Assembly: GCA_902493595.1 (NCBI GenBank)
Contig: CABUPU010000004.1
Span: 9,958-73,957 of the forward strand
Length of the DNA stretch: 64,000 bases
Reading direction: 5' to 3'
Origin: an uncultured Mycoplasma sp.
GTDB lineage: Bacteria > Bacillota_I > Bacilli_A > RF39 > UBA660
Both the position numbers and the translations under genes were made by a program. Under the pieces are notes generated by a model, which saw nothing but the letters and a program-made list of their open reading frames with translations, was not told the DNA's origin and did no database searches. How positions within the stretch are numbered: position 1 is the stretch's first letter; the number at the start of each line of letters is the position of its first letter. Shown here one piece after another: positions 1-64,000 of this stretch.

Positions 1-1509
1 CATAGTAAGTTCATACTTAATATTAGATATATCTTGATATTCATCAATAATTATATAATCAAATAATAAATGAGTTTCACTTGTTAATTTTTCAATATAC
101 TTAACTGCATAGTATAATAAATCATCAAAATCAAAGTAATAATATTCTCCACCATAAAGTTTATTTGAATAATAATTATAAAAGTCTAAGAAGTATTTTG
201 CCTCAATCATAACATTTTGTTTTTCTTCACCTTTTAAAGTCATAATATATTTTTTTATAACTGTTTTATCCTCTCTATAAGCAGATGATTTTAAATATTT
301 AATACTTGAGTACATAAAATATTCAAATGGATATACTTGTGAAAGTGGATTTAGACGAAGAATATGTTCATATATTTCTTCATTAGTTCTTTCATTATAT
401 TCAACATTTAACTCTCTTAATTTGTTATCTAAAATTCTAACAATATTTGAAAGTGATGTTCTTTCAATTTCAATAAATTTATTATTATGCTCTTTATGGT
501 ATTTTTCTTTTTCTAATTTTATTTTATTATAGTTTTCATCCTCTAAGCCAAAGTATTCAATATATATTTTTTCACCAGCATAATCAATTGTAAAATCAGG
601 TTTATATATTAAATTATTTTCCATTAGTTCTGGATAAGCTTCTTCATAAGAATATGAAAGACCTCTTTTATAAAGAAAGTTTGCCATTACTGCTTCACCG
701 GCTGATTTAACATAGTCTCCATTTATAGATATAATATTTTCATCTTTCTGAAGTTGCCTTTCAATCCAAGATTTAATTAAATTTATAGTTCCTACAGTTT
801 TGGCTTCATTAAGTTTAACACTTACATAGTATTCTATAAGCTCATCATAAGTATTAAATTTTTGATAGTTATCAATAAAGAATTTGCTAAATACAAAGTT
901 TTTCATTTGTTTAACAGTATCAAAATTATTAATTATTTCAGTAATTTTATTTTTATCTAAATATAAGTTTTTAAAGTACTCTAAAAAGATTTCTCTTTTT
1001 TTATTTCTATCAAGTATAACGCATTTTCGATTATTAAATATTTCTCTAATGTATTCATAACCAAGTGAATGAAATGTTGTTACGTGTGCTGGGATATTAA
1101 AATCTAAGCAAATTCGTTTATCTAGTTCTTCAGTAGCTTTTCTTGTATAACTTAGTACTAATATTTTTTCTGGTAAAATATTTTTCTTTTCCACTAAATA
1201 TTTGACTTTTGATGCCATAGTGGTAGTTTTACCTGTACCTGCCCCAGCAATGATAAGACTATATTTTTCATCACTTAATATGGCTTTACACTGCTCTTTA
1301 TCAAGTTTTATATTAGGATCAATATCTTTATAGAAATTATCAAAGTAATCTTTATTTAACAAATATAACTTTTCTAATACAATGTCATTATAAGTATCAA
1401 TATTAAAGTTAGAGGGCACAGCACCACTATAATTTGCTAACACATTTAAATATAAATCATTTGAAATATATTCATGATTATTATATTTTTTTATAAACTC
1501 CTCTTTCAC
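1..1509 (-). CDS. UvrD/Rep-family DNA helicase, helicase IV-like (N-terminal ~500 aa; 3' end lies beyond the window)
   Basis: Not in the ORF track (edge-truncated; GTG start at 1509 after an AGGTGG RBS). My translation shows Walker A LIIAGAGTGKTTTM, TTFHSLGY, and motif II IIIDEYQDIS at the window edge. An inserted block GEAVMANFLYKRGLSYSYEE..YKPDFTI..IYIEYFG resembles the PD-(D/E)xK-like insert of helicase IV-type enzymes. Extended -10 TGTTATAAT at 1531-1539. Confidence 0.75.
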   Translation of the reverse strand, partial: MKEEFIKKYNNHEYISNDLYLNVLANYSGAVPSNFNIDTYNDIVLEKLYLLNKDYFDNFYKDIDPNIKLDKEQCKAILSDEKYSLIIAGAGTGKTTTMASKVKYLVEKKNILPEKILVLSYTRKATEELDKRICLDFNIPAHVTTFHSLGYEYIREIFNNRKCVILDRNKKREIFLEYFKNLYLDKNKITEIINNFDTVKQMKNFVFSKFFIDNYQKFNTYDELIEYYVSVKLNEAKTVGTINLIKSWIERQLQKDENIISINGDYVKSAGEAVMANFLYKRGLSYSYEEAYPELMENNLIYKPDFTIDYAGEKIYIEYFGLEDENYNKIKLEKEKYHKEHNNKFIEIERTSLSNIVRILDNKLRELNVEYNERTNEEIYEHILRLNPLSQVYPFEYFMYSSIKYLKSSAYREDKTVIKKYIMTLKGEEKQNVMIEAKYFLDFYNYYSNKLYGGEYYYFDFDDLLYYAVKYIEKLTSETHLLFDYIIIDEYQDISNIKYELTM

Positions 1510-1610
1510 ACTGCCACCTACTATAATAGTATTATAACAAAAATTAATTATTTTTTATAGTGAGTTTTATTTAGTTTAAATTTTTTGTAAATATTTTATA
1601 GTATTATATT

Positions 1611-1634
1611 AAAAAAATAGGATATTACTCCTAT
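1611..1634 (-). terminator. Rho-independent terminator after the 151-aa ORF
   Basis: Hairpin ATAGGA-tattac-TCCTAT (1617-1634) followed on the minus strand by a 7-U run (1611-1617). Confidence 0.5.
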
Positions 1635-1642
1635 CTAATAAA

Positions 1643-2098
1643 TTATATAGCAAATACCATCCAAGGAATTATTAACATTAAACTTATTAATAAACACACT
1701 TTATAATCTTTTTTAAATAAGTTAATTATATCTAATGAAGAAAGTATTGAAATAATAACTAATATCATTTGAACAACAGTTATTATAGCGGATATTATAT
1801 GTGAATCATTAAAACCCTCGATGCAAAATATTCCATATATAAAGAATAAAATAATACTAATAATTCTTACTACTTTCTTACTTTTTTCTTCTTTTCTTAT
1901 TAATGATTTACCATTATTTTCAAAATATTTCTCTTCCATTTTGTTTTTATGTTTTAACTCTATTATTTCTTTTTTGTTTTTAGTTTTAGATTCTAATTTT
2001 TCTTTCCAATCATTTTCACGTGCATTTATGCCTTTTTCAATAAGGCTTTCTGCATCAGCCTCAACTTCAACTCCAATTTTTTTAAAATTAACTTTCAT
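1643..2098 (-). CDS. Hypothetical membrane protein (charged N-terminal half, 3 C-terminal TM helices)
   Basis: 151-aa ORF with RBS GAGGTG 8 nt upstream of the ATG and extended -10 TGATATAAT at ~2152-2161. No recognisable motif. Confidence 0.55.
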   Translation of the reverse strand: MKVNFKKIGVEVEADAESLIEKGINARENDWKEKLESKTKNKKEIIELKHKNKMEEKYFENNGKSLIRKEEKSKKVVRIISIILFFIYGIFCIEGFNDSHIISAIITVVQMILVIISILSSLDIINLFKKDYKVCLLISLMLIIPWMVFAI

Positions 2099-2265
2099 AA
2101 ACTATTTCACCTCATTAAATACAATGTTTTTCTCGTAAACTTACATCATATTAATTATATCACGTATAATGTTAAACATAAAGATTTTATAACTATGCTA
2201 AAGGTGTATCAAAAATTGCTTAATAGTTCTAAAGCCCTTTAATATAAACAAAAATGAAAGTTTTA

Positions 2266-2294
2266 GTTCTCTTCAGGGGGCATGCTCTCTTCAG
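2266..2294. repeat. Left copy (internally duplicated) of the CCCCCTGAAGAG(AGCAT) motif
   Basis: Plus strand reads GTTCTCTTCAGGGGG-C-ATGCTCTCTTCAG. It shares TGCTCTCTTCAGGGGG with 14458-14473. Confidence 0.7.
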
Positions 2295-2379
2295 TTAGAA
2301 GAGGCCAAATTGTGTTAAACCCTTTAAATACGGGCCTTTTTATATTGGCATAAACCGTCATTTACCGTGGTTTTTAGTA

Positions 2380-2406
2380 TTTTTTGTACCTAAATTGTAC
2401 CTAAAA
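2380..2406. repeat. 27-bp exact direct repeat, left copy (TTTTTTGTACCTAAATTGTACCTAAAA)
   Basis: Identical 27-mer at 14362-14388 in the same orientation. It is internally a tandem of the 11-bp unit TGTACCTAAAT/TGTACCTAAAA. Confidence 0.85.
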
Positions 2407-2432
2407 AAGACAGTAGTTTTATTTCCACTGCC
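2403..2432 (-). terminator. Terminator of the 886-aa/118-aa operon
   Basis: Minus strand reads GGCAGUGG-aaauaaaa-CUACUGUC (8 bp, two G-U pairs) followed by UUUUUU. The U-run overlaps the end of the 27-bp repeat. Confidence 0.5.
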
Positions 2433-2479
2433 TTCTCGGATAATTTGATTATACCATTTTTATTGATTAATATCAATCG

Positions 2480-2836
2480 TTAAAAAGATCTGCTTCTATT
2501 AAAGATATATCCTACCAATATGCATGAGGCTACATATAAAACTATAAACATAATTATAAATACTGTTATGTTAGATATTAGATATCCTAATATTGTAATT
2601 AGTGCTGTAACATAACAATAACTTATTAAATAGCCAAAGCTTCCAAATGCAGGTTCATCTACTCCTTTGGTGTATCCACATCCAGTTAGTATATATGCAC
2701 AGGAATGCAAGATAGTACCACCAATAAATATGTTAAATAAGTCAGCATATACTTCACTACCTATTATATTTATATAAGGATTTGGTAGAACAAACTGTCT
2801 TATTAATGCACTAATCAAATGAATAAACTTATACAT
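2480..2836 (-). CDS. Small polytopic membrane protein (about 4 TM), partner of the 886-aa protein
   Basis: 118-aa ORF whose ATG lies 2 nt after the stop of the upstream ORF. The RBS GAAGGAGA sits inside the upstream coding end. Hydrophobic throughout. Confidence 0.6.
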   Translation of the reverse strand: MYKFIHLISALIRQFVLPNPYINIIGSEVYADLFNIFIGGTILHSCAYILTGCGYTKGVDEPAFGSFGYLISYCYVTALITILGYLISNITVFIIMFIVLYVASCILVGYIFNRSRSF

Positions 2837-2838
2837 TA

Positions 2839-5499
2839 TTATTCATCTCCTTCTTTTATAACAAACTTGTAGCATTTTGAATTTGGGATTTTTCTTATTG
2901 AAGGAGATATAAATAATTTAAAAACACAATTTCCTTTTAGATATTCTATTTGATCTTCAACACTTCCTTTTTCCTCTAACCATTTAGTGTTCTTTTGTAT
3001 TTCATTTCTTGCACTTGTATTTGTTGAACAGTCTATAAGGTCATAATATACTCCATTTAAATAAGTACCTGACTCTTTTATATCTGGTTCATACATATCA
3101 ACCCTTGGTAAATCTTTTTTCTTAATTAAATAGATATCTCTTGCTTTAGGTATTTTTATTAAATCAATCTTTCTATTATTTATATCGATAGTTTTATCGT
3201 CAAAATTATTTAAGTTTAAAATTCGCCAATTGGATGGGCTTGTAATAATTACATATTTTTCCTTTTCGTTCAAGCCATCTATATATTTTACAAAGTCTTC
3301 CTTAATAACCTCTGCTATACTATCTAATTTTTTTAAATAATCTTTTGAAATTCCAGTAAGTATAGCACGTCCATAATCCTTGGAAATATTATCTAATCCA
3401 TAAACCTCATCAAAAAATAATTCTCTTCCCATTATTTGATTAATTCCAAATAATCTTTTATTTCTTTTATTAATAATTGAATACTTATTATTATCTTTTA
3501 AATATGATGTCAATTCATTTCCATTTTCTATCTCCTTAAAAATAATTTTTTTGAAACTCTCAGTTTTTTCTGAACTTATTTTGTTATTCTTAATATATTC
3601 TGCTTCAGCTTTTTTACATTCTTCCACTATTTTTTCTAAAACACTTATTAAAGATGAATTGTTGAAATTAACATCTAATACTGCCTCTAGCTTACTTTTC
3701 TCATCTGACTTCACTATATCTAATAATCTTTCATAAAAATATTTATTATCCTTTGAAATCAATTCAGAATTTATATCATCTGAATTTGAATATCCTATAC
3801 CAAACACATAAATGAATTCTTTCAAAATAAATATGTCGTCAACATGAATTCCGGACCATGAATTCCTATATTCTTTATTCTCAAATCTAAAATCAAAATG
3901 ATAATATACATCATGGACATTAGAAATAAAATTGTAATATTTTTTAAAATATTCTATAGCTTCATTTTGACTATAAAAATCTACAAAATTACTCTTAACA
4001 TAATTTATTAGCTTCTTTAATTCATCTTTATCTTCTTCATTAAATACATCCTTATTTGATAGAATAATTAACCCATATATAAACCCAAACGAAAATTGAA
4101 TCTTAATAATATCGTATGAATCAGGTTCACCATCAATAAATCCATTATAATCAAAAATAACATTATTAAATAAATCATTAATAGACTTGAATTCTTTTTT
4201 TATTATTAAATCAAACAAGAAATTCATTAAATTTGATAGTAAAACATCATAATATATAGAATCACTATTCTCTTTTATAGAATAGTAATCATACCTAAAT
4301 AATGAATTAGTAAAATCATATGATGTCTTTCTAACATCATCAGTAATTTCTAACTGTTCAGTATAACAATAATAAATATAGTTACTTAAAAACCTGTATC
4401 TTTCATAATCCTCATTAGAATAAGCTAAACTAGCTAACGTGCTTAAAAAATTTGCTAACTCTTTATTTTTATGTATATCTTTATAATATTTAATATATAT
4501 TTTTCTTATATATTCATATGAAATATCTAATAAAGATCTCATATTATTTTTATATAAAAAATTATAAAAATTAAATAATCTACTATCAGAATCAAAATTA
4601 TCATCTATATTAGTTTCTGCTAAAGAAAATAAATCATTAATTATCAAGTTAATTTCATTATCAAGATATGGAATACTATCATTTAATAAACATGAATTTC
4701 TTATACTGTCTTCATAATTTATGATTTCGTTTTTGCAATAAGCAACTGTCACACCTCTATTTATTTTTTCTCCACCTTTTAGTTTAAGAATTATTAAAGG
4801 ATCTATATATACTATAAGTTCTTTTCTTCTTCTGTTTTCTTCTTCTATCTTATCTATTATCGCTTGTAATGATCTACAACTATATGATTTAAAGATTCCA
4901 CTTTTATTTGCTTTTATTGGAATATAATCATCAATATTTTCTACATCAAAAGAAAAATATTTTTTATTGTCTTTCACAAATTTATCTATAGATTCATTTT
5001 TCAATTTCTTTTTTGAATTTTTAATGTTTCTATTATGAATTTCTATAAGTCTTTTTTCAATATATTTATCATATTCAGCAGAAAAATAGTCACTATCAGT
5101 ATTAAGTTTGATAGCTATTCCAAAAAGTTTAATTGTCAACCAAATAGAACGACAAATAAAAATATTTAATAACAATTCTACTACAAAAAATAAAATTTTG
5201 AATAAATCTGCACATTCTTTATTATATGGTATTATCTCTTTTATGATGCATAGTGATAATATAAGGATTGAAAAAGTCATGATACCTTTCATTCTTGTTT
5301 TTTCTAAAACAAATCTTTTGTGTGTTTCAACCTTCTTATCATTCATCGTCTCTGCAATAAATATTATAATTGCTACTAATACTCCGACTATCCCAACAAA
5401 CGCATCTATTCTCACACTTCCATTTAAAGGTTCAAAAATATTTACGTTCATCCAAATAATAAAATTATAAACATTTTTCATAAATTCTTCTATATTCAT
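2839..5499 (-). CDS. Large uncharacterised membrane-anchored protein (3-4 N-terminal TM helices plus ~750 aa soluble region)
   Basis: 886-aa uninterrupted ORF in a very AT-rich context, with RBS GGAGGT 6 nt upstream. TM segments lie at residues ~29-132. I see no Walker A, nuclease, protease, TIR, SIR2 or HEPN motif. The post-TM segment vaguely recalls DUF2254-type proteins (from memory only). Confidence 0.8.
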   Translation of the reverse strand: MNIEEFMKNVYNFIIWMNVNIFEPLNGSVRIDAFVGIVGVLVAIIIFIAETMNDKKVETHKRFVLEKTRMKGIMTFSILILSLCIIKEIIPYNKECADLFKILFFVVELLLNIFICRSIWLTIKLFGIAIKLNTDSDYFSAEYDKYIEKRLIEIHNRNIKNSKKKLKNESIDKFVKDNKKYFSFDVENIDDYIPIKANKSGIFKSYSCRSLQAIIDKIEEENRRRKELIVYIDPLIILKLKGGEKINRGVTVAYCKNEIINYEDSIRNSCLLNDSIPYLDNEINLIINDLFSLAETNIDDNFDSDSRLFNFYNFLYKNNMRSLLDISYEYIRKIYIKYYKDIHKNKELANFLSTLASLAYSNEDYERYRFLSNYIYYCYTEQLEITDDVRKTSYDFTNSLFRYDYYSIKENSDSIYYDVLLSNLMNFLFDLIIKKEFKSINDLFNNVIFDYNGFIDGEPDSYDIIKIQFSFGFIYGLIILSNKDVFNEEDKDELKKLINYVKSNFVDFYSQNEAIEYFKKYYNFISNVHDVYYHFDFRFENKEYRNSWSGIHVDDIFILKEFIYVFGIGYSNSDDINSELISKDNKYFYERLLDIVKSDEKSKLEAVLDVNFNNSSLISVLEKIVEECKKAEAEYIKNNKISSEKTESFKKIIFKEIENGNELTSYLKDNNKYSIINKRNKRLFGINQIMGRELFFDEVYGLDNISKDYGRAILTGISKDYLKKLDSIAEVIKEDFVKYIDGLNEKEKYVIITSPSNWRILNLNNFDDKTIDINNRKIDLIKIPKARDIYLIKKKDLPRVDMYEPDIKESGTYLNGVYYDLIDCSTNTSARNEIQKNTKWLEEKGSVEDQIEYLKGNCVFKLFISPSIRKIPNSKCYKFVIKEGDE

Positions 5500-5569
5500 C
5501 TTTTACCTCCAATCAAAAAAAGAGCATATTCCATCTTAAAAATGAAACACACTCTATTATTTAATATAT

Positions 5570-5578
5570 ATTATAGCA
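5570..5578 (-). promoter_or_regulatory. Extended -10 (TGCTATAAT) for the 886-aa/118-aa operon
   Basis: Sequence match in the 137-nt gap between the hsdS stop and the 886-aa ORF start. Confidence 0.4.
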
Positions 5579-5636
5579 TTTTTTTATAATGTTTTAAATA
5601 ATTTTATATATTATTATGTAGTATATAGTTTTTTTA

Positions 5637-7082
5637 TTAAACTTGATTTATAAGATTAATTAGGCTATTAACTCTATTTAATATTTTTTCTTGTTCTTCA
5701 AATGGAGGCAAAGGAATATACATATTTTTTAAAATATCAAATGGTGGAATATTCTTTATAGCTGTTCCCTTACCTTTTTCATTTGCCTCTTTTTTTAATA
5801 CATAATCAAAATATAATAAGAAGAAGTCTCTATAATTATTATCAAATAAAGTGATTTTCATAAGTGCTTGATTAATAATACCTACTCTAGCTTCTTTTGG
5901 CATTACATATGTTTCGCCAATTGTTCCAGCACATGATACTATTATATCATTTGGTTCTACAGAAAAAGATTTCATAGATTCATATTTTTTTCTAGAAATA
6001 TAATAATCTCCCAATGTGTAATCTTTTTTTATTGCATTTTGCTGCTCATAAACTTTAATTGCATCTTCACTATATGGAATAAACATAGATTTAGTTAAAG
6101 AACTTCCAAAAGGGCCTTTTTTATATATACCTATATTACCCAATCTAACCCATATCCAATTTTGAGGAATAGAATATGGAACATTATTTGAATTTATTTC
6201 CATTACTTTTTTATCTTTCTTTAAATTATGTCCATTTCTAAATTCACTTTCTATTTTAAAAACATCAATTTGTTTATCTAATGGATTATTCTTTATTAAT
6301 TCACCGTGAATAGCTTTATCAAATATAAGTATTTTCAGTTTTTCTTTTAATTTTTGAACTCTACCAATACTCTTTTCCAATTCATTTATTAATTCAAATG
6401 TTTTATCAATCTTTTCACATAATTCTTTTTGATATTCAATATCAGGAATGCAAATTGGAGTATTAATAATTATTTCTCGAGATATATTAGGTTGTGCTCC
6501 TCCAATGCCCGCATTAATAAAATAATCCCTTAATGATAATAAATAATAAAATAAATATTTTGATTCTATACCATAATATATATTACAAGAACAACATGCT
6601 TGATTAGTAGTTAATTCAATTTCTGATATTCCTAGTTTTCCAATTGTTGCACCATACATAGCAATCATAACATCACCGGGATGAACAAATTTTAAAGAAC
6701 ACTCTTTTAATGCTTTTTCAGTAATTTTTTCTTCAGTATTATTTATATATCCATCATTGAGTTCACCAGTTTTAAGCCATGCTATAGTACCATTATTATA
6801 ATATTCTTCATTACTTCTCAATGGAGTTGCACCTGCACCCCAACTTCCAATATTTCCTAGTCTATCCCATACCCAATTTGTTGGAGATTTATATATTTTT
6901 TCATCATCAGTTATATCTTCATCTAATTTATCTTTCTTTATTTTTTTCTGATTAATGAGATCATTTCTTATTCCATCATATTTTTCTTTAATATCTGAAG
7001 ATAGCTGTTTTCCATCATTTGGTAATAATTGACCACTAAAGGCCATCTGAAGAATCTTTTTTCTTAGCTTACTTACATTCAT
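5637..7082 (-). CDS. hsdS: Type I restriction-modification specificity subunit
   Basis: 481 aa with two similar halves (NWVWDRLGNIGSW.. and NWIWVRLGNIGIY..) separated by coiled-coil spacers, typical of the two target-recognition domains (TRDs). Stop and start are coupled to hsdM. Confidence 0.9.
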   Translation of the reverse strand: MNVSKLRKKILQMAFSGQLLPNDGKQLSSDIKEKYDGIRNDLINQKKIKKDKLDEDITDDEKIYKSPTNWVWDRLGNIGSWGAGATPLRSNEEYYNNGTIAWLKTGELNDGYINNTEEKITEKALKECSLKFVHPGDVMIAMYGATIGKLGISEIELTTNQACCSCNIYYGIESKYLFYYLLSLRDYFINAGIGGAQPNISREIIINTPICIPDIEYQKELCEKIDKTFELINELEKSIGRVQKLKEKLKILIFDKAIHGELIKNNPLDKQIDVFKIESEFRNGHNLKKDKKVMEINSNNVPYSIPQNWIWVRLGNIGIYKKGPFGSSLTKSMFIPYSEDAIKVYEQQNAIKKDYTLGDYYISRKKYESMKSFSVEPNDIIVSCAGTIGETYVMPKEARVGIINQALMKITLFDNNYRDFFLLYFDYVLKKEANEKGKGTAIKNIPPFDILKNMYIPLPPFEEQEKILNRVNSLINLINQV

Positions 7083-7084
7083 AT

Positions 7085-8560
7085 TTATTCTCCATTAATC
7101 AACAAATCTAACTTTGATACAATATTTGTAATATTATTTGTTTCTTTTTGTATTTCACTAAATAATTCTTCAATTGTAATATCATCTAAATCATCATCAT
7201 CAGTTATCCATTTTATATCTAAATTAAACTTATTATTCTTAATGTCATCATATGAAAATTTTCTCCATCTTCCATTTGGATTTTCTTCTGACCAAGTTTC
7301 AGTTCTATCATGAATATTGTCTGGATTAAAACACTTAACAAAATCGTCTAAATCTTTATTTTTTATTGGCTTTTTCTTTAAAGTAAAATGCATCCCAGCT
7401 CTTAAATCATATATCCAAACTTCTTTTGTTTGTATTTCTTTAGACGCAGGTTTATTATCAAAAAATACGACATTTGCTTTCACTCCAGGTTTATAAAATA
7501 TGCCTGTTGGCAATCTTAAAATTGTGTGTAAATTGGTTGTTTCCATTAGTTTTTTTCTAATAATCAATCCTCCTGATCCTTCTTCAAATAATACATTATC
7601 AGGTAATACAACAGCTGCTTTTCCATTAATCTTTAACAAAGTATGAATATGTTGAACAAAATTAAATTGTTTATTAGAACTTGTAGTCCAAAAATCTTGT
7701 CTATTATAAACTAAATCCTCATCTTCTTGTTCTCCATCTTCATTTGTTATTGTTAAGGATGCTTTCTTACCAAATGGAGGATTAGTTAAAACATAGTCAA
7801 ATCTTTCACCTGGATCGGATAATAACGCATCATTTCTTGTTATTGGTGATTTACCATCAATGTCACTTATATTATGCATAAATAAATTCATTAAACATAA
7901 TCTATACGTACTTTGAACTATTTCCCATCCTCTAAAGGTACTATATTTTAAGAAATTTTTATCCTTTTCATTTAAATCATAATTATCCTCAATAAACTCT
8001 TTTGATAATAATAGAAAACCACCAGAACCACAACATGGATCTACTATGGTTTTATTTGGTTCAGGTCTTATGCATCTTACCATTGCATCAATAACTGGAC
8101 GAGGTGTGAAGTATTGACCTGCTCCACTTTTTGTATCTTCTGCAATTTTTTGAAGTAATCCTTCATAAATATCACCTTTAACATCTGAAGATAATGCAGT
8201 CCATGTTTCGCCGTCGATCATAGTAATTATTTTAGATAGCATTGCAGGAGTAGATATCTTATTTATTGCTCCTGAATATATTTCCCTTAACATACCATCT
8301 TGTTCTGATAATGACTCTAAAATGCCATTATAATATTTAAATAATTCTGCACCTTTTTTTGATTTTAATTCATCCCAACTGCAATTATCAGGTAACTTAA
8401 TTCCTTTTTCAAATGGTGGTTTATTATATTCATCTATCATTTTTAAAAATAATAAATATGTTAGTTGTTCAAGATAATCTTGATTGGAAACACCATCATT
8501 CATTAGGACAGTTGCCATGCTCCATACTTTTTTATTAATTGTTGAAGTTCCCTCACTCAT
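7085..8560 (-). CDS. hsdM: Type I R-M N6-adenine DNA methyltransferase subunit
   Basis: Motif I DPCCGSGGFL, motif IV LTNPPFG, and an HsdM N-terminal-like region. Confidence 0.95.
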   Translation of the reverse strand: MSEGTSTINKKVWSMATVLMNDGVSNQDYLEQLTYLLFLKMIDEYNKPPFEKGIKLPDNCSWDELKSKKGAELFKYYNGILESLSEQDGMLREIYSGAINKISTPAMLSKIITMIDGETWTALSSDVKGDIYEGLLQKIAEDTKSGAGQYFTPRPVIDAMVRCIRPEPNKTIVDPCCGSGGFLLLSKEFIEDNYDLNEKDKNFLKYSTFRGWEIVQSTYRLCLMNLFMHNISDIDGKSPITRNDALLSDPGERFDYVLTNPPFGKKASLTITNEDGEQEDEDLVYNRQDFWTTSSNKQFNFVQHIHTLLKINGKAAVVLPDNVLFEEGSGGLIIRKKLMETTNLHTILRLPTGIFYKPGVKANVVFFDNKPASKEIQTKEVWIYDLRAGMHFTLKKKPIKNKDLDDFVKCFNPDNIHDRTETWSEENPNGRWRKFSYDDIKNNKFNLDIKWITDDDDLDDITIEELFSEIQKETNNITNIVSKLDLLINGE

Positions 8561-8573
8561 TTTTTAAAACCTC

Positions 8574-11330
8574 CTAAGCTAATAAAGCATAATTTAATTC
8601 AGCTAATATTTCTCTAAATTTTGCACCAAACAATTGGAAAAATTTAGCTAATCCACCCTTATTATTAAAAGGTGTTAATTCTAAATCGCTTTCTTTTATA
8701 TTCATTGAAATAGCAATATGATCTTTTATCATTCTTAACCATTCCATTTGTTCTTCACTGAATTCTCCATATCCTTCGTTTTGTTTAAAGCACCACTCTT
8801 TAAATTTAATATTAACAGTTGTATTAAATGATTTTAATTCAGTTGTTTGCTTTAATTCAAATTTAATTAAAGATATGATATCAGCAAGTTTGTCTTCTAC
8901 TCTTGTAGATACTTTATCACCATAAATAGTTGAATAAGCTTCCCATAATTTAGTATTTGATAGAAAATACGGAGCACTCATCATTTTTTCATATAATTCT
9001 TCAACCATTTTATAAGTTAATGGTCTATTTTTATAACTTTGATTATAAATAATATTTAATGCATCTATTGAATCTTTATTTTCTTCAATAAATTCTGCAA
9101 ATGTTTTAATTATTTCTTTGGCTTTTTCTTCTTTGTTTGTATCCCAGCCAGAAAACTCAATTGAATCTATATTTTCATTATCAATAATTTGATAATGCTT
9201 ATCTCTCGCTTCAAGAATAAATTTTCTAACTTCTGGATTATATATTGGTTTAATAGCTAAATCAATAATCTCTTGTTTTGTTGATTCATATTTACTATTT
9301 TCATCTGAAGATTCAATTTTTAAATTAATATAATCATCATCAAATGCATTTAAAATATTCTTCGCAACATCTATTATTGCTACACCGTCAGTTAATTTTT
9401 TAAATTCTTCTTTATCTTCTGTTTTAAGCACTTTATCCAAATTAATAAATCTATTTGCTATTGATGTCAATGTATCTTCATCTTTAGCACCAAATGCAAC
9501 GCTATTAAGTAAGTTTTTAAGTGATTCACTTGGTTTTCTTTCTAATTGTCTAGAAGTTGTTTTTTGTGATGATGTAACACCTACAGCATCTACAACTATA
9601 AATCCTAATTTTCTTTCTGTTGCTGATGGTGATACTTTTTTTAAATTATCTAGATCTAAAGTTCTTGTAGCTCTACCTAGCATTTGTTCAAAGTAATTCT
9701 TGCTTCTTACATCTCTCATGAAAATTAAACATTCAATAGGTTTAACATCTGTTCCTGTAGCAATCATATCTACTGTAACAGCAATTCTTGGATAATAATC
9801 ATTTCTAAATGCACTTAAAATTGATTTTGGATCTTCATCAGAGCCATAAGTAATTTTTTTACAAAATTCATTACTTTCACCGAATTCTTCTCTTATAATA
9901 TCTACGATATCATTAGCGTGACTATCTGTTTTAGCAAATACTAATGTTTTAGGAACTTCTTTTCTTCCTGGAAACATTTCTGTCAATACCTTTGACTTAA
10001 ATTCTTTAATAACATTTCTAATTTGCGATGGATTAACGATATCATTATCAAGTTGACTTGCTGAATAAACAACATCTTCATCTAATTGAGACCATCTTTT
10101 TTCTTTAGATAATCTTTCTCTTGTTTCAACAACTTGTTTTAATATACAAGCACCATGTTTTGTGATATTTGTTTCTATTAAATATGTTCCCTGTCTTCCA
10201 ACATTAACATCATCTAAAACAGCCTGTTCATGAGAATACTCTGATACGACATTTTCATTAAAGAAAGCAAATGTCCTTTGATCTGGAGTAGCTGTTAATC
10301 CAACTAAAAATGCATCAAAATAGTCTAATACTTGTTGCCATACATTATATATTGATCTATGACATTCATCGATAATTACAACATCAAAGAAATCTATTGG
10401 ATATTTTTTGTTATAAGATACTTCTTTTGGTCTTTCATTTTTAAATGACTTTTCTGATAATGATGATTCTTCATCTCTTTCATCCAATTCAAATCCTCTC
10501 AGAATTGAATACATTCTTTGAATTGTACTAATACATACATGAGTGTCATTTGGAATATATGATGAATTAAGTCTTTTAACATTGTATAATTCTCCAAATA
10601 ATCTACTATCATCATTTGGTCTATATTTTCTAAATTCTTCTTCAGCTTGTTCACCTAAATTTTTAGTATCAACTAAGAAAAGAATTCTTTTTGCCTTTGC
10701 ATATTTTAACAATCTATATACGGAAGTTATAGCAGTAAATGTTTTACCAGCACCTGTTGCCATTTGAATTAAAGCTCTAGGTTTATTTTCAGAGAATGAT
10801 TTTTCCAAATTAACAATAGCATTAACTTGACAATCTCTAAATCCATTTACATCAAGTTCTGGAAATTGTTTCATTCTATTTCTTAAAGTATCATTATCTT
10901 TTAGTAATTGTTCTAATTCTTCTGGTGTATGAAACATAAATATTTCTCTTGATCTTGCCTTTTCATCTTTGTAGTCACAAAATCTAATTATAATGTTTGT
11001 ACATTCATAAGCAAATCTGATTTCAGGTTGTTCTTTTAATCCTCTTAATCCACTTTTAATATATCTTAAAGATTGTTCCGCTACAACACCTAGCGTAGTT
11101 CCTCTTTCTTCTTTTTTAGCTTCAATAACACCAACAGGTTTACCTGCTATAAATATTAAATAATCTACAGGTCCACTATTGGTTTGTGCCTCTCTTAAAA
11201 TAACACCTAAAGATGCTGTAGGATTAAACGAATCAATATTTTGAATTACAAAACCTGCTTCTCTTAATTTTTTATCAATATCTATTCTTGCTTTTGCTTC
11301 GGGATTTAAATTTAAATCTTCTAATTCCAT
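8574..11330 (-). CDS. hsdR: Type I restriction endonuclease subunit R (EcoEI-type C-terminal domain)
   Basis: PD-(D/E)xK region VDYLIF..GVIEAKKE, Walker A QMATGAGKTF, DEAH-like IIDECHRS, and an EcoEI_R_C-like tail. The track ORF starts at 11357, but the ATG at 11330 has RBS AAGAGGT upstream, so I prefer 11330. Confidence 0.93.
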   Translation of the reverse strand: MELEDLNLNPEAKARIDIDKKLREAGFVIQNIDSFNPTASLGVILREAQTNSGPVDYLIFIAGKPVGVIEAKKEERGTTLGVVAEQSLRYIKSGLRGLKEQPEIRFAYECTNIIIRFCDYKDEKARSREIFMFHTPEELEQLLKDNDTLRNRMKQFPELDVNGFRDCQVNAIVNLEKSFSENKPRALIQMATGAGKTFTAITSVYRLLKYAKAKRILFLVDTKNLGEQAEEEFRKYRPNDDSRLFGELYNVKRLNSSYIPNDTHVCISTIQRMYSILRGFELDERDEESSLSEKSFKNERPKEVSYNKKYPIDFFDVVIIDECHRSIYNVWQQVLDYFDAFLVGLTATPDQRTFAFFNENVVSEYSHEQAVLDDVNVGRQGTYLIETNITKHGACILKQVVETRERLSKEKRWSQLDEDVVYSASQLDNDIVNPSQIRNVIKEFKSKVLTEMFPGRKEVPKTLVFAKTDSHANDIVDIIREEFGESNEFCKKITYGSDEDPKSILSAFRNDYYPRIAVTVDMIATGTDVKPIECLIFMRDVRSKNYFEQMLGRATRTLDLDNLKKVSPSATERKLGFIVVDAVGVTSSQKTTSRQLERKPSESLKNLLNSVAFGAKDEDTLTSIANRFINLDKVLKTEDKEEFKKLTDGVAIIDVAKNILNAFDDDYINLKIESSDENSKYESTKQEIIDLAIKPIYNPEVRKFILEARDKHYQIIDNENIDSIEFSGWDTNKEEKAKEIIKTFAEFIEENKDSIDALNIIYNQSYKNRPLTYKMVEELYEKMMSAPYFLSNTKLWEAYSTIYGDKVSTRVEDKLADIISLIKFELKQTTELKSFNTTVNIKFKEWCFKQNEGYGEFSEEQMEWLRMIKDHIAISMNIKESDLELTPFNNKGGLAKFFQLFGAKFREILAELNYALLA

Positions 11331-11504
11331 ACTACTACCTCTTACTTCCCATTTCATCTCACATATTCAATAATAATTATAACATACAATTCGACAAATT
11401 TTGATATTTTTCGACCAATTCGTACCAGAAATTACCAAATTGTATTAATAATCTTGACTATTTTTTAATTTTAAGTGATTAATACAAGGAATTGGAGGAA
11501 TTGT

Positions 11505-11828
11505 ATGATTAGAAAATGTACTGATGAGGATATATCTGATGAAGAATTAGAGAAAGTTATAAATCCTTTTTATGATAATTATAATGAGTATATTATTACT
11601 TATGTATGCCTGAAGTAATTGCATTTTATATAGCTAGTTTTTATAGTAGGAATGCTATGTGGAAGCAACATTTTATCAACATTATAATTCAGCTAAAGAT
11701 ACATTTAATGTTAGTGATGATGAAAATTATGAAAGTATTAAAGCTGAAGTAATTAAGTTATTAAGAATGAAATATTCTTTAGAAATTATTAGTGAAGATC
11801 CATTAGTTCTTAAAAAAATCGAGTATTA
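11505..11828 (+). pseudogene. Frameshifted small ORF of unknown function
   Basis: GGAGG RBS then MIRKCTDEDISDEELEKVINPFYDNYNEYIITYVCLK-stop. The reading continues in two other frames and ends ..EATFYQHYNSAKDTFNVSDDENYESIKAEVIKLLRMKYSLEIISEDPLVLKKIEY-stop. Confidence 0.4.
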
Positions 11829-12413
11829 GTTTTTGTTCTAATATTTTCAATCTTTGCAGTTCCTTCTGCCAAGCATTCAAGATCATAATGAAAATAGTAC
11901 TTATCAGCTCTTCTTTTCGTAGTAAGCGGTATCATTGTCCACAATTTTTTATCGCTTGTTGGCCTCCATAATATTGCTGATCTTAGCTTTCTTAATTCAC
12001 TGCCAATACCTATTCCAAAATCAACCAAGTAAATTGCATTTTGAATTAATTTATCTTCTTCTACATATTTTTTATTAATTATATATTTATCTCTGCACCA
12101 TTTTATATAGCTTATTCCCTCAAAATCACTTTTTACATTCTTGTAATATTAAATTAAAATCCTTTTTAGTTAACTTTAATGGTTTACCATGAACATAAAT
12201 ACATCTATTCATTTTAGATCTATTATAATCAGCAATTTTATTTACATCTACATATTTGTTAATGGAATTGTAATAAATACAGCCTTCTTTTTCTTTAGAT
12301 TATACCGGCATTCCAACATAATGATTTGCTGAAATATCATAGTTAATTAAAACCCATTCCTTATCAACTCTTTCATTAGTTTCATATATTTGTTTAAAAT
12401 TAATTGTTAACAT
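11810..12413 (-). pseudogene. Decayed PemK/MazF-like toxin locus (at least 2 frame disruptions)
   Basis: GAGGTG RBS plus ATG at 12413 gives MLTINFKQIYETNERV.., which stops after 37 codons and resumes in other frames. The last frame (..KWCRDKYIINKKYVEEDKLIQNAIYLVDFGIGIGSELRKLRSAILWRP..MIPLTTKRR) resembles long PemK/MazF-family toxins but has no in-frame ATG. Confidence 0.5.
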
Positions 12414-12430
12414 TTACTACACCTCGCTAA

Positions 12431-13516
12431 CTAATTACTCCATTTGTATCTTTCTCTATATTTAGCCATAAAAGAGTAATCATTAATATCGTTTTGAATT
12501 CGACCTATAACAATACCCGGTTTAACATTTTGAGAATCTGCAAACCTTTTTATTTCAGATAAACTTATATTGCTATTTTTAATAAAGTCTTCATAATCAT
12601 TTTGATTAATTAACATGTTTCTAGCAAACTTATCAGCTTCTTTTTCTTCTTCACTTTCAATAAATTGATAATCTATATATTGATTAGCAAAATCATCATT
12701 TGTTAAGTGGCCAATCTCATGGAACAAAGTAAACCAAAATATATCAGAGAAAGATTGTCTTATAGTCATACATAAAACAACTTTACCATTTCTTTTTTGA
12801 ATGAATCCTTGAACAGGTGCTCCAGTAAAATGTTTTACGACTTCAAATGCTATACCACACTCAGCAAAAATATTTTTCAATTCAACAACCATATCATTTG
12901 CAGGTAGAAACATTGTCCTTTTTATGTCTTCATATTTCGTTTTTAGTTTTTCTATATCATAACTATTAGTAATTTTTATTTTATTTGTAAAATACTCACA
13001 TAATTTTTGCCATGCATATAATACATATACATTTACTTTATTTGCCTTAGAACCTCTAAAAGCAGCTTGTTGAATAGATAAACTTGGTATACTACATAAA
13101 TTGTTTAAATTAAGAAATTTTCTCATATTTAAAACTGTTATTTCTTTTTTAGAATTACATTCAATTATTTCTGCATTTTCACAAAAATTAATAACATCTT
13201 TTAAATCTTTTAATATATTTAATTCTTTTTCTTCAATATTACTTAAACTATTAATTTCAAAAACTTCTTTATCATAGTTACTTTGAAGGTTCATCCAAAA
13301 ACTAGCAGGTATACCTAAAGCATACTCTAATCTATTTGCAAACTCAGATGATATATCCTTCTTTCCCCTCACAACCTCACTAATATGTTTAGGAGAATAT
13401 TCTGTTCTTATAGCTAATTCTTCTTGCGACATCTTCTTTTCTTCCAAAACTTCTTTAATTGTTTCCCCTGGATGAACTAACAAATCAAGGGATAAGCCAT
13501 TCACATTTCCCATCAT
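12431..13516 (-). CDS. higA: HigA-type HTH antitoxin fused to an ImmA/IrrE-family zinc metallopeptidase domain
   Basis: N-terminal XRE/HigA HTH (LVHPGETIKEVLEEKKMSQEELAIRTEYSPKHISEVVRGKK) and a C-terminal HEXXH (LFHEIGHL). Overlaps higB by ~32 nt. Confidence 0.8.
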   Translation of the reverse strand: MMGNVNGLSLDLLVHPGETIKEVLEEKKMSQEELAIRTEYSPKHISEVVRGKKDISSEFANRLEYALGIPASFWMNLQSNYDKEVFEINSLSNIEEKELNILKDLKDVINFCENAEIIECNSKKEITVLNMRKFLNLNNLCSIPSLSIQQAAFRGSKANKVNVYVLYAWQKLCEYFTNKIKITNSYDIEKLKTKYEDIKRTMFLPANDMVVELKNIFAECGIAFEVVKHFTGAPVQGFIQKRNGKVVLCMTIRQSFSDIFWFTLFHEIGHLTNDDFANQYIDYQFIESEEEKEADKFARNMLINQNDYEDFIKNSNISLSEIKRFADSQNVKPGIVIGRIQNDINDYSFMAKYRERYKWSN

Positions 13517-13832
13517 GATAATCTGCCACTCCTTTCAAATTAACTTTCTTACATTTTCTTAACGAATCATCATCTAACATTTCAGATAATGGTTCTACTA
13601 TTAATCTATAATTTCTATTAATTTTAATACCAAAAAGATTATCTAAATTTCCTACAAGAGGATGAGGATCACCCAAGCCGATATCTAAATACTCTTTAAA
13701 ATTATCTGCTGCCCTAAGTTGATCTATTCTCTGTTTTAGTGCTCTTGTCATATCAATACCAATAGTCTTCTTTAAGTTTTCAATATCACTTAATTTCTTT
13801 TCTAACCTTCTGTTATCAGCTTCGATTTGCAA
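13485..13832 (-). CDS. higB: HigB-type (RelE/ParE superfamily) toxin
   Basis: Pattern ..LRAADNFKEY..GDPHPLVGNL..FGIKINRNYRLIVEP...VADYH matches plasmid-maintenance killer HigB proteins. The likely start is TTG at 13832 (AGGAGG 7 nt upstream) rather than the track ATG at 13850. Confidence 0.72.
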   Translation of the reverse strand: MQIEADNRRLEKKLSDIENLKKTIGIDMTRALKQRIDQLRAADNFKEYLDIGLGDPHPLVGNLDNLFGIKINRNYRLIVEPLSEMLDDDSLRKCKKVNLKGVADYHDGKCEWLIP

Positions 13833-13927
13833 CCTCAAACCTCCTCTCATTTCTAAATTACCTAATAGGTAATTTTATTATATGCTATTTTTTTCAAAAA
13901 TACAACCCTTTTTACAAAAAAAGTCAT

Positions 13928-14116
13928 CTATTTTAATTCAGACAACTCTTCATAATTTTCTTCATTACCCATCCTTTTTAAATAATCTTTACCACCATCA
14001 ACAGCAACAGCACCGCAAGAGCACTTTTTATAATCATTTGTACTTTTAGACTCTATGATATCTCCGCATTTTTTACATTTGATTTTATTACTAATTATTT
14101 CTTCTTTCTTTTCCAT
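13928..14116 (-). CDS. Small zinc-ribbon protein (CxxC..CxC)
   Basis: CKKCGD..CSCG motif. The ATG at 14116 is preceded by GAGGAG; the track start at 14131 contains that RBS. Confidence 0.55.
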   Translation of the reverse strand: MEKKEEIISNKIKCKKCGDIIESKSTNDYKKCSCGAVAVDGGKDYLKRMGNEENYEELSELK

Positions 14117-14237
14117 AATCCAACTCCTCATAAGTATTATACCGTGATCTTATACTAATCATATCCTACCGTTTGCGGTATAATATTTTTGTAATCATAC
14201 GGATATTATCAATTTTGTCCGTATTAATGGTAAAAAG

Positions 14238-14343
14238 TCCATTGAGAATTTTTGCCACTTTTGCCACTTTTTCTCAATGAGATTTAAAATAAATAAAAAA
14301 TCCATTGAAGATTTTTGCCACTTTCGGCATTTTTTCTCAATGA
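14238..14343. repeat. Two tandem 43-bp imperfect palindromic units
   Basis: Units at 14238-14280 and 14301-14343. Arms CATTGAGAA/TTCTCAATG surround a ~22-nt spacer carrying TTTTGCCAC twice. On the minus strand each unit is a hairpin followed by a U-run. Confidence 0.75.
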
Positions 14344-14361
14344 ACCATTCTTAATTCAAAT

Positions 14362-14388
14362 TTTTTTGTACCTAAATTGTACCTAAAA
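14362..14388. repeat. 27-bp exact direct repeat, right copy
   Basis: Identical to 2380-2406. Confidence 0.85.
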
Positions 14389-14435
14389 TTATTTTATCAA
14401 CATTAGTGCCTCACAAACCCATATAAAATGGGCAC

Positions 14436-14473
14436 AAAAAATGAGAGCACGGTTAAATGCTCTCTTCAGGGGG
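14436..14473 (-). terminator. Terminator hairpin preceded by a CCCCCUGAA motif
   Basis: Minus strand reads CCCCCUGAA-GAGAGCA-uuuaaccg-UGCUCUC-AUUUUUUG. It may end the NUDIX transcript or a short independent RNA. Confidence 0.55.
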
Positions 14474-14600
14474 AAGAACAACCTACAACACCACCGTGAT
14501 GAGAACAACATCCTCTTTTAGCATAAACACTAATAGGTATTAATAAAATAATTAATAATAAAATCTTTATATTTTTCACTTCAAAAAACCTCATATTAAA

Positions 14601-14996
14601 TTATTCATATCTTTCCATTACATCTTTTGCAAGAGGTATATCTGCAGGAGCTAAATCATAATTTAATAAATCATTTATTTTTACCCAAGCATATTCTGAG
14701 TGTGCATGAAGTTTAAAGTTACCATCAATATATTCACATTCATATAATTTAAGTATTACATTACCATGTGGATAATTAAAAGTGCTTTGTGATATAAAAT
14801 CTTTTGCTTTAACTTTTACATCAAATTCTTCATAAATTTCTCTTTCTATAGCTATTTTTTCATCTTCATTTTCTTCGACTTTACCACCAGGAAATTCCCA
14901 TTTACCTTTTGCATCTTTATCCGTAGATCTTTTTGCAATTAATACTTTATTATCCTTAAAAATTAAAGCCGCTACTACATTTATATCTTTACTCAT
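14601..14996 (-). CDS. NUDIX hydrolase (MutT-like nucleoside triphosphate pyrophosphohydrolase)
   Basis: Nudix box GKWEFPGGKVEENEDEKIAIEREIYEEFDV; 131 aa. Confidence 0.85.
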   Translation of the reverse strand: MSKDINVVAALIFKDNKVLIAKRSTDKDAKGKWEFPGGKVEENEDEKIAIEREIYEEFDVKVKAKDFISQSTFNYPHGNVILKLYECEYIDGNFKLHAHSEYAWVKINDLLNYDLAPADIPLAKDVMERYE

Positions 14997-15074
14997 AATA
15001 CATTTACCTTTCGTTAATCCTATTATACTATATTTTCAATATTAAAAAAACTAAATGTTTCTTGACATTTAGCT

Positions 15075-15746
15075 TTATTTAACTTTCTTTATTAATACAT
15101 GGTAATGAAAAGATGAATATGTTTTATCATTTGATTCATAAAAATCTTCAATATGATTAATAAACTCTATTTTAAAATCTTTGAATAAAACTTTTATTAA
15201 ATCATAATCTGCATAAAAATGTGGTGTTTTATATTCTGGGCCCTCTTCCATTCTAAGTCTTGTATTTTCATCTACTAAAGGCCAAGAAGTTTGTTTAAAT
15301 CCCCATGTAGATTTAGAACCAAGTGTTAAATAGCATTCTCCATTATCCTTTAAAACTCTATAAAGTTCTTTAATTATTTGTTTAACTCCTTCAGTATCTT
15401 GATGTGATATAACATTTCTACATAATATACAATCAAAACTATTATCATCATATGGTAAATGAATCATATCACCTTTTTTTAAGTCTGCTTTTAAGTTAAG
15501 AGAATCTAGCCATTCTTTAGCTCTTGTTAAACCTTCTTCACTAATATCAAATCCATACGTTTTAAAGTCATTACTTGCAAATAATACAGTATGTCTTCCT
15601 AACCCACAACCTAAATCTAGAAAAGATTTAAAGCCTAGTCCTTTCCACCTATCAAGTAAATAATATGACTCAATACTTGGTATTTTCCATACACAGTTTG
15701 AATCATCCTCAACCATTTTCCAATTCCATCCTTTAGATTTAATCAT
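15075..15746 (-). CDS. Class I SAM-dependent methyltransferase (small-molecule type)
   Basis: Motif I LDLGCGLGRH. Preferred start is the ATG at 15746 (GGAGG 6 nt upstream), which gives an ATGATTAA overlap with the upstream ORF. Confidence 0.8.
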   Translation of the reverse strand: MIKSKGWNWKMVEDDSNCVWKIPSIESYYLLDRWKGLGFKSFLDLGCGLGRHTVLFASNDFKTYGFDISEEGLTRAKEWLDSLNLKADLKKGDMIHLPYDDNSFDCILCRNVISHQDTEGVKQIIKELYRVLKDNGECYLTLGSKSTWGFKQTSWPLVDENTRLRMEEGPEYKTPHFYADYDLIKVLFKDFKIEFINHIEDFYESNDKTYSSFHYHVLIKKVK

Positions 15747-15957
15747 TACTTCCTCCTTCAATAATTTTATTTAAATCTTTATTACTTTTAACACAATAAT
15801 ATGATTTAACATCCTCGATAACTTTTCCTATAAACTCATTATCATTAGTTTCTAATACTTTTTTCTTTGTTAATTTTAAATCTATCTTATCATCTCCTGC
15901 TGCATATAATGTTTCTATTACATAAAATTCATCTTTTACCTCAATAAAATATAGCAT
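15739..15957 (-). CDS. Hypothetical 72-aa protein
   Basis: ORF only; translationally coupled to the methyltransferase. Confidence 0.4.
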   Translation of the reverse strand: MLYFIEVKDEFYVIETLYAAGDDKIDLKLTKKKVLETNDNEFIGKVIEDVKSYYCVKSNKDLNKIIEGGSND

Positions 15958-16005
15958 AACTTTAGTAAAATCTAAATTAAAATTGCTATAACTTAAAGTA
16001 ATTCT

Positions 16006-16137
16006 TCATACTATTTCCCTATTACCATTTTTTATTGCATAATCAATTAATTTATCTAAATTTTCTTGTCCTATATTTTTAGGATGCTCTAAAGATAAAC
16101 AACTTTTAAGCTCATTTAAAATAATATCAAAATCCAT
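16006..16137 (-). CDS. Hypothetical 43-aa protein
   Basis: MDFDIILNELKSCLSLEHPKNIGQENLDKLIDYAIKNGNREIV, with RBS GAAAGGA 8 nt upstream. Not in the ORF track (too short). Confidence 0.3.
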   Translation of the reverse strand: MDFDIILNELKSCLSLEHPKNIGQENLDKLIDYAIKNGNREIV

Positions 16138-16220
16138 TTATAATCCTTTCAAAGATAATACTCTGCATAAAAGTTCATGTATATCCTTAGTATACAATAC
16201 AAATTATTATAATTCAATTA

Positions 16221-16326
16221 CAAAGTACGCATTTTTTGAAATATAATTTTGCCTAACTTATGCTAAAAAATCACTATTTTTTAGTGAAAACTGTCAAACA
16301 AAAAAATCTCTTTCGAGATTTTAATT
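16221..16326. repeat. ~106-bp direct repeat, left copy (3' UTR/terminator module)
   Basis: About 95% identical to 18852-18958 (1 indel and ~4 substitutions). Contains the terminator AAATCTC-tttc-GAGATTT and ends exactly at the dpnB stop codon. Confidence 0.85.
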
Positions 16327-17190
16327 TAACACTTGTTTTAAAGTGCCATTTTCCAAATCATTAATGTTATACATTGTTTCAAGTTCATTAAATGTTTCTT
16401 TAAGATTATTCTTTGCATCATGCCAACCTAAGCCATCAGTAATCCATATAAACGTTATTCCATCAATTTCCTTTACTTTTTTTGCTAGCATTTCATAACT
16501 TCTTGCAATTTCATTTAATTTAGAACCACTACTTGCATAAAAATTTGTTTCAATTAAATATATTTGTTTAGGAGTTTTTATAACAAAATCAAATCTTTTT
16601 GTGGAAACATTATTTCCAGATAAAGAACTTAAATCAATATTCCATCTTTTCTCAATATCATTTAAGTACATTTCTTTAAAGTAATTTACATCTTTAACAA
16701 AACCAGATTCCTTAATATATTTTTCTACTAAATCTTCCATTAAATGACCACCACGATTTTTTCTACCATTAGAATCAAGACCAACTTCAATTCCTAAAAC
16801 ATAATCATATAAATTATTTATAATATGATTTTGTAATAAATCAAATAGACCACTTTCTTGCATAAACCTAACATAGTCATCCATTGAATAAACCATTTTT
16901 TTAAAGTCAAATAAATATTCATTAATTTCATCCTTAACAAATATTTCAGTAGAACGAACCGCTAAAAGAAGTGGTATACATTCTAAAGTTTCAGGATATT
17001 TAAGCATTATGTTTTTAAAAGCTTCTTCAATTGTTTTACTACCAATTAATGAATTTAAAATATTAAGTTCTACTTTTACTTTATCAACATTTTTATATAT
17101 TTTTTTAAAATCAGCATAATAACTATAATTAGATATACTAGACTTAAAGTTTTTAATCCATTCATTAAAATCTCTTTTCATTTTCATCAC
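16321..17190 (-). CDS. dpnB: Type II restriction endonuclease, DpnII/MboI family (GATC)
   Basis: YVLGIEVGLDSNGRKNRGG, FDFVIKT..YLIETNFY..GSKLNEIARSY and FIWITDGLGW match my memory of R.DpnII/R.MboI. Confidence 0.9.
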   Translation of the reverse strand: MMKMKRDFNEWIKNFKSSISNYSYYADFKKIYKNVDKVKVELNILNSLIGSKTIEEAFKNIMLKYPETLECIPLLLAVRSTEIFVKDEINEYLFDFKKMVYSMDDYVRFMQESGLFDLLQNHIINNLYDYVLGIEVGLDSNGRKNRGGHLMEDLVEKYIKESGFVKDVNYFKEMYLNDIEKRWNIDLSSLSGNNVSTKRFDFVIKTPKQIYLIETNFYASSGSKLNEIARSYEMLAKKVKEIDGITFIWITDGLGWHDAKNNLKETFNELETMYNINDLENGTLKQVLN

Positions 17191-17938
17191 TTTCCTTTCT
17201 TTTAATTGTTAAATCTAAATATTCTTTTTCTTTTTCAATACCGATATACCTTCTTTTTAATTTGCTGGCAACAATACCAGTTGTGCCACTTCCATTAAAA
17301 GGATCTAATATTAAATCATTTTCATTAGTTGAAGCAAGTATAATTTTTTCTAATAATTCTATTGGTTTTTGAGTGGGATGTTTTCCACACTTTTTTTCAC
17401 TTGGTTTGGTAAGTGAGGTTTCCCAAACATCTTTCATTTGTTTATTATTATTAAGTTTTTTCATAATGTCATAATTAAATTTATATTTAACATTCTTTAT
17501 GTCCTTTTTGGCCCATAAAATAGTTTCTGTCGAATGAACAAAACATTTACAACTTATGTTTGGTGGTGGATTTAATTTTTTCCAAGTAATATTATTAATT
17601 ATTTTAAATCCATTTTCCTCAAGGGCCATACCTATAGAATAAATGTTATGCATAGTTCCACTTATCCAAATTGTTCCATCATCTTTTAAAACATCTTTGC
17701 ATAATTTTATCCATTTTTTGTTAAAATTGTGTTTTTCTTTTAAAGTAATAGATTTATCCCAATCGCCTTTATTAACACTAACTATTTTTCCACCACTACA
17801 TGTAATACCATTACTAGATAAAAAATATGGGGGATCAGCAAATATTACATCAATACTTTTAGGTTCTATATTTTTAAGTATTTTTAAAGAATCACCTTTA
17901 TATAATGTAAAATTATCTTTTTCATAGTATGGTTTCAC
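17165..17938 (-). CDS. dpnA: DNA adenine methyltransferase, DpnA-like (N6_N4 MTase family)
   Basis: IFADPPYF (motif IV) and DPFNGSGTTG (motif I), in beta-class order. Confidence 0.88.
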   Translation of the reverse strand: MKPYYEKDNFTLYKGDSLKILKNIEPKSIDVIFADPPYFLSSNGITCSGGKIVSVNKGDWDKSITLKEKHNFNKKWIKLCKDVLKDDGTIWISGTMHNIYSIGMALEENGFKIINNITWKKLNPPPNISCKCFVHSTETILWAKKDIKNVKYKFNYDIMKKLNNNKQMKDVWETSLTKPSEKKCGKHPTQKPIELLEKIILASTNENDLILDPFNGSGTTGIVASKLKRRYIGIEKEKEYLDLTIKRKESDENEKRF

Positions 17939-17947
17939 TTGGCCTCC

Positions 17948-18778
17948 TTAATAATTTGTAATAATAACTTCCTCTACTTTACCTCTTTTATTTCCATTTG
18001 CGTTAATACTTCTTTTAGCATCGATTACATGTATATTAAAACCTATATATAATTCATTTATTAAAGAAGTATTATGATTTGATAACATTACTTTTACACC
18101 TTTATTATCTAACTTTTTAAATACACTTGCAAGTCTTTTTTGTTCCTCTTTATCAAAACCAGTATCTGTATAACTATTAAATGTATGTGTATCTGAATCA
18201 TATGGAGGATCAATATATACAAAATCTCCTTCTTTAGCACTTTCTAAAGAAGTTTCAAAATCCTCACATAAAACTTTAATATCATTCATACTAAGATAAT
18301 TACTTACAGTTATTAAATTATTTCCATCATAAGTATTAACTTTATCTTTTTTTCCAAAAGGAACATTAAATTCATTTTTGCTATTAACTCTATAAAGTCC
18401 ATTAAAACACGCTTTATTTAAATAAATAGTTCTTGCAGCTCTAGTATAGTCAGATAATCTATTAAATGTTTTTTTATTTCTATCTTTATTTCTCATTTCA
18501 TAATAAAATTCTTCATTATGTTTAGCTTCAAAACTATTTAATGAGGCACATAACTTTTTAAACTTATCTTCATCTTTCAAACAACTATAAACATTCATAA
18601 GTTCTTTATTAGAATCATTTATAACAGCTTTTTTTGGTGATAATTCAAAAAGAAGTGCTCCTCCCCCTACAAAAGGTTCATAATATGTATCAAAACTTTC
18701 TGGAACATATTTTTTTAGTTCATTAATTATTTGTCTTTTTCCACCAGCCCATTTTACAAATGGTTTTCCTTTAATCAT
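17948..18778 (-). CDS. dpnM: Dam-type GATC DNA adenine methyltransferase, DpnM-like
   Basis: FVKWAGGKRQ, FVGGGALLF and YIDPPY motifs. Confidence 0.9.
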   Translation of the reverse strand: MIKGKPFVKWAGGKRQIINELKKYVPESFDTYYEPFVGGGALLFELSPKKAVINDSNKELMNVYSCLKDEDKFKKLCASLNSFEAKHNEEFYYEMRNKDRNKKTFNRLSDYTRAARTIYLNKACFNGLYRVNSKNEFNVPFGKKDKVNTYDGNNLITVSNYLSMNDIKVLCEDFETSLESAKEGDFVYIDPPYDSDTHTFNSYTDTGFDKEEQKRLASVFKKLDNKGVKVMLSNHNTSLINELYIGFNIHVIDAKRSINANGNKRGKVEEVIITNY

Positions 18779-18851
18779 AATTTCATCCTTTTCCTACTTA
18801 TTTAGTATAACATGAATAAGAAATTTCTTAAATAAAAAATAGAAAAATTTG

Positions 18852-18958
18852 CAAAGTACGCATTTTTTGAAATATAATTTTTGCCTAACTTATGCTGAAA
18901 AAACACTATTTTTTAGTGCAAACTGTCAAACAAAAAAATCTCTTTCGAGATTTTAATT
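18852..18958. repeat. ~106-bp direct repeat, right copy
   Basis: See 16221-16326. It ends at the stop codon of the cotD-like gene. Confidence 0.85.
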
Positions 18959-19208
18959 AGCATCTTCTATCGTAAATATTTTCTACAACATTTTCTTCAC
19001 AACACGTATTACATGGAGTAAAAGTATGTTTATAAATATGATGATTAATTATTCTAGTATTACAAGGTTTAATATGAGGTACTTCATAGCAAATATATCT
19101 ATGACACACCCTTTCCTCTGGACACTCATAAACTGGTTCACATGTACATCCCATCATATTTTCTACTTTACCCATATCTTCCATAGCAGGTCTTTTATCA
19201 CAATTCAT
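18957..19208 (-). CDS. Cys/His-rich small protein, spore coat protein CotD-like
   Basis: ..PHIKPCNTRIINHHIYKHTFTP.. resembles the CotD family pattern. Strong RBS AAGGAGG. The neighbourhood (gpsB, rnpB, recU, ponA) matches the B. subtilis cotD region. Confidence 0.5.
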   Translation of the reverse strand: MNCDKRPAMEDMGKVENMMGCTCEPVYECPEERVCHRYICYEVPHIKPCNTRIINHHIYKHTFTPCNTCCEENVVENIYDRRC

Positions 19209-19308
19209 AATAGGTAATTCCTCCTTTTACATTATACTATTCGAAAAAATTATACATGTATGGGCTTTTTATATATATCAAAGCATAAAAAAATGATGCC
19301 TTGCACCA

Positions 19309-19917
19309 TTATTTTAATTTTTTATCATTTTTAGGAATAACAAATTCTCTAGTATTATAATAATATTGACATCCACTTATAACACTAAATATTGTTGCTA
19401 TAATTAAGCATATTTTTGCAAGTGGGAAGTGGAAAAATTCACAAGGAAAATTACTAAAGAAAGTTAGTGTTAATCCAACCATCATAAAGGCAGTTTTAAT
19501 TTTTCCCATTGAGGAAGCCGCTACTACTTTACCTTTATTTCCAGAAATCATTTTACAAGTATCAGTAATAATATCACGAGTAATAATAACAACTGGTACA
19601 ACCAAAGGAATCACTCTATCATATGCAAGAATAATAAGTACACCATTAACTAAGATTTTATCAGCAATAGCATCAGCCATTTTACCGAAGTCAGTAACCA
19701 TATTATATTTTCTTGCTATATGTCCATCAAGTTTATCTGTAAGTGAGGCAATTAGAAATAAAGTTCCTGCAATAATATATTTTAAATTAAATGTAACTCC
19801 ATGATATAAATATACTGGCCATGAAAAGCCTAAAGCATGCCATGGTATACATAACATAATAAGTATAATAAATGCTAAAACAATTCTTGAAATTGTAAGT
19901 TTATTTGGTAAATTCAT
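19309..19917 (-). CDS. pgsA: CDP-diacylglycerol--glycerol-3-phosphate 3-phosphatidyltransferase
   Basis: CDP-alcohol phosphatidyltransferase motif DKLDGHIARKYNMVTDFGKMADAIADK. Confidence 0.9.
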   Translation of the reverse strand: MNLPNKLTISRIVLAFIILIMLCIPWHALGFSWPVYLYHGVTFNLKYIIAGTLFLIASLTDKLDGHIARKYNMVTDFGKMADAIADKILVNGVLIILAYDRVIPLVVPVVIITRDIITDTCKMISGNKGKVVAASSMGKIKTAFMMVGLTLTFFSNFPCEFFHFPLAKICLIIATIFSVISGCQYYYNTREFVIPKNDKKLK

Positions 19918-19920
19918 TTC

Positions 19921-20388
19921 CTACTCCTTATAACTTATCTCACTAGCAACTCTAGTGTTAACAGTAATTTGTTTTACAGCCCAGAAAACTGCAAAAACTG
20001 CTAAAATAACAATTAATACATATACAAGTACATATAAAACATTATTTGGTTTCTTTTCATGTCTTGTATATGGTGAAAATACTTTTTCTTCATTACCTTT
20101 AGTATTTTCCTCGATTTCTTTTTCAATATCTTTTACAGGTATTTTTGATGTTGTTTCAAAAACATATTCATTAAACTCATCTACTATTTTATCAGCATCA
20201 AGTCCTAAATATTTAGCATAATTACTAATATATTTTTTTAATGCAAATATGTCTTGAAATGCACCAGTTTTACCATCTTCGATATTTTCAAGAATTACTT
20301 TTTCAAGATTAAGATCACTACTTACTTCCTCAAGGGAAAGACCAGCAGCCTCTCTAGTATCTAGAAAAAGACTTCCAATATCTTTCAA
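19921..20388 (-). CDS. RodZ-like HTH membrane protein
   Basis: N-terminal HTH (TREAAGLSLEEVSSDLNL) and one C-terminal TM helix. Preferred start is TTG at 20388 (GGAGAG RBS), because the track extension to 20466 runs into rnpB. Confidence 0.6.
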   Translation of the reverse strand: MKDIGSLFLDTREAAGLSLEEVSSDLNLEKVILENIEDGKTGAFQDIFALKKYISNYAKYLGLDADKIVDEFNEYVFETTSKIPVKDIEKEIEENTKGNEEKVFSPYTRHEKKPNNVLYVLVYVLIVILAVFAVFWAVKQITVNTRVASEISYKE

Positions 20389-20454
20389 ACTAAATCTCTC
20401 CTTAATTAAAAAATAAAAATAATATCTTAATAAGCCATGTTCTGTACCATTACT

Positions 20455-20762
20455 GGTGACAAACATTTATCTATGTACAAAGTACATCTAGTCTTAGGTT
20501 CGTTTTCCCTTGACCAGCTCCCCTACCAAAATTTGGGTTTCTCACTCGCGGGGTTTACCACGTTCCACTTCTTTTATTTCTAAAAGACTCGTCTCTTTGG
20601 CACTTTTATACCTAATCATTTCATTTTCAGAAATTTTCGGAGCCGTTAGCATATGCTACCTTAAGTTATTTATTCCTTAAGCACGAACATATTATCCATC
20701 ACAGGATAAGTGAGCATGGACTTTCCTCAATAAAACTAAAAGTCTTACAGCGTTTGTCTAAA
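20455..20762 (-). ncRNA. rnpB: RNase P RNA (bacterial, compact Firmicutes/type B-like)
   Basis: Minus strand contains GAGGAAAGTCCATGCTC (the universally conserved CR-I/P4 strand), GTGGAACGTGGTAAACCCCGCGAGTGAGAAACCC, and ACGAACCTAAGAC (the P4 3' strand). Candidate P1 pairing is GACAAAC (20752-20758) with GTTTGTC (20458-20464). Ends are approximate. Confidence 0.85.
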
Positions 20763-20766
20763 GATA

Positions 20767-21093
20767 TTATTCATTTCTTCCATAAACAATTTTTTCTAAG
20801 TTACTTATTCTTTTTAGTAAATCAATGTTAGTAACTTGTTTGTTAGAACTATCTTCTTGCGTTTCAAGTTTTTCTTTTAACGCACGAATTTCTTGTTTAA
20901 GTGTATAATTATCAGATGTTAAATCATTAATTTGACCTTTAAGATTCTTAATAATATTATTATACTCAGTATAATCTCTTATGATCATATCAAGATATTT
21001 ATCAACCTCTTGAGGCCTATATCCTCTTGCATCAATTTTGAAATCATGCTCTAGTATCTCCCCTGGTGTTAAATAAATCTTTTCATTATACAT
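20767..21093 (-). CDS. gpsB: Cell-cycle protein GpsB (DivIVA-domain)
   Basis: LTPGEILEHDFKIDARGYRPQEVDKYLDMIIRDY plus a coiled coil. The ATG at 21093 has RBS GGAAGGTG. Confidence 0.85.
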   Translation of the reverse strand: MYNEKIYLTPGEILEHDFKIDARGYRPQEVDKYLDMIIRDYTEYNNIIKNLKGQINDLTSDNYTLKQEIRALKEKLETQEDSSNKQVTNIDLLKRISNLEKIVYGRNE

Positions 21094-21342
21094 TTTTACA
21101 CCTTCCAACATAAAAATTATAGCAAATTTCTTACTTATTTGTCAATATCCGTAAGGTTTTCATATTTTATTAAAAGTTTAGCATAATTAGTATCATCAAT
21201 TAATTTACTTATAATAAAATCTATATCCATTAGTATCACCACTATTATAATATGATAAAAGAAAAATGTTATCAACAACTTCGACAAAACATGTCATTTA
21301 TTTTATAAAAAAAGTATGCTATAATTAAAATGGTGAATATAA

Positions 21343-21894
21343 ATGAATTATCCAACTGCAATTAAAAAGACCTATAAAAAACAAATTAATTATGGCAACC
21401 GTGGTATGGATTTAGAAAATTTTATTAACCAAACCAACGAGTACTACTTAGAAAAGGATATTGCTGTAATCTATAAAAAACCTACACCTATTCAAGTAGT
21501 AAAATATAATTATGATAACAAAAGAATAACTGATGCCTTTTATTTAACTCAATCTACCTTAGATTATAATGGAGTTTATAAAGGCTACTACATAGAATTT
21601 GATGCAAAAAATACAAATAAAAATTTTTTACCGCTTAATAACATAGCAGAGCATCAGATTAAACATATGAAAAATATTGTAAAACACAAAGGAATATGCT
21701 TTTTACTTATTGCAATTAATGGTGAATATTATGCTTTACCAGCAAAAATGTTATTTAATTTTATTGATAAAAAAGAAAGAAAAAGTATTCCCTATGATTT
21801 TATAAAAGAAAATGGTTATAAACTTGATTATAATTATTTAAAAGGAATAGATTATATAAAAGCTGTTGATTTAATGATAAAGGAGAATGTATGA
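21343..21894 (+). CDS. recU: Holliday junction resolvase RecU
   Basis: RecU-like sequence (GMDLENFINQTNEYY..KPTPIQVV..DYNGVYKGYYIEFDAKNT). Extended -10 TGCTATAAT upstream. Overlaps ponA as in Bacillus. Confidence 0.9.
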   Translation: MNYPTAIKKTYKKQINYGNRGMDLENFINQTNEYYLEKDIAVIYKKPTPIQVVKYNYDNKRITDAFYLTQSTLDYNGVYKGYYIEFDAKNTNKNFLPLNNIAEHQIKHMKNIVKHKGICFLLIAINGEYYALPAKMLFNFIDKKERKSIPYDFIKENGYKLDYNYLKGIDYIKAVDLMIKENV

Positions 21895-24467
21895 AAAAAT
21901 TAAAAATTCAAAGAAAATTAAAGAATTTTAATAGTAATGTAAAAACAAAAATTAATAATGAAATAAAAAGAAAAGGAAAAAAAGGATTTATTTGGGAAAT
22001 AATATTTAGCTTTTTAATATTTTGTGCAAGTGCTGTTTTAATATTTGTACTTTATATTATAATTAGTGCTCCAAACTTTGAAAAAGATAAACTATATAAA
22101 AAGGAAGCCACAGTTATTTATGATAAAAATGGAATTGAATTTGCAAGGGTTGGACAAGAAGACCGTGAACTTATTGAATATAAAGATCTTCCTCAGGTAT
22201 ATATTGATGCTTTAATAGCTACTGAAGACTCAAGATTTTTTCAACATAATGGACTTGATATTGCCAGATTTTTAAAAGCCTCAGTGGGACAGCTTGTTTC
22301 CTCAAAAGCAGGTGGTGCTTCAACTATTACAATGCAACTTGTTAAAAAGACTTATACAAATGGAGCTTCCGAAGGTATAGCGGGTATTATTCGTAAATTT
22401 ACCGATATATATATGGCTGTATTTAAAATAGAAAGTTCATATACTAAAGAAGAAATACTAGAATTTTATTCAAACTCATTATGGTATGCTAACGGAAGAA
22501 GTATTAATACTACAGGTATCTATGGAATAGAGCAAGCAAGTCAACATTTTTTTGGTAAAAGTGTTAGAGATTTAAACCTTGCTGAGGCATCATTAATTGT
22601 TGGAATGTATCAAAATCCAAGATTATATAATCCATACAATAACCCTGTTGGTTGTCGAAATAGACAAAAAATAGTTTTAAAATTAATGGTTAATCATGGA
22701 TACATAACTGAAGAAGAAATGAATGCTGTACTTGAAATACCAATTGAAAGTATGGTAGCGGATGATAGTGATGCAGTATCTACTAACGATTATCAAGCAA
22801 TAATTGACCATGTAATTGATGAAGTATATGAAAAAACTAAAAAAGATGCTAGACAAGTACCAATGAAAATTTATACTACATTTGATTTAAAAGTACAAGA
22901 TGTTCTTGTTAAACTTGAAAAAGGTGAATTATTTAAATACTATAATGATTATGACCAAGAAGGAACTGCAATTACATCAATCGAGAATGGTTCGATAATT
23001 GCTCTTTCTGGAGGTAGAAAATATGGTGCAAGAGGATTAAATCGTGCAACTGATATTAATCGTCAACCAGGTTCTACTGCAAAACCATTATTTGATTATG
23101 CACCTTATATTGAATATCTAAATGGTTCTCCAGGAGATTATTTCTTCGATGAACCTTATGCATATTCAACAGGTCAATCAATTAATGATGCCGATAGAAG
23201 ATATCAAGGTATGATTACATTAAGAAAAGGTCTTATTGGTTCAAGAAACGTAACTGCCTTACAAGCATTTCAAAAGGTAGCTGCTAAAGATCAAAGTTTA
23301 ATTGAAAATTTTGTCCATAGCGTAGGAATTAATTATGGTTCTACATTATATGAATCTGCCTCAATTGGTGGTTTCAATGGTACTAACCCACTTGAAATGA
23401 GTGCTGCTTATGCTGTATTTGGCAGAGGTGGATATTACATTAAACCTTATTCATTTACAAAAGTTATTTTCGAAGATGGAACAACATATGAAAATAAATA
23501 TACAAAAGAAAAAGTTATTAGTGAAGAAACATCATATATGATTACCAATGTTTTAGTAGACACAGTTAGAGATAGTTGGTCTGGTTCAATAAAAATAAGT
23601 GGTACTGAAGTTGCTGGTAAAACTGGTACAACAAACCTTGATACAGCAACACAAAAAGCACAAAATTTACCTGCAGATTTAATTCCAGACTCTTGGAACA
23701 TTACATATAATCCAGAATATTCAATTGCTTTATGGTATGGATATGATAGACATAGAACTGATTATTATATGAATACTAATACTGGATGGACTGCAAGAAG
23801 TAGAATAATGGAAGCTCTTGCAAGAAATATTTATAGCACGAATAAAACATTTAAAAGACCTTCAGGTGTAATAAGTGTTGAAGTTGAAAAAGAAACAGTA
23901 CCTTTAATGTTAGCAAGTGAATATACTCCTGAAGATATGAGAATGACTGAACTATTTAAGGAAGGAACAGAACCAACTGAAACATCAATAAGATATCAAA
24001 AACTTGAGGCTCCTACAGGAGGAAAAGCAAGTTATAATGGTAATGAAGTAACACTTTCTTGGACAGGTATTAAAACACCAGATGCAATAAATAGTACTTA
24101 TTTACAAAATTATTTTAATGATAATTATGCAGCATTTGCTACAAAATATTATGAAAAAAGAATTGAATATAATAATAGTTATATTGGTAAACAAGGTTAT
24201 GAAGTTTATATGCAAAATGAAGATGGTTCATTAAAGGAATTAACTTTTACTGAAAATGCAAGTTATAAGCAAACTATCGAAGGTGGAAAATCATATAAAT
24301 TTATTATTAAATCAAGTTATTCAATCTTTAAGGCAAATCAATCAGATGGCTTAATTATTAATGTTAATACAAAAACTGATACAACAATCGATGATATAAT
24401 TAATCAAGATAAAGATAAAGATAAGGATAAGGATAAGGACAAGGACAAAGATACTGGATTAAACTAA
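21891..24467 (+). CDS. ponA: Bifunctional class A penicillin-binding protein (PBP1A)
   Basis: Glycosyltransferase motif EDSRFFQHNG. Transpeptidase motifs STAKP, SRN and KTGT. (DK)n low-complexity tail. Confidence 0.9.
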   Translation: MKKLKIQRKLKNFNSNVKTKINNEIKRKGKKGFIWEIIFSFLIFCASAVLIFVLYIIISAPNFEKDKLYKKEATVIYDKNGIEFARVGQEDRELIEYKDLPQVYIDALIATEDSRFFQHNGLDIARFLKASVGQLVSSKAGGASTITMQLVKKTYTNGASEGIAGIIRKFTDIYMAVFKIESSYTKEEILEFYSNSLWYANGRSINTTGIYGIEQASQHFFGKSVRDLNLAEASLIVGMYQNPRLYNPYNNPVGCRNRQKIVLKLMVNHGYITEEEMNAVLEIPIESMVADDSDAVSTNDYQAIIDHVIDEVYEKTKKDARQVPMKIYTTFDLKVQDVLVKLEKGELFKYYNDYDQEGTAITSIENGSIIALSGGRKYGARGLNRATDINRQPGSTAKPLFDYAPYIEYLNGSPGDYFFDEPYAYSTGQSINDADRRYQGMITLRKGLIGSRNVTALQAFQKVAAKDQSLIENFVHSVGINYGSTLYESASIGGFNGTNPLEMSAAYAVFGRGGYYIKPYSFTKVIFEDGTTYENKYTKEKVISEETSYMITNVLVDTVRDSWSGSIKISGTEVAGKTGTTNLDTATQKAQNLPADLIPDSWNITYNPEYSIALWYGYDRHRTDYYMNTNTGWTARSRIMEALARNIYSTNKTFKRPSGVISVEVEKETVPLMLASEYTPEDMRMTELFKEGTEPTETSIRYQKLEAPTGGKASYNGNEVTLSWTGIKTPDAINSTYLQNYFNDNYAAFATKYYEKRIEYNNSYIGKQGYEVYMQNEDGSLKELTFTENASYKQTIEGGKSYKFIIKSSYSIFKANQSDGLIINVNTKTDTTIDDIINQDKDKDKDKDKDKDKDTGLN

Positions 24468-24497
24468 AAACAAGGATTAAATTTTCCTTGTTTTTTT
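24466..24497. terminator. Bidirectional terminator between ponA and nth
   Basis: ACAAGGA-ttaaatttt-TCCTTGT flanked by an A-run and a T-run. It overlaps the last codons of nth. Confidence 0.6.
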
Positions 24498-25094
24498 ATA
24501 TTTGCATTCCATTTTACAGTTTTGACATAATGGATTTTTTGCTTTACAATAATATCTACCAAATAAAAGTAATTGATGATTAATTTTATTATATTCACTT
24601 TTATCAAATATTTTGGATAACTTTTTTTCTATTTTTAAAACATCATCATTTTTATTAGCTAGTCCTAGTCTTTTTGAAACTCTTTCTACGTGTGTATCTA
24701 CCGCCATTGTAGGAATATCAAATAGTTCTGATAAAACCACATTCGTAGTCTTTCTACCTACACCAGGCATTAGTTCTAACTCTTTTCTATTACTTGGAAC
24801 TATTCCATTATATTTTGTTAATAAAATGTTACTAATTTCTTTAATATATAATGCTTTCTTATGATAAGAACCTAAAGGTTTAATAATATCTTCGATTATT
24901 TTAACATCTAAAGAAGCTATTTCATTTAAATTATATTTATATAACTCTTTAGTTACTTCATTAACTCTTTTATCTGTTGTTTGAGCAGAAAGCATCACAG
25001 ATATTAAAAGTTCATAATCTTTATTATAATCTAGTTCACACTTAGGATTAGGTATATAATAATCTAAATTATCTCTTAAATTAGTTATCATCAT
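24477..25094 (-). CDS. nth: Endonuclease III
   Basis: HhH motif MPGVGRKTTNVV and C-terminal Fe-S cluster cysteines CKAKNPLCQNCKMEC. Confidence 0.9.
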   Translation of the reverse strand: MMITNLRDNLDYYIPNPKCELDYNKDYELLISVMLSAQTTDKRVNEVTKELYKYNLNEIASLDVKIIEDIIKPLGSYHKKALYIKEISNILLTKYNGIVPSNRKELELMPGVGRKTTNVVLSELFDIPTMAVDTHVERVSKRLGLANKNDDVLKIEKKLSKIFDKSEYNKINHQLLLFGRYYCKAKNPLCQNCKMECKYKKTRKI

Positions 25095-25716
25095 CTAACC
25101 AATTATATTCAAAAACACTTGTTTCAAAGTTTTTTGTTTCCTTATTTATTTTATTTTCATTAATTTCTTTTTCTAACTCTTCCTTACCCTTATATCCTTT
25201 TTTATTCCATTCAAATAATATTTTATCTATATATCTAAGTGAAGGTGCATCATTTTTAATTGCTTCATCTAAGGCTTCGAGAATAAGCGATTCACTAAAC
25301 CCTTTTGAAAGCCAAGCATTAATTATTTCATAATCCATACCTGATAAACCTTTACCAAACTTTTCTTGAAATTTAAAGAAAATACTATTTTCATTCTTTT
25401 CCTCTTTTTCTAAATCAATAGTTTCTTTTAAGTTATTATAAAAATTTTCTAATGATACTTTATCAATAACTTTTCCACCTTCATTTTTAATTTGATTTAA
25501 TTTAATTAATTTTTTTGTAAGTAAACTATTAAAGGCTATTAAAGTATCATTTTCAGATAAACAAGTTGCTTTAGATATTTTTTTTATATCAAAAGTTAAA
25601 TCATAATCATTATCAAAGTACATTAAAACTATAAACTCTTTTAAAGTTAAACTATATTTTAATGCCTCCTTTAGAAAAAGGGTTTCTATTATAAATTTTT
25701 TGTTGTCTTTATTCAT
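25081..25716 (-). CDS. dnaD: DnaD-domain replication initiation/membrane attachment protein
   Basis: C-terminal DnaD/DnaB_2 domain (DYEIINAWLSKGFSESLILEALDEAI..LRYIDKILFEWNKKG). dnaD-nth adjacency as in Bacillus. Confidence 0.75.
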   Translation of the reverse strand: MNKDNKKFIIETLFLKEALKYSLTLKEFIVLMYFDNDYDLTFDIKKISKATCLSENDTLIAFNSLLTKKLIKLNQIKNEGGKVIDKVSLENFYNNLKETIDLEKEEKNENSIFFKFQEKFGKGLSGMDYEIINAWLSKGFSESLILEALDEAIKNDAPSLRYIDKILFEWNKKGYKGKEELEKEINENKINKETKNFETSVFEYNWLDDDN

Positions 25717-26797
25717 TTTTGTACCTACCTATTATATATTTTTTAATTTCATTTTTTTTATTCTTCAAATTTCCCTTTAAAATTTCAATTTTAACATTAT
25801 TTATTATTTCACTAACCTTTTTTGAGGGTTCAAGATTTAAAAGTGTCATTACTTCTTTACCAGTTATATCAATATCTTTCATACTTTTTATAGGAAGATT
25901 TTTATATATTTTGTTGATAGTTTGTTTGTTTACATGTAAAACATCCCCGGCTACATAAGAAAGATATAATCCATAATTAAATAATGTAAAGTTATTAATT
26001 CTATTTTGATTTATTATTTCCTTTATCTTAGCAATATTATCTTTTTCCTCTTTAGTATATTCAATTTGTTTTACCTCTATTTGAGAAAGCATACCTAAAA
26101 TATCCACAGTAAAAGTTATATCTTCATTATATTTAAGTCCTAAAACTTCACTTATTTTTGTTTCATCTAAAAGCTTTAAACCTTTTTTAAAATTTTTATT
26201 TGATAATATTTTAATTAATTCATCTTTAACTCTTTTAGGGCTTAAAGTACTAACCTTTTCATAATTATTTTTAATTGCATTATAAGTATTTTCTTCGATA
26301 TCAAAATCTAATATACTTGCAAATCTTATTGCCCTAAGCATTCTAAGTGGATCTTCAGTAAATTTATCATTGGCATTACCAAGCGATCTTATAATACCTT
26401 TCTTAAGGTCTTCCTTACCATTTAATAAATCTAATATTTTATCATTTTTATCTAAACATATTGAATTTATAGTAAAATCTCTTCGATTAATATCCTCGAG
26501 TAAATTACTAACATATTCTATTTCAATAGGCTTTCTATTACCATATTTTTTTTCTTTTCTATATGTTGTTATATCAATGTTGTATTTTTTAATTTTCATA
26601 TTAAGTCCACCATAATTATTAAGATTTTGTTTCACATTAAATAAATGAATTAAATCTTTAGGTTTAGCATTTGTACATATATCAACATCATAAGAGTTTT
26701 TTTTAAGTAGATAATCACGAACAAAACCACCTACTATATAGGCTTCATATCCTTCACTTTCAATTTTTTTTAGAATATTTTTTATAATTTTATCCAT
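25709..26797 (-). CDS. cca: CCA-adding tRNA nucleotidyltransferase
   Basis: Pol-beta head domain GGFVRD..DVDI and RRDFTIN. Confidence 0.85.
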   Translation of the reverse strand: MDKIIKNILKKIESEGYEAYIVGGFVRDYLLKKNSYDVDICTNAKPKDLIHLFNVKQNLNNYGGLNMKIKKYNIDITTYRKEKKYGNRKPIEIEYVSNLLEDINRRDFTINSICLDKNDKILDLLNGKEDLKKGIIRSLGNANDKFTEDPLRMLRAIRFASILDFDIEENTYNAIKNNYEKVSTLSPKRVKDELIKILSNKNFKKGLKLLDETKISEVLGLKYNEDITFTVDILGMLSQIEVKQIEYTKEEKDNIAKIKEIINQNRINNFTLFNYGLYLSYVAGDVLHVNKQTINKIYKNLPIKSMKDIDITGKEVMTLLNLEPSKKVSEIINNVKIEILKGNLKNKKNEIKKYIIGRYKNE

Positions 26798-26873
26798 AAT
26801 CTCTCCGTAAATATTTTAACATAATTTTATATTAAAAAAAAGGACATATAGTCCTAGATTGTTTTAAAATAAA

Positions 26874-27569
26874 TTATTTCTTAATATCTTCATTATTTAT
26901 ACTATCTTTAATAGATTCTGCTATTTTACCAACACTTTTAGCTATTGTTGGAGTAGCTTTATCTATCATTTCGTCTGCAATAGGCATAACCTGTTGTGCA
27001 TGAAATGCTGTTATTTTTCTTTTATTTGCTATATAGAATAAATTAATAGATATTCCTAAAGTAATCAATAAAATCATAACTGCAGGCATAAATTCAAATG
27101 TATTAAATATTAAATTTGAAGTTTTATCATTATCTTTTTGCTCTTCAACATTTTTTAATTCTTCTTTTAAAGTACAGTATTTAGAGGTTATTGCATTTGT
27201 TTTATATTCATCAAAATCACAATGAGGAAAACTTGGATCAAGTGCATTAATAATTATATATAAATCATATGCTTCACCACTTTGGTAATCTGGACTATCT
27301 TTAAGTCCTTTTGCTTTCAATTCTTCTTTTTTAGTTTCAAGAATAGTTTTTTCTTCATCGATTTGAGAATTTAAACTATTTATTCTTTCTTGTTTTTTTT
27401 GCTCTGTAAATTCAGTATTATTTGTATTAGATTTTGTTTTCATAAATGCTTTAGCAAATAAATACCCACTACCTAAAATACCCGCAACTAAAATAATTGT
27501 AGCAATAATTGTAATATTTCTTTTTACCTTTTTATACTTCTCTTCGCTTAAATATTCACTATTTCTCAT
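26874..27569 (-). CDS. Hypothetical 2-TM coiled-coil membrane protein
   Basis: ORF. Preferred ATG is at 27569 (AAAGGAG RBS); the track start is 27611. Confidence 0.5.
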   Translation of the reverse strand: MRNSEYLSEEKYKKVKRNITIIATIILVAGILGSGYLFAKAFMKTKSNTNNTEFTEQKKQERINSLNSQIDEEKTILETKKEELKAKGLKDSPDYQSGEAYDLYIIINALDPSFPHCDFDEYKTNAITSKYCTLKEELKNVEEQKDNDKTSNLIFNTFEFMPAVMILLITLGISINLFYIANKRKITAFHAQQVMPIADEMIDKATPTIAKSVGKIAESIKDSINNEDIKK

Positions 27570-27690
27570 AATCAAACTCCTTTCAATATCATTATAACAT
27601 TTAAAATACAAATTTCAAACATAAAATTACCACTTTAAGTAAAAGTTATGTTAAATTTTTTGTTCCATAATATAACTAAAGGTGGTATTT

Positions 27691-27984
27691 ATGATAAATG
27701 ATGAAAAACTAGATTTTAAAAGTATGCAAGTTTTAAGAGAAAGTAAAAAGATAACACAAGTTAAATTAAGTTTAATGGTAGGAGTTTCTCAACAAAGTAT
27801 AACATACTATGAAAGCAATACTCGTATTCCCTCATTGCCTGTAGCATTTAGAATCGCAAAAGCACTTGGAACAAGTGTTGAAGGATTGGTTAATAGCAAT
27901 GACATAATTGCTAAATATTATTCGTTATGTGAAGCAGATAAAGAAACTGTTAATAAAATAATTGAAACATTATATAATAAATAA
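27691..27984 (+). CDS. XRE-family HTH transcriptional regulator
   Basis: HTH ITQVKLSLMVGVSQQSITYYESN. The ATG at 27691 is preceded by AAAGGTGG; the track GTG at 27682 lies inside the RBS. Confidence 0.75.
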   Translation: MINDEKLDFKSMQVLRESKKITQVKLSLMVGVSQQSITYYESNTRIPSLPVAFRIAKALGTSVEGLVNSNDIIAKYYSLCEADKETVNKIIETLYNK

Positions 27985-28314
27985 ATTTTAAAGCAACTTT
28001 AATCATATTTATTTTGACTTAATTAGAAAGGAAAATTAATTGCAAGTTTATAATTACTTATACAAAATAAAACTACTTTCAGTTTAATTTGAAAGTAGTT
28101 TTATTTATGATATATAATAATTGAAACAACATAGTAATAGAAAAAATAACCCTTACGGATTACTTTTCTGCCTAAGGGATCCCGTACTTAACATACGGTT
28201 AGAACATTCGCACATATAATGCTTGGTTCGATACATCTTAAAGGTCTTCTAAAGATATTAGATCATTTCTTTTAGAATTTACAACTAATTCTTCAAAATT
28301 TTTTCTTTTTCCAA

Positions 28315-29253
28315 TTATTTAATACTTTTTGTTAATGAAAGTTTTTGTACATTATTTTTATTATTTTCTAACTGAATACTTGGATTATAGATAAGCTTAT
28401 CATCCTCAAACCAAGAACCACACACAATTCCGCTTCTATGTATTATTGCAACATTAAGATATGTTGGTCTACGATTTTGAATATGAGTTGCTAGTTTATC
28501 ACCTACACAAATACGAACTGGTATGCCTTGATAATTAGCATTTAAGTATACATTTCGTCTTCTTATATCAGTTTCATTTGATATATTTAGTTTTTTTAGT
28601 GTGTAATTAAAAACATCATCTGTTTCTTTATTGCCAGGTAAAAGACGATTTAAATATAGTGGAATTCCTAATCTAGAATATTCATCGATATCAAATGATT
28701 CATCAATTGTAACTCTTAAGCAAAGTTTTTCTCCAAAAAGAATTTTAGCCTGTTCAATAGTCAAAATTGGTTTTGTGGCTTTGAATATTTTTTTGTTTAT
28801 TTCTTCGTTAACAGAATTGCGATGTAAATTTATATGATTAATTTTAGTTATACCACTAAAATAATCTTCGTTAAGTGCTGCACCATTAGTATTCCAGTTT
28901 ATATATGAATCGGGAAAGTAAGCTTTTATTAAATCTATTAAACTATTAAAATCTTTAGAATTAAGTGTCCCACCAGTAATAGCAACATTTTTTATATTAG
29001 GAAACTCCCTTAATACTTTTTCGCATATTTTCAGAAAATTTGCATTATCTATTGAATTTTTTCTAAGATATGTATCAATACAATATTCACAATTTGCATA
29101 ACAAGGTTCTGGTAAATTTATTACTATTGAATTAACAAAATCTAAACAAGGAATGCCAAAAACTTCACGAAAATGTGCATTAAAAGTTTCTATTCCTAGT
29201 TCTTTTTGAGCCGCTAATAATTCTTCATTTGCCTGATAATCTGAATCAATCAT
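28315..29253 (-). CDS. Orphan radical SAM enzyme, subfamily unknown
   Basis: CxxxCxxC cluster CYANCEYC and a GGE-like motif VAITGGTLN. No SPASM-type extra Cys cluster seen. Extended -10 TGATATAAT upstream. Confidence 0.8.
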   Translation of the reverse strand: MIDSDYQANEELLAAQKELGIETFNAHFREVFGIPCLDFVNSIVINLPEPCYANCEYCIDTYLRKNSIDNANFLKICEKVLREFPNIKNVAITGGTLNSKDFNSLIDLIKAYFPDSYINWNTNGAALNEDYFSGITKINHINLHRNSVNEEINKKIFKATKPILTIEQAKILFGEKLCLRVTIDESFDIDEYSRLGIPLYLNRLLPGNKETDDVFNYTLKKLNISNETDIRRRNVYLNANYQGIPVRICVGDKLATHIQNRRPTYLNVAIIHRSGIVCGSWFEDDKLIYNPSIQLENNKNNVQKLSLTKSIK

Positions 29254-29364
29254 AAAAATGCCTACTTTTTATGAGATATTATATCATAATTTTTTATAAA
29301 ATAAATAAATAAATATTTAATCAAAATAAAACTCGAACTAAAAAGTTCGAGTTAGGTATTTTAT

Positions 29365-29452
29365 TGGTGCTTGTAATCGGGGTCGAACCGATACTTTCTT
29401 TTGGAAAAATAGATTTTGAGTCTATCGCGTCTACCAATTCCGCCATACAAGC
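29365..29452 (-). tRNA. tRNA-Leu (anticodon CAA)
   Basis: Manual cloverleaf: acceptor GCTTGTA/TACAAGC, anticodon arm ATAGA-CTCAAAA-TCTAT, long variable arm, T arm ATCGG-TTCGACC-CCGAT, encoded CCA. A terminator hairpin follows. Confidence 0.9.
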
Positions 29453-29479
29453 AACAAACAAATACATTATATCATTTAA

Positions 29480-30838
29480 TTATTGTTTTTTCAAATAATC
29501 TAAAACAATTTCTTTATCATCTAGGTGATGTTTTTCATGTCCTATAATTTGATAATCTTCATGCCCTTTACCAAGAATTAATAAAGTATCATTTTTATTA
29601 AGCATTTCTAACCCTTTATTAATAGCTTCTTTTCTATCAAAGATTATTTCATAATTTGTTTTATGAACACCACTTATTATATTATCCATAATTATTTTAG
29701 GGTCTTCAGTACGAGGATTATCATTAGTAAATATTACATAATCACTTTTTTGGGTAGCAACATTTCCCATAATAGGTCTTTTTTTAGGATCTCTATCTCC
29801 ACCACAACCTACAATAGTAATTATTTTACCTTTTTTATTTTCTAAAAAAGAATTAATTATTTTTTCAACAGCATCTGGTGTATGAGCATAGTCAATAACT
29901 GCCTCAGCATCACGTACTTTAATTTGTTCACATCTTCCCTTCGGAGGAAAAACATCTTTAGTTATATCAAATATTTTTTGAATATCTATTCCATAAGTAT
30001 TAATTATGGCTAGTGCCGTCATATAGTTATAAACATTAAATTTACCCCTTAAATTAGTTGTAACACTTAAATTTTTTTCATGATATTTAAAATTAATTAT
30101 TGTACCACTATCAGTACTTTCATAACTTTTTACTTCATAATCAGATTTAGTAAATCCAATTGTTTTATAATTTTTCTTTTCAAAATACTTACCATATTCA
30201 TCATCATTATTAACAATAATTGTACCAGTGTCCTTTAGGTAATCTAAAATTAAAAGTTTTGCTTTTAAATAATTTTCCATAGTTTTATGATAATCTAAAT
30301 GATCCTCGGTAAGATTTGTAAATGCCTCAATAGTAAAAGATAAACCTTCGACTCTTTTAAAAGATAAAGCATGTGATGAAACCTCCATTACAACAGCTTT
30401 GCAGCCCTTTTCAAGAGCAGTAGTTAGCATTGAATAAATCTCAGTTATCTCAGGAGTTGTATTAGGTAATTCATAAACTTCATTCTCTATATAAAAACCA
30501 ATTGTACCAATATAAGCAGTTTTAATTCCAAGTTTATTAAGCATTTGATAAGTTAAAAAACAAGTAGTTGTTTTACCATTTGTACCAGTTACACCAATAA
30601 TATCAAGTTTATTAACAATATCCTTATAATTATCAACAATATATTTTTGTAAATACTCTTTTGTATCAGGAACAACAATTGTTTCAACGTTATAACTTCC
30701 ATGTTCACATACTATTTTTGATGCACCATTTTCAATTGCTTTTTCAATATAATCGTGTCCATCAACAGTATTTCCCTTTATAGCAATAAAAGTATCACCT
30801 TTTTTAACTTTTCTTGAATCAGTTTTAATATTTATCAT
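29480..30838 (-). CDS. murE: UDP-N-acetylmuramoyl-L-alanyl-D-glutamate ligase MurE (DNPR motif suggests meso-DAP-adding)
   Basis: GVTGTNGKTT P-loop, Mur ligase domains, and TNDNPRTEDP. Confidence 0.9.
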   Translation of the reverse strand: MINIKTDSRKVKKGDTFIAIKGNTVDGHDYIEKAIENGASKIVCEHGSYNVETIVVPDTKEYLQKYIVDNYKDIVNKLDIIGVTGTNGKTTTCFLTYQMLNKLGIKTAYIGTIGFYIENEVYELPNTTPEITEIYSMLTTALEKGCKAVVMEVSSHALSFKRVEGLSFTIEAFTNLTEDHLDYHKTMENYLKAKLLILDYLKDTGTIIVNNDDEYGKYFEKKNYKTIGFTKSDYEVKSYESTDSGTIINFKYHEKNLSVTTNLRGKFNVYNYMTALAIINTYGIDIQKIFDITKDVFPPKGRCEQIKVRDAEAVIDYAHTPDAVEKIINSFLENKKGKIITIVGCGGDRDPKKRPIMGNVATQKSDYVIFTNDNPRTEDPKIIMDNIISGVHKTNYEIIFDRKEAINKGLEMLNKNDTLLILGKGHEDYQIIGHEKHHLDDKEIVLDYLKKQ

Positions 30839-30850
30839 AATTAATCCTTT

Positions 30851-32671
30851 CTATATTTCATTAAAATATATGTCGTACCACACTAAAAATGTGTATATTG
30901 TCCAAACCTTTTTATATGAATCTCTTTTACCATTTTTATGTTCTTCGAGAAGTTTATTAATTTTTTTTGTATCAAAAAATAATTTTGCACTTTCTCCATT
31001 AAATTTTTCTTTAATTATATTATATAACTTATCAGTTTTAATCCACTCTCTCAAAGGAACAGGAAACCCAAGCTTTTTCTTTTTATATGCTTCATTAGGT
31101 ATTACCTTCGAAGCGGCTTTTCTAAGAGCAACCTTTGTAGTTTCTTTATTTATTTTTGCATAAGTAGGTAAAGATTTTGCAACTTCATAAACTTTATTAT
31201 CTAGAAATGGAGTTCTTGCCTCAAGGCCAAACATCATTGTATTTCTATCTACTGCATGTAAAAAATCATTTACTAACCAATAATAATAATCAATCATTTG
31301 TCTTTGAATTAATGTAGAATTATCTTTATATCTATCATAAATATTCTTTACAATATCTTTTGTATTTATTTGATTTGGAATTTTAACAATACTTTGTGCT
31401 TCTTTATCACGAAATACTCTTCCTAAACCAATGTTATAATTTTCTAACTTTTGTCCTCTTCGATAAAGAAAATTAAAACCTCTTATATCTGGAAAAATAC
31501 TCACAATATTTGAGACAATATGTCTTAAAAAATAAGGTAATTTCATATATCCTTGCATAGTAAGTTCCTCTTGGTAAGAGTTATAACCTGCAAAAAATTC
31601 ATCTGCTCCTTCACCAGAAAGAACAACTTTTACCTCTTTCGAAGCTATTTCTGACACAAAATATAAAGCAATTGCTGATGGGTCCGCTAAAGGTTCATCC
31701 ATATAATACATAATTTTAGGAAAAGATTCTATATATTCATCCATAGTAATTTTCTTTGAATAATTTTCAATACCTAACTTATCAGATAAATCTTTTGCAT
31801 AACTAATTTCATCAAATTTTGGATTATCATATCCAACGGTAAACGTTTTATCTGGTTTTGCAAGTGAAACTATATACGAAGAATCTATTCCACTTGATAA
31901 AAATGAACCTACTTCAACATCACTTATTTGATGATATTCAACTGAATTTTTCATTGCTTTATCAATATTATCAACAATTTTATCCATATCATCATTTTTT
32001 TCTTTAAATTCTAGTGTAAAGAAACTTTTTGTTTTAATCTTACCATCTTTATAAATTAAATAGGTTCCTGGGTCAAGTCTATATACCCCTTTGAAAAAGG
32101 TTTCTGATGTTGGAACAGAGTTAAAACATAAATATGCAGATAATATATCAGTATTTAGTTTTTTTTCAAAATCTGGATTTGCTAAAAATGCTTTTGGTTC
32201 TGAGGCAAACATAAATGTATCATTAAATTTTGCATAATAAAGTGGTTTAATACCAAAACCATCTCTTGCCATAAATAATTCATTTTTATTTTTATCCCAT
32301 ATTGCAAAAGAAAACATACCTCTTAAATGATTTGGAAGTTTTTCACCCCACTGTTCATAACCATGAAGTATTACTTCAGTATCAGTTTTTGTTTTAAAAA
32401 CATGTTTCTTTTTTAATAAAGCGTCTTTTAATTCCTTAAAATTATAAACTTCTCCATTATAAATAATAACCTTACTTTTATCTTCATTATATATTGGTTG
32501 TGCACCAGTATTTAAATCAATTATTGCAAGTCTACGATGAGCAAGTGCACAATTATCATCAATATAAAAACCTTCACCATCTGGACCACGATGCTCAATT
32601 TTTTTTGACATATCTTTAATTATTTTCTCTTTGTTTTCTTTATTATTTACAAATCCTACGATTCCACACAT
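30851..32671 (-). CDS. asnB: Asparagine synthase (glutamine-hydrolysing)
   Basis: N-terminal MCGIVGF nucleophile and synthetase-domain SSGIDSS PP-loop. Confidence 0.9.
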   Translation of the reverse strand: MCGIVGFVNNKENKEKIIKDMSKKIEHRGPDGEGFYIDDNCALAHRRLAIIDLNTGAQPIYNEDKSKVIIYNGEVYNFKELKDALLKKKHVFKTKTDTEVILHGYEQWGEKLPNHLRGMFSFAIWDKNKNELFMARDGFGIKPLYYAKFNDTFMFASEPKAFLANPDFEKKLNTDILSAYLCFNSVPTSETFFKGVYRLDPGTYLIYKDGKIKTKSFFTLEFKEKNDDMDKIVDNIDKAMKNSVEYHQISDVEVGSFLSSGIDSSYIVSLAKPDKTFTVGYDNPKFDEISYAKDLSDKLGIENYSKKITMDEYIESFPKIMYYMDEPLADPSAIALYFVSEIASKEVKVVLSGEGADEFFAGYNSYQEELTMQGYMKLPYFLRHIVSNIVSIFPDIRGFNFLYRRGQKLENYNIGLGRVFRDKEAQSIVKIPNQINTKDIVKNIYDRYKDNSTLIQRQMIDYYYWLVNDFLHAVDRNTMMFGLEARTPFLDNKVYEVAKSLPTYAKINKETTKVALRKAASKVIPNEAYKKKKLGFPVPLREWIKTDKLYNIIKEKFNGESAKLFFDTKKINKLLEEHKNGKRDSYKKVWTIYTFLVWYDIYFNEI

Positions 32672-32686
32672 ACTATCACCTTCTTG

Positions 32687-33250
32687 TTAGTTTTCTTTAT
32701 ATGTACTTTTATATAAATCTACTTCTTCATTTGAATTTTCTTTATTAAATTTAATTTCTGGTAAATCACTTAATGATGCAAGTCCAAAATAATCTAAAAA
32801 TTCTCTTGTTGTTTTATATAAATTTGGATGTCCTGGTAAATCAGACTTTCCACATACTTTAATTAAGTCTTTTGCCATTAATTTTTTTATCATAAAAGAT
32901 GAAGAAATTCCTCTTAAATTGTCTACACCAGTTCTAGTAATTGGTTCATTATATGCAATAATTGCAAGTGTTTCAAGTGCTGCTTGAGATAATGTTTCAG
33001 TTCCTGAAGTATCCTTAATTAGTTTTTGATAATACTCAATATGCTCTTTTTTAGTCGTTAATTTAAAAGAGTTAGATAAATAACTTATTCGAATACCTCT
33101 TTCAGCTTTTTCATATTCTTTCTGTAAATCATTTAAAAGTTTTCTAGCTTCTTTTTCATCAATTTCCAAAACTTCACAAATTTTTTCTAAAGTAATACCT
33201 TCATCTCCGACCACAAATAGTATTCCCTCTAAAACTGCTAATTTATTCAT
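32687..33250 (-). CDS. scpB: Segregation and condensation protein B
   Basis: ScpB-like winged-helix repeats. The ATG at 33250 (GAGG RBS) overlaps the scpA stop as ATGAATAA. Confidence 0.85.
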   Translation of the reverse strand: MNKLAVLEGILFVVGDEGITLEKICEVLEIDEKEARKLLNDLQKEYEKAERGIRISYLSNSFKLTTKKEHIEYYQKLIKDTSGTETLSQAALETLAIIAYNEPITRTGVDNLRGISSSFMIKKLMAKDLIKVCGKSDLPGHPNLYKTTREFLDYFGLASLSDLPEIKFNKENSNEEVDLYKSTYKEN

Positions 33251-33959
33251 TATATACCTCAACATATATTTTACTAAAATTTTTGTTTTGTGACAAGGTT
33301 ATCAAATTATCTTTACTCATTTCTAAAATACTTAAAAAAGTAACAACAATTTCCTCTTTTGTACATTCATTAAAAAGCCTAGTAAACTCAACCTTTTTTT
33401 CTCTACTCAAAATATCTTTTATATAATTAATTTTATCTTTAACACTAATTTCTTTTCTAGCAATTTTTGTATTTCTTGGTTTTTTATACTCTAATCTTTC
33501 GGATATTTCAAGCATTGCATTAACAAGATCCTCTAAAGAAACATCATCACTTAAATAAGTTTCATTATTAGCATATTCCTTTAAACTTTCTGGTACTTTT
33601 GTAAAATAATCTTGTCTATTTTTTTCAAGTTCACGAAAATCATTAGTAATAGTTTGATATTTTTCATATTCAATTAATCTATTACGTAAATCTTCTTCAC
33701 TATTAATTTCATAATTATCATCGTCTTCTTCTTCATCAAAACCTAATATAATTTTACTTTTTAAATGTATTAGTTCTGATGCCATAACTAAATACTCACT
33801 TTTATTATCTAAATCATTTTTATCAAGTGAGTTTATAAAGTTGATGTATTCATCTATTATTATCTTTAAATCTATTTCATATATGTCAAGTTCATGTTTT
33901 TTAACCATATGAAGCATTAAATCTAAAGGTCCTGTAAAATCTTTAATATTAAAATTCAT
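33243..33959 (-). CDS. scpA: Segregation and condensation protein A (kleisin)
   Basis: FTGPLDLMLHMVKKHELDIYEIDL N-terminus, typical of ScpA. Confidence 0.85.
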   Translation of the reverse strand: MNFNIKDFTGPLDLMLHMVKKHELDIYEIDLKIIIDEYINFINSLDKNDLDNKSEYLVMASELIHLKSKIILGFDEEEDDDNYEINSEEDLRNRLIEYEKYQTITNDFRELEKNRQDYFTKVPESLKEYANNETYLSDDVSLEDLVNAMLEISERLEYKKPRNTKIARKEISVKDKINYIKDILSREKKVEFTRLFNECTKEEIVVTFLSILEMSKDNLITLSQNKNFSKIYVEVYNE

Positions 33960-33970
33960 TTTTCTCCTTA

Positions 33971-34906
33971 CTAACTACAAGTAAAGAATTCAGCGGTCAT
34001 TTCATAATTAATTTTAATTGGACTTACTCCTTTACTATAGTAATAAATATTATCAATTTTTGTATCACCGGCATTATAATCCATAGTTAATCTATATCTA
34101 AATCCATTAGTTATTTCAGTTACTGTTGCAGTAACACCTGACTTACCTTCAAAAGATGCTGCTAAAGTAGTGTATTCATTAAATAAGTTTGCATAATTTA
34201 CATTATCATTAGTAACTATTATAGTATCTTCATATTTAAATAACTTATCATTTTCAAAAAAATATATAATTGATTCGCCATTATTATTTTTACAAGTCAT
34301 CGCAGATTTATTTTCACTATCAACATCAAGGCTAATTAAATCATAATCACTTTCCTCGAGTTTAGCAATATTATACTTTGTTGGAGTAACACTTAACTGA
34401 TATGAAAAGTTTTTATTAGATTTATTAGTAATAATACCATTAATTTTAATTACAGAAATTTGAGAATTACTGTCATCATATAGTCTAATAAAATATGAAT
34501 CATTTGTTAAATTAAGTTCTTTATCTGCATTATTGTTAACTAAAAAACTTAGTGTTCCAGCATCAAAACTAATATTAGTAAATGTAGTTTCATTTAACTT
34601 TACTTCATTATTTGTAAATGCATAAATAGTATTTTTACTATTTTCGGTAACATTTGTTGTGGTGTTAGTCCCATTTTCAGTACCATTTGTAGTGTTATTA
34701 TTTACTACATAATTATTCGTAAAGGCTTTATTATATAAATAATCACGATATGCTTTTTGAATATCAGGTAAGAAATAAATTACCACAATAAAAATAATAA
34801 ATAAAAAAAGTGTTCCAATCCAACCATATTTTTTTGTATCAGTTCTTCCTATTGTAACTGATTGTAAAGGATTTGTATCTATATTAACTTTTCTTCTTCT
34901 AGCCAA
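33971..34906 (-). CDS. Hypothetical membrane-anchored protein (N/T-rich linker), first gene of the scpAB operon
   Basis: TTG start with AGGAGGG RBS and one N-terminal TM helix. No motif recognised. Confidence 0.6.
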   Translation of the reverse strand: MARRRKVNIDTNPLQSVTIGRTDTKKYGWIGTLFLFIIFIVVIYFLPDIQKAYRDYLYNKAFTNNYVVNNNTTNGTENGTNTTTNVTENSKNTIYAFTNNEVKLNETTFTNISFDAGTLSFLVNNNADKELNLTNDSYFIRLYDDSNSQISVIKINGIITNKSNKNFSYQLSVTPTKYNIAKLEESDYDLISLDVDSENKSAMTCKNNNGESIIYFFENDKLFKYEDTIIVTNDNVNYANLFNEYTTLAASFEGKSGVTATVTEITNGFRYRLTMDYNAGDTKIDNIYYYSKGVSPIKINYEMTAEFFTCS

Positions 34907-34969
34907 GTTATTCCCTCCTACTCTTCATAATAATTATACTATATTTGCAAATATAAAACAAGAAAAGTA

Positions 34970-34998
34970 TTGCACTTTAATTTAATTATTGTTATAAT
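34970..34998 (+). promoter_or_regulatory. Sigma-A-type promoter for tRNA-Met
   Basis: TTGCAC - 17 nt - TATAAT with a TG extension (TGTTATAAT). Confidence 0.55.
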
Positions 34999-35028
34999 AT
35001 ATCTAGTTTTGTTGAAGCAAAACGTTTT

Positions 35029-35105
35029 GGCGGGGTATATCAACTGGCTAGATAGTTCGGTTCATACCCGAAATGTTGGGGGTTCGAGTCCCTCCCCCGC
35101 TACCA
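35029..35105 (+). tRNA. tRNA-Met (anticodon CAT; elongator or Ile2-lysidine type, not initiator-like)
   Basis: Manual cloverleaf: D arm TATC/GATA, anticodon arm TTCGG-TTCATAC-CCGAA, T arm GGGGG-TTCGAGT-CCCTC, encoded CCA, and a G1-U72 wobble. Two terminator hairpins follow. Confidence 0.88.
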
Positions 35106-35233
35106 AATAAATTTATGTCAAACATTAATGTTTGACTTTAATAAATAACTAATTCTAGTAAGGGTTAGTTTTTTTATACTATTAAAACTGTTTAAAAATC
35201 AATTAAGAAAAATAAATTTTTATTTAAAAAGTA

Positions 35234-35262
35234 TTGCATATTGTCAATAAATAGTGTATATT
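35234..35262 (+). promoter_or_regulatory. Promoter upstream of the Abi gene leader
   Basis: TTGCAT - 17 nt - TATATT. Confidence 0.5.
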
Positions 35263-35274
35263 ACTTATTGAGAT

Positions 35275-35314
35275 GTGCCTAGGAAACTTTAGAAGCCCTA
35301 GGTCTTTTTCATTT
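35275..35314 (+). repeat. 40-bp hairpin repeat, left copy (in the Abi leader)
   Basis: GTGCCTAGGAAACTTTAGAAGCCCTAGGTCTTTTTCATTT matches 36250-36289 at 39/40 positions. It forms CCTAGG..CCTAGG stems followed by a U-run. Confidence 0.85.
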
Positions 35315-35328
35315 TATAGGAGGTAAAA

Positions 35329-36216
35329 ATGGCTAAAGAATTTAAATCAACAAATGAATTATTAGAAATAATTAATTCAAAAGGTTTATTAGTAAAAGAT
35401 AATAATAATTTCAGATATCTAATTGGAAAGTACTCATATTATTCAATAGTAAATACTTATAAGCTGATATTTAAAATTGGAAATAACTATAAAAATAACG
35501 CTTCGTTCGAAGAAATATTTGCAATGTATAAGTTTGATAAGAACTTAAAAATAATAATGCTTAAATATATTCTTGAAATTGAAGCTGTTATTAAAACAAA
35601 AATTGCTAATCTATTTGCTGAAAAGTATGGATTAGAAGATTATTTAAATATTAACAATTTTGATTTAAAAGATGATAATTCTAATTTAGAACATATAGAA
35701 AAATTAATTGAAGAAATAAAAAATGAAATTGATAAAGGAAATGGTAAACATGATGCAATAACTCATTATATGAATAAGTATGGATTTGTTCCACCTTGGG
35801 TTGTTACTAAAATATTATCTCTTGGAACTATTAGTAAATTTTATGGTTTAATGAAACAACAAGATAGACAAGAAATAAGTAAGCAATTTCATATAAATGA
35901 TAGAATATTAAAAAATATTCTTGGTAATTTAACATCAGTTCGTAATATAGCAGCTCACGATGATAGATTATATACCTATAGAAGTACTTTCTATATTAGA
36001 TTAGACAAAACTAAAAAATCACCAGATAAAGTATTACATACAAATATGTATATAATAATTAAATCGTTGGAATTATTATTAGAAAACGATCAAGCAATTG
36101 AAATGAAAAACTTAATTATAAAGGAATTAGATATATTAAAAAATAGTTTAACTTCAATAAAAATTGATGAAGTATTAAAGGTAATGGGATTCGATAAGAA
36201 CTATTACACTGCATAA
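35329..36216 (+). CDS. Abi_2 (AbiD/AbiF-like) abortive-infection protein, HEPN-type Rx4H motif
   Basis: 295 aa. The N-terminus is typical of AbiD/F proteins and the RNIAAH motif (SVRNIAAHDDRLY) is present. RBS AGGAGGT. Confidence 0.75.
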   Translation: MAKEFKSTNELLEIINSKGLLVKDNNNFRYLIGKYSYYSIVNTYKLIFKIGNNYKNNASFEEIFAMYKFDKNLKIIMLKYILEIEAVIKTKIANLFAEKYGLEDYLNINNFDLKDDNSNLEHIEKLIEEIKNEIDKGNGKHDAITHYMNKYGFVPPWVVTKILSLGTISKFYGLMKQQDRQEISKQFHINDRILKNILGNLTSVRNIAAHDDRLYTYRSTFYIRLDKTKKSPDKVLHTNMYIIIKSLELLLENDQAIEMKNLIIKELDILKNSLTSIKIDEVLKVMGFDKNYYTA

Positions 36217-36249
36217 ATATTGATTCACAGCATATAATAATAATGAAAA

Positions 36250-36289
36250 GTGCCTAGGAAACTTTAGAAGCCCTAGGCCTTTTTCATTT
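36250..36289 (+). repeat. 40-bp hairpin repeat, right copy (Abi terminator)
   Basis: See 35275-35314. This copy has the fully paired stem (C instead of T). Confidence 0.85.
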
Positions 36290-36590
36290 ATCTCATTATA
36301 AAAGTAATGATAAACATGATGAAAAATGAATACTAATATAAGATTAATTGTTTATGAAATATTTTTGAAGTTTCAAACATACAACGTATTTGTACGGAAT
36401 AAATATTTAATAGATAGAAATATCTATTTTTTTTTAAACAAAATAAAGTGTTCAGTCAAGAACACTTTTTTAGAGGTGATTATTTATAATAAATAATCCA
36501 ATATAATTTTAGCATGTTTTTCTATAAACCTCAACGAACAAGTGAGTATAATTTTACTTAATTAATGAGAAAATAATATTAGAAAGACTG

Positions 36591-36848
36591 GTGAGCATAT
36601 TGCATAATAAAAATGATGAAAATTATATTTATTATTTAGTTGCTCACAACCTAAAATCTATTAGAAAGAAAAAAGGATTTACTCAAGCTAAATTTGCAGA
36701 ACTTTGTAATTATAGTGAAGGATTTATAATGAATATTGAAAGTAATAAATATTTACAAACATTTAGTTTAGGAACACTTTGGAAGTTTGCCCAAGTTTTA
36801 GAAATTGATATACGAGAGTTATTTATACCAATTGATGATAATAAATAA
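36591..36848 (+). CDS. XRE-family HTH protein
   Basis: HTH KKGFTQAKFAELCNYSEGFIMNIESNK. Non-ATG start (GTG 36591 or TTG 36600). Confidence 0.65.
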   Translation: MSILHNKNDENYIYYLVAHNLKSIRKKKGFTQAKFAELCNYSEGFIMNIESNKYLQTFSLGTLWKFAQVLEIDIRELFIPIDDNK

Positions 36849-36938
36849 CTTTTTTTCATTTGTAGACAAAACATAAAATATATGATATAATCTATTTGTT
36901 TTTGAAAAACTTTTAAAAATAAGAAAGAAGGATTTTAT

Positions 36939-38612
36939 ATGAAAAATGAAATAGAGGAAACATCTATAGTTGCTTTAGGTGGCCTTGGAGAAGTTGGAAA
37001 AAACATGTATGTCATTACTCATAAAGATGAAATAATTATAATAGATTGTGGAGTTCTTTTCCCTGAGGATGACTTACTTGGAATAGATTATGTTATACAA
37101 GATTATACATATCTTAAACAAAATGAAAGCAAAATTAAAGCATTAATAATAACACATGGTCATGAAGATCATATTGGAGGAATTCCATTTTTACTTCAAA
37201 GTGTAAATATTCCTGTTATTTATGCTCCGAAAATTGCTACAGATTTAATTAATAAAAAACTTGAGGAAAGAAATATTAATTACAAAAATATTGAACTAAT
37301 AAATAAAGACTTAGTTTTAGAGTATAAATATTTTAAAATTGAATTTGTTAATACTACTCACTCAATACCAGATAGTTTTGCAATATGTATTCATACACCA
37401 AATGGAACGATTTTTGAAACTGGAGATTTTAAATTTGATTTAACCCCAATTGGACCAATGGCAGATATTCATAAAATGGCTAAAATTGGTGCTGAAGGTG
37501 TAACACTACTTTTAAGTGATTCAACCAATGCTCTATCCGAAGGTTATTCAAAAAGTGAATCATCAGTTGATGGAACTTTAAATGATATTATATCAAGACA
37601 TCACGGAAGAGTTATAATTGCAACATTTGCCTCAAATATATTTAGAATTAAACATATAGTTGAAACTTGTAAGCAATACGGAAGAAAAATAATTGTCTTT
37701 GGAAGAAGTATGGAAAATGCAATCGAACTTGCTAGTAATAATGGTCTTATCGAAGATAAAAGTATATTTATAGATGCATATCAAGCAAAAAGTTTAAAAA
37801 GAAATGAAGTATGTATATTATGTACTGGTACTCAAGGAGAACCTCTTGCGGCTTTATCAAGAATAGCTAATGGTGTTCATAAACAAATATCATTATTAAA
37901 TGATGATTTAGTAATATTTTCATCAAGTGCTATACCAGGTAATGCAAATAGTATAAATAAAATTATTAATAAACTTTATTTAAAAGGTGTAAGAGTATTT
38001 ACTAATACTGAATTTAGTGATATACATACATCTGGTCATGCTAAAGAAGAAGAACTTAAATGGATGCTTAGAATTATTAAACCAGCTTATTTTATGCCAA
38101 TGCATGGTGAATACAGAATGCTTAAAAAACATGCTGAAATTGCTAAAATGTGTGATGTTGAAAATTCTTTAATTTGTGAAAATGGTAATGTTGTAAAAAT
38201 GCTTAATGGAAAAGTGTATAAAGATGGTAATGTTATATCTGGCGATGTTTATGTTGATGGATCAAGAGTTGGTGATGTAGGCTCTGTAGTTATAAAGGAT
38301 AGAAAACTTATGAGTCATGACGGTATTTTAATCACTATTTTAAATATTAATACTTTAACAAGAAAATTATTAATAAAACCAAATGTTACTGCGCGTGGAT
38401 TTGTTACAATAAATGAAAATATTGAATTAATTAATAAAATAGAAAATAAAATTTCTGATATTACAAATAATTACCTAGCAAAATCAATTTATAGTTATAC
38501 TGATTTAAAAAATCAAATCATTTTAGAGGTTCTTCCATATATTAATGAACTTACAGGAAGAAGACCAATTATATTACCTGTAATTATGGAAGTTAATCAA
38601 TCTATATATTAA
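36939..38612 (+). CDS. rnj: Ribonuclease J
   Basis: Metallo-beta-lactamase HGHEDHIGG plus beta-CASP and a C-terminal domain; 557 aa. Confidence 0.9.
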   Translation: MKNEIEETSIVALGGLGEVGKNMYVITHKDEIIIIDCGVLFPEDDLLGIDYVIQDYTYLKQNESKIKALIITHGHEDHIGGIPFLLQSVNIPVIYAPKIATDLINKKLEERNINYKNIELINKDLVLEYKYFKIEFVNTTHSIPDSFAICIHTPNGTIFETGDFKFDLTPIGPMADIHKMAKIGAEGVTLLLSDSTNALSEGYSKSESSVDGTLNDIISRHHGRVIIATFASNIFRIKHIVETCKQYGRKIIVFGRSMENAIELASNNGLIEDKSIFIDAYQAKSLKRNEVCILCTGTQGEPLAALSRIANGVHKQISLLNDDLVIFSSSAIPGNANSINKIINKLYLKGVRVFTNTEFSDIHTSGHAKEEELKWMLRIIKPAYFMPMHGEYRMLKKHAEIAKMCDVENSLICENGNVVKMLNGKVYKDGNVISGDVYVDGSRVGDVGSVVIKDRKLMSHDGILITILNINTLTRKLLIKPNVTARGFVTINENIELINKIENKISDITNNYLAKSIYSYTDLKNQIILEVLPYINELTGRRPIILPVIMEVNQSIY

Positions 38613-38644
38613 AAAAACTGCAATAATCATATTGCAATTTTTTT
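38611..38644. terminator. Bidirectional terminator between rnj and the JAB gene
   Basis: TGCAAT-aatcat-ATTGCA flanked by A7 and T7 runs. Confidence 0.6.
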
Positions 38645-39152
38645 ATAGGTATTTTTCTAATTGTTCATTTTGACTATAGAATCTATCAAAGGTTAAATAC
38701 TTTGCTCCATCTTTTATTAATACCTGTGGTTTTTGAACCTCTCTACTTTTAAAAACAGTTTCACAATTTAAAGTAAAATATTTTGGACTAAATATCATAC
38801 AAATTTTATCACTTGCCCAATGTTTTTCTAATACATTTCTATCAGTTTCAGAAAATACACTAGTATATTGTCCATGTGAATGATAACAGCCAATAACTTC
38901 GAGGTTTTTAGATTTAGCAAAATTTAATGCTCTTGACTCATAAAAAAGTGGAAACATAAATTCATTTGCAGAACCAACTAAATCTTTTTCATAATACATT
39001 TGTGTAACATAAAAATATTTAAGCCCATCCTTTTCTATCATACTACCTAAAAGATAACCTCCACATTCGTGAAATTCATCCATAAATGCGTGATTTATAA
39101 TAGCATCAGACACATTTAAATTCATAATAACAATTGATTTTTGTGTTTCCAT
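38643..39152 (-). CDS. Stand-alone JAB/MPN (JAMM) metalloprotease-domain protein
   Basis: Conserved Glu (HECGGYLLG) and JAMM motif HSHGQYTSVFSETD. Sits 26 nt downstream of rny. Confidence 0.7.
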   Translation of the reverse strand: METQKSIVIMNLNVSDAIINHAFMDEFHECGGYLLGSMIEKDGLKYFYVTQMYYEKDLVGSANEFMFPLFYESRALNFAKSKNLEVIGCYHSHGQYTSVFSETDRNVLEKHWASDKICMIFSPKYFTLNCETVFKSREVQKPQVLIKDGAKYLTFDRFYSQNEQLEKYL

Positions 39153-39178
39153 AATATCCTTTCAAAAAGAAGAAGTCA

Positions 39179-40732
39179 TTATTTTGCTTCTTCTTGTGCT
39201 CTTGTTTCCCTAATAACAGTAATTTTAATTGTACCAGGATATTGCATTTCTTTTTCAATTTTATCTTTCATATCTCTAGCAATTTTAAAACTTGTTAAAT
39301 CATCAACTTCATTAGGTTTAACCATAACTCTAACTTCTCTTCCTGCTTGCATTGCATATGTTTTTTCAACACCTTCGAAAGAGTTTCCAATACTTTCTAA
39401 TTGTTCAAGTCTTTTTATATAATTTTCAACTGAATCATTTCTTGCACCAGGTCTTGCAGCACTTAAAGTGTCCGCTACTGCGACAAGGTTGGCAATTACA
39501 GTTTTTGCTTCTTTTGCACCATGATGAGAAACTATTGCATCAAGTACTGTTTCATTTTCATGATATTTTTTAGCAATATCATATCCAATATCAACATGAG
39601 AACCCTCAACTTCAAAATCTATTGCTTTACCAATATCATGTAAAAGTCCCGCTCTTTTAGCAAGTGAAATATTTTCACCAAGTTCTGATGCCATAAGTCC
39701 ACATAGATTAGCAACCTCGATTGAATGCTTTAATGCATTTTGTCCATAACTAGTACGATAATTTAATTTACCAATTAAATGTAATAGTTCTGGATCCATC
39801 TTAGTAAGACCAAGTTCATTCATTGTCTTATTACCAAGTTCAGTTATTTTACTATCAATATCCCTTACAGTTTTATCATATACTTCCTCGATTCTTGCAG
39901 GATGTATACGGCCATCTTTAATAAGTGTCTCAATAGTAATTTTAGCTATTTCTCTACGAAGTGGATCAAATGATGATATAACAATAGCTTCAGGAGTATC
40001 ATCAATTATTAAATCAACTCCAGTAATAGATTCAATTGTACGAATATTTCTTCCTTCACGGCCAATTAAACGACCTTTCATTTCATCATTAGGAAGTTCA
40101 ATTGTACTAACTGTCTGAAGACCTACAACATCATCAGCATATCTTTCCATTGAACCAACAATTAATTGTTTTGCTTTTTCATTTGCCTCAAGTTTTGCTT
40201 TTGCAGTTTCTTCGGAAATATACTCTGCTATTTCCTTACTCATATCAGCCTCAACTCTAGACATAATTTGTTTTCTAGCATTGTCTTTACTTAAGCCAGA
40301 TATTTTTTCTAATTTTTCAATTTCCTCTTTTAAAAGAGTATCCATTTTATCCTCTTTTTCTTGGATAGTTTGATTTCTTAAATTTAGAGAGTTTTCTTTT
40401 GCATCTAAAGACGAATCTCTTTTCTGAAGCATTTCTTCTCTCTTATCAAGATTATTTTCTCTACTAATTAAACGATTTTCAGTTTCTTTAAGTTCTGCTT
40501 TTTTTTCTTTTATTTCAGCATCCGTTTGTTGTTTTAATTTAAAACTTTCTTCTTTAAGTTCCAAAAGAGCATCTCTTTTTTGTTTGTCTGCTTCTTTTTT
40601 AGCTTCATCAATTAGTTTAATAGCTTTATTAGTGCGTTTTTTATTTATAATATAATAAATTACAAATACTATTGCACCACCAATTATTAATCCAATAACT
40701 AGAGTTAAAATGGAAGTTGTAGTTAATTCCAT
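39179..40732 (-). CDS. rny: Ribonuclease Y
   Basis: N-terminal TM helix, coiled coil, KH domain (GREGRNIR) and HD domain (LLHDIGK). The ATG at 40732 has a GTGAGGA RBS; the track GTG start is at 40744. Confidence 0.9.
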   Translation of the reverse strand: MELTTTSILTLVIGLIIGGAIVFVIYYIINKKRTNKAIKLIDEAKKEADKQKRDALLELKEESFKLKQQTDAEIKEKKAELKETENRLISRENNLDKREEMLQKRDSSLDAKENSLNLRNQTIQEKEDKMDTLLKEEIEKLEKISGLSKDNARKQIMSRVEADMSKEIAEYISEETAKAKLEANEKAKQLIVGSMERYADDVVGLQTVSTIELPNDEMKGRLIGREGRNIRTIESITGVDLIIDDTPEAIVISSFDPLRREIAKITIETLIKDGRIHPARIEEVYDKTVRDIDSKITELGNKTMNELGLTKMDPELLHLIGKLNYRTSYGQNALKHSIEVANLCGLMASELGENISLAKRAGLLHDIGKAIDFEVEGSHVDIGYDIAKKYHENETVLDAIVSHHGAKEAKTVIANLVAVADTLSAARPGARNDSVENYIKRLEQLESIGNSFEGVEKTYAMQAGREVRVMVKPNEVDDLTSFKIARDMKDKIEKEMQYPGTIKITVIRETRAQEEAK

Positions 40733-40842
40733 TTTAATCCTCACTTTCCTTTTACATAGAATTTTTTTAATTCCTACAATTTAATTATATATTTTTTTTC
40801 AAACTTAATCAATAGAAAAATAATATAGGTTTACAAAATTAC

Positions 40843-41499
40843 CTATATTACATATAAAAATATTGAAAAAAAGAATAATATACTTGCGGCTAAAACAAAG
40901 AAATGAAATATTGAATGCATATATTTTTTCTTTTTACCTACTGCATAAAATATTGCACCAATAGTATAAATAATTCCTCCACTGAGCATCAAATAAATAC
41001 CTGCTATATCAATGCTATTTAATAGTGTTTTAAAAGTAAATATAATCATCCATCCCATTACTAAATAAAGAAACATTGAAAATTTTTTATACTTATTTAA
41101 ATTAATTGAATTTAAAGTTATACCAAGTATTGCACATCCCCATATAACCCCAAAAACTGTCCATCCTAAAGCCTTGGGAAGTGATACCAATGCATATGGT
41201 GTATAAGTTCCCGCAATAAGTAAAAAAATCGAATCATGATCTAATATTCTAAAAACTCTTTTAGCATTATTAGGTTTAAATGAATGATATAATGTAGACA
41301 TTGTATATAAAATAATTGAGCAACTTCCATAAATAACTGAACTTATTACAGCATAAACATTATGATGAATTGCACTAAAAACAGTACATAAAACAAGAGC
41401 TGCAATTGAAAGAAGACCTCCAACACCATGACTTATCGCAGATAATAATTCCTCACATAAATTATATTTTGGTATTTCAATCTTATCTTTTAATTTCAT
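40843..41499 (-). CDS. Hemolysin III / PAQR-family membrane protein
   Basis: 7-TM pattern with HSFK..RILDH and a HxxxH-like C-terminal segment (HSIFHFFV). Confidence 0.85.
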   Translation of the reverse strand: MKLKDKIEIPKYNLCEELLSAISHGVGGLLSIAALVLCTVFSAIHHNVYAVISSVIYGSCSIILYTMSTLYHSFKPNNAKRVFRILDHDSIFLLIAGTYTPYALVSLPKALGWTVFGVIWGCAILGITLNSINLNKYKKFSMFLYLVMGWMIIFTFKTLLNSIDIAGIYLMLSGGIIYTIGAIFYAVGKKKKYMHSIFHFFVLAASILFFFSIFLYVI

Positions 41500-41587
41500 A
41501 TATAAATCATATCATAAACATAACAATATTTAAAGAGCAAATATTTTAAAATATGTGTTATAATAGTCTTCATAAAGGAGAAAGAAT

Positions 41588-41737
41588 ATGCAAGATAATT
41601 TTATGAAATATATAGAATATTTATATGTAACAGGGCAACTTGATGAAATGGATAATGAACAGATTTCAGAAATTGCCAATGAACTTTTTAATGATGATGA
41701 ATCATTAGATAATGATGATAATAGTTTAAAAAGATAA
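41588..41737 (+). CDS. Small acidic protein (49 aa)
   Basis: Strong RBS AAAGGAGAAAGAAT before the ATG. Product: MQDNFMKYIEYLYVTGQLDEMDNEQISEIANELFNDDESLDNDDNSLKR. Preferred over the antisense 73-aa track ORF. Confidence 0.4.
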   Translation: MQDNFMKYIEYLYVTGQLDEMDNEQISEIANELFNDDESLDNDDNSLKR

Positions 41738-41751
41738 AAAAACAATGCCAC

Positions 41752-42555
41752 TTATGCATTGTTTTCATTTGATGTTAAAGTAATATTTCCAACTCCACCT
41801 TCAATAGTTAAACTAACAAGTCCTTTACCATTTTCATAATTTGAATTTATTTCTTCGCCATTAACTTTAATATTACCTATCCCTTTATTAATCTTAACTT
41901 TATAATCATTTAAACTATTAAATAAGTTAATATTAAATTCTCCTACACCAGTAGTAATTTTATTACTACCTTTGAATAAAGCAGAAATATTTGTTTTACC
42001 AGCTCCCATAGTTAAACTTAAATTATAGATATTTCCATATTCAATATCAAGACTACCTGCTCCACCTAAAACTTTAGTTTCATCTAAAACAGTAAGTCTT
42101 TTAAAATCAATTTTACCTGCTCCTTGTTTTAAATTAAGTTTTTTAGTTACAAGATTTTCAGCTTCAATTTTACCAGCACCTGTAGTAAATTCTATTTCAC
42201 TAAATTCTTTATCTCTAGGAAGATAAAGAATTAAATTACTATCTTTTGTTTCAAAAGAAACATTAATTTTTTCTTCATTGATTTTAATTACACCATTTTT
42301 ATTTTCTAACTTTACATTTTTATTATTTGTTTCTATTTTAAAGTTTTCAGCATCTTTAATAATTAAATTTGTATAAGATAAAGTTACGCTTAACTTAGAA
42401 ATATTATCATTTCCATCATAAATAACTTTATTTTCCTTTAAAAGAGCACCAGTACTAAAAAACTTTTTAAATACATTATATTTGCCTGTATAAAGTCCAT
42501 ATATAACAAATATTATTAATGCAAGAATAATTAATCTAAATAATCTTTTTATCAT
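41752..42555 (-). CDS. DUF4097/LiaG-like beta-repeat protein with N-terminal TM anchor
   Basis: Repeated GAGKI/GAGSL/GVGNI strands. Confidence 0.6.
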   Translation of the reverse strand: MIKRLFRLIILALIIFVIYGLYTGKYNVFKKFFSTGALLKENKVIYDGNDNISKLSVTLSYTNLIIKDAENFKIETNNKNVKLENKNGVIKINEEKINVSFETKDSNLILYLPRDKEFSEIEFTTGAGKIEAENLVTKKLNLKQGAGKIDFKRLTVLDETKVLGGAGSLDIEYGNIYNLSLTMGAGKTNISALFKGSNKITTGVGEFNINLFNSLNDYKVKINKGIGNIKVNGEEINSNYENGKGLVSLTIEGGVGNITLTSNENNA

Positions 42556-43232
42556 TTAACATCTACTCCACCAAAGATGCATACAGAATTTAAATATATA
42601 GTAATTTCTTTTTTACTAGATTGTTTTCCTCTTTTTACTTCAACACCTCCGAAAAATGGAGTCGAAGATACTTTAACTTTTACATCATCAGGCACATATA
42701 TATCTATTCCACCAAAAACTGATAAAGTATTTATAACAATATCTTTTTCAATTTTGGCATCTCTTAAATCAAGTTTTATTCCTCCGAAAAGTGATTTTAA
42801 ATCTAAATTCTCTACTTTTTCATCCTCAAATTTTAAATCTTGAGAACCAAATACTGCAATATAATTATTGCTTTCTTTATTATTTGCATTAATTTTTTTA
42901 ATTTCTTTGCCATTAATACTTAATACATCCTTAAATACTAATAAAAGTCCAATTGAAATTAATATAACTGGCAATAATAATTTAATTAAAAGCTCATATT
43001 CAATTAAATCTCTTTCCGCTAAAAAAAGCCAAACACCAATAATTAAAAATATTAAACTTGAGGTTTTTTCTTTATCATTTATAAGTCCTACTAAAGAAGG
43101 AATTATTATAAATAAAGTCCACCAACCAGAGAAAAATAAATTAATATTAGTAATTCCAAAAGCATTTAAACCAAGTATTAAACCAATAAAAATTAATAAA
43201 AATCCAATAATATATTTTGTATAATCTTTCAT
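42552..43232 (-). CDS. LiaF-like cell-wall stress membrane protein
   Basis: N-terminal TM helices and a C-terminal FGGIKLDL..FGGIDIYVP..FFGGVEV repeat typical of the LiaF C-terminal domain. Confidence 0.6.
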   Translation of the reverse strand: MKDYTKYIIGFLLIFIGLILGLNAFGITNINLFFSGWWTLFIIIPSLVGLINDKEKTSSLIFLIIGVWLFLAERDLIEYELLIKLLLPVILISIGLLLVFKDVLSINGKEIKKINANNKESNNYIAVFGSQDLKFEDEKVENLDLKSLFGGIKLDLRDAKIEKDIVINTLSVFGGIDIYVPDDVKVKVSSTPFFGGVEVKRGKQSSKKEITIYLNSVCIFGGVDVK

Positions 43233-43345
43233 ATCTAACCTACTTTCTATAAAAATTATAACACTTAATAAAGTCTATGTAAAACTATTTTAAATAATAA
43301 TGTCTAATTGTATTTAAGTTTTCAACATTATTTGCCAGCTACATT

Positions 43346-44224
43346 TTAAAGACTCTTTATAAAATCATAGATATATGGGTATATAATTTTATATCCTTCA
43401 TAATTCAAATGAAGATTATCTGGCAAATATGTTTTTGTATTAACTTTTAAGATATTTGAATATTCTTCATTAAATAAATCTAAATATTTTATATTCCATT
43501 TATCAAGAATTTTCTTTGTCATCATAATATATTTATTATAATCATCATAACTCCATTTATGACCTCTTTCTGTATAATTTGGAGTATAATAAGTTATAAT
43601 ATATCCAATTTTTGCATCTTTAAAATATTTTTTTGCGTTATATATATATGATTCAAATCCTCCGGCAAAAGTATTTACATCAAAATCATCTTCACTCTTA
43701 CTATTTGATATTTCTCCTAAAGGTGTGTTATATAAAACATCATTAATACCACCTTGCATAATTACATAATCATATTTTTCATTTGCATGAGAAATAATTG
43801 TATCTGTAAGCCACTTATTTTTATCATCATAGGTTGATACTCTATAATCACTTATTCCAGCATTCATAACGATGTTAAAATCATAATTATCCTTTATAAA
43901 TTCTGCCCAAGAATAACCTTTAGTTAGAAAACCATAAGTTATAGAATCACCGAAAAATATAATATTTTTATTTTTAGTAACCATAGTATAAATAATTTTA
44001 TAAGATACTTCTTTATTATCGAGTTTGCAATTTATAGTATCATTATTTTTTTGACAAACGACTTTTTCATTATTCGAAGATACAATGTTATCTAAATAAT
44101 TATAATTTTCATTTTCTAAGATATGTACTTCTTTAGATTTAACATTTATAAAAGTTTCTTTTTCTTTTACATTATTACAACCACATACAACTACACATAA
44201 CATTATTAAAATAAATTTTTTCAT
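43346..44224 (-). CDS. SGNH/GDSL hydrolase lipoprotein
   Basis: Lipobox-like LCVVVCGC, block I FFGDSITYG, block V DNLHLN. Confidence 0.8.
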   Translation of the reverse strand: MKKFILIMLCVVVCGCNNVKEKETFINVKSKEVHILENENYNYLDNIVSSNNEKVVCQKNNDTINCKLDNKEVSYKIIYTMVTKNKNIIFFGDSITYGFLTKGYSWAEFIKDNYDFNIVMNAGISDYRVSTYDDKNKWLTDTIISHANEKYDYVIMQGGINDVLYNTPLGEISNSKSEDDFDVNTFAGGFESYIYNAKKYFKDAKIGYIITYYTPNYTERGHKWSYDDYNKYIMMTKKILDKWNIKYLDLFNEEYSNILKVNTKTYLPDNLHLNYEGYKIIYPYIYDFIKSL

Positions 44225-44231
44225 AAATTAC

Positions 44232-45290
44232 CTACCTTAACTTTAATATTGACATATCATCATATAAATTGTTTAAATTATATAATATTAATACATTATC
44301 AATATTTTTACTCTTTACAAAATCACTTACACTTTTATTATAATACCTTAAATCAATTACATAAATATTTTTATAATGTGATGTTAAAAAAGGAATAAAT
44401 GAATTTGCATAACTATTTTTTATAACAAGAATTGAGTTTTCATTTTCAAAATTTTCAATTTCTATTAAAGCATGATTATTATCTAAAAATATTGAATACT
44501 TATCTTTTTTATCTAAATAATCATAATTATATAAACTATTAGTTATTTTATTTTCATTAACATAATTTATAGTTAAATTTTCATTTTTTAAAAATAAATA
44601 TATATCATCACTTTTATCATAACTAAGCACTTTTGTTTGACTTGTTCCTTTAAAAGAGTTACTTACTTTAACAATATTATAATAGCTTTCGTCATTTGGA
44701 ATAACGTTTTTACTTTCCATATATTTTTTATATGCATAATATGCACCGAAACTAGTCCAGTGATGATCAGTTTTATAATACATATTTGTTTTTTTATTAT
44801 GATTTTTTAAAGTATCTATTACATTTATATTATTTGAATATTTTAAACTACTATATAAATAATTTATATCAATTTCTTCATTTGTGTTAATACTTCTTTT
44901 TAGTTTATCACTATTAATATAAATAGAATCAGGTACTATCATAACATCTGTTTGAATATTTTTAGCAAAATCATTTATTGTTTCTATTATTAAACTACTT
45001 TTTTTGATTTCAACTTTTTCTGGCAATAAATAATAATCATTTGCAACATAAACTCCATTTACAAGGGTTTTACCACATAATAATTCAATTTTATTTTTTA
45101 GTTTTAAAAGTTTATTTCTAAATGGTGCATTATCAAGTAAATAACTCTCTACATTGTTTAAACTAAATTTTGTTAAATATCTATTTTCAAATTCTGAATA
45201 GCTTTCCTTTTTTTTAAATATAAACATAACTGAATAAATAAAAATCATAATACTTATTATTAAAAATATAATTTTATTTCTTTTTTTCAT
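44232..45290 (-). CDS. DHHW-family protein (AlgJ/AlgX-like acyl-transfer partner of MBOAT)
   Basis: N-terminal TM helix and YKTDHHWTSFGAYYAY. Confidence 0.72.
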   Translation of the reverse strand: MKKRNKIIFLIISIMIFIYSVMFIFKKKESYSEFENRYLTKFSLNNVESYLLDNAPFRNKLLKLKNKIELLCGKTLVNGVYVANDYYLLPEKVEIKKSSLIIETINDFAKNIQTDVMIVPDSIYINSDKLKRSINTNEEIDINYLYSSLKYSNNINVIDTLKNHNKKTNMYYKTDHHWTSFGAYYAYKKYMESKNVIPNDESYYNIVKVSNSFKGTSQTKVLSYDKSDDIYLFLKNENLTINYVNENKITNSLYNYDYLDKKDKYSIFLDNNHALIEIENFENENSILVIKNSYANSFIPFLTSHYKNIYVIDLRYYNKSVSDFVKSKNIDNVLILYNLNNLYDDMSILKLR

Positions 45291-45300
45291 AAACTACCCC

Positions 45301-46614
45301 TTAAAAACTATTATATAAAAATGGTTTAAATGAACCAGATAAAATAAATGAAACTGTAATTATAAATAAACAAACATAAATAATTATTATTACTATATTT
45401 ATAAATTTGTTATTAGAAATTTTATTTTTTATACTTTCTGGAAGTTTTAAAATCATAAGTAAACTTAATATGATTAAAAATAAATTATCCCTTAAATAAA
45501 AGATTACTTCATTATTATAAAGGTTACCTTTAAACATGTTTGATATAAATAAACTTATATCATTTAAACTATTTTGAGTAAATAATATATAACCAAATAA
45601 AACAATAATTATTACATACAAATGCTTAAATATTTTAGGGAGTTTTTCTAAAAAATTATTTAAAACAAACTTTTCTAAAACTATTATTATTCCATAGTAT
45701 AATCCCCATAATAAAAAATTAATTGTATTTCCGTGCCAAATGCCCGTTAAAAGCCAAACTACCATAAGATTTCTTATTGTTATGAGTTTATTTTTCTTAC
45801 TTCCTCCTAAAGGGAAATAAACATACTCTTTAAAAAAATTTGAAAGTGATATATGCCATTTACGCCAAAAAGAAGATATACTATTTGCTAAATATGGATT
45901 ATCAAAATTTTCCTCTAAAGAAATACCACACATTTTACCAAGTCCTAGTGCCATATTTGTATAACCTAAAAAATCAAAATATAAATATAATGCATAAATA
46001 ATTAAAACAAACAAACATGATAAAAATGTTTTATTAGTTATACTATTAAAAGTGTTATATAAAATACTTAAATTATTTGCAAGTAATACCTTTTGAAATA
46101 AACCCGTTAAAAATCTATAAAAGCCTTTTGCTCCTATTTCAAAAGAAATATCTAAATTCCTTATATTTTTTGTTACTTCATTAAACCTTGTAATTGGTCC
46201 CATTAAAACATTACAAAATAATGTAATATAACATAAATAATCTAAAAAACTTTCATTTTTAATTTTATTATGTTTTCTATCAAGTATGTAACTAATATTA
46301 TTAAAAGTATAAAAACTTATCCCTAAAGGAAATATAAAATAGTTTGTATATTTAAAAAAACTTAAAAATAATATATTAATTATTACCAAAACATTATATG
46401 ATCTTTGATATTTTTTCCCTAATAGCTTAATATAAAAATAATTAAATAAAATGGTAAAAATTAATAAACAAAAATTAAATATTCCACTGTAAAGATAAAA
46501 TATTAAATTAAATATTATAAGAACAATATATCTTTTTGACTTTGGAAGTAAAATAAATAATAAATAAAAAATTGGTAAAAAAAAGAAAATAAATAATAAA
46601 CTACTAAAATTCAT
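45301..46614 (-). CDS. MBOAT-family O-acyltransferase (AlgI/DltB-like)
   Basis: Polytopic, with FWRKWHISLSNFFKEYVYFPLGG and TGIWHG histidines. Confidence 0.9.
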   Translation of the reverse strand: MNFSSLLFIFFFLPIFYLLFILLPKSKRYIVLIIFNLIFYLYSGIFNFCLLIFTILFNYFYIKLLGKKYQRSYNVLVIINILFLSFFKYTNYFIFPLGISFYTFNNISYILDRKHNKIKNESFLDYLCYITLFCNVLMGPITRFNEVTKNIRNLDISFEIGAKGFYRFLTGLFQKVLLANNLSILYNTFNSITNKTFLSCLFVLIIYALYLYFDFLGYTNMALGLGKMCGISLEENFDNPYLANSISSFWRKWHISLSNFFKEYVYFPLGGSKKNKLITIRNLMVVWLLTGIWHGNTINFLLWGLYYGIIIVLEKFVLNNFLEKLPKIFKHLYVIIIVLFGYILFTQNSLNDISLFISNMFKGNLYNNEVIFYLRDNLFLIILSLLMILKLPESIKNKISNNKFINIVIIIIYVCLFIITVSFILSGSFKPFLYNSF

Positions 46615-47060
46615 TAATTTATATATTCCTTTACTACATTATACATTTCTTCATTATTTTCAGATACTATATATATTAAATAATCACCTACTGATGTTGC
46701 AAGTTTATTTTTAATTAAATTAACAGCCTCTGGTGAATATAAACTACTTTGATTTTCTAATATAGAAAACATTTCATCCATATTATTTTTAACTTTTTCT
46801 TTGTTTTCAGATTTTACTTTAATTAAAGCATAAAAATTACCATCTTGATTTTCACTTGACTTAATAATATATTCTTCCATTAAAGTTATATCTTGATTAT
46901 AAATACCCTCAAGTTCTTTTTCACTCATAAGAGCCATATTTTGATATTTTTCATCAAGGGAGGTTGATGCTCCTTTCATATCAAGTGTTGATGCACTTTT
47001 GTTACAACCAGCTAAAATAATTGCAAGCCCTATAACCATTATAATTTTTTTTAATTTCAT
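46614..47060 (-). CDS. Small lipoprotein (DUF4358-like, from memory)
   Basis: Signal peptide plus lipobox LAGC. Stop/start overlap with the MBOAT gene. Confidence 0.5.
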   Translation of the reverse strand: MKLKKIIMVIGLAIILAGCNKSASTLDMKGASTSLDEKYQNMALMSEKELEGIYNQDITLMEEYIIKSSENQDGNFYALIKVKSENKEKVKNNMDEMFSILENQSSLYSPEAVNLIKNKLATSVGDYLIYIVSENNEEMYNVVKEYIN

Positions 47061-47061
47061 A

Positions 47062-48315
47062 TTAATTTACCACCTTTCCTAAATCTAAATGTTTTATGTA
47101 GTCTATATATTTATTTCTTCCTTCTTCATTTAAATGAAAATTGCAATTAAGTTCATCAGTACATTCAAATAAACTTACATCAGCATAACCTTCATTATCC
47201 TTTATTTCATTTGTAAAATCAATAAAATTTATATTATTTTCATAACAAAATCTTGCTAAATAATAATTTAAAATATTAATATTTTTTTGACTTGCTTTAT
47301 TTAGTGTACCATCATTTATTGGAAATATTGCTGAAAATATAATTTTTGTATCTTTATAATTTAACTTAATATTATCATAAAATTTTTGAAGTTCTCTTAC
47401 AAATACATCTTTTTGCATATAAAGTCCAGCATTAATTCCAGGACATACAATTAAATATTTTGGTTTATATTTTGTAAGAGCATCATTTAAAACTGTATTT
47501 TGTCTATTTTCATAAGTTTCAAAAGTCGAAGAATTCATTTGAGCAATGTTTAAGTTATTTCTTGCCCAAGTTTGATAAGCCGAAATATGTTTTCCTTTTT
47601 GATACAAAAATGATGTATTTGAGTCTCCTAAAAAGATAGTATCATTAAAATAATTATATTCATTTTCTTCATAAGTTAAAGTCGTTTTAGTAAATAGTCC
47701 TTTTAAAGTAAAATCTTTTATCGAACTTGTTAATGCACTATCATCAAGAACTTCAACAGTTCTTACAACTTTTGCTTTATTTTTAGAACTATCTATGGCC
47801 TCATACACAACCTCATACTTGCCTGCTTTGGTTTCATCAATATTATTTGTTACTTTAATTTTGCTATTAATATCTTTATCATAGTTATCAGTTATTTCAT
47901 AACCAGGTTCTTCATATTTACTATCTTTATTAAGATATATTATATTATCACCATTTAATGTTATTACAGGTTTTTCAATATCAACTACATGAATATTTCT
48001 AATAACACTTTTTTTAAAATTTAATAAGTTTGCTGTATATGTAACTTTATAATCTCCTAAAGAGGTATTATCAATATTATTTTTTACATCAACTTTTAAC
48101 TTTTTACCAAAAAATGTTGCTTTATAACCATTTTCAAAATAAGGACTATTTACATTTAAATAAATGTCTTTATCTCCGATTAAAATAATATTAAAAAGAA
48201 AATTCATACTAAAAAAAGTAACTAAAAATATAGCTATAATTATAAGTAAAAATTTATATTTTGTTTTTAATTTTAACTTCTTTTTCTTCATAACTACCCT
48301 ATAAAATAATACCAT
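47062..48315 (-). CDS. Membrane-anchored Ig-like repeat plus SGNH-type esterase protein
   Basis: Two DUF5011-like repeats (..PGYEITDNYD.., ..KAGKYEVVYEAIDSSKN), FLGDSNT and NFHLNEEG. The start could be M9 (48291). Confidence 0.62.
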   Translation of the reverse strand: MVLFYRVVMKKKKLKLKTKYKFLLIIIAIFLVTFFSMNFLFNIILIGDKDIYLNVNSPYFENGYKATFFGKKLKVDVKNNIDNTSLGDYKVTYTANLLNFKKSVIRNIHVVDIEKPVITLNGDNIIYLNKDSKYEEPGYEITDNYDKDINSKIKVTNNIDETKAGKYEVVYEAIDSSKNKAKVVRTVEVLDDSALTSSIKDFTLKGLFTKTTLTYEENEYNYFNDTIFLGDSNTSFLYQKGKHISAYQTWARNNLNIAQMNSSTFETYENRQNTVLNDALTKYKPKYLIVCPGINAGLYMQKDVFVRELQKFYDNIKLNYKDTKIIFSAIFPINDGTLNKASQKNINILNYYLARFCYENNINFIDFTNEIKDNEGYADVSLFECTDELNCNFHLNEEGRNKYIDYIKHLDLGKVVN

Positions 48316-48334
48316 TTAAATTAATTAATTTCAA

Positions 48335-49189
48335 TTATTTTGAGTTTAAATATTCATTTAATTTATCTTTTATATTATTATAATCTTTTATTCCAATATC
48401 ATATATTCTATCTATTTCTTTTTTATTTACTTTATTAAGACTTATATCAATATTTTCTGAGGGATATATAGCAAATATTTTATTTTCACTACTTAATTTA
48501 TCAATTATTTCTAATGATTCATTATACTGTTTATATCTATTAAGCATTGCTTTAATAAATTTAGGATATTTCTTATACTTAGTTTTTATTCCTATAATTT
48601 CTCCTTTATTAAATGGTTTTTTAATAAAACCTTTTTCCCTTGTTAAAATAACAATAATTCTATCATATTCTAAAGATAAAGCTTTTTTAATTGGAATGCT
48701 ATCACATATTGCTCCATCTAAATAATAATTATTATTAATTTCTACAATATTTGTTAAAAAAGGCATTGCACTACTTGCTCTTAATACTTCAATCTGATTA
48801 TAAACATTATTTACTTCAATATATTCAGGTAGACCAGTTTCAACATTCGATACTGTTGCTAAAAGAAGTTTGTAATTTTTTTCATATTCTTTTTCATCAA
48901 ATACTTCAATATTTTTAGTAACATTATAATAAGCAAAATCTTTATTAACAAAATTACCAGTTTCAATTAATGATTTTTTACCCATATATCTTGAATCTTT
49001 ACAATATTTTCTATTAATATTTAAACATCTTCCTATTTGCCTAGAATAATAATTTGGAGCTATTAAAGCACCTGCAGAAACACCAATTATTGCATCTATA
49101 TTAATATTATCTTCGATAAATTTATCTATTATTGCAGCAGTATATGTACCCCTAAAAGCACCACCCTCTAAAACTAAAAGTGTTTTCAT
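48335..49189 (-). CDS. Patatin-like phospholipase
   Basis: GGAFRG oxyanion motif, GVSAGA nucleophile elbow, and the DGA catalytic Asp motif. Confidence 0.85.
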   Translation of the reverse strand: MKTLLVLEGGAFRGTYTAAIIDKFIEDNINIDAIIGVSAGALIAPNYYSRQIGRCLNINRKYCKDSRYMGKKSLIETGNFVNKDFAYYNVTKNIEVFDEKEYEKNYKLLLATVSNVETGLPEYIEVNNVYNQIEVLRASSAMPFLTNIVEINNNYYLDGAICDSIPIKKALSLEYDRIIVILTREKGFIKKPFNKGEIIGIKTKYKKYPKFIKAMLNRYKQYNESLEIIDKLSSENKIFAIYPSENIDISLNKVNKKEIDRIYDIGIKDYNNIKDKLNEYLNSK

Positions 49190-49337
49190 GTATCCTCCTT
49201 TTCAAAATAATTATATCTTCTTTTTTATTAAAAGTATATATACTTTAGATTAATAATTAATATATCAATAATCTTTTTTACCATTTTTGTGTATTTACAC
49301 ACTTTTGGTAAATTGGTATTCATAATAATTTTATTCT

Positions 49338-49447
49338 AAAAAAATGCGGCCTGTAAAAAGGCCGCTCAGGGGGTTTTGGTTTGACTATTCCTCACATTAT
49401 AATTCGTAAGGTTTTAGTCAGGCATAGGTTTTTATTTGTCCTATGCT
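49338..49447 (-). ncRNA. Candidate small RNA C (C-rich single-stranded seed, family unknown)
   Basis: Own promoter at 49454-49482. Contains hairpins CAUAGG..CCUAUG and CCUUAC..GUGAGG, the unpaired segment AAUAGUCAAACCAAAACCCCCUGA, and the terminator GCGGCC-uuuuuaca-GGCCGC followed by a U-run. Paralogous to 51616-51705. Ends are approximate. Confidence 0.45.
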
Positions 49448-49453
49448 AATTAA

Positions 49454-49482
49454 ATGATAATATGATTTTTTAAAAAAGTCAA
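49454..49482 (-). promoter_or_regulatory. Promoter of sRNA candidate C
   Basis: TTGACT - 17 nt - TATCAT, preceded by AGTGTAAAG (present twice). Confidence 0.5.
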
Positions 49483-49518
49483 TTATTTTCTTTACACTTT
49501 ACTAATGCTTTACACTTT

Positions 49519-51492
49519 TTAATCTGTGATGTTTAAATTTTGAGCTAAGTCTTTATAATATTCATTATTTAAATATTCTTTACTATCAATAAATTTTTTT
49601 GCATCTTCATTAGCAAATAGTAAAATATTATAATCATTTTTTAAATTAGCAAGTTTAAATGACATATCTCCATGTTGTTTAACACCAAATAAATCTCCAT
49701 GACCACGCATTTCAAAATCTTTTTGAGATATATAGAAACCATCATTACTTTCCTCCATTACTTTAAGACGATCATTATCACTATCACTAATTAAATAGCA
49801 ATAACTTTGTAAATCACTTCTTCCTACTCTTCCTCTTAACTGATGAAGTGTTGCAAGTCCAAATCTTTCAGCATTAAATATTACCATCATGGTAGCATTA
49901 GAAACATCTATACCTACTTCAATAACGGTGGTTGCTATTAATATTTTAATCTGATTATTTTTAAAATCATTCATGATACTTTCTTTTTCACTAGTTTTCA
50001 TTTTTCCATGAATTATTTCAATTCTAAATAAATTTTTAAATGCAAGTGATAGTTTTTCCTTTAACAAATTTATACTTGTTAAATTTAATGATTCATCCTC
50101 TTCGACTAAAGGAGACACTACATATATTTGATGGCCTAATTTTATTTGTTCAAGCATAAGTCCAAGCACCTCTTTAATATCACTATTTTTCTTAACCTTT
50201 GTAATAATATCTTTTCTACCAGTTGGTTTAGTTTTAATATATGAAATATCTAAATCACCATAAATAGTCATTGCATAAGTTCTAGGAATAGGTGTTGCTG
50301 ATAAATATAAAATATCAGGGCATTTTGATTTATCTTCCAAAGTAAATCTTTGATGTACTCCAAAACGGTGTTGTTCATCTGTTATAACAAGTCCTAAATT
50401 ATTAAATATAATATTTTCATTTAATAATGAATGTGTTCCAATTAATAAATCTATTTCTTTATTTTGTACCCTTTTATAAATTGCTTCTTTTTCTTTTTTA
50501 GACATTGAACCAGTTATTAACTCAACAGCTACATTAAATTTATCAAGTATTTTTTTAATACTAAAATAGTGTTGAGTAGCAAGTACTTCAGTTGGAGCCA
50601 TTAAAGTAGATTCAAATCCAGCAATAAAATTAGCATAGATTGCTCCCACGGCTACAACAGTTTTACCACTTCCAACATCTCCTAAAAGAAGTCTATTCAT
50701 TTTTTTATTTGAACTCATATCTTGAACAATTTCACTATAAGCATTATCTTGATCAGTAGTTAAAGAAAATGGTAATAATTTTTTAAATTCATTTATTTTA
50801 TTTATATCAATATTTTTAGGTTCTTTATCTTTTCTAATATTTTGATTTTTAAAATAATTCATTTTAAATGAAAAATCAAATAATTCTTCATAAATTAATC
50901 TATTTTTAGCATAATGAACCATTTTTAAATCATTTGCAAAATGAATATTATATAATGCATCTTTTTTAGATAATAAATTATATTTTGAAATAATATTACT
51001 TGGTAAAGAATCTTTAATATATATATTATTAAAATTATCTTTTATTAATTTAGAAACTGTATTATTAGTTATTCCTTTTGTTAAATGATATACTGGTTCT
51101 ATTTGACCATTAGTTACATTAAATTTTATATCCGAAGATGTAAATATATTTTTCTTAAAATCATATTTACCAATAATAGTTATATTTTTTCCAATAGTTA
51201 AATTTGTTTTTAAATAAGCTCTATTAAATATTACTACATTAAAAATTCTTTCATTATACCTTGCTCTAAATGATAATCTATTAAAATTTTTTTTAATATA
51301 TGAAACAATTGGATTAGATTCAATAATTACATTTATTATTAAGGTAGAATTATCTATTAATTTATTTGAAAAATTATAAACATTATATCTATATGGATAA
51401 TAATTTATTAAATCATCATCTGTAAATATTCCTAGTTTATTTAATATTTTTGAAGTTTTTTCACCCACCTGGTGTAAATTTTTTATGTCCAT
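49519..51492 (-). CDS. recG: ATP-dependent DNA helicase RecG
   Basis: Wedge/OB N-terminus, GDVGSGKT, DEQHRFGV, QLRGRVGR. Confidence 0.92.
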   Translation of the reverse strand: MDIKNLHQVGEKTSKILNKLGIFTDDDLINYYPYRYNVYNFSNKLIDNSTLIINVIIESNPIVSYIKKNFNRLSFRARYNERIFNVVIFNRAYLKTNLTIGKNITIIGKYDFKKNIFTSSDIKFNVTNGQIEPVYHLTKGITNNTVSKLIKDNFNNIYIKDSLPSNIISKYNLLSKKDALYNIHFANDLKMVHYAKNRLIYEELFDFSFKMNYFKNQNIRKDKEPKNIDINKINEFKKLLPFSLTTDQDNAYSEIVQDMSSNKKMNRLLLGDVGSGKTVVAVGAIYANFIAGFESTLMAPTEVLATQHYFSIKKILDKFNVAVELITGSMSKKEKEAIYKRVQNKEIDLLIGTHSLLNENIIFNNLGLVITDEQHRFGVHQRFTLEDKSKCPDILYLSATPIPRTYAMTIYGDLDISYIKTKPTGRKDIITKVKKNSDIKEVLGLMLEQIKLGHQIYVVSPLVEEDESLNLTSINLLKEKLSLAFKNLFRIEIIHGKMKTSEKESIMNDFKNNQIKILIATTVIEVGIDVSNATMMVIFNAERFGLATLHQLRGRVGRSDLQSYCYLISDSDNDRLKVMEESNDGFYISQKDFEMRGHGDLFGVKQHGDMSFKLANLKNDYNILLFANEDAKKFIDSKEYLNNEYYKDLAQNLNITD

Positions 51493-51580
51493 TTTACCTC
51501 CAACCTAATTGTATCAAACTTTATAAAAAAAGCAAATATAAAGTTTTTTAAAAAAATATGTAAAATGAGTGTAAAGTTAA

Positions 51581-51609
51581 TTGACTTTTTATCATATATG
51601 CTTTAGTAT
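51581..51609 (+). promoter_or_regulatory. Promoter of sRNA candidate D
   Basis: TTGACT - 17 nt - TAGTAT, preceded by GAGTGTAAAG. Homologous to the promoter at 49454-49500 on the opposite strand. Confidence 0.5.
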
Positions 51610-51615
51610 ATTAAT

Positions 51616-51705
51616 TACCAAATCACTTAAGAAGGCGATTTGGTGCTAGTATCACACTAGTCAACCCCTTTTTATTCTTTGAGGCCCTAAAGGCCTCGTT
51701 TTTTT
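51616..51705 (+). ncRNA. Candidate small RNA D (paralogue of C)
   Basis: Hairpins ACCAAAUC..GAUUUGGU and CUAGU-aucac-ACUAG, the unpaired segment CAACCCCUUUUUAUUCUUU, and the terminator GAGGCC-cuaa-AGGCCUC followed by a U-run, convergent with the PFOR stop. Ends are approximate. Confidence 0.45.
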
Positions 51706-51720
51706 ATGAAAAAAAGAATA

Positions 51721-54700
51721 CTAATCAGTACTCTTTATTTTATTATAATAATTATATCTTTCTTTAGCATTATTAATTTGTATATTAAGAAGTTTATTTG
51801 CTAAAGAATTATCTTTTATTTTTAAAGCATTATATCTTACTTCATTATTTAAAAATTCTTCATACTTATCAAAATTAGGTTCTTTTGAATCAAGATATAG
51901 TTTATTATCTTTATATCTCATTAAAAGTGTATAACCACACTCTACTGCAAGTTTTTCTTCGTTAATTGAGTTACACATTCCACCCTTGATACCATGTTCT
52001 ATACAAGGACAATAACATATTACAATTGAGGGACCATTATGATTTTCTGCTTCAGTTAATGTTTTAATTGCTTGAACATTATTGGCTCCCAAACAAATTG
52101 ATCCAACATATACATTAGGGGCGCACATAGCAATTTTGAATAAATCTTTTTTACTAGTTTTCTTACCAAAATCTGCAAATTCAGCAACAGCACCAACTTT
52201 AGTTGATTTACTTGCTTGTCCTCCAGTATTTGAATAAACCTCTGTATCAAGAACTAAAATATTAATATTTTCATTTGAATGAAGAATATGATCTATTCCA
52301 TTATATCCTATATCATAAGCCCAACCATCACCACCAATAGCCCAAACACTTTTTTTAGGTATATATTCTTTTAAATCATATAATTCTTTTGGTAAAGTTA
52401 AATCATCCATATTTTTTACAAAATTATTTGTAATTTCATAATTATCAAAATTTAAAAGTAAATTTAAACAAGCATCTTTTTCTTTTTCAGAATAAGAATT
52501 AATAGAGTTAGAAATAATATTTTTTATTCTATTTCTTTTTTGCTTATATGATGTATAAATACCATAAGCAAATTCTGCATTATCTTCGAAAAGTGAATTT
52601 GCCCAAGGAACTAAATATGGTGTTGATGGAAAACTACCTCCGTAAATACTTGAACATCCTGTAGCATTAGCAATAACTAATTTTTCTCCAACAATTTGAG
52701 TTAATAATTTAATATATGGAGTTTCCCCACAACCAGCACAAGCGCCAGAAAATTCAAATAAAGGTTTTGTTAATGATATTCCTTTTATAGTGTTTTTTGG
52801 ATATAATGATGGATTTTCATATGTATTAAATAATTCATCCGTTGGAATAACATTTGTTTCTAAAGTAAGAGCTTTAGTAGGACAAACTCCTACGCATAAA
52901 CCACATCCAGTACAATCTTTATTACTAATACCTACAAAATAATTATATTCATCATTTCCTAAAAGAGGTTTACCAAGTGATTTATCTTTAGTAATAAATG
53001 GTCTTATTACACTATGAGGACAAACTATATTACATGCTCCACATTCAATACATTTATCTATATTCCATTTTGGAGTAAGCATAGAAACATCTCTTTTTTC
53101 ATATTTAGATAGTCCACATTTAACTCCACCATTACTAAACATTTTAACTTCACTTGTAGAAAGGTTTTCTCCTTTTCTATTATTTATTAAAGTATAAATA
53201 TCTTTTTCTTCATTTTCCTCTTTTGCAAAACTATCTATTATTTTTACATCTTTTATTTCATTTAATGATGCATTTATAGCATTAATATTATTATTAACAA
53301 CATCTTCACCTTTAGTCATAAAGGCCTTTTTAACGGAATTAACAACCATTTCTTTAGCATTTGGTACATTTAATAGATTAAGTATATTTACTTCCATAAT
53401 TTTGCTTATTTTGCCATTTAAATGATTTTCATAAGCAATCCTTTGTGCATTAATTATTTTTACATTTATATTTTTAGATATAATTTCTTTTTTTATAGAA
53501 CTACTTAAATAATCATTTAATTCTTTTTCATTTTTAATAGTATTTATTAAAAGGATTCCATTATCTTTTATACCAGAAAGCATATCATATCTTTCAAAGT
53601 AAACATCCTTTGTTACAACCACTAAAGTAGGACTAGTTACATAAAAAGGTGCATTAATACTATTATCTCCCATTCTTAAATGAGATATAGTTACTCCACC
53701 ACTTTTTTTAGAATCATATTCAAAATAACCTTCAACATATTTTCCTAAACTTTCATGTAATAATGTAAGCATATTTTTCGAGGCACTTACCATTCCATCT
53801 GAACCAAAACCATATATTTTAAATTCTTCATAATTATTAGATAATTTATAATCAGTTTTTGGTAAACTTAAATGAGTTAAATCATCATTTATACCAATTG
53901 TAAAACTATTTTGAGGTTTACTTTCTAAACTATCATAAACACTTTTTATATCACTAGGACTAGTATTTTTACTAGATAGTCCATATCTTCCTCCGACAAT
54001 CTCAATATTTTTATCTTTTAACGAAGATAATACATCTAAATAAAGTGGTTCACCAATACTTCCAGCTTCTTTAGTCCTATCTAATACAGCAATTTTTTGT
54101 ACGCTTTTAGGAAGTACTTGCTCTAAATATTTTTTACTAAATGGTCTATATAAATGAACCTCAATTAAGCCATAATCATTATTACCATTTTTTATTTCAT
54201 TATCAATTACAAGTTTAATAGTGTCATTTACACTACCCATTGCAATAATTATATATTTAGCATTATCACTTCCATAGTAATTAAATGGTTTATAACTAGT
54301 TCCCATTATTTCATTAATGTTAGTCATATATTCATTAACAATATCTGGCATTTTATCATATAATTCATTTCTACTTTCAGTTATTTGAAAATATACATCC
54401 TCAGTTTGACTTGTTCCATAATTTAAATCTGAAAGTAATGCTCTTTTCTTAAAACTTTCTAAAGCATTTTTATCTACTAAAGGAAGTAGTTTTTCTTCGG
54501 GTAATTCTTTTATTGTATTAAGTTCATGACTTGTTCTAAAACCATCAAAAAAGTGTATAAAAGGAAGACTTCCCTTTATCGCAGACAAATGTGCTACTGC
54601 CGCAAGGTTTTGAGCATCATAAACATTACTACTTGCAAGCATGCAGCATCCTGTCATTCTCGCAGAATATATATCACTATGATCACCAAATATTGAAAGA

Positions 54701-55047
54701 GCATGTGTTGCAATACTTCTAGCAGCAACATGAATTACTCCAGGAAGACATTCACCCGCTATTTTATATAAATTTGGAATCATTAATAGTAATCCTTGAC
54801 TTGCTGTATAAGTAGATGCTAAACTTCCAGATAATAATGCTCCATGAAGTGCACCAGCCGCTCCAAGTTCTGATTCCATTTCTACCACAGTAGGTTTATC
54901 ATTAAATATATTTTTTTTATCAGTATGCGTTAAATAATCAATATTTTCAGCCATCGGTGAGGATGGTGTAATTGGATATATTGAACATATCTCACTAAAC
55001 AAATATGCTACACTACTACACGCTTTATTTCCATCAACTATTTTCAT
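51721..55047 (-). CDS. nifJ: Pyruvate:ferredoxin (flavodoxin) oxidoreductase
   Basis: 1108 aa single-chain PFOR. Ferredoxin-like motifs CIECGACNIVCP and CTGCGLCVGVCP; TPP motif GGDGWAYDIG. Confidence 0.9.
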   Translation of the reverse strand: MKIVDGNKACSSVAYLFSEICSIYPITPSSPMAENIDYLTHTDKKNIFNDKPTVVEMESELGAAGALHGALLSGSLASTYTASQGLLLMIPNLYKIAGECLPGVIHVAARSIATHALSIFGDHSDIYSARMTGCCMLASSNVYDAQNLAAVAHLSAIKGSLPFIHFFDGFRTSHELNTIKELPEEKLLPLVDKNALESFKKRALLSDLNYGTSQTEDVYFQITESRNELYDKMPDIVNEYMTNINEIMGTSYKPFNYYGSDNAKYIIIAMGSVNDTIKLVIDNEIKNGNNDYGLIEVHLYRPFSKKYLEQVLPKSVQKIAVLDRTKEAGSIGEPLYLDVLSSLKDKNIEIVGGRYGLSSKNTSPSDIKSVYDSLESKPQNSFTIGINDDLTHLSLPKTDYKLSNNYEEFKIYGFGSDGMVSASKNMLTLLHESLGKYVEGYFEYDSKKSGGVTISHLRMGDNSINAPFYVTSPTLVVVTKDVYFERYDMLSGIKDNGILLINTIKNEKELNDYLSSSIKKEIISKNINVKIINAQRIAYENHLNGKISKIMEVNILNLLNVPNAKEMVVNSVKKAFMTKGEDVVNNNINAINASLNEIKDVKIIDSFAKEENEEKDIYTLINNRKGENLSTSEVKMFSNGGVKCGLSKYEKRDVSMLTPKWNIDKCIECGACNIVCPHSVIRPFITKDKSLGKPLLGNDEYNYFVGISNKDCTGCGLCVGVCPTKALTLETNVIPTDELFNTYENPSLYPKNTIKGISLTKPLFEFSGACAGCGETPYIKLLTQIVGEKLVIANATGCSSIYGGSFPSTPYLVPWANSLFEDNAEFAYGIYTSYKQKRNRIKNIISNSINSYSEKEKDACLNLLLNFDNYEITNNFVKNMDDLTLPKELYDLKEYIPKKSVWAIGGDGWAYDIGYNGIDHILHSNENINILVLDTEVYSNTGGQASKSTKVGAVAEFADFGKKTSKKDLFKIAMCAPNVYVGSICLGANNVQAIKTLTEAENHNGPSIVICYCPCIEHGIKGGMCNSINEEKLAVECGYTLLMRYKDNKLYLDSKEPNFDKYEEFLNNEVRYNALKIKDNSLANKLLNIQINNAKERYNYYNKIKSTD

Positions 55048-55090
55048 TTTCTATCACCACTTTAATTATATAAAAAAAACTAGCATTTTA

Positions 55091-56308
55091 CTAGTTTAAT
55101 TTATCTTCGATTTCCATAAGTCGATTATATTTACAAATCCTTTCTCCTCTTGAAACAGAACCTGTTTTAATAAAATCAAGATTTAGTCCTACACCTAAGT
55201 CCGCAATAAAGGTATCCATTGTTTCACCACTTCGATGAGAAATAATTGTTTTATACCCATTTTTCTTTGCGGTATAAATAGTATCTAAAAATTCAGTTAC
55301 ACTACCAACTTGATTAGCTTTAAGAAGTATTGCATTTCCAGCACCAAGTTCTATACCTTTTTCTAAATATTTTTTTTGAGATACAAATAAATCATCACCA
55401 ACAATCATTATTTTACCATTAAAATATTTAGTTAATTTACTAAAACTTTCATAATCATTTTCTTCGAAAGGATCTTCAATACTTATAATTGGATATTTTT
55501 TTATTAAATCTACATAATAATCAAATAATTCATCCTTTGATAACTTTTTACCATCGACTAAATAGCTATTTCCATCGTATAGTTCTGATGCTGCAACATC
55601 AAGGGCAAAAAATACATCAGTTCCTGGAGTATAACCACTTTCTGTAATAGCCTTTACTAAAATCATTAAGGCTTCTTCATTATTTTTTAAATCTGGTGCA
55701 AATCCACCTTCATCACCAACACCTGTTGATAAATGATAACCCTTTAAAATAGATTTTAAAGTATTAAATATTTCACTTGCACATCTAATTCTTTCTTTTT
55801 CCTCTTTTTGAACAGGAACAAGCATAAACTCTTGAATATCTAAATTATTATCAGCGTGTTTTCCACCGTTAATAACATTAATCATTGGTACAGGCATATT
55901 AAATTTACCAGTACTAACAAACTCAAATAATTCTTTACCTTCGAGTTTTGCTAAACATTTTAAAGCACATAGTGATACCCCTAAAATGGCATTAGCTCCA
56001 AGTTTAGATTTATTTTCAGTTCCATCAAGTTCAAGCATCTTTTTATCAACATTTTTAATATTTAAATCCATATTATAAAGTGCTGGGAATATTATTTCAT
56101 TAACATTTCTTACAGCCTTTAAAACACCTTTACCATGATATCTTTCATCATTATCACGAAGTTCTAACGCTTCCTTACTTCCTGTTGAGGCTCCAGATGG
56201 AATAGATGATACAGCCTCAACTCCATTTTCTAAGGCCAAAGTTACCTCTAAAGTGGGATTTGATCTACTATCAAGAATTTCTCTTGCTTTTATTTCTTTT
56301 ATCTTCAT
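55091..56308 (-). CDS. eno: Enolase
   Basis: MKIKEIKAREILDSRSNPTLEV.. and SHRSGET. Confidence 0.95.
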   Translation of the reverse strand: MKIKEIKAREILDSRSNPTLEVTLALENGVEAVSSIPSGASTGSKEALELRDNDERYHGKGVLKAVRNVNEIIFPALYNMDLNIKNVDKKMLELDGTENKSKLGANAILGVSLCALKCLAKLEGKELFEFVSTGKFNMPVPMINVINGGKHADNNLDIQEFMLVPVQKEEKERIRCASEIFNTLKSILKGYHLSTGVGDEGGFAPDLKNNEEALMILVKAITESGYTPGTDVFFALDVAASELYDGNSYLVDGKKLSKDELFDYYVDLIKKYPIISIEDPFEENDYESFSKLTKYFNGKIMIVGDDLFVSQKKYLEKGIELGAGNAILLKANQVGSVTEFLDTIYTAKKNGYKTIISHRSGETMDTFIADLGVGLNLDFIKTGSVSRGERICKYNRLMEIEDKLN

Positions 56309-56314
56309 AATTAC

Positions 56315-56893
56315 CTACCAAAATATCTTTGTTATTTCATTTGCTCTTTTCTTAAGAAGTATTAAATCTGTTATATCAAGAATACTTGAAAGCACTAAAA
56401 ATGTTCCAATTACTTGAGTAACCGTAAGTGCGGAAAATGGATTTGATAATACTAATATTCCAAATACCATAAGCATTACTCCAATTACAAAAGTAATTAA
56501 CCAAGATGAATCATCACCTATTTTAAACCATACACCATAAGTTACTTTATTTGCTCCGAATACAATTAAATATAATCCTAAACAAATTGTTAAAAATGAT
56601 GTAACTGAAAATGGAACTAATATAATAATTGCTCCGATTAAAACAAGTATTATTCCAAAAAGCAAATTAAGTGAATAAAGTTTTGCACCATTTCTTGATA
56701 TAAACTTATAAATTGTATTAATACCTGAAAGTGCAAATAAAGCTCCAGTTATAACACCAATTAACTTATTAGACATTTCTGGCATAAATATAAGTACTGC
56801 TCCAATTAAAGCAATAACAATTGAAGTTACTATAGACATCATAATAAATTTATTAAATCTATCACTTATTGTCTCTCTAACTATTCTTCCCAT
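56315..56893 (-). CDS. HdeD/DUF308-family membrane protein
   Basis: Six TM helices in repeating pairs. The track TTG start (56947) spans a TATAAT-like box, so I prefer the ATG at 56893. Confidence 0.55.
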   Translation of the reverse strand: MGRIVRETISDRFNKFIMMSIVTSIVIALIGAVLIFMPEMSNKLIGVITGALFALSGINTIYKFISRNGAKLYSLNLLFGIILVLIGAIIILVPFSVTSFLTICLGLYLIVFGANKVTYGVWFKIGDDSSWLITFVIGVMLMVFGILVLSNPFSALTVTQVIGTFLVLSSILDITDLILLKKRANEITKIFW

Positions 56894-56996
56894 ATTTTTT
56901 TCACATCCTAACATATATATTATAATAATTTTTTTTACTAATTGCAATTATTTATTTTTAATGATATAATATTCTCTTTAAAAAAGGAGGATAAAT

Positions 56997-58235
56997 ATGC
57001 AAATAAGAACAATTACTTTAAAAGAATTTCAAGATTTTTCTGAAAACTGGGAACATCAAAATTTTCATCAAAGTATTAGTTATGCTCTTTTAAAAAGTGA
57101 AGAGGGCTATGAATATGAAATGATTGGCTATTTTGATGGTGATTCAATAGTTGCTAGTGCTCTTGTACTTGTTCAAATGATTAATAGTTATCTATATGCA
57201 TATGTTCCCGAAGGCTTTTTAATTGATTATAAAAATGAAAACTTACTAAATAATTTTACTAAAGATTTAATAAACTTCTATAAAAAAGAGGGTATTGCTT
57301 TTATAAGAATAAATCCTACAATACCTATTGCTAAAATAGATAATAAAACAAAAAATCCTATATATAATGATAACTACCGTATAATAGAAATATTAAATAG
57401 ATGCGGTTATATAAAAATAGATACCTCTAAAGTATTTACTTCAATACTACCTACTTATGAAGCAATTGTAAATTTAGATAGTTTTAATATAAATAATTTA
57501 AATAAAAATGTTAGAAATAAAATTAGAAAATGTGAAAGAAAAGGTTTAATTATAGAAAAATCTGATGCACTAAGTATGGATAAATTATATAAATTTATTA
57601 AAAATAAAATACATAAAGATATGTTTCATTATAGTGATTATTATAATATTTTTAATAAAGAAAATGCTATTGATTACTTTTTAGTTAAAATAGATAATGA
57701 AAGTTTAGCAATAAATAGTCAAAAAGCTTATGAAGAAGAAAAAGAAAAAAATGAACTTTTAAGTAAAAAACTTCTTAAAGTACCAAGTGAAAAAAATATT
57801 AATAAAAAGATGAATTCTGATAAAGCACTTCTTTGTTTAAAAGAGGATATACTTCTTTCAAATAAATATCTTGCTAATAATGAAGATAATTATATAGCGG
57901 GAGCTCTTGTTATAAAATGCAAAGATAAAATATCTATTTTAGTAAGTGGTTATGATAAAAAATATCAATCATTTTCACCAAATTATTTCTTATTTTATAA
58001 AATATTAATGAACTATAAAAATAATTATAAATTTGCCTCTTTAGGGGGTGTCTCTGGTAACTTTTCAAAAGATAGTAAATATTATGGTCTTGACAATTTT
58101 AAAATGGGATTTAAACCAGATATATATGAATATATTGGAGAATTTGATTTAATATTAAATAAAATAAATTATTATTTCTTAAATAAAAAGAATTTAGTAG
58201 AAAAAGAATTTCAAAAAAATAAGTATCTAAAATAA
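56997..58235 (+). CDS. FemAB-family peptidoglycan interpeptide-bridge aminoacyltransferase
   Basis: 412 aa with the two-GNAT-halves-plus-coiled-coil-insert layout typical of FemX/MurM. Strong RBS AAGGAGG. Confidence 0.72.
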   Translation: MQIRTITLKEFQDFSENWEHQNFHQSISYALLKSEEGYEYEMIGYFDGDSIVASALVLVQMINSYLYAYVPEGFLIDYKNENLLNNFTKDLINFYKKEGIAFIRINPTIPIAKIDNKTKNPIYNDNYRIIEILNRCGYIKIDTSKVFTSILPTYEAIVNLDSFNINNLNKNVRNKIRKCERKGLIIEKSDALSMDKLYKFIKNKIHKDMFHYSDYYNIFNKENAIDYFLVKIDNESLAINSQKAYEEEKEKNELLSKKLLKVPSEKNINKKMNSDKALLCLKEDILLSNKYLANNEDNYIAGALVIKCKDKISILVSGYDKKYQSFSPNYFLFYKILMNYKNNYKFASLGGVSGNFSKDSKYYGLDNFKMGFKPDIYEYIGEFDLILNKINYYFLNKKNLVEKEFQKNKYLK

Positions 58236-58242
58236 CAGATAC

Positions 58243-58446
58243 TTATTTTTGTAATAATAAATAAAGTTTTAAATATATAGAAATATCTTCATTATTATTT
58301 AATAAAATATTATATAAATCTATAGTCCTAATTCCCATTTTATATGCAATATCTACCATATTTATTTTATTACTAGCAATTAGTTTTAAACATCTATTAG
58401 ATATATTAGTTATAAAATCATTTTTTTCTTTCATTAGTTTCTCCAT
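58243..58446 (-). CDS. Small hypothetical protein with a possible HTH
   Basis: 67-aa ORF. INMVDIAYKMGIRTIDLYNIL looks HTH-like. Confidence 0.4.
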   Translation of the reverse strand: MEKLMKEKNDFITNISNRCLKLIASNKINMVDIAYKMGIRTIDLYNILLNNNEDISIYLKLYLLLQK

Positions 58447-58527
58447 AAATTACTTCATTTATTAATTTTTTATTTTTATTTATAAAATTAAAAGTTAAAT
58501 CAATTATATTATTTTTATTACCAAAGG

Positions 58528-59556
58528 CTAATATATAAATATTATTATTATATTCAATGTTAGTGCTTGCTCACCCAAAGTATTAACTCTTATTATATAA
58601 TTACTATCTATATTAACCTTTACTGGTTCAATACCTTTTTTATAGTCTAAATTACCCATCTGGAGTTTATTTAATAGTTCTATTGGTATATTTATATCTG
58701 TTAAGTTAATAACTTCATTAGGCATCTCAAATACGTTTTCTTTAGGGATAATTTTTTTACATTCTTCATAAATATCATACATACTATCAAGTAATTTAGT
58801 TATTTCTTCATCCGAGGATATATTAGAGTTAATCATTATATCTAACTTTCTTTCGAGTGTTTGTAAAACAGTTAATAAAGTAATAAAATTAACTTCAGGG
58901 TACATAGCATTATCAAAATCTAAATATGGTTTTGCAAGTGATAATATACTTACTACTGCTTCATTATTTAAATAATCTTTATATAATAATTCATTACTTT
59001 TAAGAAATGCTATTATAGAAATATATTTTTCATTATGAAAAAAGTTCTCTTTTACTTTGTTATCTCTTTTTGGAAGTTCAACTTTAGAAAGAGATGCATC
59101 AAAATTATTCTCAACAGGTTTTCTTTTATTAGGTTTATAATTAGATAAAACTATATTTATTTCACTAATAGAAAATTTATGTTTCATCATAAATTTAGTT
59201 ATAAATGAATAATCAAGTGATCCATTATCAAAATCCTCTTTTAGATCAGATAGTTCATAATATCTTTTATCAACATTTTCAAAAATAGAATTATTTAATA
59301 TTGTTGATATAATAGAATCATATAGTGAAAATTCATAATAATCTTTTTCTGTTAAATTTTTACCCTCTATAATTAAATTTCTAAAATCATTTTTAAAGTA
59401 TTTATTATTTTCAGGGTAGTCTAAAAGAGGATATAATTTTTTTATATCCATCGAAGAAGTAAACTTTTTTAATATACCTAAAAAATTTAATTCGGATAAA
59501 ATCTCTTTATAATACTCTAATAAATAATTATTAAATTTGTCCATTGTATTTGTCAT
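58528..59556 (-). CDS. Hypothetical 342-aa protein
   Basis: ORF with an upstream TTGCAA-N17-TAAAAT promoter module. No recognisable motif. Confidence 0.6.
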   Translation of the reverse strand: MTNTMDKFNNYLLEYYKEILSELNFLGILKKFTSSMDIKKLYPLLDYPENNKYFKNDFRNLIIEGKNLTEKDYYEFSLYDSIISTILNNSIFENVDKRYYELSDLKEDFDNGSLDYSFITKFMMKHKFSISEINIVLSNYKPNKRKPVENNFDASLSKVELPKRDNKVKENFFHNEKYISIIAFLKSNELLYKDYLNNEAVVSILSLAKPYLDFDNAMYPEVNFITLLTVLQTLERKLDIMINSNISSDEEITKLLDSMYDIYEECKKIIPKENVFEMPNEVINLTDINIPIELLNKLQMGNLDYKKGIEPVKVNIDSNYIIRVNTLGEQALTLNIIIIFIY

Positions 59557-59576
59557 ATACTACTCTACCCTAGATA

Positions 59577-59640
59577 ATTTTAACATAATATAATTAAAGT
59601 TGCAAATAAAAAAACCACGAAATTACTTCAGTGATTTTTA
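59577..59640 (-). repeat. Terminator-plus-promoter module, distal copy
   Basis: Shares AGTTGCAAATAAAAAAACCACGAAATTA..GTGATTTTTA and TTTTAACATA with 60270-60331. Contains a hairpin plus U-run followed by TTGCAA (59600-59605) - 17 nt - TAAAAT (59577-59582). Confidence 0.8.
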
Positions 59641-59674
59641 AAATTTATTATACTTTTATATTTTTTAAATATGT

Positions 59675-60244
59675 TTAGTACCATTTTTGTAATTCGGGGT
59701 TTTCCCTATTTAATACTAATTTTTTTCCTTCCATTTTTGATGATTCATAGTACACATCACAAATACAGTCAAACTTTAACTCGTTATTACTACGACTTAT
59801 TTTAACACCTCTTTTTTGAAACTCATTATATATTTTTCTTAAATTAAAACCAACAAATTTGTTTAAAACTTCTTCCCATATATTATTTTTATATAAAATA
59901 CTTCCTCTTACATCATGTTCTAAAGAATATTCCTTGTTAAGAATAGAAAAAAATCTTGTTTTATCATTTTGTAAATTTGTAATTTTTAAAACATTATCAA
60001 TCCCTTTAAAAGTTGATAAATATTTAATTCTATATACCTTTGGAATAGGATTTCCAGCATTTTTATAAAACCATTTTTGTAATTGCTTTATGTTATCAAA
60101 AAATAATGGGCTTTTTTTATAAGTACTTGTATGTGCTGGAATATAAACATCACTATTTATTTCATCACTATAATAATACTCACCACCATCGTAAGATATT
60201 TCATAAGGAACAATATATAATAGTTCTATATCATTTTCATTCAT
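59675..60244 (-). CDS. Hypothetical 189-aa protein
   Basis: ORF bracketed by the duplicated terminator/promoter module. No motif recognised. Confidence 0.6.
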   Translation of the reverse strand: MNENDIELLYIVPYEISYDGGEYYYSDEINSDVYIPAHTSTYKKSPLFFDNIKQLQKWFYKNAGNPIPKVYRIKYLSTFKGIDNVLKITNLQNDKTRFFSILNKEYSLEHDVRGSILYKNNIWEEVLNKFVGFNLRKIYNEFQKRGVKISRSNNELKFDCICDVYYESSKMEGKKLVLNRENPELQKWY

Positions 60245-60269
60245 ACCAAAACCTTCTTTCTTGCACTAT

Positions 60270-60331
60270 ATTTTAACATATAATGGGTTGAGTTGCAAAT
60301 AAAAAAACCACGAAATTAATCGTGATTTTTA
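60270..60331 (-). repeat. tuf terminator plus promoter module, proximal copy
   Basis: Minus strand reads AAAAAUCACGA-uuaauu-UCGUGGUUUUUUU, then TTGCAA (60293-60298) - 17 nt - TAAAAT (60270-60275). Confidence 0.8.
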
Positions 60332-60339
60332 GTTATTCC

Positions 60340-61506
60340 TTATTTTAAAATTTCAGAAATAACACCAGCACCAACAGTTCTTCCACCTTCACGGATAGAG
60401 AATTTAGTACCTTTTTCAAGAGCTACTGGAGCAATTAGTTCAACAGTCATGTCAACTTTATCGCCAGGCATAACCATTTCAACACCAGCAGGTAGTTCAA
60501 TAACACCTGTTACGTCAGTAGTTCTGAAATAGAATTGTGGTCTATAATTTGAGAAGAATGGAGTATGTCTTCCGCCTTCTTCTTTAGATAGAACATAAAC
60601 ACTTGCAGTGAATTTTGTATGAGGTGTAACGCTTCCTGGTTTAGCTAAAACTTGTCCACGTTCAACATCATCTCTAGAAATACCACGAAGTAAAACTCCA
60701 GCGTTATCTCCAGCTTCAGCAAAGTCTAATGTTTTTCTAAACATTTCAATACCAGTTACAACTGATTTTTGAGTAGGTCTTAAACCAACGATTTCAACTT
60801 CGTCATTAAGTTTAAGAATACCTCTTTCAACACGACCAGTAACAACTGTACCACGTCCTGAAATAGTAAATACATCTTCAATACTCATTAAGAATGGTTT
60901 ATCAGTATCTCTTACTGGTGATGGAATATATTCATCAACAGCAGCCATAAGGTCACGGATACTCTTTTCAGCTTCAGGATCTCCTTCAAGAGCCTTAAGA
61001 GCTGAACCTCTTATGATAGGACATTCAGTGTCATAACCATATTCTCCTAATAATTCTCTGATTTCCATTTCTACTAAATCAAGTAATTCTGGATCATCAA
61101 CTTGATCACATTTGTTCATGAAAACAACAATTTTAGGTACTCCAACTTGTCTAGCAAGTAAGATATGCTCTCTTGTTTGAGGCATAGGACCATCTGCAGC
61201 TGATACTACTAGAATAGCACCATCCATTTGAGCTGCACCAGTAATCATGTTTTTTACGTAGTCAGCATGTCCTGGACAGTCAACGTGAGCATAGTGACGT
61301 TTTGCAGTCTCATACTCAACGTGTGCAGTATTAATAGTAATACCTCTTTCTCTTTCTTCTGGAGCTTTATCGATATCTGCATAATCAACAAATTTTCCAA
61401 AGTATTTAGTGATCGCAGCAGTTAATGTAGTTTTACCATGGTCTACGTGTCCAATAGTACCAATATTAACGTGTTCTTTTGAACGATCAAATTTTTCTCT
61501 TGCCAT
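60340..61506 (-). CDS. tuf: Elongation factor Tu
   Basis: [19 protein letters not shown]; essentially full-length EF-Tu. Confidence 0.98.
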
Positions 61507-61535
61507 ATAATATTTTCCTCCTTTTCTACTATTAT

Positions 61536-61564
61536 ATTTTATCTAATGCTTGAAAAAATTTCAA
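61536..61564 (-). promoter_or_regulatory. Internal promoter for tuf in the fusA-tuf spacer
   Basis: TTGAAA - 17 nt - TAAAAT. It overlaps a short hairpin CTTGAAA-tttt-TTCAAG. Confidence 0.4.
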
Positions 61565-61573
61565 GTATTATTC

Positions 61574-63646
61574 TTAATTAACGCTGTTTTTCTTAATAAT
61601 ATCTTCAGCGATTGATTTTGGAACCTCTTCATAGTGGTCCATAAACATTGTAAATGTTCCTCTACCTTGAGTATTACTTCTTAAAGAAGTTGCATAACCA
61701 AACATTTCAGCAAGTGGAACCATTGCAACTATTGAAAGTGCATTTCCTCTTGATTCATTACCCATTGGTTTACCTCTTCTTGAAGTTAAGTCACCCATAA
61801 CATTTCCTAAATATTCTTCAGGAACTACTACTTCAACCTTCATTATAGGTTCAAGAAGTACAGGTTTACATTTATTTTTTGCTTCTTTTAAAGCTAGTGA
61901 TGCAGCAACTTTGAAAGCCATTTCTGATGAGTCTACATCATGGTATGAACCATCAAATAATGTTGCCTTAACATCTACCATTGGATAACCAGCAAGGATA
62001 CCACCAGCCATGGCCTCTTGTAATCCTTTATCTGTAACTGGAATATATTCTCTTGGAACTACTCCACCAACGATAGCATCAACAAATTCATAACCTTTAC
62101 CAGGATTTGGTTCAAATCTAACCCAAACATGTCCATATTGTCCACGTCCACCTGATTGTTTAATGTATTTACCTTCACATTCACCCATTTGAGTAAGTGT
62201 TTCACGATAAGCAACTTGTGGTTTGCCAACATTACAATCAACGTTAAATTCTCTTCTCATTCTTTCAACAAGAACGTCTAAGTGAAGTTCACCCATTCCT
62301 GAAATAACTGTTTGACCAGTTTCATGATCAGTATGATATTTAAATGATGGATCTTCACCAGCAAGTTTAGATAGCGCAGTTGCCATCTTATCTTGATCTG
62401 CTTTACTCTTAGGTTCAATAGCAAGGTCAATAACTGGTTCTGGAATTTCCATACCTTTTAAAATAACTGGATTTTTTTCATCACATAGAGTGTCTGCAGT
62501 AGTAGTATCTTTTAAACCTACAGCAGCGGCAATTTCACCTGCATAAACACAATCAATTTCTTTTCTTGTATTTGCATGCATTTGTAAAATACGACCAACT
62601 CTTTCTTTTTCACCTTTTGTTGAATTTAGTACATAACTACCACTTGAAAGTTTACCAGAATAAACTCTAAAGAAAGTTAGTGTTCCAACAAATGGATCTG
62701 TCATAACTTTAAATGCTAAAGCAGTAAATGGTTCATTATCATCTGCTTTTCTTAATACATCGTTACCATTTTTATCTACACATTCAGCTGCACCAATATC
62801 AAGTGGGCTTGGTAAATAATCAATAACAGCATCAAGAGCAAATTTAATACCCATATTAGCTTTTGCACTACCTACAGTAACAGGGAAGAATTTAACTGCT
62901 AAAGTTCCTTTTCTTATTGCTCTTTTTACAAGATCAACAGATACTTCTTCACCCTCTAGGTATTTTTCCATTAATTCATCGTCAAATTCAGCAACTGCTT
63001 CAATAAGGTCAGTTCTTTTTTCTTCGATGAAATCTTTCATATCTTCAGGAACATCTGTTTCAGTATAATTTTCATCTGCTGAACCATCATACATTAATGC
63101 CTTACGATTTAAAATATCAATAATACCTTTAAAATTAGATTCTGCTCCAATTGGCCATGCAATAGGTTTTGCATTAACACCAAGTCTTTTCTTAATTGTT
63201 TCAAGACTATATTCATAGTCAGCACCTAATTTATCCATCTTGTTAGCAAAAACAAGACGAGGTACATTAAATTCAGTAGCTTGTCTCCAAACTGTTTCAG
63301 TTTGAGGTTCTACACCATTTTGAGCATCAAGTACAGTAACTGCACCATCAAGTACTCTTAAACTTCTTTCAACTTCAATTGTGAAGTCTACGTGACCTGG
63401 AGTATCAATAATATTAAGTCTATAACCTTTCCAATGTGCTGTTGTTGCAGCGGAAGTAATTGTTATACCTCTTTCTTTTTCTTGATCCATCCAGTCCATT
63501 TGGCTCTCACCATCGTGAGTTTCACCAATTTTATGAATTTTACCAGTATGATATAAAACTCTTTCTGTAAATGTTGTTTTACCAGCATCTATGTGAGCCA
63601 TTATACCAATATTTCTAGTTTTATCTAATGAAACATCTCTTGCCAT
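61574..63646 (-). CDS. fusA: Elongation factor G
   Basis: [21 protein letters not shown]; 690 aa. Confidence 0.98.
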
Positions 63647-63652
63647 AAATGC

Positions 63653-64000
63653 CTACCATCTATAGTGAGCAAATGCTTTATTAGCCTCTGCCATCTTATG
63701 AGTATCTTCTCTTTTTTTAACGGCTCCACCAACACCTTTTGCAGCGTCCATGATTTCATTAGCTAAATTTACAGCCATGCCCTTTCCGTTTCTAAGTTTT
63801 GCATAATTAACAAGCCAACGAAGTGCTAACGCTTGACTTCTATCGTCAGAAATTTCGATTGGAACTTGGTAATTACTTCCACCAACTCTTCTTGATTTAA
63901 CTTCAAGAGCTGGTCTAATATTTTCTAATGCTTTGTTATATACTTCAATTGGTTCTTCTTTAGTAGTTTTCTTAATTATATCAAATGCATCATATACAAT
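63653..64000 (-). CDS. rpsG: 30S ribosomal protein S7 (C-terminal part; 5' end beyond the window)
   Basis: Not in the ORF track (edge-truncated). My translation ends ..NKAFAHYRW-stop. Sits at the str operon position upstream of fusA. Confidence 0.9.

Follow-up and report, generated by a model that had tools for sequence, protein, structure and literature searches.

The window, a 64,000-nt (64-kb) stretch of an AT-rich genome (about 25% GC) from an uncultured Mycoplasma sp., contains a block of accessory genes, the two ends of which are referred to here as the helicase side (left) and the NUDIX side (right). Starting from the helicase side, the cargo comprises two membrane proteins of 118 and 886 aa (2480–5499, minus strand) and the type I restriction-modification genes hsdS, hsdM and hsdR (5637–11357, minus strand; Pfam Methylase_S, N6_Mtase/HsdM_N and ResIII/EcoEI_R_C). 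Two decayed genes follow: a frameshifted copy of a 108-aa gene (cluster c13; 11505–11829, plus strand), recognized by tblastn, and a pseudogene of a 243-aa PemK/MazF-like toxin (cluster c45; 11813–12413, minus strand), which is frameshifted and truncated at residue 212. Beyond these, all on the minus strand and assigned through Pfam, lie a 361-aa HTH plus IrrE/M78-like protein (12431–13516), a HigB-like toxin (13485–13850) and a DUF7695 Zn-ribbon gene (13928–14131; 1.8e-28). The family of the 118-aa protein (cluster c7) provides the final gene before the helicase-side end in 11 other loci, and the DUF7695 gene (cluster c1, 26 members) comes first in most relatives when entering from the NUDIX-side end. 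The gene list of a first-pass annotation of this DNA, which named membrane proteins, hsdS/M/R, decayed toxin genes, a HigB/HigA-like pair and a Zn-ribbon, was correct, and its proposal of an accessory unit bounded by repeats is supported insofar as the block is horizontally acquired and strain-variable.

A 27-mer, TTTTTTGTACCTAAATTGTACCTAAAA, occurs exactly at 2380–2406 and 14362–14388, on the plus strand in both cases, and is longer than any other exact direct repeat around the block; sequence identity around the two copies ends at the edges of the 27-mer itself. Each copy is a tandem of an 11-bp unit (AGGTACAATTT and AGGTACAAAAA when read on the minus strand), and the half-site TGTACCTAAA has four exact occurrences in the window, all of them inside the two copies. 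A second motif, M2 (ATGCTCTCTTCAGGGGG), is present exactly at 14457–14473 and with three mismatches at 2264–2280 and 2282–2298, giving three matches in the window versus 0.02 expected. The resulting order is M2–27-mer ... 27-mer–M2, with M2 outside each 27-mer, and the two motifs are associated parts of the ends of the block. The exact repeats, their 11-bp tandem structure, and the second shared motif and its order had all been reported in the first-pass annotation and were recovered here, the 27-mers at identical coordinates; the left-hand M2 copies are near the 2266–2294 that it had given. The probability is negligible that the 27-mer represents a dispersed intergenic repeat (REP/MITE-like) or matches by chance beside accessory genes. 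Although a GC content of about 25% favours low-complexity coincidence, the chance expectation is none (100 shuffles gave 0 matches at ≤3 mismatches); just two copies exist in the 64 kb, with 0 further matches at ≤3 mismatches, rather than many scattered ones, and the surroundings of the repeat in >100 species are of two fixed, conserved kinds. We consider this reading refuted by the shuffles, the copy number and the fixed contexts. A third copy of the 27-mer, which had been claimed at 11422–11444 as splitting the block, was rejected as well: it is undetected at ≤3 mismatches, lies within an intergenic stretch conserved as ordinary sequence in relatives, and is regarded as chance.

Comparison with about 110 loci of uncultured low-GC gut Bacilli and with sister-strain contigs draws the boundaries at a decamer within M2, the core CCCCCTGAAG (minus strand), with copies at 2271–2280 and 14464–14473. 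On the NUDIX side, cross-species conservation starts sharply at CCCCCTGAAG; its limit on the helicase side is CCCCCTGAAG together with a variable terminator, and a conserved end module of about 39 loci extends as far as the core there. Presence/absence and replacement polymorphisms within species break at the decamer on both sides, and every strain-level breakpoint observed falls at it. Specifically, sister strain L125 (and likewise L126 and L130) has an 8.8-kb element with its own integrase separating the island from the NUDIX/peptide flank; the decamer occurs at each end of this element, which is absent from L127 and from the window. At the other end, a different, Gabija-carrying element in L169 meets the identical helicase-side (downstream) flank exactly at the decamer. 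Because both conservation and strain polymorphisms break at this outer motif, the 27-mers are not the borders, contrary to the first-pass annotation; the true ends lie 75–99 nt further out at CCCCCTGAAG, and the island proper, as delimited by sequence comparison, is 2271–14473 (12.2 kb), with the core as the predicted point of recombination. An empty site with a single copy, which had been suggested as a check, was searched for at the window's own locus and none was found; that the island itself integrated is therefore inferred from neighbouring elements, which are polymorphic at this core.

The sequences between cores and 27-mers, which lie inside the cores in direct orientation, are themselves conserved (coordinates refer to minus-strand features). 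The NUDIX-side core is followed inwards by the 75 nt of module A (14389–14463), nearly invariant in 51 loci with its hairpin loop included, which bears an element-borne terminator hairpin, GAGAGCA...TGCTCTC (14443–14464), and then GCCC-N9-GGGTTTG. Next come the 27-mer and an operator-like module B (14231–14343), conserved across species and composed of a 50-nt imperfect palindrome (CATTGAGAA...TTCTCAATG) that is present as two direct repeats. At the helicase-side copy, variable cargo ends with terminator hairpins precede the 27-mer, and it is followed by module C, which spans the 99 nt to the core (2281–2379) and shows >90% conservation across an alignment of 36 loci taken from different species. 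Module C contains the hairpin CTCTTC-TAAC-TGAAGAG, corresponding to the second M2-like copy (2282–2298), and the tandem ACGGTAAAT/GACGGTTTAT. In the window, as read from the sequence, the last cargo operon closes with an intrinsic terminator at 2407–2436 (AAGGCAGTGG...CTACTGTCTT with a T run into the 27-mer), and hairpins of the same type stand ahead of the 27-mer in several other species. These arms bear on the possibility that the 27-mers are themselves the recombination sites, either as attL/attR cores or as substrates for homologous deletion, with 2407–14361 as the mobile unit. As noted, no longer exact direct repeat surrounds the block, and RecA-dependent recombination has a lower length limit close to 27 bp. 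However, conserved element sequence runs 75 and 99 nt past the 27-mers to CCCCCTGAAG, the observed strain breakpoints are all at the decamer, A–27-mer–C scars account for 0 of 119 junctions with the exact 21-mer core of the repeat, and a variant element (b) has the outer sequence in common with the window and departs from it ahead of where the repeat would lie, making this explanation very improbable.

Among GTDB species genomes, 111 stretches contain the exact 21-mer core of the repeat, nearly all of them from uncultured Bacilli, 'Tenericutes' or Erysipelotrichaceae MAGs, and the element family is widespread in uncultured low-GC gut Bacilli. The genome-wide copy number, which the first-pass annotation had recommended checking, is one or two per complete chromosome, always at island ends. 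About 107 of the 119 junctions fall into two classes, located at one or the other island end: conserved A, 27-mer, then conserved B with the DUF7695 gene; or variable cargo end, 27-mer, then conserved C. A lone junction called as 'AC' (L048) is a misclassified variable end. In L046, a tandem C–core–A–27-mer–B arrangement provides an attP-like junction as expected between accreted elements. This distribution argues against the earlier idea that the 27-mer is a transcription-factor operator (OmpR/WalR-type) or a replication iteron, controlling downstream genes and not recombination. Such a role would suit the hexamer-N5-hexamer geometry with its 11-bp spacing and the location of the copies upstream of minus-strand transcription units (the Zn-ribbon operon and a 151-aa gene); in addition, intact relatives encode a phage replisome organiser, and replisome organisers belong to an iteron-binding class of proteins. 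Against this, the one or two copies per chromosome at island ends do not mark regulon promoters or an origin, and a response regulator accompanies the repeat in none of the clustered loci. Moreover, the nearest start codons are 230–280 nt away, with a terminator-like hairpin intervening on the left, the genes downstream of the helicase-side copy vary by species while module C is constant, and the repeat type tracks the integrase type in elements b, c and d. We thus consider an operator or iteron function unlikely.

No integrase homologue was found in the block or elsewhere in the 64-kb window. The earlier statement that there is no recombinase accordingly holds for the window, but not as an intrinsic trait, as close relatives possess a tyrosine integrase. 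Of the 25 relatives for which the sequence extends far enough, 15 encode a 369-aa protein (Phage_integrase, 2e-28; Arm-DNA-bind_4, PF14657, 3.9e-5, above the family cut-off) on the opposite strand, 2.5–4 kb in from the end, and the next gene specifies an HTH plus Peptidase_S24 (CI-like) repressor. An integrase was not found within 4.5–8 kb in the other 10, and the copies found are mostly truncated. In close relatives, the integrase and repressor occupy precisely the place at which the window has a deletion junction (11813–11843), defined by homology breaks against L053, L099, L069 and L105. From 14473 to 11841, the window is 88–95% identical to the first three of these, the match ending inside the PemK-like gene; from 11843 to 11459, it matches the c13 region of L105, in which the c13 gene lies past the integrase (past both integrase and repressor in L087). 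A deletion at this point (about 11813–11843) removed the genes for the tyrosine integrase and the CI-like repressor together with the 3′ end of the PemK-like gene. No relaxase, type IV secretion or conjugation/transfer genes were seen in the available stretches of the relatives, some of which encode a phage replisome organiser; the parent element may therefore have been prophage-like or a satellite.

Among elements that share the core, the 11-bp tandem repeats found at corresponding distances are not the same: element b has GGGAACAACTCGGGAACAAG, element d has TAGGTACCCAAATAGGTACTCA and TTTTAGGTACCCATTTAGGTACTTAA (one per end), and element e has TGCACAGTTTCTGCACAACAA. In elements b, c and d, the repeat type switches at the same position along with the integrase type, and the three integrases are about 51% identical overall and 35–47% identical in the first 75 alignment columns. 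Since the repeats differ and each occurs with its own integrase, we interpret the 27-mers as putative arm-type integrase-binding sites just inside the true ends, one on the helicase-side arm and one on the NUDIX-side arm. The 27-mer could instead bind an excisionase, a repressor or a replication protein. In an IMG/VR phage (L012), arrays of the same 9-mer flank a tRNA-like fragment on both sides, and the integrase shares 27% identity in the catalytic domain only, with no N-terminal similarity, indicating that repeats and arm domains do not correspond one-to-one.

Heterobivalent att sites of the lambda type are known from the P/P′ arms of lambda Int and the DR2 repeats of Tn916 Int. The island is similar in possessing a short crossover core, at which polymorphisms break on both sides, and direct repeats of about 10–11 bp on both arms, roughly 60–125 nt from the core; element d, too, has its own tandem repeats on both arms. 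The N-terminal Arm-DNA-binding domain (PF14657) is found in the integrases of relatives, the gene being absent from the window, and the reconstructed attP measures about 240 bp. Unlike lambda-type sites, each arm has a single tandem pair, identical on both arms, and these sites are putative, being recognized from sequence. In addition, the core flanks are direct repeats (GAAGAGAGC on both sides) with no evident inverted pair, as opposed to the inverted core-type sites expected, which counts against the likeness.

The block is thus quite probably a decayed integrative island of the tyrosine-integrase family, which has lost its integrase and kept both att sites, with the 27-mers as putative arm-type sites. 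Integration and excision would proceed by site-specific recombination within the short core, leaving a core at both ends; the paired 11-bp direct repeats of the 27-mers, in the same orientation, would dock the N-terminal domain of the cognate integrase, and joining both island ends would rebuild a 238-bp attP. With its integrase deleted, the island would lack autonomous movement; with both att sites intact, it fits the definition of a cis-mobilizable element (CIME) given, together with the accretion model, in PMC5704250. As in CIMEs, the island retains the attL and attR of integrase-bearing relatives, in the form of cores and arm modules at both ends, and its integration genes were lost by deletion from an integrase-bearing element, as apparent from the junction described above. 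We infer that the island can still be mobilised, which could occur through excision by a cognate integrase acting in trans, or through insertion of an integrase-bearing element at a core, which would carry the island along (accretion). An arrangement of the latter type is present in L125 (also L126 and L130), where an integrase-bearing element of the same core specificity stands in tandem at one att site. CIMEs and site-specific accretion are described for ICESt1/ICESt3-related islands of Streptococcus thermophilus (Pavlovic 2004 and Bellanger 2011, as cited in PMC5704250). In contrast to CIMEs, which derive from a conjugative or mobilizable parent (an ICE or IME), the parent element here looks phage- or satellite-like (integrase, CI-like repressor, replisome organiser) and not conjugative. 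The target in the window, too, is different: it is neither fda nor a tRNA gene, but the 3′ end of a 37-aa ORF, the stop codon of which falls within the NUDIX-side core. In many species, the elements target the 3′ end of a small-RNA-like gene located downstream of recG. The island is thus an element of an ordinary type, from a group of gut bacteria that has received little study.

The cargo of restriction-modification, toxin-antitoxin and similar systems resembles that of defence islands and hotspots, in which anti-phage cargo is located on integrated mobile elements (PMC10201445). Alternative occupants of the site carry Z1/AIPR/Dcm, Gabija-like, GmrSD, AbiE, RloB/AAA_21 and Fic genes. Beyond the co-localisation described for such islands, the hotspot would here be explained by an att core common to paralogous integrases. 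A more speculative proposal, to which we attach limited confidence, is that these integrases (b, c, d and probably e) use one crossover core and have diversified their arm repeats and arm-binding domains, which would permit tandem stacking without mutual excision, with integrase-less remnants as passengers. If true, stacking would build and reshuffle the defence islands of reduced-genome gut Bacilli. The native single site under this proposal would be the terminator of a C-rich small RNA gene beside recG. An unannotated small-RNA-like gene with no Rfam match is located downstream of recG in the window (49338–49446, minus strand); its 3′ end (CCCCCTGA plus terminator) corresponds to the insertion point of the element family in at least 14 other species, and is unoccupied in the window genome.

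The 12-kb block outlined by the first-pass annotation is an island that belongs to a tyrosine-integrase family and has had its integrase gene deleted; the repeats seen there are real and non-random, and its borders lie at the second shared motif (M2), which is the att core, rather than at the 27-bp direct repeats. Because the genes of the region are all on the minus strand, it is described here in minus orientation. The 27-mer TTTTTTGTACCTAAATTGTACCTAAAA occurs exactly at 2380–2406 and 14362–14388 on the plus strand, and reads AGGTACAATTT AGGTACAAAAA on the minus strand. No further match at up to three mismatches was found in the 64-kb window, nor any in 100 shuffles, and a degenerate third copy reported at 11422–11444 was not recovered by this search. 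Identity between the two copies does not extend past the 27-mer. The M2 motif near each 27-mer is likewise supported: it is exact at 14457–14473, with three-mismatch relatives at 2264–2280 and 2282–2298 (three matches observed against 0.02 expected), and on the minus strand it includes the decamer CCCCCTGAAG. A sigma-70 promoter within the 27-mer was considered and dropped, as the sequence gave no acceptable –35/–10 spacing.

Among GTDB species genomes, the exact 21-mer core of the repeat was found in 111 stretches, nearly all of them MAGs of uncultured low-GC Bacilli, of 'Tenericutes' or of Erysipelotrichaceae; it is also present in two IMG/VR contigs. After all junctions were oriented alike, two classes accounted for ~107 of 119. 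Class 1, as at window 14362–14388, consists of a conserved module A, the repeat, and then a conserved module B and a DUF7695 Zn-ribbon gene. In class 2, found at 2380–2406, variable cargo ends in a terminator and is followed by the repeat and by the conserved module C (~99 nt). Both classes lie a few kilobases apart on several contigs, and none of the 119 junctions has the form A–repeat–C. The first-pass annotation had likened the repeat to response-regulator or iteron sites, a reading that fails on the restriction to one or two copies per complete chromosome and on the division into two end classes; a common dispersed intergenic repeat fails equally on this copy number and on the two fixed contexts. 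Module B itself contains two 50-nt direct repeats (14231–14280 and 14294–14343, 88% identical), each a long imperfect palindrome (CATTGAGAA...GCC GAAAGT GGC...TTCTCAATG). These repeats precede the DUF7695 gene, are kept in dozens of species, and may be an operator or a structured leader.

The limits of cross-species conservation provide one view of the borders. Conservation has a sharp onset at CCCCCTGAAG on the class 1 side and reaches as far as the decamer on the class 2 side, where a variable terminator hairpin follows; window 14473–11841 aligns at 88–95% to loci of three other species, starting exactly at the decamer. Strains of the same species, between which the site is hypervariable, provide another. 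Looking up the exact NUDIX protein (14601–14996) in public assemblies led to contigs from human-gut metagenomes, in which the genes downstream of the NUDIX gene form three or more alternative sets: (a) Z1/AIPR/DUF4420/HATPase/Dcm genes, (b) an element with a tyrosine integrase, and (c) the window's own set. Variant b does not differ from the window up to and including CCCCCTGAAG, a terminator hairpin and ...GGTTTGTGAG, and diverges afterwards. In three same-species contigs (L125, L126 and L130) island c is separated from the NUDIX/peptide flank by an 8.8-kb element d, which is bounded by the decamer on both sides and absent from L127, a further contig, and from the window. Besides TnpV and an AAA_25/DnaB_C protein, element d encodes an integrase, of 306 aa in L126 and 371 aa in the other two contigs. 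In contig L169, element e, with Gabija-like and other defence genes, is joined exactly at the decamer to an identical helicase-side flank. These two same-species comparisons, the insertion of d and the replacement by e, place the crossover point at CCCCCTGAAG, and the decamer junctions on both sides therefore delimit the island as 2271–14473. The 27-mers sit 99 nt and 75 nt inside the two core copies and so are not the borders for which they had been taken, since both the conservation limits and the same-species junctions lie at the outer decamers; presence/absence polymorphism among same-species strains was seen for element d, with its breaks at the decamer. The same polymorphisms eliminate GCCC-N9-GGGTTT, found in both arm modules, as the crossover site. 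The predicted empty junction TTCTTCCCCCTGAAGAGAAC had no match in an exact scan of the metagenome contigs, and a broader scan with TTGTTCTTCCCCCTGAAG gave 34 matches, of which the two relevant ones were occupied (one by d, one by b); neither scan yielded an empty site for the window's exact locus. The 151-aa protein of the left flank was also tried as a look-up, giving five contigs only, and proved to be an indel among strains.

Several further features of the locus vary. The HATPase_c_3/Z1/DUF4420/AIPR and Dcm methylase occupant lies downstream of the NUDIX gene in L001, L004, L006 and L008; in this variant window homology stops at the NUDIX stop codon, and a 37-aa ORF and the core are missing. 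The L169 occupant (1–9060) encodes SieB, T5orf172, Fic and a Gabija-like OLD-TOPRIM ATPase with a UvrD helicase. Strains with the same island differ in hsdMS (window 5637–8560): hsdM (491 aa) and hsdS (481 aa) are separate genes in the window, L129 and L131, and the counterpart in L125–L128 is one hsdM-like gene of 685 aa that matches Methylase_S weakly. Beyond the helicase-side core, within 2193–2260, a degenerate module A copy TATATTAAAGGGCTTTAGAAC and a degenerate arm repeat TTTTGATACACCTTTAGCATAG (2193–2214, minus strand) suggest the fossil end of an older element. The adjacent 151-aa membrane gene (flank region 1643–2098) is absent from L125 and L127, and the UvrD-like helicase gene that follows it belongs to an ORF cluster (c24) that recurs beside island ends in other species.

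To trace the missing recombinase, ORFs of all loci were clustered, and integrases were counted over relatives with at least 4.5 kb of sequence. In 15 of 25 such relatives a 369-aa protein matching Phage_integrase (2e-28) and Arm-DNA-bind_4 is encoded on the opposite strand, 2.5–4 kb inside the class 1 end, followed by a CI-like repressor (HTH and Peptidase_S24) and, in some relatives, by a phage replisome organiser; most of the integrase copies are truncated. Homology of the window to three of the other loci (L053, L099 and L069) ends at 11841, within a PemK-like gene that is a frameshifted pseudogene in the window (11813–12413). From 11843 the window matches a 108-aa gene (cluster c13). In L105 this gene is found past the integrase, and in L087 past the repressor as well, indicating that integrase and repressor have been deleted from the window's island. 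The earlier observation of no recombinase thus holds for the full 64 kb, which contains no integrase homologue, and acquires an explanation from intact relatives that possess one where the window shows a deletion. All 22 contigs with the window's exact HigA-like protein share the integrase-less layout.

Four elements (b, c, d and e) share the core but differ in the 11-bp tandem direct repeat that each has at equivalent positions: AGGTACAATTTAGGTACAA in both arms of c; GGGAACAACTCGGGAACAAG at the 27-mer position in b; TAGGTACCCAAATAGGTACTCA ~60 nt from the core on the integrase side of d, with TTTTAGGTACCCATTTAGGTACTTAA ~115 nt from the core at its other end; and TGCACAGTTTCTGCACAACAA ~105 nt from the core in e. 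The integrases of b, c and d are ~51% identical with nearly identical catalytic motifs, and are more diverged (35–47%) over the first 75 alignment columns. Such a pattern is expected for the arm-type sites of heterobivalent tyrosine recombinases, of which lambda Int and Tn916 Int are examples. When the two ends of the window's island are joined, the result is an attP-like site of 238 bp (27-mer, 99 nt, core, 75 nt, 27-mer), and a C–core–A–repeat–B junction between tandem elements in L046 has the form of this joint. The architecture and the co-variation with integrase type suggest that the 27-mers are probably arm-type integrase-binding sites. Caution comes from a phage contig (L012; IMG/VR UViG_3300042261_000330, 2520–2800), in which two copies of TGTACCTAAA, the same 9-mer as in the island repeat, lie beside an integrase gene and four more ~220 nt away; a tRNA-like 3′ fragment, not called by ARAGORN, lies between these arrays. 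The phage integrase is 27% identical to the island integrases, in the catalytic domain only, and the phage was rejected as a source of the cognate enzyme.

At least 14 species have their class 1 end on the downstream side of recG. The stretch from recG to the core holds, in these species, a promoter and a ~100-nt transcript-like unit with two hairpins, ending in ...CAACCAAAACCCCCUGA and a terminator; 13 of 21 predicted pairs show compensatory changes. This small-RNA-like gene emerges as the usual target of the island family. Rfam gave no match at gathering thresholds for both island ends and the recG-linked RNA in the window and 18 loci, and none at E ≤ 1 for the helicase-side end and the recG-linked RNA. 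The gene is unannotated, is conserved on the downstream side of recG in 15 or more species, and has a TTGACT-17-TATCAT promoter and a C-rich single-stranded tail CAAACCAAAACCCCCUGA ahead of the intrinsic terminator. The window's copy (~49338–49446, minus strand), downstream of recG (49519–51492, minus strand), is unoccupied, with the 3′ end CCCCCTGAGCGGCC...GGCCGC-T7. The class 1 end terminator is nearly invariant, loop included, and the class 2 end terminator varies between hosts. Under the proposed model, the element would give the targeted gene a new 3′ end, and the host's own 3′ end would come to lie on the element's far side. Elements that insert into tRNA or small-RNA genes usually work in this way. 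A tRNA or tmRNA target was rejected, as no tRNA genes lie near the island ends and L012 holds only its tRNA-like fragment. The window's island occupies a secondary site: its core overlaps the stop codon of the 37-aa ORF that lies downstream of the NUDIX gene. This ORF (14466–14579, minus strand, GTG start) has a signal-peptide-like N-terminus and a Cys-rich tail KRGCCSHHGGVVGCSSP, has no Pfam match, and is uncalled by gene callers in sister contigs.

One site-specific recombination system thus explains a strain-variable defence region of abundant, uncultured human-gut Bacilli. An accretion step is part of a published model for cis-mobilizable elements (PMC5704250), which the window's island resembles in keeping both att sites after the loss of its integrase, and the sister strain represented by L125 displays this step. 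The island differs from the streptococcal examples of such elements in three ways: its parent has a phage-like or satellite-like look, the stretches available showed no conjugation genes, and its target is another. The defined core, the 238-bp reconstructed attP, the candidate arm sites and the four related integrase/arm pairs offer material for direct tests. For annotation, the lesson is that the island border is a short outer motif and not the longest exact repeat.

Nearby, a DpnII-type restriction-modification cassette (16321–18778; two methylases and the DpnII endonuclease) is flanked by 95-nt direct repeats (16232–16326 and 18864–18958, 89% identical). In sister strains L001–L005 a 132-aa gene lies between these repeats instead, and L006 has both; the locus looks like a cassette exchange at a repeated leader sequence.

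Follow-up and report, generated by a model that had tools for sequence, protein, structure and literature searches.

A probable anti-phage gene with a predicted HK97 capsid-fold C-terminus behind a restriction–modification operon and a widely shared promoter–hairpin leader

P2/P4 hotspots, the immigration control region of E. coli and PrrC inside type Ic restriction–modification (R-M) operons share one arrangement, in which a slot for alternative defence genes adjoins a conserved anchor. PrrC acts as a guard of EcoprrI, killing the cell once restriction is disabled. In type III toxin–antitoxin loci (ToxIN) and leader attenuators, a promoter leads into a short structured RNA that an intrinsic terminator closes, and a potentially toxic open reading frame (ORF) comes next. 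Other described systems deal with the phage head. Phage satellites steal capsids for their own DNA by means of soluble, satellite-encoded capsid-redirecting proteins (Ccm of SaPIbov5, CpmB, Sid and TcaP). CapRel-SJ46, Lit/Gol and some CBASS systems are capsid-sensing defences, triggered late in infection by capsid protein or by head assembly (bioRxiv 10.1101/2022.05.30.493996, 10.1101/2023.05.21.541620). Their sensors do not have the capsid fold themselves, and identified enzymes (toxSAS, protease, CD-NTase) serve them as effectors. The HK97 fold is that of shell proteins, namely phage major capsid proteins and encapsulins (examples are HK97 gp5, 3qpr/1ohg, the T. maritima encapsulin, 7k5w, and the P. 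furiosus VLP, 2e0z), and its domestication as encapsulins is established (PMC8987985).

We analysed a stretch of 64,000 nucleotides (the window) of a contig from an uncultured Mycoplasma sp. A type I R-M operon, confirmed by Pfam, occupies positions 5637–11357 of the reverse strand (hsdR, 8574–11357; hsdM, 7085–8560; hsdS, 5637–7082) and forms the upstream anchor of a variable slot. Directly downstream on the same strand, after a gap of 137 nt, the ORF listing has a gene for a protein of 886 aa (2839–5499). Its stop codon TAA (2839–2841) is followed after 2 nt by the ATG (2834–2836) of a gene for a membrane protein of 118 aa with three or four transmembrane (TM) helices (2480–2836), whose ribosome-binding site (RBS) is contained in the final codons of the upstream ORF. 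The unit ends, on the same strand, in an intrinsic terminator (2398–2437; hairpin 2404–2437 plus U-run) that none of 200 shuffled sequences equalled in folding (z-score −4.9), and the terminator is kept behind the small gene at five other loci (L023, L035, L059, L074 and L084). A toxin–antitoxin pair, the R-M operon and the 886/118-aa module are enclosed by a perfect direct repeat of 27 nt, TTTTTTGTACCTAAATTGTACCTAAAA, found as repeat family D7 and aligned pairwise (right copy, 2380–2406; left copy, 14362–14388); its AGGTACAATTTAGGTAC motif was also found behind cassettes at other loci. Among the ORFs of at least 90 aa in this block we saw neither an integrase nor transfer genes. A first-pass annotation of the same DNA had already placed the module behind hsdR-hsdM-hsdS, within a 12-kb repeat-bounded block with R-M and toxin–antitoxin genes, and had listed its ORFs, spacing, terminator, extended −10 and RBS; every one of these was confirmed, the coordinates by re-reading the sequence.

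Judging from its homologues, the 886-aa gene is real and conserved. They form 56 close clusters and 274 representative clusters at E ≤ 1e-3, they are full length with identities from 98% down to about 30%, and none is annotated. The two proteins had been called uncharacterised, and profile searches agreed, with no match for either in Pfam, NCBIfam or PADLOC. At E ≤ 0.1 Pfam returned only a sub-threshold CusS match for the large protein, so the resemblance to DUF2254 that had been suggested for it is rejected. PADLOC-DB 2.0 at E ≤ 1 gave no families for either protein, a distant relative of the large protein (L065) was likewise without a match there, and Pfam found nothing in ten distant relatives of 700–1145 aa. 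In addition, no nuclease, NTPase or protease motifs were found in the 886-aa protein. An AlphaFold model (pLDDT 84.6) predicts N-terminal TM helices, a small α/β domain at about residues 180–295, a helical domain at about 300–660 and a C-terminal HK97-fold domain. The three or four N-terminal TM helices of the first-pass annotation agree with hydrophobic segments at residues 25–55, 68–92 and 95–128 in a Kyte–Doolittle scan (residues ~25–128 are encoded at 5116–5427, reverse strand) and with long AlphaFold helices that span residues 2–133. Residues G35, A42, I45, F46 and E49 are near-invariant in the family.

In the predicted structure, the C-terminal end of the 886-aa protein folds like a phage capsid protein. 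The capsid/encapsulin-like domain covers residues ~670–886 (residues 640–886 are encoded at 2842–3582, reverse strand), and the model contains the parts expected of the HK97 fold: an E-loop β-hairpin (672–690), a long 'spine' helix (701–726) with the P-domain sheet, and β-rich A/P-like parts with the A-domain. This region belongs to the 750 residues that had been described as mostly helical-looking and without a recognisable signature, a description that the model does not support at the C-terminus. The fold was assigned from AlphaFold models built on shallow alignments (25 and 18 sequences). In contrast to the fold, the sequence shows no similarity to HK97-fold shell proteins: identities are 8–12%, the Pfam families Phage_capsid and Linocin_M18 were unmatched, and a profile of the C-terminal domain searched against PDB sequences gave a best E-value of 0.15 with no capsid among the matches. 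Capsid proteins and encapsulins are free shell subunits, whereas here the fold makes up the C-terminal third of a membrane-anchored protein, behind about 640 residues that include the TM helices. The neighbours are R-M and toxin–antitoxin genes, and no cargo-type, scaffold, protease, portal or terminase genes lie near the 886-aa gene. It is doubtful, on steric grounds, that the protein assembles a shell.

The gap between hsdS and the large gene carries a promoter-like element (5570–5598, reverse strand; promoter scan) with a weak −35, TTTAAA (5593–5598), a 17-nt spacer and an extended −10, TGCTATAAT (5570–5578). A GGAGG RBS, read directly from the sequence (5507–5511, reverse strand), is placed 7 nt ahead of the ATG and is kept in the leader alignment. 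Between the −10 and the RBS, terminator scans and folding revealed a hairpin, AGAGTGTGTTTCATTTTTAAGATGGAATATGCTCT (5521–5555, or 5514–5555 together with the T run, reverse strand), that the first-pass annotation had overlooked; it has 16 bp, a 3-nt loop and about −15 kcal/mol, and is followed by a run of seven T. It resembles an intrinsic terminator or attenuator. The AT-rich DNA shows no excess of promoter-like hexamers (38 found; 32.8 ± 5.4 in shuffles), so the evidence for the promoter is its conservation across loci and not its match to a consensus: in 40 aligned copies of the leader, with differing genes upstream and downstream, the TGnTATAAT box is near-invariant and stands at a fixed 13–15 nt from the hairpin.

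The hairpin occurs once in the window; weak covariance-model matches at 51689–51765 and 29235–29292 are ordinary promoter and terminator look-alikes. Of 89 covariance-model matches at E ≤ 0.001 in the 88 sources searched, one overlaps another on the opposite strand, which leaves 88 distinct sites; a 35-nt leader pattern was found at 78 metagenome loci and in no viral contig. Rfam had no family for the leader or for any part of 2200–5700. In the aligned hairpins 99.7% of the cells were paired with one double change, and 315 of 500 shuffles matched the score. The changes were all one-sided G-U/A-U switches, the only ones admitted by the transition-only pattern with which the sample had been retrieved, and because of this ascertainment bias the covariation analysis is uninformative. 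The median distance from the R-M stop codon to the hairpin is 29 nt. The hairpin may also serve as the terminator of the R-M operon; that this is its only role was rejected, since some copies follow genes other than R-M and the conserved −10 precedes the hairpin. The order of promoter, hairpin and gene is like that of ToxIN loci and leader attenuators, but unlike ToxIN the leader has no tandem RNA repeats, and it cannot be a protein-specific RNA antitoxin because the same hairpin precedes unrelated proteins.

The identical promoter–hairpin leader precedes at least 17 unrelated gene families at the 78 metagenomic loci, usually behind an R-M operon, which directly precedes the leader at 43 of 62 leader loci. 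Twelve of the 17 families match known or candidate defence models (SduA, OLD/AriA/GajA, Avs2, PDC-S49, PDC-S53, Upx, ThsA, Tmn, PDC-M50A in two families, PDC-S58 and, weakly, PifA). The 886-aa gene thus has its leader in common with Shedu, OLD/Gabija-like, Avs-like, ThsA, Tmn, Upx and KAP NTPase genes; families of 293, 418, 454+414 and 248 aa are among those without annotation. At two loci (L060 and L072) the same R-M operon, with 98% identity in hsdR, is followed by the same leader and then by different cassettes. This is the anchor-and-slot arrangement of the hotspots mentioned above. Unlike the slots of P2/P4-type hotspots, the slot here has a sequence-conserved promoter and 16-bp hairpin leader as its left border, the leader is common to at least 17 families and several anchors, and both an integrase and a phage context are missing. 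Origin from a prophage or a plasmid was considered and is not supported, because the leader pattern is absent from viral contigs and tblastn of the large protein found no homologues in 50,697 phage records and 72,556 plasmid records. A literature search, with most subscription-journal papers outside its reach, found no prior description of the leader or the large protein.

The homologues of the large protein tell a similar story. Immediately upstream of them, in the same orientation, stand type I R-M (the window, L012, L004, L036, L106), type III R-M (L002, L023, L091), a D12 methylase plus HNH_2 nuclease (L016/17), a C5 methylase plus MutH (L014), GmrSD (L003/6), or an EcoRI-like methylase plus GmrSD_N-HNH, the last in MAGs of Clostridia (L015) and of CPR Pacebacteria (L109–111). 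The restriction neighbours thus span types I (three kinds), II, III and IV on unrelated contigs and in unrelated phyla. Counted case by case, which is no formal genome-wide test of enrichment, about 10 of 13 distinct contexts have R-M or other defence genes as immediate neighbours. Surroundings that do not look like defence were a polysaccharide locus (L013), MutS2/DUF350 in Exiguobacterium (L108) and pilin-like genes (L001). Comparative genomics favours a defence role for the module.

By guilt by association, the 886-aa gene is probably a new anti-phage defence gene. The reading we favour, and hold to be fairly likely, is that it is one of many interchangeable anti-phage cassettes in a slot behind R-M operons of AT-rich gut Bacilli and Clostridia, preceded by the leader and encoding a membrane-anchored protein with an HK97-fold C-terminus.

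A different reading takes the product as a domesticated capsid-fold membrane protein without a defence role (an encapsulin-like scaffold, a surface or entry-exclusion factor, or island addiction) that travels in a recombination hotspot. The perfect 27-nt repeats around the 12-kb block suggest a mobile island, some homologues stand in non-defence surroundings, and the encapsulins are a precedent for domestication of the fold (PMC8987985). The block, however, lacks integrase and transfer genes among its ORFs of at least 90 aa, cargo-type, protease, portal and terminase genes are missing close by, and 12 of the 17 families that use the same leader and slot match defence models; we consider this reading unlikely.

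The small gene raised another question, as the two genes had been taken for a dedicated module. The 118-aa protein has 105 homologous clusters. Among L001–L020 its gene accompanies the large one only in L001, L002, L008–12, L014 and L020 and is missing beside the homologues L003–7, L013 and L015–19, and it is absent from all homologues of 34–35% identity and from the 49% and 61% branches. It also trails PifA-like, Avs2-like and Shedu cassettes, in every case at the end and 1–9 nt behind the preceding gene, and in L021 it stands alone with its own promoter and adjoins CBASS. An obligate pair is thus not what the genomes contain, and we read the 118-aa protein as a portable accessory in its own right. 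Nor is its gene a mere conserved right flank of the hotspot, since some cassettes behind one and the same hsdR anchor have it and others do not. The constant last position behind unrelated large genes, with the RBS in their last codons, could be explained if the large protein were only a sensor and the 118-aa protein a holin-like membrane effector shared by the large-protein, PifA-like, Avs-like and Shedu-linked sensors. This is improbable: many homologues of the large protein lack the small gene, the solitary copy beside CBASS has its own promoter, the Shedu and OLD-family nuclease partners already have effector activity, and the 118-aa protein has no PADLOC match. Very unlikely is a PrrC-like guard, which would monitor the adjacent R-M enzyme or the anti-restriction factors of a phage and cause cell death once restriction is disabled. 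It would explain the place of the large gene at the 3' end of R-M operons and the recurrence of this same-strand position in CPR, in Clostridia and at the 43 of 62 leader loci. The R-M partners, however, fall into six or more unrelated types (type I of three families, II, III and IV), and one specific physical guard for them all is hard to picture; moreover, the slot also houses self-sufficient systems (Shedu, Thoeris ThsA, Avs) and some homologues have no R-M neighbour.

Returning to the interchangeable anti-phage cassette, we infer a mechanism of capsid mimicry or sensing at the membrane. The cassette would be transcribed from its own extended −10 promoter, and the hairpin with its U-run might keep expression low or conditional, or stabilise the mRNA. 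The three or four N-terminal helices would anchor the protein, leaving the helical middle and the capsid/encapsulin-fold C-terminus exposed; a C-terminal domain facing outward could not meet procapsids. Late in infection, the capsid-fold domain may bind or co-assemble with capsid-assembly intermediates of the phage, a proposed trigger like that of CapRel-SJ46, Lit/Gol and some CBASS, although the 886-aa protein differs from these in its predicted capsid fold and in having no recognisable enzymatic domain. Head assembly could then be poisoned or sequestered at the membrane, or the membrane part could oligomerise, so that membrane integrity collapses and the infection is aborted. The 118-aa protein would be made by translational coupling at the end of a number of different cassettes. 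Unlike the soluble satellite proteins of the Ccm type, the 886-aa protein is membrane-anchored and chromosomal, and its gene sits in an R-M-linked defence slot with no satellite genes around it. It is possible, and we propose it only tentatively, that a domesticated HK97 fold acts as a membrane-tethered decoy or sensor of head assembly while a common leader (extended −10, 16-bp hairpin terminator and RBS), placed over at least 16 other defence families, both gates expression and provides a homology arm for cassette swapping.

We know of no earlier case of a capsid-fold domain within a cellular membrane-anchored immunity protein. If the proposal is true, the HK97 fold gains a third fate beside virions and encapsulins, and it would seem that a bacterium can turn a copy of a phage's own building block against it. 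The leader is a search handle, as one 35-nt pattern led to 78 loci; because the genes behind it are mostly known defence systems, the unannotated leader-linked families are ready-made defence candidates, and the leader would be a sequence tag for new defence genes such as the families of 293, 418, 454 and 248 aa. It would also offer a testable model for the silencing of toxic defence genes, and for cassette exchange behind R-M operons, in the poorly studied uncultured Bacilli of the gut.

The candidate defence gene, which encodes an 886-aa membrane protein (the large gene; ORF at 2839..5499, minus strand), is followed by an ORF for a 118-aa membrane protein (the small gene; 2480..2836, minus strand). 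Directly upstream, Pfam matches identify hsdS (5637..7082), hsdM (7085..8560) and hsdR (8574..11357), with a HigB-like toxin and an HTH/M78 antitoxin further upstream. The window is AT-rich (G+C 25.5%), and genetic code 11 fits, since the ORFs studied need no in-frame TGA. The layout described in the first-pass annotation was recovered: the gap between hsdS and the large gene is 137 nt, the extended -10 TGCTATAAT lies at 5570-5578 and the GGAGG RBS at 5507-5511, 2 nt separate the TAA of the large gene from the ATG of the small gene, and the unit is closed by a terminator with a strong hairpin and a U-run (2404-2437, fold z = -4.9). The proposed 12-kb repeat-bounded block is present as well, its ends being copies of a 27-nt perfect direct repeat, TTTTTTGTACCTAAATTGTACCTAAAA, at 2380-2406 and 14362-14388, which enclose the toxin-antitoxin genes, the type I R-M operon and the large and small genes. 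In pairwise alignment the likeness of the flanks stops at the 27 nt, and no integrase was found among the ORFs of at least 90 aa inside the block; the block may be a mobile island, with the repeats as its att-like ends.

Other repeats were seen nearby. Next to the left 27-nt copy, at 14231-14343, there is a tandem pair of 50-nt repeats (88% identical, 63-nt spacing), and a 95-nt direct repeat (89% identical; 16232-16326 and 18864-18958) flanks a cluster of three ORFs (16321..18778; 289, 257 and 276 aa). Judged by their sequences, two of them resemble DNA methyltransferases and one an endonuclease, a putative second (type II-like) R-M system; if that reading is true, the cluster with its repeats would be another repeat-bounded cassette. 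The remainder of the window, with a class B RNase P RNA and two tRNAs (20426-20765, 29368-29452 and 35029-35102), looks like ordinary chromosome.

Neither protein has any match among Pfam, NCBIfam and PADLOC models, so that the label 'uncharacterised' was justified and the suggested likeness to DUF2254 was not. The 3-4 N-terminal membrane helices proposed for the large protein are seen both in its hydropathy and in the structure model. A word-indexed search of 5.8 billion proteins gave 56 homologous clusters at 32-98% identity, none of them named or with a Pfam domain; with a profile of 25 cluster sequences, 274 of 1.84 billion representative proteins matched at E <= 1e-3. Among the latter are relatives of 1000-1100 aa from CPR bacteria, Ignavibacteria and Exiguobacterium, every one annotated 'hypothetical', which align best over the C-terminal ~270 residues and whose N-terminal part likewise includes a hydrophobic stretch. 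Among genome records, the nearest matches are 'Mycoplasma sp. CAG:956' and MAGs of uncultured gut Bacilli and Clostridia, and no homologues were found in phage and plasmid collections. It is clear that the large protein represents a real, rare and conserved membrane family. In one contig (L020:181-3057) the large gene is split into an N-terminal fragment (299-568) and a 746-aa ORF, with the leader and a 121-aa small partner retained; this copy seems to be frameshifted or decaying.

We inspected about 13 distinct neighbourhoods of large-gene homologues. In most of them the homologue lies directly 3' of restriction genes on the same strand, and the kinds of restriction genes are very diverse. 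Compared with the type I hsdR-M-S of the window, they are type III Res and Mod at 88% identity to the window protein (L002, L023, L091); a C5 methylase with MutH-like, MazG-like and Schlafen-type helicase genes at 63% (L014); another type I system (M-S-x-R) beside Thoeris at 58% (L012); a D12 methylase and HNH_2, with AbiE and Mob nearby, at 49% (L016/17); hsdR and YgjP at 35% (L004); GmrSD and T5orf172 at 34% (L003/6); and an EcoRI-like methylase, GmrSD_N-HNH and DUF4268, also at 34% (L015). The large protein could alternatively be read as a guard of R-M. Less telling are homologues beside Fic/NUDIX/DUF2130 (L008-11), in a polysaccharide locus (L013), beside pilin-like genes (L001) and, in Exiguobacterium, beside MutS2/DUF350. 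A Pacebacteria (CPR) relative follows an EcoRI-like methylase and GmrSD_N-HNH after a gap of 8 nt. This trio of methylase, nuclease and large-protein superfamily member occurs in a Clostridia MAG (L015:860-6726) and in a Pacebacteria CPR MAG (L109:7743-13159; likewise L110 and L111); its recurrence in Clostridia and CPR hints at a functional link beyond co-location.

Alignment of the regions upstream of the large gene showed that the -10 box, a perfect 16-bp hairpin (5521-5555, about -15 kcal/mol), a U-run and the RBS are all conserved, also between loci with different upstream genes and with proteins of only 58% identity. This leader (5514-5598, minus strand) has copies in L022-L099, L100, L105 and L106. 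Using a degenerate hairpin pattern, we matched 78 metagenome-contig loci and no viral contigs; within the window the hairpin occurs once, and no Rfam family matched it. Pairing is retained in 99.7% of cells, the changes being one-sided G-U/A-U, the sole kind that the retrieval pattern allowed. A homologue of the large protein comes next after the leader in only about 7 of the 78 loci. Upstream sequence was long enough in 62 loci; in 43 of these the gene immediately 5' is a same-strand R-M subunit, whose stop codon lies a median of 29 nt from the hairpin. Several contigs of the L100-L106 group keep just C-terminal hsdR fragments (EcoR124_C) upstream of the leader; the R-M anchor can decay while leader and cassette persist.

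The first ORFs behind the leader belong to at least 17 unrelated families. Profile scans of representatives matched 12 of the 17 to known or candidate defence models: Shedu SduA, an OLD-family ATPase (NsnB/AriA/Old/GajA), an Avs2-like STAND NTPase, the KAP NTPase PDC-S49 (5.5e-51), the PDC-S53 helicase (9e-293), Upx, a PifA-like P-loop protein (a weak match), Thoeris ThsA (1e-76), Tmn (2e-33), PDC-M50A (two families) and PDC-S58. The other five are the large-protein family and four unannotated ones, of 293-298 aa (21 loci; e.g. L082:9173-10066), 418 aa (L095:1498-2763), 454 aa (L072:7405-8766, followed by an OLD-like 414-aa ORF) and 248 aa (L069:356-1099). These four, and an 826-aa ORF also found behind the leader (L041:3216-5693), have no PADLOC or Pfam match; because leader and slot are the same, the unannotated families are candidate new defence genes.

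The same R-M anchors carry different cassettes. The window-type hsdR-M-S (98% hsdR identity) precedes the large and small genes in the window and other cassettes in L060 and L072; the type III anchor precedes either the large and small genes or a PifA-like 931-aa protein with the small gene. Behind the L012-type hsdR we found Upx, the 293-aa family with an Avs-like gene, KAP, the 454-aa family, an Avs2-like gene with the small gene, and also a large-family member at 44% identity. The module thus represents one allele at a variable defence slot, of which the leader marks the left edge. The conserved right border is the sequence after the terminator, AGGTACAATTTAGGTACAAAAATACTAAAAAACCACGGTAAATGACGGTTTATGCC...GGCCCGTATTTAAAGGG... 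(2300-2400, minus strand), kept downstream of differing cassettes and R-M anchors and found also in L025, L053, L087, L094, L023, L035, L059, L074 and L084.

A dedicated two-gene module, as first proposed, did not hold up. The small protein has 105 homologous clusters, exceeding the count for the large protein, and among the first 20 loci the two genes pair only in closer branches, the small gene being missing from L013, L016-19, L003-7 and L015. It also ends PifA-like 931-aa cassettes (about 90% identity), Avs2-like 1115-aa cassettes (71-74%) and cassettes of Shedu with a 234-aa ORF (89%), and a 34%-identical version ends OLD-family cassettes; the spacing is always 1-9 nt, with the RBS within the last codons of any preceding gene. 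In L021:8001-16357 a solitary homologue, 57% identical, has a -10 of its own and lies between murE and a defence island (CBASS with CD-NTase and Cap15, NERD, MazG-like, Schlafen-type helicase and a 1289-aa ORF). Given the patchy pairing, varied cassettes and solo copy, the small protein is no dedicated partner; it is either an accessory that moves between cassettes or a small membrane protein with a function of its own, with shared effector, exclusion protein or modulator as candidate roles. On a rival reading, the large protein would only sense, and the small protein would be the effector that it feeds.

Elements built like the leader (-10, hairpin, U-run) with other sequence lie 3' of the small gene in the window (2384-2462) and in L014, and one lies 5' of the CBASS operon in L021. 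Between the small-gene stop and the terminator hairpin (2404-2437) there is a near-consensus promoter (2448-2476, minus strand; TTGATA, 17 nt, TG-TATAAT; 11 of 12 matches), whose transcripts would be only ~45 nt; because the layout matches that of the leader, promoter and hairpin may represent either a tiny sRNA or a leader whose cassette was lost.

An AlphaFold2 model of the large protein, built from a 25-sequence alignment (mean pLDDT 84.6), has helices at residues 2-133 (the membrane region), an alpha/beta domain at ~180-295, a helical domain at ~300-660 and a second alpha/beta domain at 670-885. When Foldseek was run against predicted viral structures, major capsid and head proteins ranked top (E about 3e-3 to 0.1, probability ~1.0); the relatives listed for the C-terminal domain include HK97 gp5, the capsid protein of a capsid-forming PICI, a GTA capsid, herpesvirus capsid floors and the SaPIbov5 capsid-protein homologue Ccm. 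The predicted order of elements, a beta-hairpin (672-690), a 26-residue helix (701-726) and beta-rich parts with three short helices, fits the HK97 topology, as judged by eye from secondary structure and not by computed superposition. Pfam and a C-terminal profile search gave no sequence-level tie to capsids; the relationship is therefore one of fold, and the C-terminus has a confidently predicted HK97 fold in models from shallow alignments. Another possible reading is a domesticated capsid protein with a non-defence role.

The large gene sits in an R-M-linked variable slot with a shared leader, and its co-occupants are mostly recognised defence genes; we infer that it is probably an anti-phage defence gene. 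As to how such a defence gene might act, we tentatively suggest, with considerably less confidence, that the capsid-fold domain would engage head-assembly intermediates of the infecting phage. Either head assembly would be poisoned, or the membrane part would oligomerise and infection would be aborted. The satellite protein Ccm poisons phage capsid assembly by co-assembly, and the first outcome would be similar.

Defence genes that sit in defence hotspots are already familiar. In the literature searched, which left many subscription journals outside it, we found no prior description of the large-protein architecture or of the shared leader, and the mechanism has a substantial chance of being new in principle. 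With the -10 upstream of a terminator-like hairpin, transcripts from the leader promoter would start ~7 nt before the hairpin. The leader could possibly act as an attenuator that keeps expression of a potentially toxic gene low or conditional, stabilise the mRNA from its 5' end, or work as DNA, providing a homology arm or a recognition site; its hairpin may also terminate the R-M operon. In these bacteria, defence cassettes may share the leader as a common element for regulation or recombination.

Follow-up and report, generated by a model that had tools for sequence, protein, structure and literature searches.

Three loci within the window (the whole 64-kb stretch of DNA that we analysed) have accessory genes bracketed by long direct repeats, and we think it probable that these real repeat-bracketed units have two different origins. 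At the DpnII and tuf loci the repeat is a resident intergenic module, made of the upstream gene's terminator and the downstream gene's leader or promoter, and the architecture matches a published class called 'insertion with long target duplication'. At the Abi_2 locus, to judge from sequence conservation, the repeats are a covarying hairpin that belongs to the Abi_2 unit, not duplications of a host terminator. Since two loci fit a known pattern and the third is apparently an Abi_2 regulatory hairpin, the data do not point to a new general capture mechanism, and a new mobility mechanism is not established.

The window shares 94–98% identity with uncultured Bacilli of the gut that are relatives of "Mycoplasma sp. 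CAG:472", and the G+C content of the genome is about 25%. The loci used for comparison all come from short-read metagenome assemblies, in which repeats could collapse or be mis-joined; many independent assemblies concur.

Direct repeats and the genes they bracket

The repeat pairs reported by the first-pass annotation, at three loci and at the edges of a 12-kb island, all exist:

DpnII, 16218–16330 and 18849–18962: about 110 bp, of which 30 bp are identical and 80 bp match at 96%, with one indel
Abi_2, core 35275–35314 and 36250–36289: 39/40 matching; extended 35257–35314 and 36233–36289: 51/57 matching
tuf orphan, 59577–59640 and 60270–60331: 56/59 aligned positions matching, 8 gap positions, with an identical 28-bp core
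12-kb island, 2380–2406 and 14362–14388: 27/27 identical

The island repeats fall outside 16221–60331, the range given in the earlier finding. Ungapped scores of the repeats are 71, 37, 30, 28 and 27, well above the best of 40 dinucleotide-preserving shuffles (22). At about 25% G+C, short AT-rich matches are plentiful, but scores this far over all shuffles, and the same structures in dozens of independent assemblies, led us to reject chance matches or assembly artefacts as a vanishingly improbable explanation. At the DpnII, Abi_2 and tuf loci alike, accessory genes are bracketed, and the common architecture of repeat, accessory gene or genes, and repeat is real. The three repeat sequences are mutually unrelated.

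Insertion of a transposon or IS was also rejected: the repeats are direct and 40–110 bp long, exceeding, as had been noted before, the short (2–14 bp) target-site duplications made by transposases, and a transposase is absent. The earlier statement that the 64 kb contains no integrase or transposase agrees with our scan, in which no such domain was found in the window's ORFs of at least 80 aa.

The repeats had been described as host terminator modules, which is correct in part. Folding places a stem-loop followed by a T-run in every repeat of the three loci, and the tuf hairpin passes a simple terminator scanner; the Abi hairpin, with its 13-nt loop, and the DpnII hairpin, with just 2 G-C pairs, both fail it. 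The DpnII and tuf repeats, however, contain more than a terminator, and those of Abi_2 are not host terminators.

Terminator-to-promoter modules at the DpnII and tuf loci

The DpnII locus has the following features:

18957..19208, − strand: 83-aa host gene, whose terminator begins the module; kept in all loci L011–L020 and L031–L061
18849..18962, − strand: module copy 1, from the stop codon of the 83-aa gene through hairpin 1 and hairpin 2 to ...GCGTACTTTG (from repeat extents and fold)
within 18849..18962, − strand: hairpin 1 of module copy 1, AAAATCTC-GAAA-GAGATTTT plus a T-run
18779–18848, − strand: the DpnII cassette's own promoter/leader, 5' of dpnM
16321..18778, − strand: DpnII cassette (Pfam MethyltransfD12, N6_N4_Mtase, DpnII)
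17948–18778, − strand: dpnM, cassette gene (Pfam)
17165–17938, − strand: dpnA, cassette gene (Pfam)
16321–17190, − strand: dpnB, cassette gene (Pfam)
16218..16330, − strand: module copy 2, abutting the dpnB stop codon and 5' of the promoter of the 133-aa gene
15739..16137, − strand: disrupted 133-aa gene (ORF fragments 16006–16137 and 15739–15957), the native gene 3' of the module

The repeat starts at the stop codon of the upstream gene and extends as far as the promoter region of the downstream one, and the insert is 2.5 kb long with repeats of about 110 bp. Strains without the insert have a single module after the 83-aa gene. About 12 empty loci have one module at this site and the DpnII-type and 132-aa-type alleles have two; L056, which carries DpnII plus both of the paralogous 132-aa and 133-aa genes, has three. 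When empty and occupied alleles are paired (L011 with L019, and L031 with L056), both repeats align to the one copy. In three species-representative genomes the module core is restricted to the DpnII site. Two unusual alleles were also seen: in L053, dpnB and a partial module are joined to gyrA, and in L059 a genuine IS3-family element lies inside the module.

Modules at the junctions are hybrids of neighbouring copies, as DpnII copy 2 in other strains illustrates. In L036, L037, L046 and L057 the second module matches, at all but the left diagnostic site, the copy found after the 132-aa gene, and because only this site differs, the module is a crossover product. The first module of L031 and the middle one of L056 have the same sequence.

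At the tuf locus a similar arrangement surrounds a gene that is not part of a restriction-modification (RM) system:

60270..60334, − strand: module copy A, comprising the tuf terminator hairpin (60303–60330) and a TTGCAA-17-TAAAAT promoter (60270–60298)
59675..60244, − strand: 189-aa orphan gene (ORF)
59577..59640, − strand: module copy B, with a variant terminator hairpin and the same promoter, driving a 342/380-aa downstream gene

The complete promoter is thus present in both copies, and the insert is 0.63 kb long with repeats of about 63 bp. The 189-aa protein matched nothing in Pfam, PADLOC, PHROG or NCBIfam, and a homologue search found none beyond its own 90% cluster. Its gene is missing in L001, L004 and L005, each of which keeps exactly one module. 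The empty junction in L001 and L004 consists of hairpin A and spacer B, and that in L005 of hairpin A, an A-type spacer and the B-side flank; as the L005 flanks are nearest to those of occupied strains, the insert must have been lost independently at least twice.

Insertion with long target duplication of RM genes is a process reportedly described by Nobusato and colleagues in 2000. The class defined by Furuta, Abe & Kobayashi in 2010 comprises RM units of <20 kb flanked by direct repeats of >30 bp that occur as a single copy in a related genome without the insert (PMC2853133). For RM systems, then, the route that the first-pass annotation had called little-described was already in print (PMC2853133). 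Both the DpnII and tuf loci have inserts of <20 kb with repeats of >30 bp, and at both the repeat is single-copy in empty relatives (for tuf, L001, L004 and L005 compared with the window). As this class also specifies, mobility genes are absent and the repeats are not dispersed, dispersal having been checked for the DpnII module core in the three representative genomes. R and M genes are both present at the DpnII locus (two methylases and the DpnII endonuclease), but not with the tuf orphan or Abi_2. The published cases also lie at the 3' ends of genes, and their mechanism was unknown (PMC2853133). The DpnII locus shares with them a small RM unit, long direct repeats, a lack of mobility genes and a repeat that is unique in the genome. 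The loci described here differ in that the host is one of the uncultured gut Bacilli, a whole terminator-to-promoter module is duplicated as the target, one module brackets different cargo in arrays of up to three copies, and the non-RM orphan behind tuf has the same architecture, which argues against a mechanism requiring restriction activity.

The order dpnM-dpnA-dpnB is also that of Streptococcus pneumoniae. In that species, according to what Lacks and colleagues are said to have found in 1986, DpnI and DpnII are alternative cassettes at one chromosomal site that can be exchanged through flanking homology. The cassette in the window differs in being bracketed by a duplicated host module as well, and can therefore be lost on its own.

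Could the repeats instead descend from a tandem duplication of the module and its downstream gene, one gene copy later being replaced by foreign cargo or diverging past recognition? The 132-aa and 133-aa genes with a module before each form a plain 654-bp tandem duplication in two species representatives, the tandem paralogues are intact in L013, L031 and L033, and a DpnII-type allele could be derived by swapping out the 132-aa gene. L056, however, has DpnII besides both paralogues, similarity between the 189-aa orphan and its downstream neighbour was not found, and the swap needs two illegitimate joints precisely at module boundaries. We therefore regard this history as decidedly unlikely. 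Insertion with duplication of the module leaves every gene with a terminator and a promoter. Once in place, the 60–110-bp repeats can be shown to act as substrates for homologous recombination, and whole alleles probably spread among strains by recombination in flanking genes or in the modules.

Loss and proposed gain of the inserts

Empty and occupied alleles at all three loci differ by exactly the insert and one repeat, as had been anticipated, and the predicted loss by recombination between repeats is visible as different or hybrid junctions. The same precision would result from what the first-pass annotation proposed, namely general, reversible and recombinase-free capture in this lineage of circularised DNA by a single Campbell-type crossover at intrinsic terminators acting as neutral landing pads. 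Two further observations suit that proposal: the occupied tuf copies resemble reciprocal hybrids of a resident (L001-type) module and a second module, with the 28-bp identical core as a possible crossover site, and in L065 a 38-bp stretch of the local terminator downstream of the tRNA is duplicated so as to flank the Abi_2 unit. Campbell capture nevertheless fails to explain how the first repeats arose, since a circle could recombine there only if it carried the host module beforehand. Homologous dpnM-dpnA-dpnB units, about 69% identical, occur on Staphylococcus plasmids without modules, and the Abi_2 repeats belong to the cargo. Integration of a whole circular replicon was rejected, as only cassette genes lie between the repeats, with no vector backbone. 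Moreover, deletion alone gives the same patterns, and the polarity favours loss: the tuf repeats are about 14% divergent and the strains at most 2%, and deletion junctions arose independently at least twice, so the direction in the data is loss rather than gain. The 14% divergence around an identical 28-bp core fits an old duplication maintained by constraint or gene conversion, and equally a crossover between non-identical sequences. Overall we consider Campbell-type capture unlikely.

The 12-kb island, treated as a looser case, lies in a hypervariable hotspot for defence genes:

2380..2406, + strand: 27-bp exact repeat at the left edge, containing a tandem TTGTACCTAAA x2
2407..14361, − strand: 12-kb island, in the hypervariable region 3' of NUDIX
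14362..14388, + strand: 27-bp exact repeat at the right edge, exactly where L018 homology ends

Its cargo consists of a type I RM system (hsdR/M/S), an 886-aa unknown protein, a HigB-like/HigA-M78 pair and a DUF7695 protein, and other strains carry alternative contents downstream of NUDIX. The 27-bp repeats look att-like. Flanking repeats were not found on other inserts at the same hotspot, which also counts against Campbell-type capture.

These repeats raise the alternative that a site-specific recombinase encoded elsewhere acts on the hairpin modules or on the 27-bp repeat, in the manner of an integron or of an island mobilised in trans. All the module repeats contain hairpins, the 27-bp repeat holds its tandem 11-mer beside 63-bp tandem hairpins that resemble arm-type sites, integrases or transposases occur in the hotspot versions of L015, L017 and L059, and some Abi_2 homologues elsewhere are carried on elements bearing an integrase or a serine recombinase. 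Against this stand the 64 kb without a recombinase, the lack of relationship among the three repeat sequences, and the variation of crossover points within modules, from which homologous rather than site-specific recombination is expected. We consider action by such a recombinase very unlikely.

An integron array resembles the DpnII site in being a cassette array with a hairpin-containing repeat after each cassette and a number that varies among strains. Here, however, there is no IntI, crossovers are spread along the repeat, the cassettes have their own promoters, and the repeat is a host intergenic region; the integron assignment was rejected, the window having no Phage_integrase-type domain. 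Minimal mobile elements of Neisseria are strain-specific cassettes that move by transformation and homologous recombination; like the cassettes at our loci they sit between conserved genes and have no mobility genes, and they are not generally defined by flanking direct repeats. More speculatively, and with only a modest chance of being right, host terminator-to-promoter modules of these gut Bacilli with small genomes could serve as recombinase-free, integron-like junctions, so that a gene of any kind, once it has gained one copy of a module, would be open to insertion, stacking (as in the arrays of up to three modules), swapping among strains and clean excision by general recombination.

A hairpin that accompanies Abi_2 genes

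The Abi_2 locus has the following features:

35106..36407, + strand: whole Abi_2 unit, beside tRNA-Met (35029–35105), absent from the state-0 strains L024 and L026, with AATAAAT-like short repeats at its bounds
35257..35314, + strand: 5' hairpin unit, lying between promoter and RBS; it has a -10-like box, a hairpin of 7+3 bp whose loop GGAAACUUUNGAAGCC is conserved, and a U-run
35329..36216, + strand: Abi_2 (AbiD/F-type HEPN) gene (Pfam Abi_2, 2.5e-45; PADLOC AbiD)
36233..36289, + strand: 3' hairpin unit, the second repeat copy, just past the stop codon

A tRNA-targeting integrative island was considered here and rejected: the unit begins just past the CCA end of tRNA-Met, has only the short repeats at its bounds, and has no integrase.

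The single origin that had been proposed for the three loci does not extend to Abi_2, where the repeat is a cargo-borne covarying hairpin found in unrelated genomes. Abi_2 homologues in four unrelated contexts, with identities of 84, 79, 71 and 51%, have the hairpin both 5' and 3', and the arrangement of hairpin and terminator between promoter and RBS of the toxin gene is conserved with covariation in five contexts. Compensatory changes occur in 4/7 outer stem pairs, 99% of cells are paired, and none of 500 shuffles equals this. Across 488 kb, a covariance model of the hairpin matched solely beside Abi_2 genes. Recombination between the two copies is shown to remove the toxin gene, leaving a solo-hairpin scar: in the state-1 scar one hairpin is kept together with the promoter of Abi_2 and the trailer, and state-0 strains have none of these. 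L065 has the 5' hairpin only, without a 3' copy.

The Abi_2 protein is homologous to PbAbiF (8VZ6; 8vz6_A, E = 6e-18), with RNIAAH aligned to the catalytic motif RNSCCH, and it contains the R-x4-H motif of AbiF-type HEPN proteins. The AbiFCd-RCd22 system of C. difficile pairs an AbiF/Abi_2 toxin with an ncRNA antitoxin, two copies of which are bound by the protein dimer (PMC12373285). With AbiF/ncRNA systems (PMC12373285; PDB 8VZ6) the locus shares a HEPN protein with an RNxxxH motif, the order promoter, ~33-nt hairpin motif, U-run terminator, RBS and gene, the upkeep of the stem by compensatory changes, and, like RCd22, a pair of hairpins for each gene. It differs in that the copies are split before and after the gene, whereas those of RCd22 type are in tandem upstream, and in that the 3' copy comes with a -10-like box of its own. 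The Rfam abiF family RF03085 also gave no match to the hairpins at E ≤ 10, nor on five homologous loci at E ≤ 1. The hairpins would thus form an Abi_2-associated structured RNA element, with one copy in the 5' leader and one after the stop codon. Given the homology with AbiF systems already characterised, the hairpin is most likely a premature terminator and protein-binding antitoxin RNA of the HEPN toxin. On a narrower reading, it may be a new class of AbiF antitoxin RNA that flanks its toxin gene and doubles as a built-in deletion switch.

The Abi_2-flanking repeats are accordingly better read as the toxin's RNA partner than as insertion scars. A very AT-rich uncultured gut lineage keeps an RM system, an Abi toxin and an orphan gene in precisely losable configurations, and population metagenomes show all of the intermediate alleles. 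The long target duplication class now extends to a context new at the phylum level and to cargo other than RM genes, which weakens the published idea that restriction-induced breaks are the driver. If the reading of host modules as junctions is true, intergenic regulatory modules would provide a self-neutral platform of general use on which defence and orphan genes are shuffled.

The repeat-bracketed architecture described in the first-pass annotation was confirmed. The ungapped repeat scores (71, 37, 30, 28 and 27) are all above the maximum of 22 reached in 40 dinucleotide-preserving shuffles, and the cargo is as described: dpnM, dpnA and dpnB at the first site, an Abi_2 protein at the second, and at the third, behind tuf, a 189-aa protein (the orphan) that has no family match in Pfam, PADLOC, PHROGs or NCBIfam.

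Direct repeat pairs in the window
16218-16330 and 18849-18962: DpnII cassette; about 110 bp, with 30 identical bp and a further 80 bp at 96%, one indel
35257-35314 and 36233-36289: Abi_2 gene; 51/57, core 39/40
59577-59640 and 60270-60331: tuf orphan; 56/59 aligned, 8 gap positions, 28-bp identical core
2380-2406 and 14362-14388: 12-kb island; 27/27

Every repeat folds as a stem-loop with a T-run after it, and the hairpin at tuf is the only repeat hairpin that passes a simple terminator scanner. The repeats comprise more than terminators. The DpnII repeat starts at the stop codon of the upstream gene, takes in two hairpins and reaches the edge of the next promoter, and both tuf copies (copy A, behind tuf, and copy B, before the next host gene) carry a full TTGCAA-17-TAAAAT promoter with TG upstream. 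We refer to the repeat unit at these two sites as a module.

The window has a G+C content of about 25%. Besides RNase P class B and two tRNAs, it encodes typical Bacillota housekeeping genes, among them fus-tuf, RNase J, RNase Y, RecU and FemAB. Of the species-representative genomes, a pattern scan matched only three: “Mycoplasma sp. CAG:472” and, from the Hadza gut, two MAGs labeled “uncultured Bacilli”. These are 94-98% identical to the window; every related locus comes from human-gut metagenome assemblies. No integrase or transposase domain is present in any scanned window ORF of at least 80 aa.

Alleles at the tuf and DpnII sites

By exact look-up of the EF-Tu protein we obtained 10 contigs spanning the tuf locus. 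In seven, tuf is followed by a 188/189-aa gene and then a 342/380-aa gene, and in three (L001, L004 and L005) the 380-aa gene lies directly behind tuf, with exactly one module in between. The junctions differ: in L001 and L004 the copy-A hairpin is joined to the copy-B promoter spacer, and in L005 the A-type spacer is retained and joined to the B-side flank. The best reading of these empty alleles is that deletion occurred at least twice independently, through recombination at different points in the repeat. The two repeat copies are about 14% apart, against a divergence of only 0.3-2% in flanking DNA among strains, and L005 is closest to occupied strains, so the occupied state is old relative to the sampled population.

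A search for homologs of the orphan, made to trace its source, found none outside its own cluster. An origin by tandem duplication, with the orphan as a paralog of its downstream neighbor, was rejected because the two have no similarity. That neighbor (58528-59556, 3' of the orphan) encodes 342 aa in the window and in one other strain (L002), and 380 aa elsewhere, overlapping a 63-aa ORF; the shorter length in the window strain suggests a truncating change.

For the DpnII site we compared loci found by exact look-up of the pgsA protein (L011-L020) and by a module-core scan of metagenomes (L034-L061). The position 3' of an 83-aa host gene is an insertion hotspot.

Alleles 3' of the 83-aa gene
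Empty: NUDIX follows a single module; about 12 loci
132-aa type: module, 132-aa gene, module, 133-aa gene, methyltransferase; about 10 loci, 2 of the 3 species representatives among them
DpnII type: module, DpnII cassette, module, 133-aa gene; window, L018, L032, L036/L054, L046/L047 and others
DpnII variant: DpnII-type layout with other middle genes; L019
Both: DpnII cassette, 132-aa gene and 133-aa gene in that order, with three modules; L056

The 132-aa and 133-aa genes are tandem paralogs, and the repeat at this pair runs through the promoter into the gene, which makes it a plain 654-bp tandem duplication. In the variant cassette (L019:9982-12562), dpnA is replaced by unrelated 490-aa and 368-aa genes between dpnM and dpnB, and the two modules are still at its ends.

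Modules at this site have mosaic sequences. The middle module of L056 and the first module of L031, another strain's locus, are identical over 135 nt, and the second module of four loci (L036, L037, L046 and L057) equals the copy behind the 132-aa gene except for one diagnostic base near its left end, an exception that marks it as the product of the crossover that removed the 132-aa gene. Across the three representative genomes the module core occurs at the DpnII site only, so we rejected the reading of the module as a dispersed repeat. Staphylococcus plasmids carry units about 69% identical to the three-gene cassette, and because this homology ends with the coding region, the module belongs to the host site and not to the cassette. 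A phage or plasmid vehicle carrying cassette and module together was rejected because the match covers the coding part alone.

Several further variants were seen around this site. In one strain an IS3-family insertion sequence (L059:249-1514), encoding a 92-aa OrfA with an HTH and a 263-aa OrfB with DDE/rve-like sequence, lies inside hairpin 2 of the module; genuine transposable elements thus exist in the species and have targeted the same module. No flanking repeats were found around an insert of 494-aa and 127-aa genes (L016, L038), and an 8.6-kb seven-gene insert that one strain has between pgsA and the 83-aa gene (L047:3550-12140) lacks flanking direct repeats. A second dpnM-like gene 3' of NUDIX (L050, L052) was rejected as an independent insertion with its own duplication, since it lacks flanking repeats. 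The disrupted 133-aa gene lies beside a SAM-methyltransferase (15075-15761) with a match to the PADLOC model mad2 (mads_2; 5.6e-19), and the native genes at the DpnII site may themselves be defense-related. On a low-coverage 3.4-kb contig (L053:2700-3200), dpnB is followed by the first ~77 nt of the module, and the sequence then passes into a bidirectional terminator and a convergent gyrB-gyrA; this junction is either a rearrangement broken inside the module, a second location of cassette and module, or a chimeric assembly.

The Abi_2 unit and its hairpin

We read the allelic states of the Abi_2 locus from loci found by exact look-up of the RNase J protein.

Allelic states of the Abi_2 locus
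State 0 (L024, L026): tRNA-Met directly abuts HTH-gene-side sequence; no hairpin
State 1 (L021, L028, L030): Abi_2 unit minus the gene and one hairpin; promoter and trailer kept
State 2 (window and four others): unit of about 1.3 kb with promoter, hairpin, Abi_2, hairpin and trailer

Because the promoter and trailer of the unit are kept in state 1, this state is a deletion scar and not a virgin landing pad. Homologs of Abi_2 at 84%, 79%, 71% and 51% identity lie in four unrelated genomic contexts (a ZnuA/SufC interval, an FtsX/serpin interval, an integrase-bearing island, and an element with a serine recombinase and Bro-N), and all four have a matching hairpin between promoter and RBS and another just 3' of the stop codon. 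In an alignment of 11 copies the hairpin loop, GGAAACUUUNGAAGCC, is invariant or nearly so, and the stem has compensatory double changes in 4 of its 7 outer pairs, with 99% of cells paired (0 of 500 shuffles equaled this). A covariance model built from the hairpin copies found matches solely beside Abi_2 genes in the 488 kb searched. The covarying hairpin has thus been kept around Abi_2 in unrelated contexts, which makes the repeats part of the Abi_2 unit and not, as had been proposed, duplicated host terminator modules.

AbiF/Abi_2 proteins are HEPN toxins under an upstream ncRNA with hairpin motifs and a terminator; this RNA acts by premature termination in cis and by protein binding in trans, and the PbAbiF dimer binds two RNA copies (PMC12373285). 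The window Abi_2 protein is homologous to PbAbiF (8VZ6, E = 6e-18), and the two align at the catalytic RNxxxH motif. By analogy, the hairpin is likely to function as an AbiF-type toxin-controlling RNA. One feature of AbiF membership is lacking, in that the Rfam abiF model RF03085 does not match the hairpin, and no credible Rfam family was found for it; compared with AbiF systems, the RNA arrangement here is a modest variant.

A locus in another organism partly favors the original theme. At L065:2849-3926 an Abi_2 unit with 75% identity lies between tRNA-Met and a SIR2 gene. It has the 5' hairpin only, the 3' copy being missing. Its flanking repeats (38 bp, 95% identical) duplicate the local terminator 3' of the tRNA, and the final codons of the Abi_2 ORF extend into the repeat.

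The 12-kb island and the defense hotspot

The block between the 27-bp repeats contains type I RM genes, a HigB/HigA-M78 pair, a DUF7695 protein and an unassigned 886-aa protein. It lies in a hypervariable region 3' of NUDIX where other strains hold quite different defense genes, and homology to L018, a DpnII-type locus, stops exactly at the repeat. The 27-bp GTACCTAAA-repeat contains a tandem 11-mer, and it adjoins two tandem 63-bp hairpin units just inside the right border (14231-14343). Each unit has a 9-10-bp inverted repeat (CATTGAGAA...TTCTCAATG) around GCCAC direct repeats, and the units may be arm-type binding sites; a similar GGTGGCA...TTGTACC layout occurs at the end of an integrase-bearing island (L066). 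The border region has a third copy near 2195-2290, partial and degenerate, and no exact copy of the 27-bp repeat was found in the fetched loci of other strains. The borders look att-like, though the window has no recombinase.

The region behind NUDIX is a classic defense hotspot, with a different set in almost every strain among L011-L020: type I, IIG and LlaJI-like RM systems, GmrSD, an OLD-family ATPase with a UvrD helicase, Fic, an SLFN-like helicase and the competence protein CoiA. Directly 3' of NUDIX, and conserved at the hotspot border in several strains, is a 42-aa ORF (14466-14594, minus strand) whose N-terminus is signal-like and whose tail is rich in Cys, His and Gly (GCCSHHGGVVGCSS). 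Searches of PADLOC, PHROGs and NCBIfam were uninformative about the function of the other unassigned window proteins. A second strain-variable spot (26800-29460), beside tRNA-Leu (29365-29452), holds a 245-aa protein, an HTH protein and a 312-aa radical-SAM/viperin-like protein in the window, and nothing, a DUF3800 protein or other genes in other strains; it has no significant flanking repeats.

Recombination between repeats and long target duplication

The repeats are recombination substrates: the genes they bracket are deleted or reshuffled, with crossover points spread along the repeat. The underlying process would be ordinary homologous recombination, and alleles would pass from strain to strain when homologous flanks or modules recombine. 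Comparison of alleles thus upholds the polymorphism and loss that the first-pass annotation predicted, in the one-module empty alleles at tuf and DpnII, the scar alleles at Abi_2 and the hybrid junctions. The common origin it gave to the loci is not supported, as the modules at DpnII and tuf belong to the host site and the Abi_2 repeats, as the homologs show, are the cargo's own hairpin. Nor is its proposal of Campbell-type capture of circular DNA: a circle would need to carry a host module beforehand, and there is no vector backbone between the repeats, so this model cannot explain the first duplication at DpnII or tuf. Campbell-type integration is possible as the carrier of an already bracketed cassette into an empty site.

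For RM systems, the route is also not a little-described one. “Insertion with long target duplication” is a published class of RM gene insertions with repeats of 46-423 bp and no mobility genes, several of them at gene 3' ends, for which involvement of restriction breaks has been suggested (PMC2853133). It is the closest published description of the DpnII and tuf architecture. The tuf orphan shares the architecture but lacks RM genes, which argues against an RM-specific mechanism. The findings at DpnII, tuf and Abi_2 fit kinds that are already known, and their modest novelty is the RNA arrangement of Abi_2.

What the first reader, a model, noticed from the sequence alone, without database searches (positions are those of the whole stretch)
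35234..36289. Abi_2/HEPN abortive-infection gene bracketed by a 40-bp terminator-like hairpin repeat, one copy inside its own 5' leader
GTGCCTAGGAAACTTTAGAAGCCCTAGG(T/C)CTTTTTCATTT occurs at 35275-35314 and 36250-36289 (39/40 identical). Each copy folds as a GCCUAGG..CCUAGG(C/U) stem followed by a U-run.

The downstream copy is the gene's terminator. The upstream copy lies between a good promoter (TTGCAT-17-TATATT, 35234-35262) and the RBS (AGGAGGT, ~35319). Transcription therefore has to read through a terminator-like structure to express a potentially toxic HEPN protein. The leader copy carries the weaker G-U variant of the stem.

This looks like an attenuator or kill-switch arrangement. At the same time it forms the direct repeats of a one-gene cassette parked next to tRNA-Met.
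Basis: partly seen in the sequence, partly recalled or inferred. Interest (0 to 1): 0.5.

Follow-up and report, generated by a model that had tools for sequence, protein, structure and literature searches.

The report
AbiF toxin flanked by antitoxin-like RNA hairpins
The repeated hairpin is real and is most likely a small antitoxin-type RNA that sits on both sides of an AbiF-family phage-defence toxin gene: a new RNA motif and gene layout for a toxin–antitoxin type first characterised in 2025.

Summary
The 40-nt repeat is real (39/40 identical; 49 nt at 92%). The gene between the copies is an Abi_2/AbiD/AbiF HEPN protein, and its model matches only PbAbiF (8VZ6, TM 0.79).

The hairpin is more than a terminator. 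In Abi_2 loci chosen by protein similarity alone (48–100% identity), both copies are kept. All 7 stem pairs show compensatory changes, 99% of cells are paired, and the apical AAACUUUnGAAG is invariant.

The upstream copy starts at the predicted start of a conserved promoter. A U-run and the RBS follow it. The downstream copy has its own near-perfect TATAAT at a fixed 6-nt distance. In distant clades a separate terminator follows it.

This fits the AbiF–ncRNA type III toxin–antitoxin system (RCd22/AbiFr, 2025). However, the RNA does not match Rfam abiF (RF03085), and the copies flank the toxin instead of lying in tandem upstream.

A genome of the same species (Mycoplasma sp. CAG:472) lacks exactly the 975 bp between the repeats. 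Such solo promoter–hairpin units are common (61 in species-representative genomes). The tRNA-Met adjacency is incidental.

Verdict: observation confirmed, interpretation partly supported, new variant of a known kind. RNA expression, termination and toxin neutralisation are inferred, not tested.

The parts
35234..35262 (+). Promoter P1: -35 TTGCAT (35234-35239), 17-nt spacer, -10 TATATT (35257-35262). The predicted start is G35270, 7 nt after the -10.
   Evidence: Read from the sequence. It was not called by the consensus scan. The same -35/-10 pair, 6-7 nt from the conserved 'GA', is present upstream of all homologous abi genes.
35270..35315 (+). Upstream (leader) copy of the hairpin RNA: 5'-GAGAUGU, stem 35277-35283 / 35297-35303, apical AAACUUUAGAAG 35284-35295, bulged C35296, then CUUUUUCAUUUU. 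Predicted short RNA of about 45 nt and a leaky terminator.
   Evidence: Fold. Covariation on 54 distinct homologues: 7/7 stem pairs with changes on both sides, 99.1% of cells paired, 0/500 shuffles reach this. The U-rich tail is conserved in all clades. Expression and termination are inferred.
35318..35323 (+). Ribosome-binding site AGGAGG, 5 nt before the ATG.
   Evidence: Sequence. Present in homologous loci.
35329..36216 (+). abi gene: 295-aa Abi_2/AbiD/AbiF-family HEPN protein (RNIAAH motif at residues 205-210). Predicted RNase toxin.
   Evidence: Pfam PF07751 E 2.5e-45. PADLOC AbiD E 5.3e-55. phmmer against 8VZ6_A E 6.4e-18 over the full length. AF2 pLDDT 91.9, and Foldseek's only significant PDB hit is 8vz6_A with TM 0.79. 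R205, N206 and H210 are invariant in 46 homologues.
36209..36238 (+). Promoter-like P2, overlapping the end of abi: CTGCAT (36209-36214), 18-nt spacer, perfect -10 TATAAT (36233-36238), 6 nt before G36245.
   Evidence: Sequence. In relatives the -10 scores 5.6-5.95 of 6 at a fixed 6-nt gap before the downstream copy in both close and distant clades; the -35 is weak. Promoter activity is inferred.
36245..36289 (+). Downstream copy of the hairpin RNA: 5'-GAAAAGU, stem 36252-36258 / 36272-36278, apical AAACUUUAGAAG 36259-36270, bulged C36271, then CUUUUUCAUUU. Predicted second small-RNA gene that also ends the abi transcript.
   Evidence: In clades below 60% identity the same element is followed by GUCGUCAAAA or GUCAUUCA plus a separate terminator hairpin.
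35266..35314 (+). Left arm of the 49-nt direct repeat (its partner is 36241-36289). Recombination between the arms removes abi and leaves one promoter-hairpin unit.
   Evidence: FR899425.1 (L064) has one unit that aligns to both arms and lacks the 975 bp in between.
36290..36437 (+). Tentative: decayed copy of a third conserved non-coding element that follows the downstream hairpin in many relatives. It ends in a terminator-like hairpin, ATAGATAGAAATATCTAT + T9 (36411-36437).
   Evidence: A conserved element follows the hairpin in 31 loci. The window's similarity to it is weak (alignment score 100 against shuffles 79.6 +/- 7.5, maximum 99). No Rfam match.

Best explanation
This is an AbiF-type RNA-protein (type III-like) toxin-antitoxin and abortive-infection module with an unusual layout.

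Proposed mechanism:
- The 295-aa Abi_2/HEPN protein is the toxin, a predicted RNase.
- The conserved hairpin (5'-GAnnnGU, 7-bp stem, apical AAACUUUnGAAG, then C) is its cognate small RNA.
- Promoter P1 starts transcription at the 'GA' about 7 nt before the stem. Most transcripts are expected to stop at the hairpin plus U-run, giving a short RNA of about 45 nt. Occasional read-through reaches the RBS and abi.
- A second copy, directly after the stop codon, has its own -10 box. It is expected to give the same RNA independently and also to end the abi mRNA.
- By analogy with RCd22/AbiFr, the RNA is expected to bind the AbiF dimer, one RNA per monomer, and keep it inactive until infection or stress disturbs the balance.
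- Because the two RNA genes are direct repeats, recombination between them deletes the toxin and keeps one antitoxin gene. This explains the frequent solo promoter-hairpin units.

Shown here: the repeat, the structure conserved by covariation, the promoter geometry, the protein family and fold, and the presence/absence polymorphism.

Inferred: transcription of both units, termination and read-through, RNA-protein binding, and toxicity.
For: Protein:
- Abi_2 and AbiD.
- Full-length homology to PbAbiF 8VZ6.
- AF2 model with pLDDT 91.9 whose only significant PDB match is 'PbAbiF dimer bound to ncRNA', TM 0.79.
- HEPN R-N-x3-H invariant in homologues.

RNA:
- In loci selected by protein only, both copies are present at 48-53% protein identity.
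- Seven of 7 stem pairs show double-sided changes, 99.1% of cells are paired, no shuffle out of 500 reaches this, and slid controls give 13-59%.
- There are 41 G-U cells, so the structure is selected on the + strand.
- The apical 12 nt are invariant.

Transcription signals:
- The upstream copy has -35/-10 boxes 6-7 nt before the conserved GA.
- The downstream copy has TATAAT (5.6-5.95 of 6) at a fixed 6-nt gap.
- A U-rich tail (8.4-8.6 U of 12) follows upstream copies in all clades. Downstream copies in distant clades have 3.8 U of 12 plus a separate terminator.

Precedent:
- RCd22 is an upstream ncRNA with hairpin motifs and a terminator. The short form is dominant, it neutralises AbiF in cis and trans, and compensatory stem mutations are tolerated (PMC12373285).
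- The PbAbiF dimer binds two ncRNAs (PMC12737573, PMC13064643).

Loss by recombination: L064 and L038. There are 61 solo units, 60 of them with intact 7/7 stems. Free-standing promoter-hairpin-terminator units occur in L088.
Against: - There are no expression, termination, binding or toxicity data for this system.
- The RNA does not match the curated abiF motif RF03085, even at E<=10 on 67 nt. Its architecture differs too: a 5' AAA internal loop and a 1-nt 3' bulge, against a 1-nt 5' bulge and a 6-nt 3' loop in RF03085. Homology of the RNAs is therefore not shown.
- The -35 of P2 is weak, and in an AT-rich genome TATAAT-like hexamers are common. What argues for P2 is its fixed position.
- The hairpin plus U-run was not called as a terminator by the scan, because its loop exceeds 8 nt.
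- The primary paper on PbAbiF (Cell 2025) could not be read, so similar layouts may already be described there.
Confidence: 0.7

Rival explanations
1. Purely cis-acting control. The leader hairpin is only a transcription attenuator or mRNA 5'-end stabiliser, and the downstream copy is only the gene's terminator. No trans-acting antitoxin RNA is involved.
For: Both window copies are a stem plus a U-run. The U-rich tail after the leader copy is conserved. AbiD1 is known to be controlled through its mRNA leader (PMC2661086, as summarised in PMC13064643).
Against: A terminator needs no invariant 12-nt apical sequence or conserved GA...GU flanks. Downstream copies in distant clades lack the U-run and are followed by a separate terminator. 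The downstream copy keeps a TATAAT at a fixed distance. Intact solo and free-standing units persist without any abi gene.
Confidence: 0.15
2. DNA-level element. The hairpins are recombination sites or ends of a small mobile cassette (integron attC-like, IS200/IS605-PATE-like or att sites) that moves the abi gene, and the RNA structure is incidental.
For: The unit occurs in at least 52 different left-flank contexts. Presence or absence is exactly at the repeats. Both arms have the same orientation, like subterminal hairpins of IS200/IS605 elements (from general knowledge). One relative has an integrase 1.6 kb away (L018).
Against: No recombinase or transposase lies within 6 kb in ten copies of this locus. 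The 41 G-U pairs would be A-C mismatches on the other strand. The hairpin always sits at a fixed distance from promoter boxes and before the RBS. The deletion product is what plain homologous recombination between 49-nt repeats gives. A scan of viral contigs found no relatives.
Confidence: 0.08
3. Recent local duplication of an ordinary terminator, with no specific function.
For: The two window copies are nearly identical (39/40), as expected after a recent duplication or gene conversion.
Against: The two-copy layout is kept in clades with only 48-53% protein identity, with the stems of both copies diverged and compensated.
Confidence: 0.02

Closest known systems
AbiF(Cd)-RCd22 of Clostridioides difficile prophage phi027/phiC2 (Saunier et al. 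2025, PMC12373285)
   Same: Both have an Abi_2/AbiF HEPN toxin. In both, a sigma-A-type promoter drives a short structured RNA that begins a few nt before a hairpin motif, with a terminator before the toxin ORF and no separate toxin promoter. Both carry two copies of the hairpin motif per locus.
   Different: RCd22 carries two RF03085 motifs in tandem in one ~100-nt RNA, followed by a separate terminator, and has nothing downstream of abiF. Here there is one motif of a different consensus (no RF03085 match). The motif itself carries the U-run, and the second copy is a separate unit after the stop codon. The locus is chromosomal, not in a prophage lysis module. Protein identity to phiC2 AbiF is about 33% over 73% of the length.
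PbAbiF-AbiFr (Prevotellaceae; PDB 8VZ6; Zilberzwige-Tal et al. 2025, read only through reviews PMC12737573 and PMC13064643)
   Same: Full-length sequence and fold match (E 6.4e-18; TM 0.79). The catalytic R/H residues align. The solved dimer binds two RNA copies, which fits two RNA genes per locus.
   Different: Protein identity is only about 19-25%. The AbiFr sequence could not be compared. AbiFr is described as encoded in cis upstream. No flanking layout is mentioned in the texts I could read.
Rfam RF03085 abiF RNA motif (Weinberg et al. 2017)
   Same: A hairpin of about 35 nt with a small inner helix, found next to Abi_2 genes.
   Different: The consensus CCCGCC-A-AGC-loop-GCU-CAAAUC-GGCGGG differs from GCCUAGG-AAA-CUU-UnG-AAG-C-CCUAGGY. 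The model does not score this hairpin at all. It also misses Abi_2 loci of three other phages, so it covers only part of the family.
Classical type III TA systems (ToxIN, AbiQ, CptIN, TenpIN)
   Same: An RNA antitoxin gene and a terminator precede a protein RNase toxin, and the terminator sets the RNA:toxin ratio. They act as abortive-infection systems.
   Different: Those toxins have the ToxN fold, not HEPN. Their antitoxin is a tandem array of 2-5.5 repeats cut by the toxin. Here two single units lie 975 nt apart and flank the toxin gene.

Membership tests
Abi_2 / AbiD-AbiF HEPN proteins | Match to the Abi_2 domain model (PF07751) above its curated cut-off | tested here: met
   155.5 bits against a cut-off of 25.6, E 2.5e-45, covering profile positions 4-183 of 184. 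PADLOC AbiD E 5.3e-55.
Abi_2 / AbiD-AbiF HEPN proteins | HEPN R-(N/H/D)-x3-H catalytic motif | tested here: met
   R205-N-I-A-A-H210. R205, N206 and H210 are invariant in 46 homologues. They align with TRNSCCH of 8VZ6_A.
Abi_2 / AbiD-AbiF HEPN proteins | Fold of a solved AbiF | tested here: met
   AF2 pLDDT 91.9, pTM 0.88. Foldseek against the PDB gives one hit with E<=0.001: 8vz6_A, TM 0.79/0.78, prob 1.00.
AbiF-ncRNA type III-like toxin-antitoxin | Conserved structured ncRNA directly upstream of the toxin gene, under the only promoter | tested here: met
   A promoter plus hairpin precedes the RBS in all homologous loci. The structure is supported by covariation. Transcription itself was not observed.
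AbiF-ncRNA type III-like toxin-antitoxin | Terminator between the ncRNA and the toxin ORF, with partial read-through | tested here: inconclusive
   A hairpin plus a conserved U-rich tail (8.4-8.6 U of 12) sits before the RBS. The consensus terminator scan did not call it. There are no transcript-end data.
AbiF-ncRNA type III-like toxin-antitoxin | RNA belongs to the curated abiF motif (Rfam RF03085) | tested here: not met
   No match at E<=10 on 1351 nt or on 67 nt, nor in L185 or L059. Positive control: phiC2 RCd22 scores 37.6 bits.
AbiF-ncRNA type III-like toxin-antitoxin | RNA binds the toxin and neutralises it in cis and in trans | not testable with these tools
   This needs toxicity rescue, co-purification or EMSA, or RNA-protein complex modelling.
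Classical type III TA (ToxIN/CptIN/TenpIN) | Tandem array of antitoxin repeats upstream of a ToxN-fold toxin | tested here: not met
   Only two copies, 975 nt apart, flank the gene. The protein is HEPN/AbiF.
Mobile cassette with dedicated recombinase (integron cassette, IS200/IS605-type PATE, integrative island) | Recombinase or transposase gene in or next to the unit | tested here: not met
   None lies within +/-6 kb in ten copies of this locus or in the L011-L017 contexts. Only L018 has an integrase nearby.
Intrinsic (Rho-independent) terminator | G+C-rich stem directly followed by a U-run | tested here: met
   Both window copies have a 7-bp stem with 4-5 G-C pairs, then CUUUUUCAUUU. However, downstream copies in distant clades lack the U-run, so termination is not the conserved function of the hairpin.

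The most novel reading that the evidence does not exclude
The promoter-hairpin units may be autonomous small-RNA genes that have a life of their own. After the toxin is lost, they would persist as orphan antitoxins that protect against incoming AbiF toxins. Because they flank the toxin as direct repeats, they would also serve as homology arms, so that abi (or another cargo) can be deleted from or re-inserted at any solo unit without a recombinase.

A more speculative extension: a repeat-insert-repeat layout of Cas13-DR-sized hairpins bound by an AbiF dimer could be a step towards a CRISPR-like array. Saunier et al. speculated the same for tandem abiF motifs.
Probability: 0.2. Interest if true: 0.7.

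Novelty: new variant of a known kind. Interest (0 to 1): 0.5.

Why it matters
AbiF-ncRNA systems were established only in 2025 and are proposed as the ancestors of Cas13, so their RNA partners are of direct interest.

This locus defines a second, well-supported RNA motif for the family that is absent from Rfam 15. The organisms carrying it are very common in the human gut: the exact protein is indexed in 831 blocks of the assembly collection.

It also shows a different layout, with one RNA gene on each side of the toxin. That layout gives a simple route for losing a toxin safely, because the antitoxin is kept, and probably for regaining it.

The motif gives a ready search handle (GAnnnGU-stem-AAACUUUnGAAG-C-stem-C) for annotating such systems and their orphan RNAs in metagenomes. 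It also gives a small, tractable pair (a ~45-nt RNA and a 295-aa protein) for testing how AbiF recognises its RNA.

Tried and rejected
- **Rfam.** At gathering and at E<=10 thresholds there was no family for the hairpin or for the third element.
- **Viral contigs.** The IMG/VR scan with the protein alignment found no relatives, so there is no sign of a phage origin for this subfamily.
- **tRNA targeting.** Rejected: about 5 of 157 hairpins lie within 400 nt of a tRNA, and two of those are this same locus.
- **CCTAGG as a restriction-type signal.** The site occurs only 4 times in the window, all in the hairpins. That is close to my own back-of-envelope composition estimate of about 2, so I dropped it.
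- **G-U versus G-C closing pair as a 'weak leader / strong terminator' design.** Rejected: the closing pair is AU, GU or GC in both positions across relatives.
- **Integron or IS200/IS605-type mobilisation.** Considered because both hairpins have the same orientation. No recombinase was found, and the G-U pairs and promoter geometry argue for RNA.
- **Truly empty site.** I did not find a site with neither hairpin nor promoter, so the original insertion mechanism and the exact outer borders of the unit remain open.
- **Primary PbAbiF paper.** The Cell 2025 paper is not held in the library.
- **Promoter/terminator scan.** It called neither P1 nor the hairpins. I relied on conservation instead.

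Full report
**1. The observation**

The 40-nt sequence occurs at 35275-35314 and 36250-36289 with one difference (T/C at the stem's closing position). It occurs nowhere else in the window, and no shuffle gives a match. Ungapped extension gives a 49-nt repeat, 35266-35314 / 36241-36289, at 92% identity.

Both copies fold into a 7-bp stem (GCCUAGG/CCUAGGY) that encloses AAA, a 3-bp helix (CUU/AAG) with a UAG loop, and a bulged C. CUUUUUCAUUU follows. The energies are -13.3 kcal/mol (leader copy) and -18.9 kcal/mol (downstream copy, where AAUGAAAAG also pairs with the U-run).

Between the copies lies a 295-aa ORF (35329-36216) with a good RBS (AGGAGG, 35318-35323). tRNA-Met is at 35029-35105. It is followed by two hairpins of its own.

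The proposed promoter TTGCAT-17-TATATT (35234-35262) is present. It matches the consensus at only 8 of 12 positions and was not called by the scan.

**2. The protein**

- The ORF is an Abi_2 protein (PF07751, E 2.5e-45; PADLOC AbiD, E 5.3e-55).
- It aligns over its full length with the solved 'Abi family protein' 8VZ6_A (E 6.4e-18).
- An AlphaFold2 model built on 46 homologues (pLDDT 91.9) has one significant PDB neighbour: 8vz6_A, 'PbAbiF dimer bound to ncRNA', TM 0.79.
- The HEPN motif R205-N-I-A-A-H210 is invariant among homologues.

**3. What the relatives show**

The exact protein is indexed in 831 blocks of the assembly collection (24 contigs read). In all ten places shown it has the same synteny, and both hairpins are nearly invariant.

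Homologues at 84, 79, 75 and 71% identity sit between quite different housekeeping genes: ZnuA|SufC, FtsX|serpin, glycosyltransferases|SIR2, and near an integrase. All four carry the same promoter and leader hairpin. Three of the four also carry the downstream hairpin; the 75% homologue (L017) lacks it.

A pattern scan of one genome per species found 116 stretches. Nearly all are in uncultured gut Bacilli, 'Tenericutes' or CAG genomes, with a few records titled Muribaculaceae, Agathobacter or Eubacteriales.

Because that scan was biased by the pattern, I also fetched loci by protein similarity alone. In Abi_2 genes only 48-53% identical to the window's, both the upstream and the downstream hairpin are present. 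Their stems have diverged, for example:
- ACUCAGG/CCUGAGU
- ACUCAAG/CUUGAGU
- AUCCAGG/CCUGGGU
- ACUUAGA/UCUAAGU
- ACUUAUG/CAUAAGU
- AUUUAGG/CUUAAAU

The apical AAACUUUnGAAG is unchanged.

On 54 distinct sequences:
- All seven outer pairs show changes on both sides.
- 99.1% of cells are paired.
- None of 500 shuffles reaches the observed values.
- Sliding the partner by 1-3 columns drops pairing to 13-59%.
- Forty-one cells are G-U, which would be A-C on the other strand. The structure is therefore selected on the + strand, that is, as RNA.

**4. Signals around the two copies**

Upstream copies:
- They are preceded by -35/-10 boxes (-10 TATATT or TATAAA).
- The -10 ends 6-7 nt before a conserved 'GA', so the conserved block starts at the predicted transcription start (G35270 in the window).
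- A U-rich tail follows in every clade (8.4-8.6 U in 12 nt), then the RBS.

Downstream copies:
- They are preceded by a near-perfect TATAAT (5.6-5.95 of 6) at a fixed 6-nt distance from their 'GA' in both close and distant clades. In the window this is TATAAT 36233-36238 and G36245. The -35 is weak.
- In the window's clade the U-run follows (9.2 U of 12).
- In clades below 60% identity the tail is GUCGUCAAAA or GUCAUUCA (3.8 U of 12), and a separate, variable terminator hairpin follows.

So the hairpin is not conserved because it terminates. The downstream copy looks like a small-RNA gene of its own. Free-standing promoter-hairpin(-terminator) units without any abi gene exist, for example two in tandem in L088.

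**5. Comparison with what is known**

Saunier et al. 2025 (PMC12373285) showed the following for C. difficile AbiF:
- An upstream ncRNA, RCd22, carries two abiF motifs (Rfam RF03085) and ends in a terminator.
- The short form dominates, and read-through gives abiF mRNA.
- The RNA neutralises the toxin in cis and in trans by direct binding.
- Stem-breaking mutations abolish this, and compensatory ones restore it.

Reviews report that the PbAbiF dimer binds two copies of its ncRNA, AbiFr, and that AbiF is regarded as a type III toxin (PMC12737573, PMC13064643).

The window's module has the same logic. However, its RNA is not RF03085. The model gives no hit on the window's hairpin even at E<=10 on 67 nt, although it finds RCd22 in phage phiC2 at 37.6 bits.

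The two motifs also differ in architecture. RF03085 reads CCCGCC-A-AGC-loop-GCU-CAAAUC-GGCGGG. The window's motif reads GCCUAGG-AAA-CUU-UnG-AAG-C-CCUAGGY.

RF03085 also fails on Abi_2 loci of three other phages, so it covers only part of the family.

The layout differs too: one unit on each side of the toxin, rather than two motifs in tandem upstream. I found no description of this layout in the papers I could read. The primary PbAbiF paper was not available.

**6. The 'cassette' aspect**

FR899425.1 (titled Mycoplasma sp. CAG:472; L064) matches the window at 98.7% (30499-35314) and 97.0% (36241-39493). Its single 49-nt unit aligns to both repeat arms, so it lacks exactly the 975 bp with abi. 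The same relation holds between L038 (Coprobacillus sp. CAG:605) and L011.

The solo unit keeps P1 on its left and the downstream flank on its right. This is what homologous recombination between the repeats would leave.

Among species-representative genomes I counted 61 solo hairpins, 60 of them with all seven pairs intact. This compares with 44 leader and 42 downstream copies next to abi. Several abi pseudogenes were also seen.

Full and solo units occur in at least 52 different left-flank contexts. Only about 5 of 157 hairpins are within 400 nt of a tRNA, so the tRNA-Met neighbour is incidental. No recombinase lies near this locus.

How the unit first reaches a new site remains open.

**7. 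Verdict**

These readings are not supported:
- 'terminator repeat';
- a weaker G-U leader variant;
- a tRNA-parked cassette with insertion repeats.

The best explanation is an AbiF-type RNA-protein toxin-antitoxin module with a new RNA motif and a flanking two-gene RNA layout (confidence about 0.7).

Expression of the RNAs, termination, binding and toxicity are all inferred, not shown.

Noticed in passing
L095:193-330 and 30 other loci (e.g. L125, L030, L100); window 36290-36437 may be a decayed copy: A third conserved non-coding element directly follows the (downstream or solo) hairpin. It has an extended -10 promoter-like TGGTATAAT, then about 75 conserved nt (GGTTATAGAATTAAATTGTTTATTTATTTGTTGTGATGGTTTCGGACTATCTTAACTATCGCACCA), then TCGAACT and a variable terminator-like hairpin. 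It is shared by loci with different outer flanks. There is no Rfam match, and only a weak predicted structure.
   Followed up: partly
L111:134-171 and the ORF 24 nt downstream: A variant of the same hairpin (GAGCCTAGGAAACTTTAGAAGCCCTAGG) precedes a DUF3800 protein (PF12686, E 4.4e-12) instead of an Abi_2 protein. DUF3800 genes are known to associate with many unrelated RNA motifs (PMC5737381).
   Followed up: partly
L017:4840-5000 and 5904-5935: In the 75%-identical homologue the downstream hairpin copy is missing. Instead, a different terminator-like sequence (CTAGAAATAGTTAGTTTTTTGTTAT) is duplicated on both sides of the promoter-hairpin-abi unit.
   Followed up: no
L088:4460-4690: Two free-standing promoter+hairpin units of two different subtypes lie in tandem about 112 nt apart. 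The second has its own terminator, and there is no abi gene nearby.
   Followed up: partly
L089:7085-7170; L022, L061, L074, L105, L108: A second, apparently degraded abi start follows directly after the downstream hairpin (tandem cassette remnant). Several other loci have abi genes truncated to 67-119 aa behind an intact leader hairpin.
   Followed up: no
L058:1895-3400 (also L068, L076): A 416-aa protein with no Pfam family lies behind a leader-type promoter+hairpin. A decayed hairpin copy follows it, which suggests a different cargo in the same frame.
   Followed up: partly
window 36591-36848; L101: An 85-aa XRE-type HTH protein follows the module in the window. A similar 88-aa HTH ORF follows the unit in L101. 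It is retained in the abi-less strain L064, so it is probably not part of the module.
   Followed up: no
window 35278, 35297, 36253, 36272: The palindrome CCTAGG occurs only four times in the 64-kb window, all inside the two hairpins. This is roughly what my own composition estimate predicts.
   Followed up: partly
L219:279-352 (Enterococcus phage vB_EfaS_IME197): A distant Abi_2 gene in this phage also lies about 150 nt downstream of a tRNA gene and a terminator-like hairpin. There is no RF03085 match near it.
   Followed up: no
window 20426-20765 and 29365-29452: RNase P RNA class B (261.9 bits) and tRNA-Leu(caa). This is consistent with a low-GC (about 25%) Bacilli/Mollicutes-type genome.
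   Followed up: no
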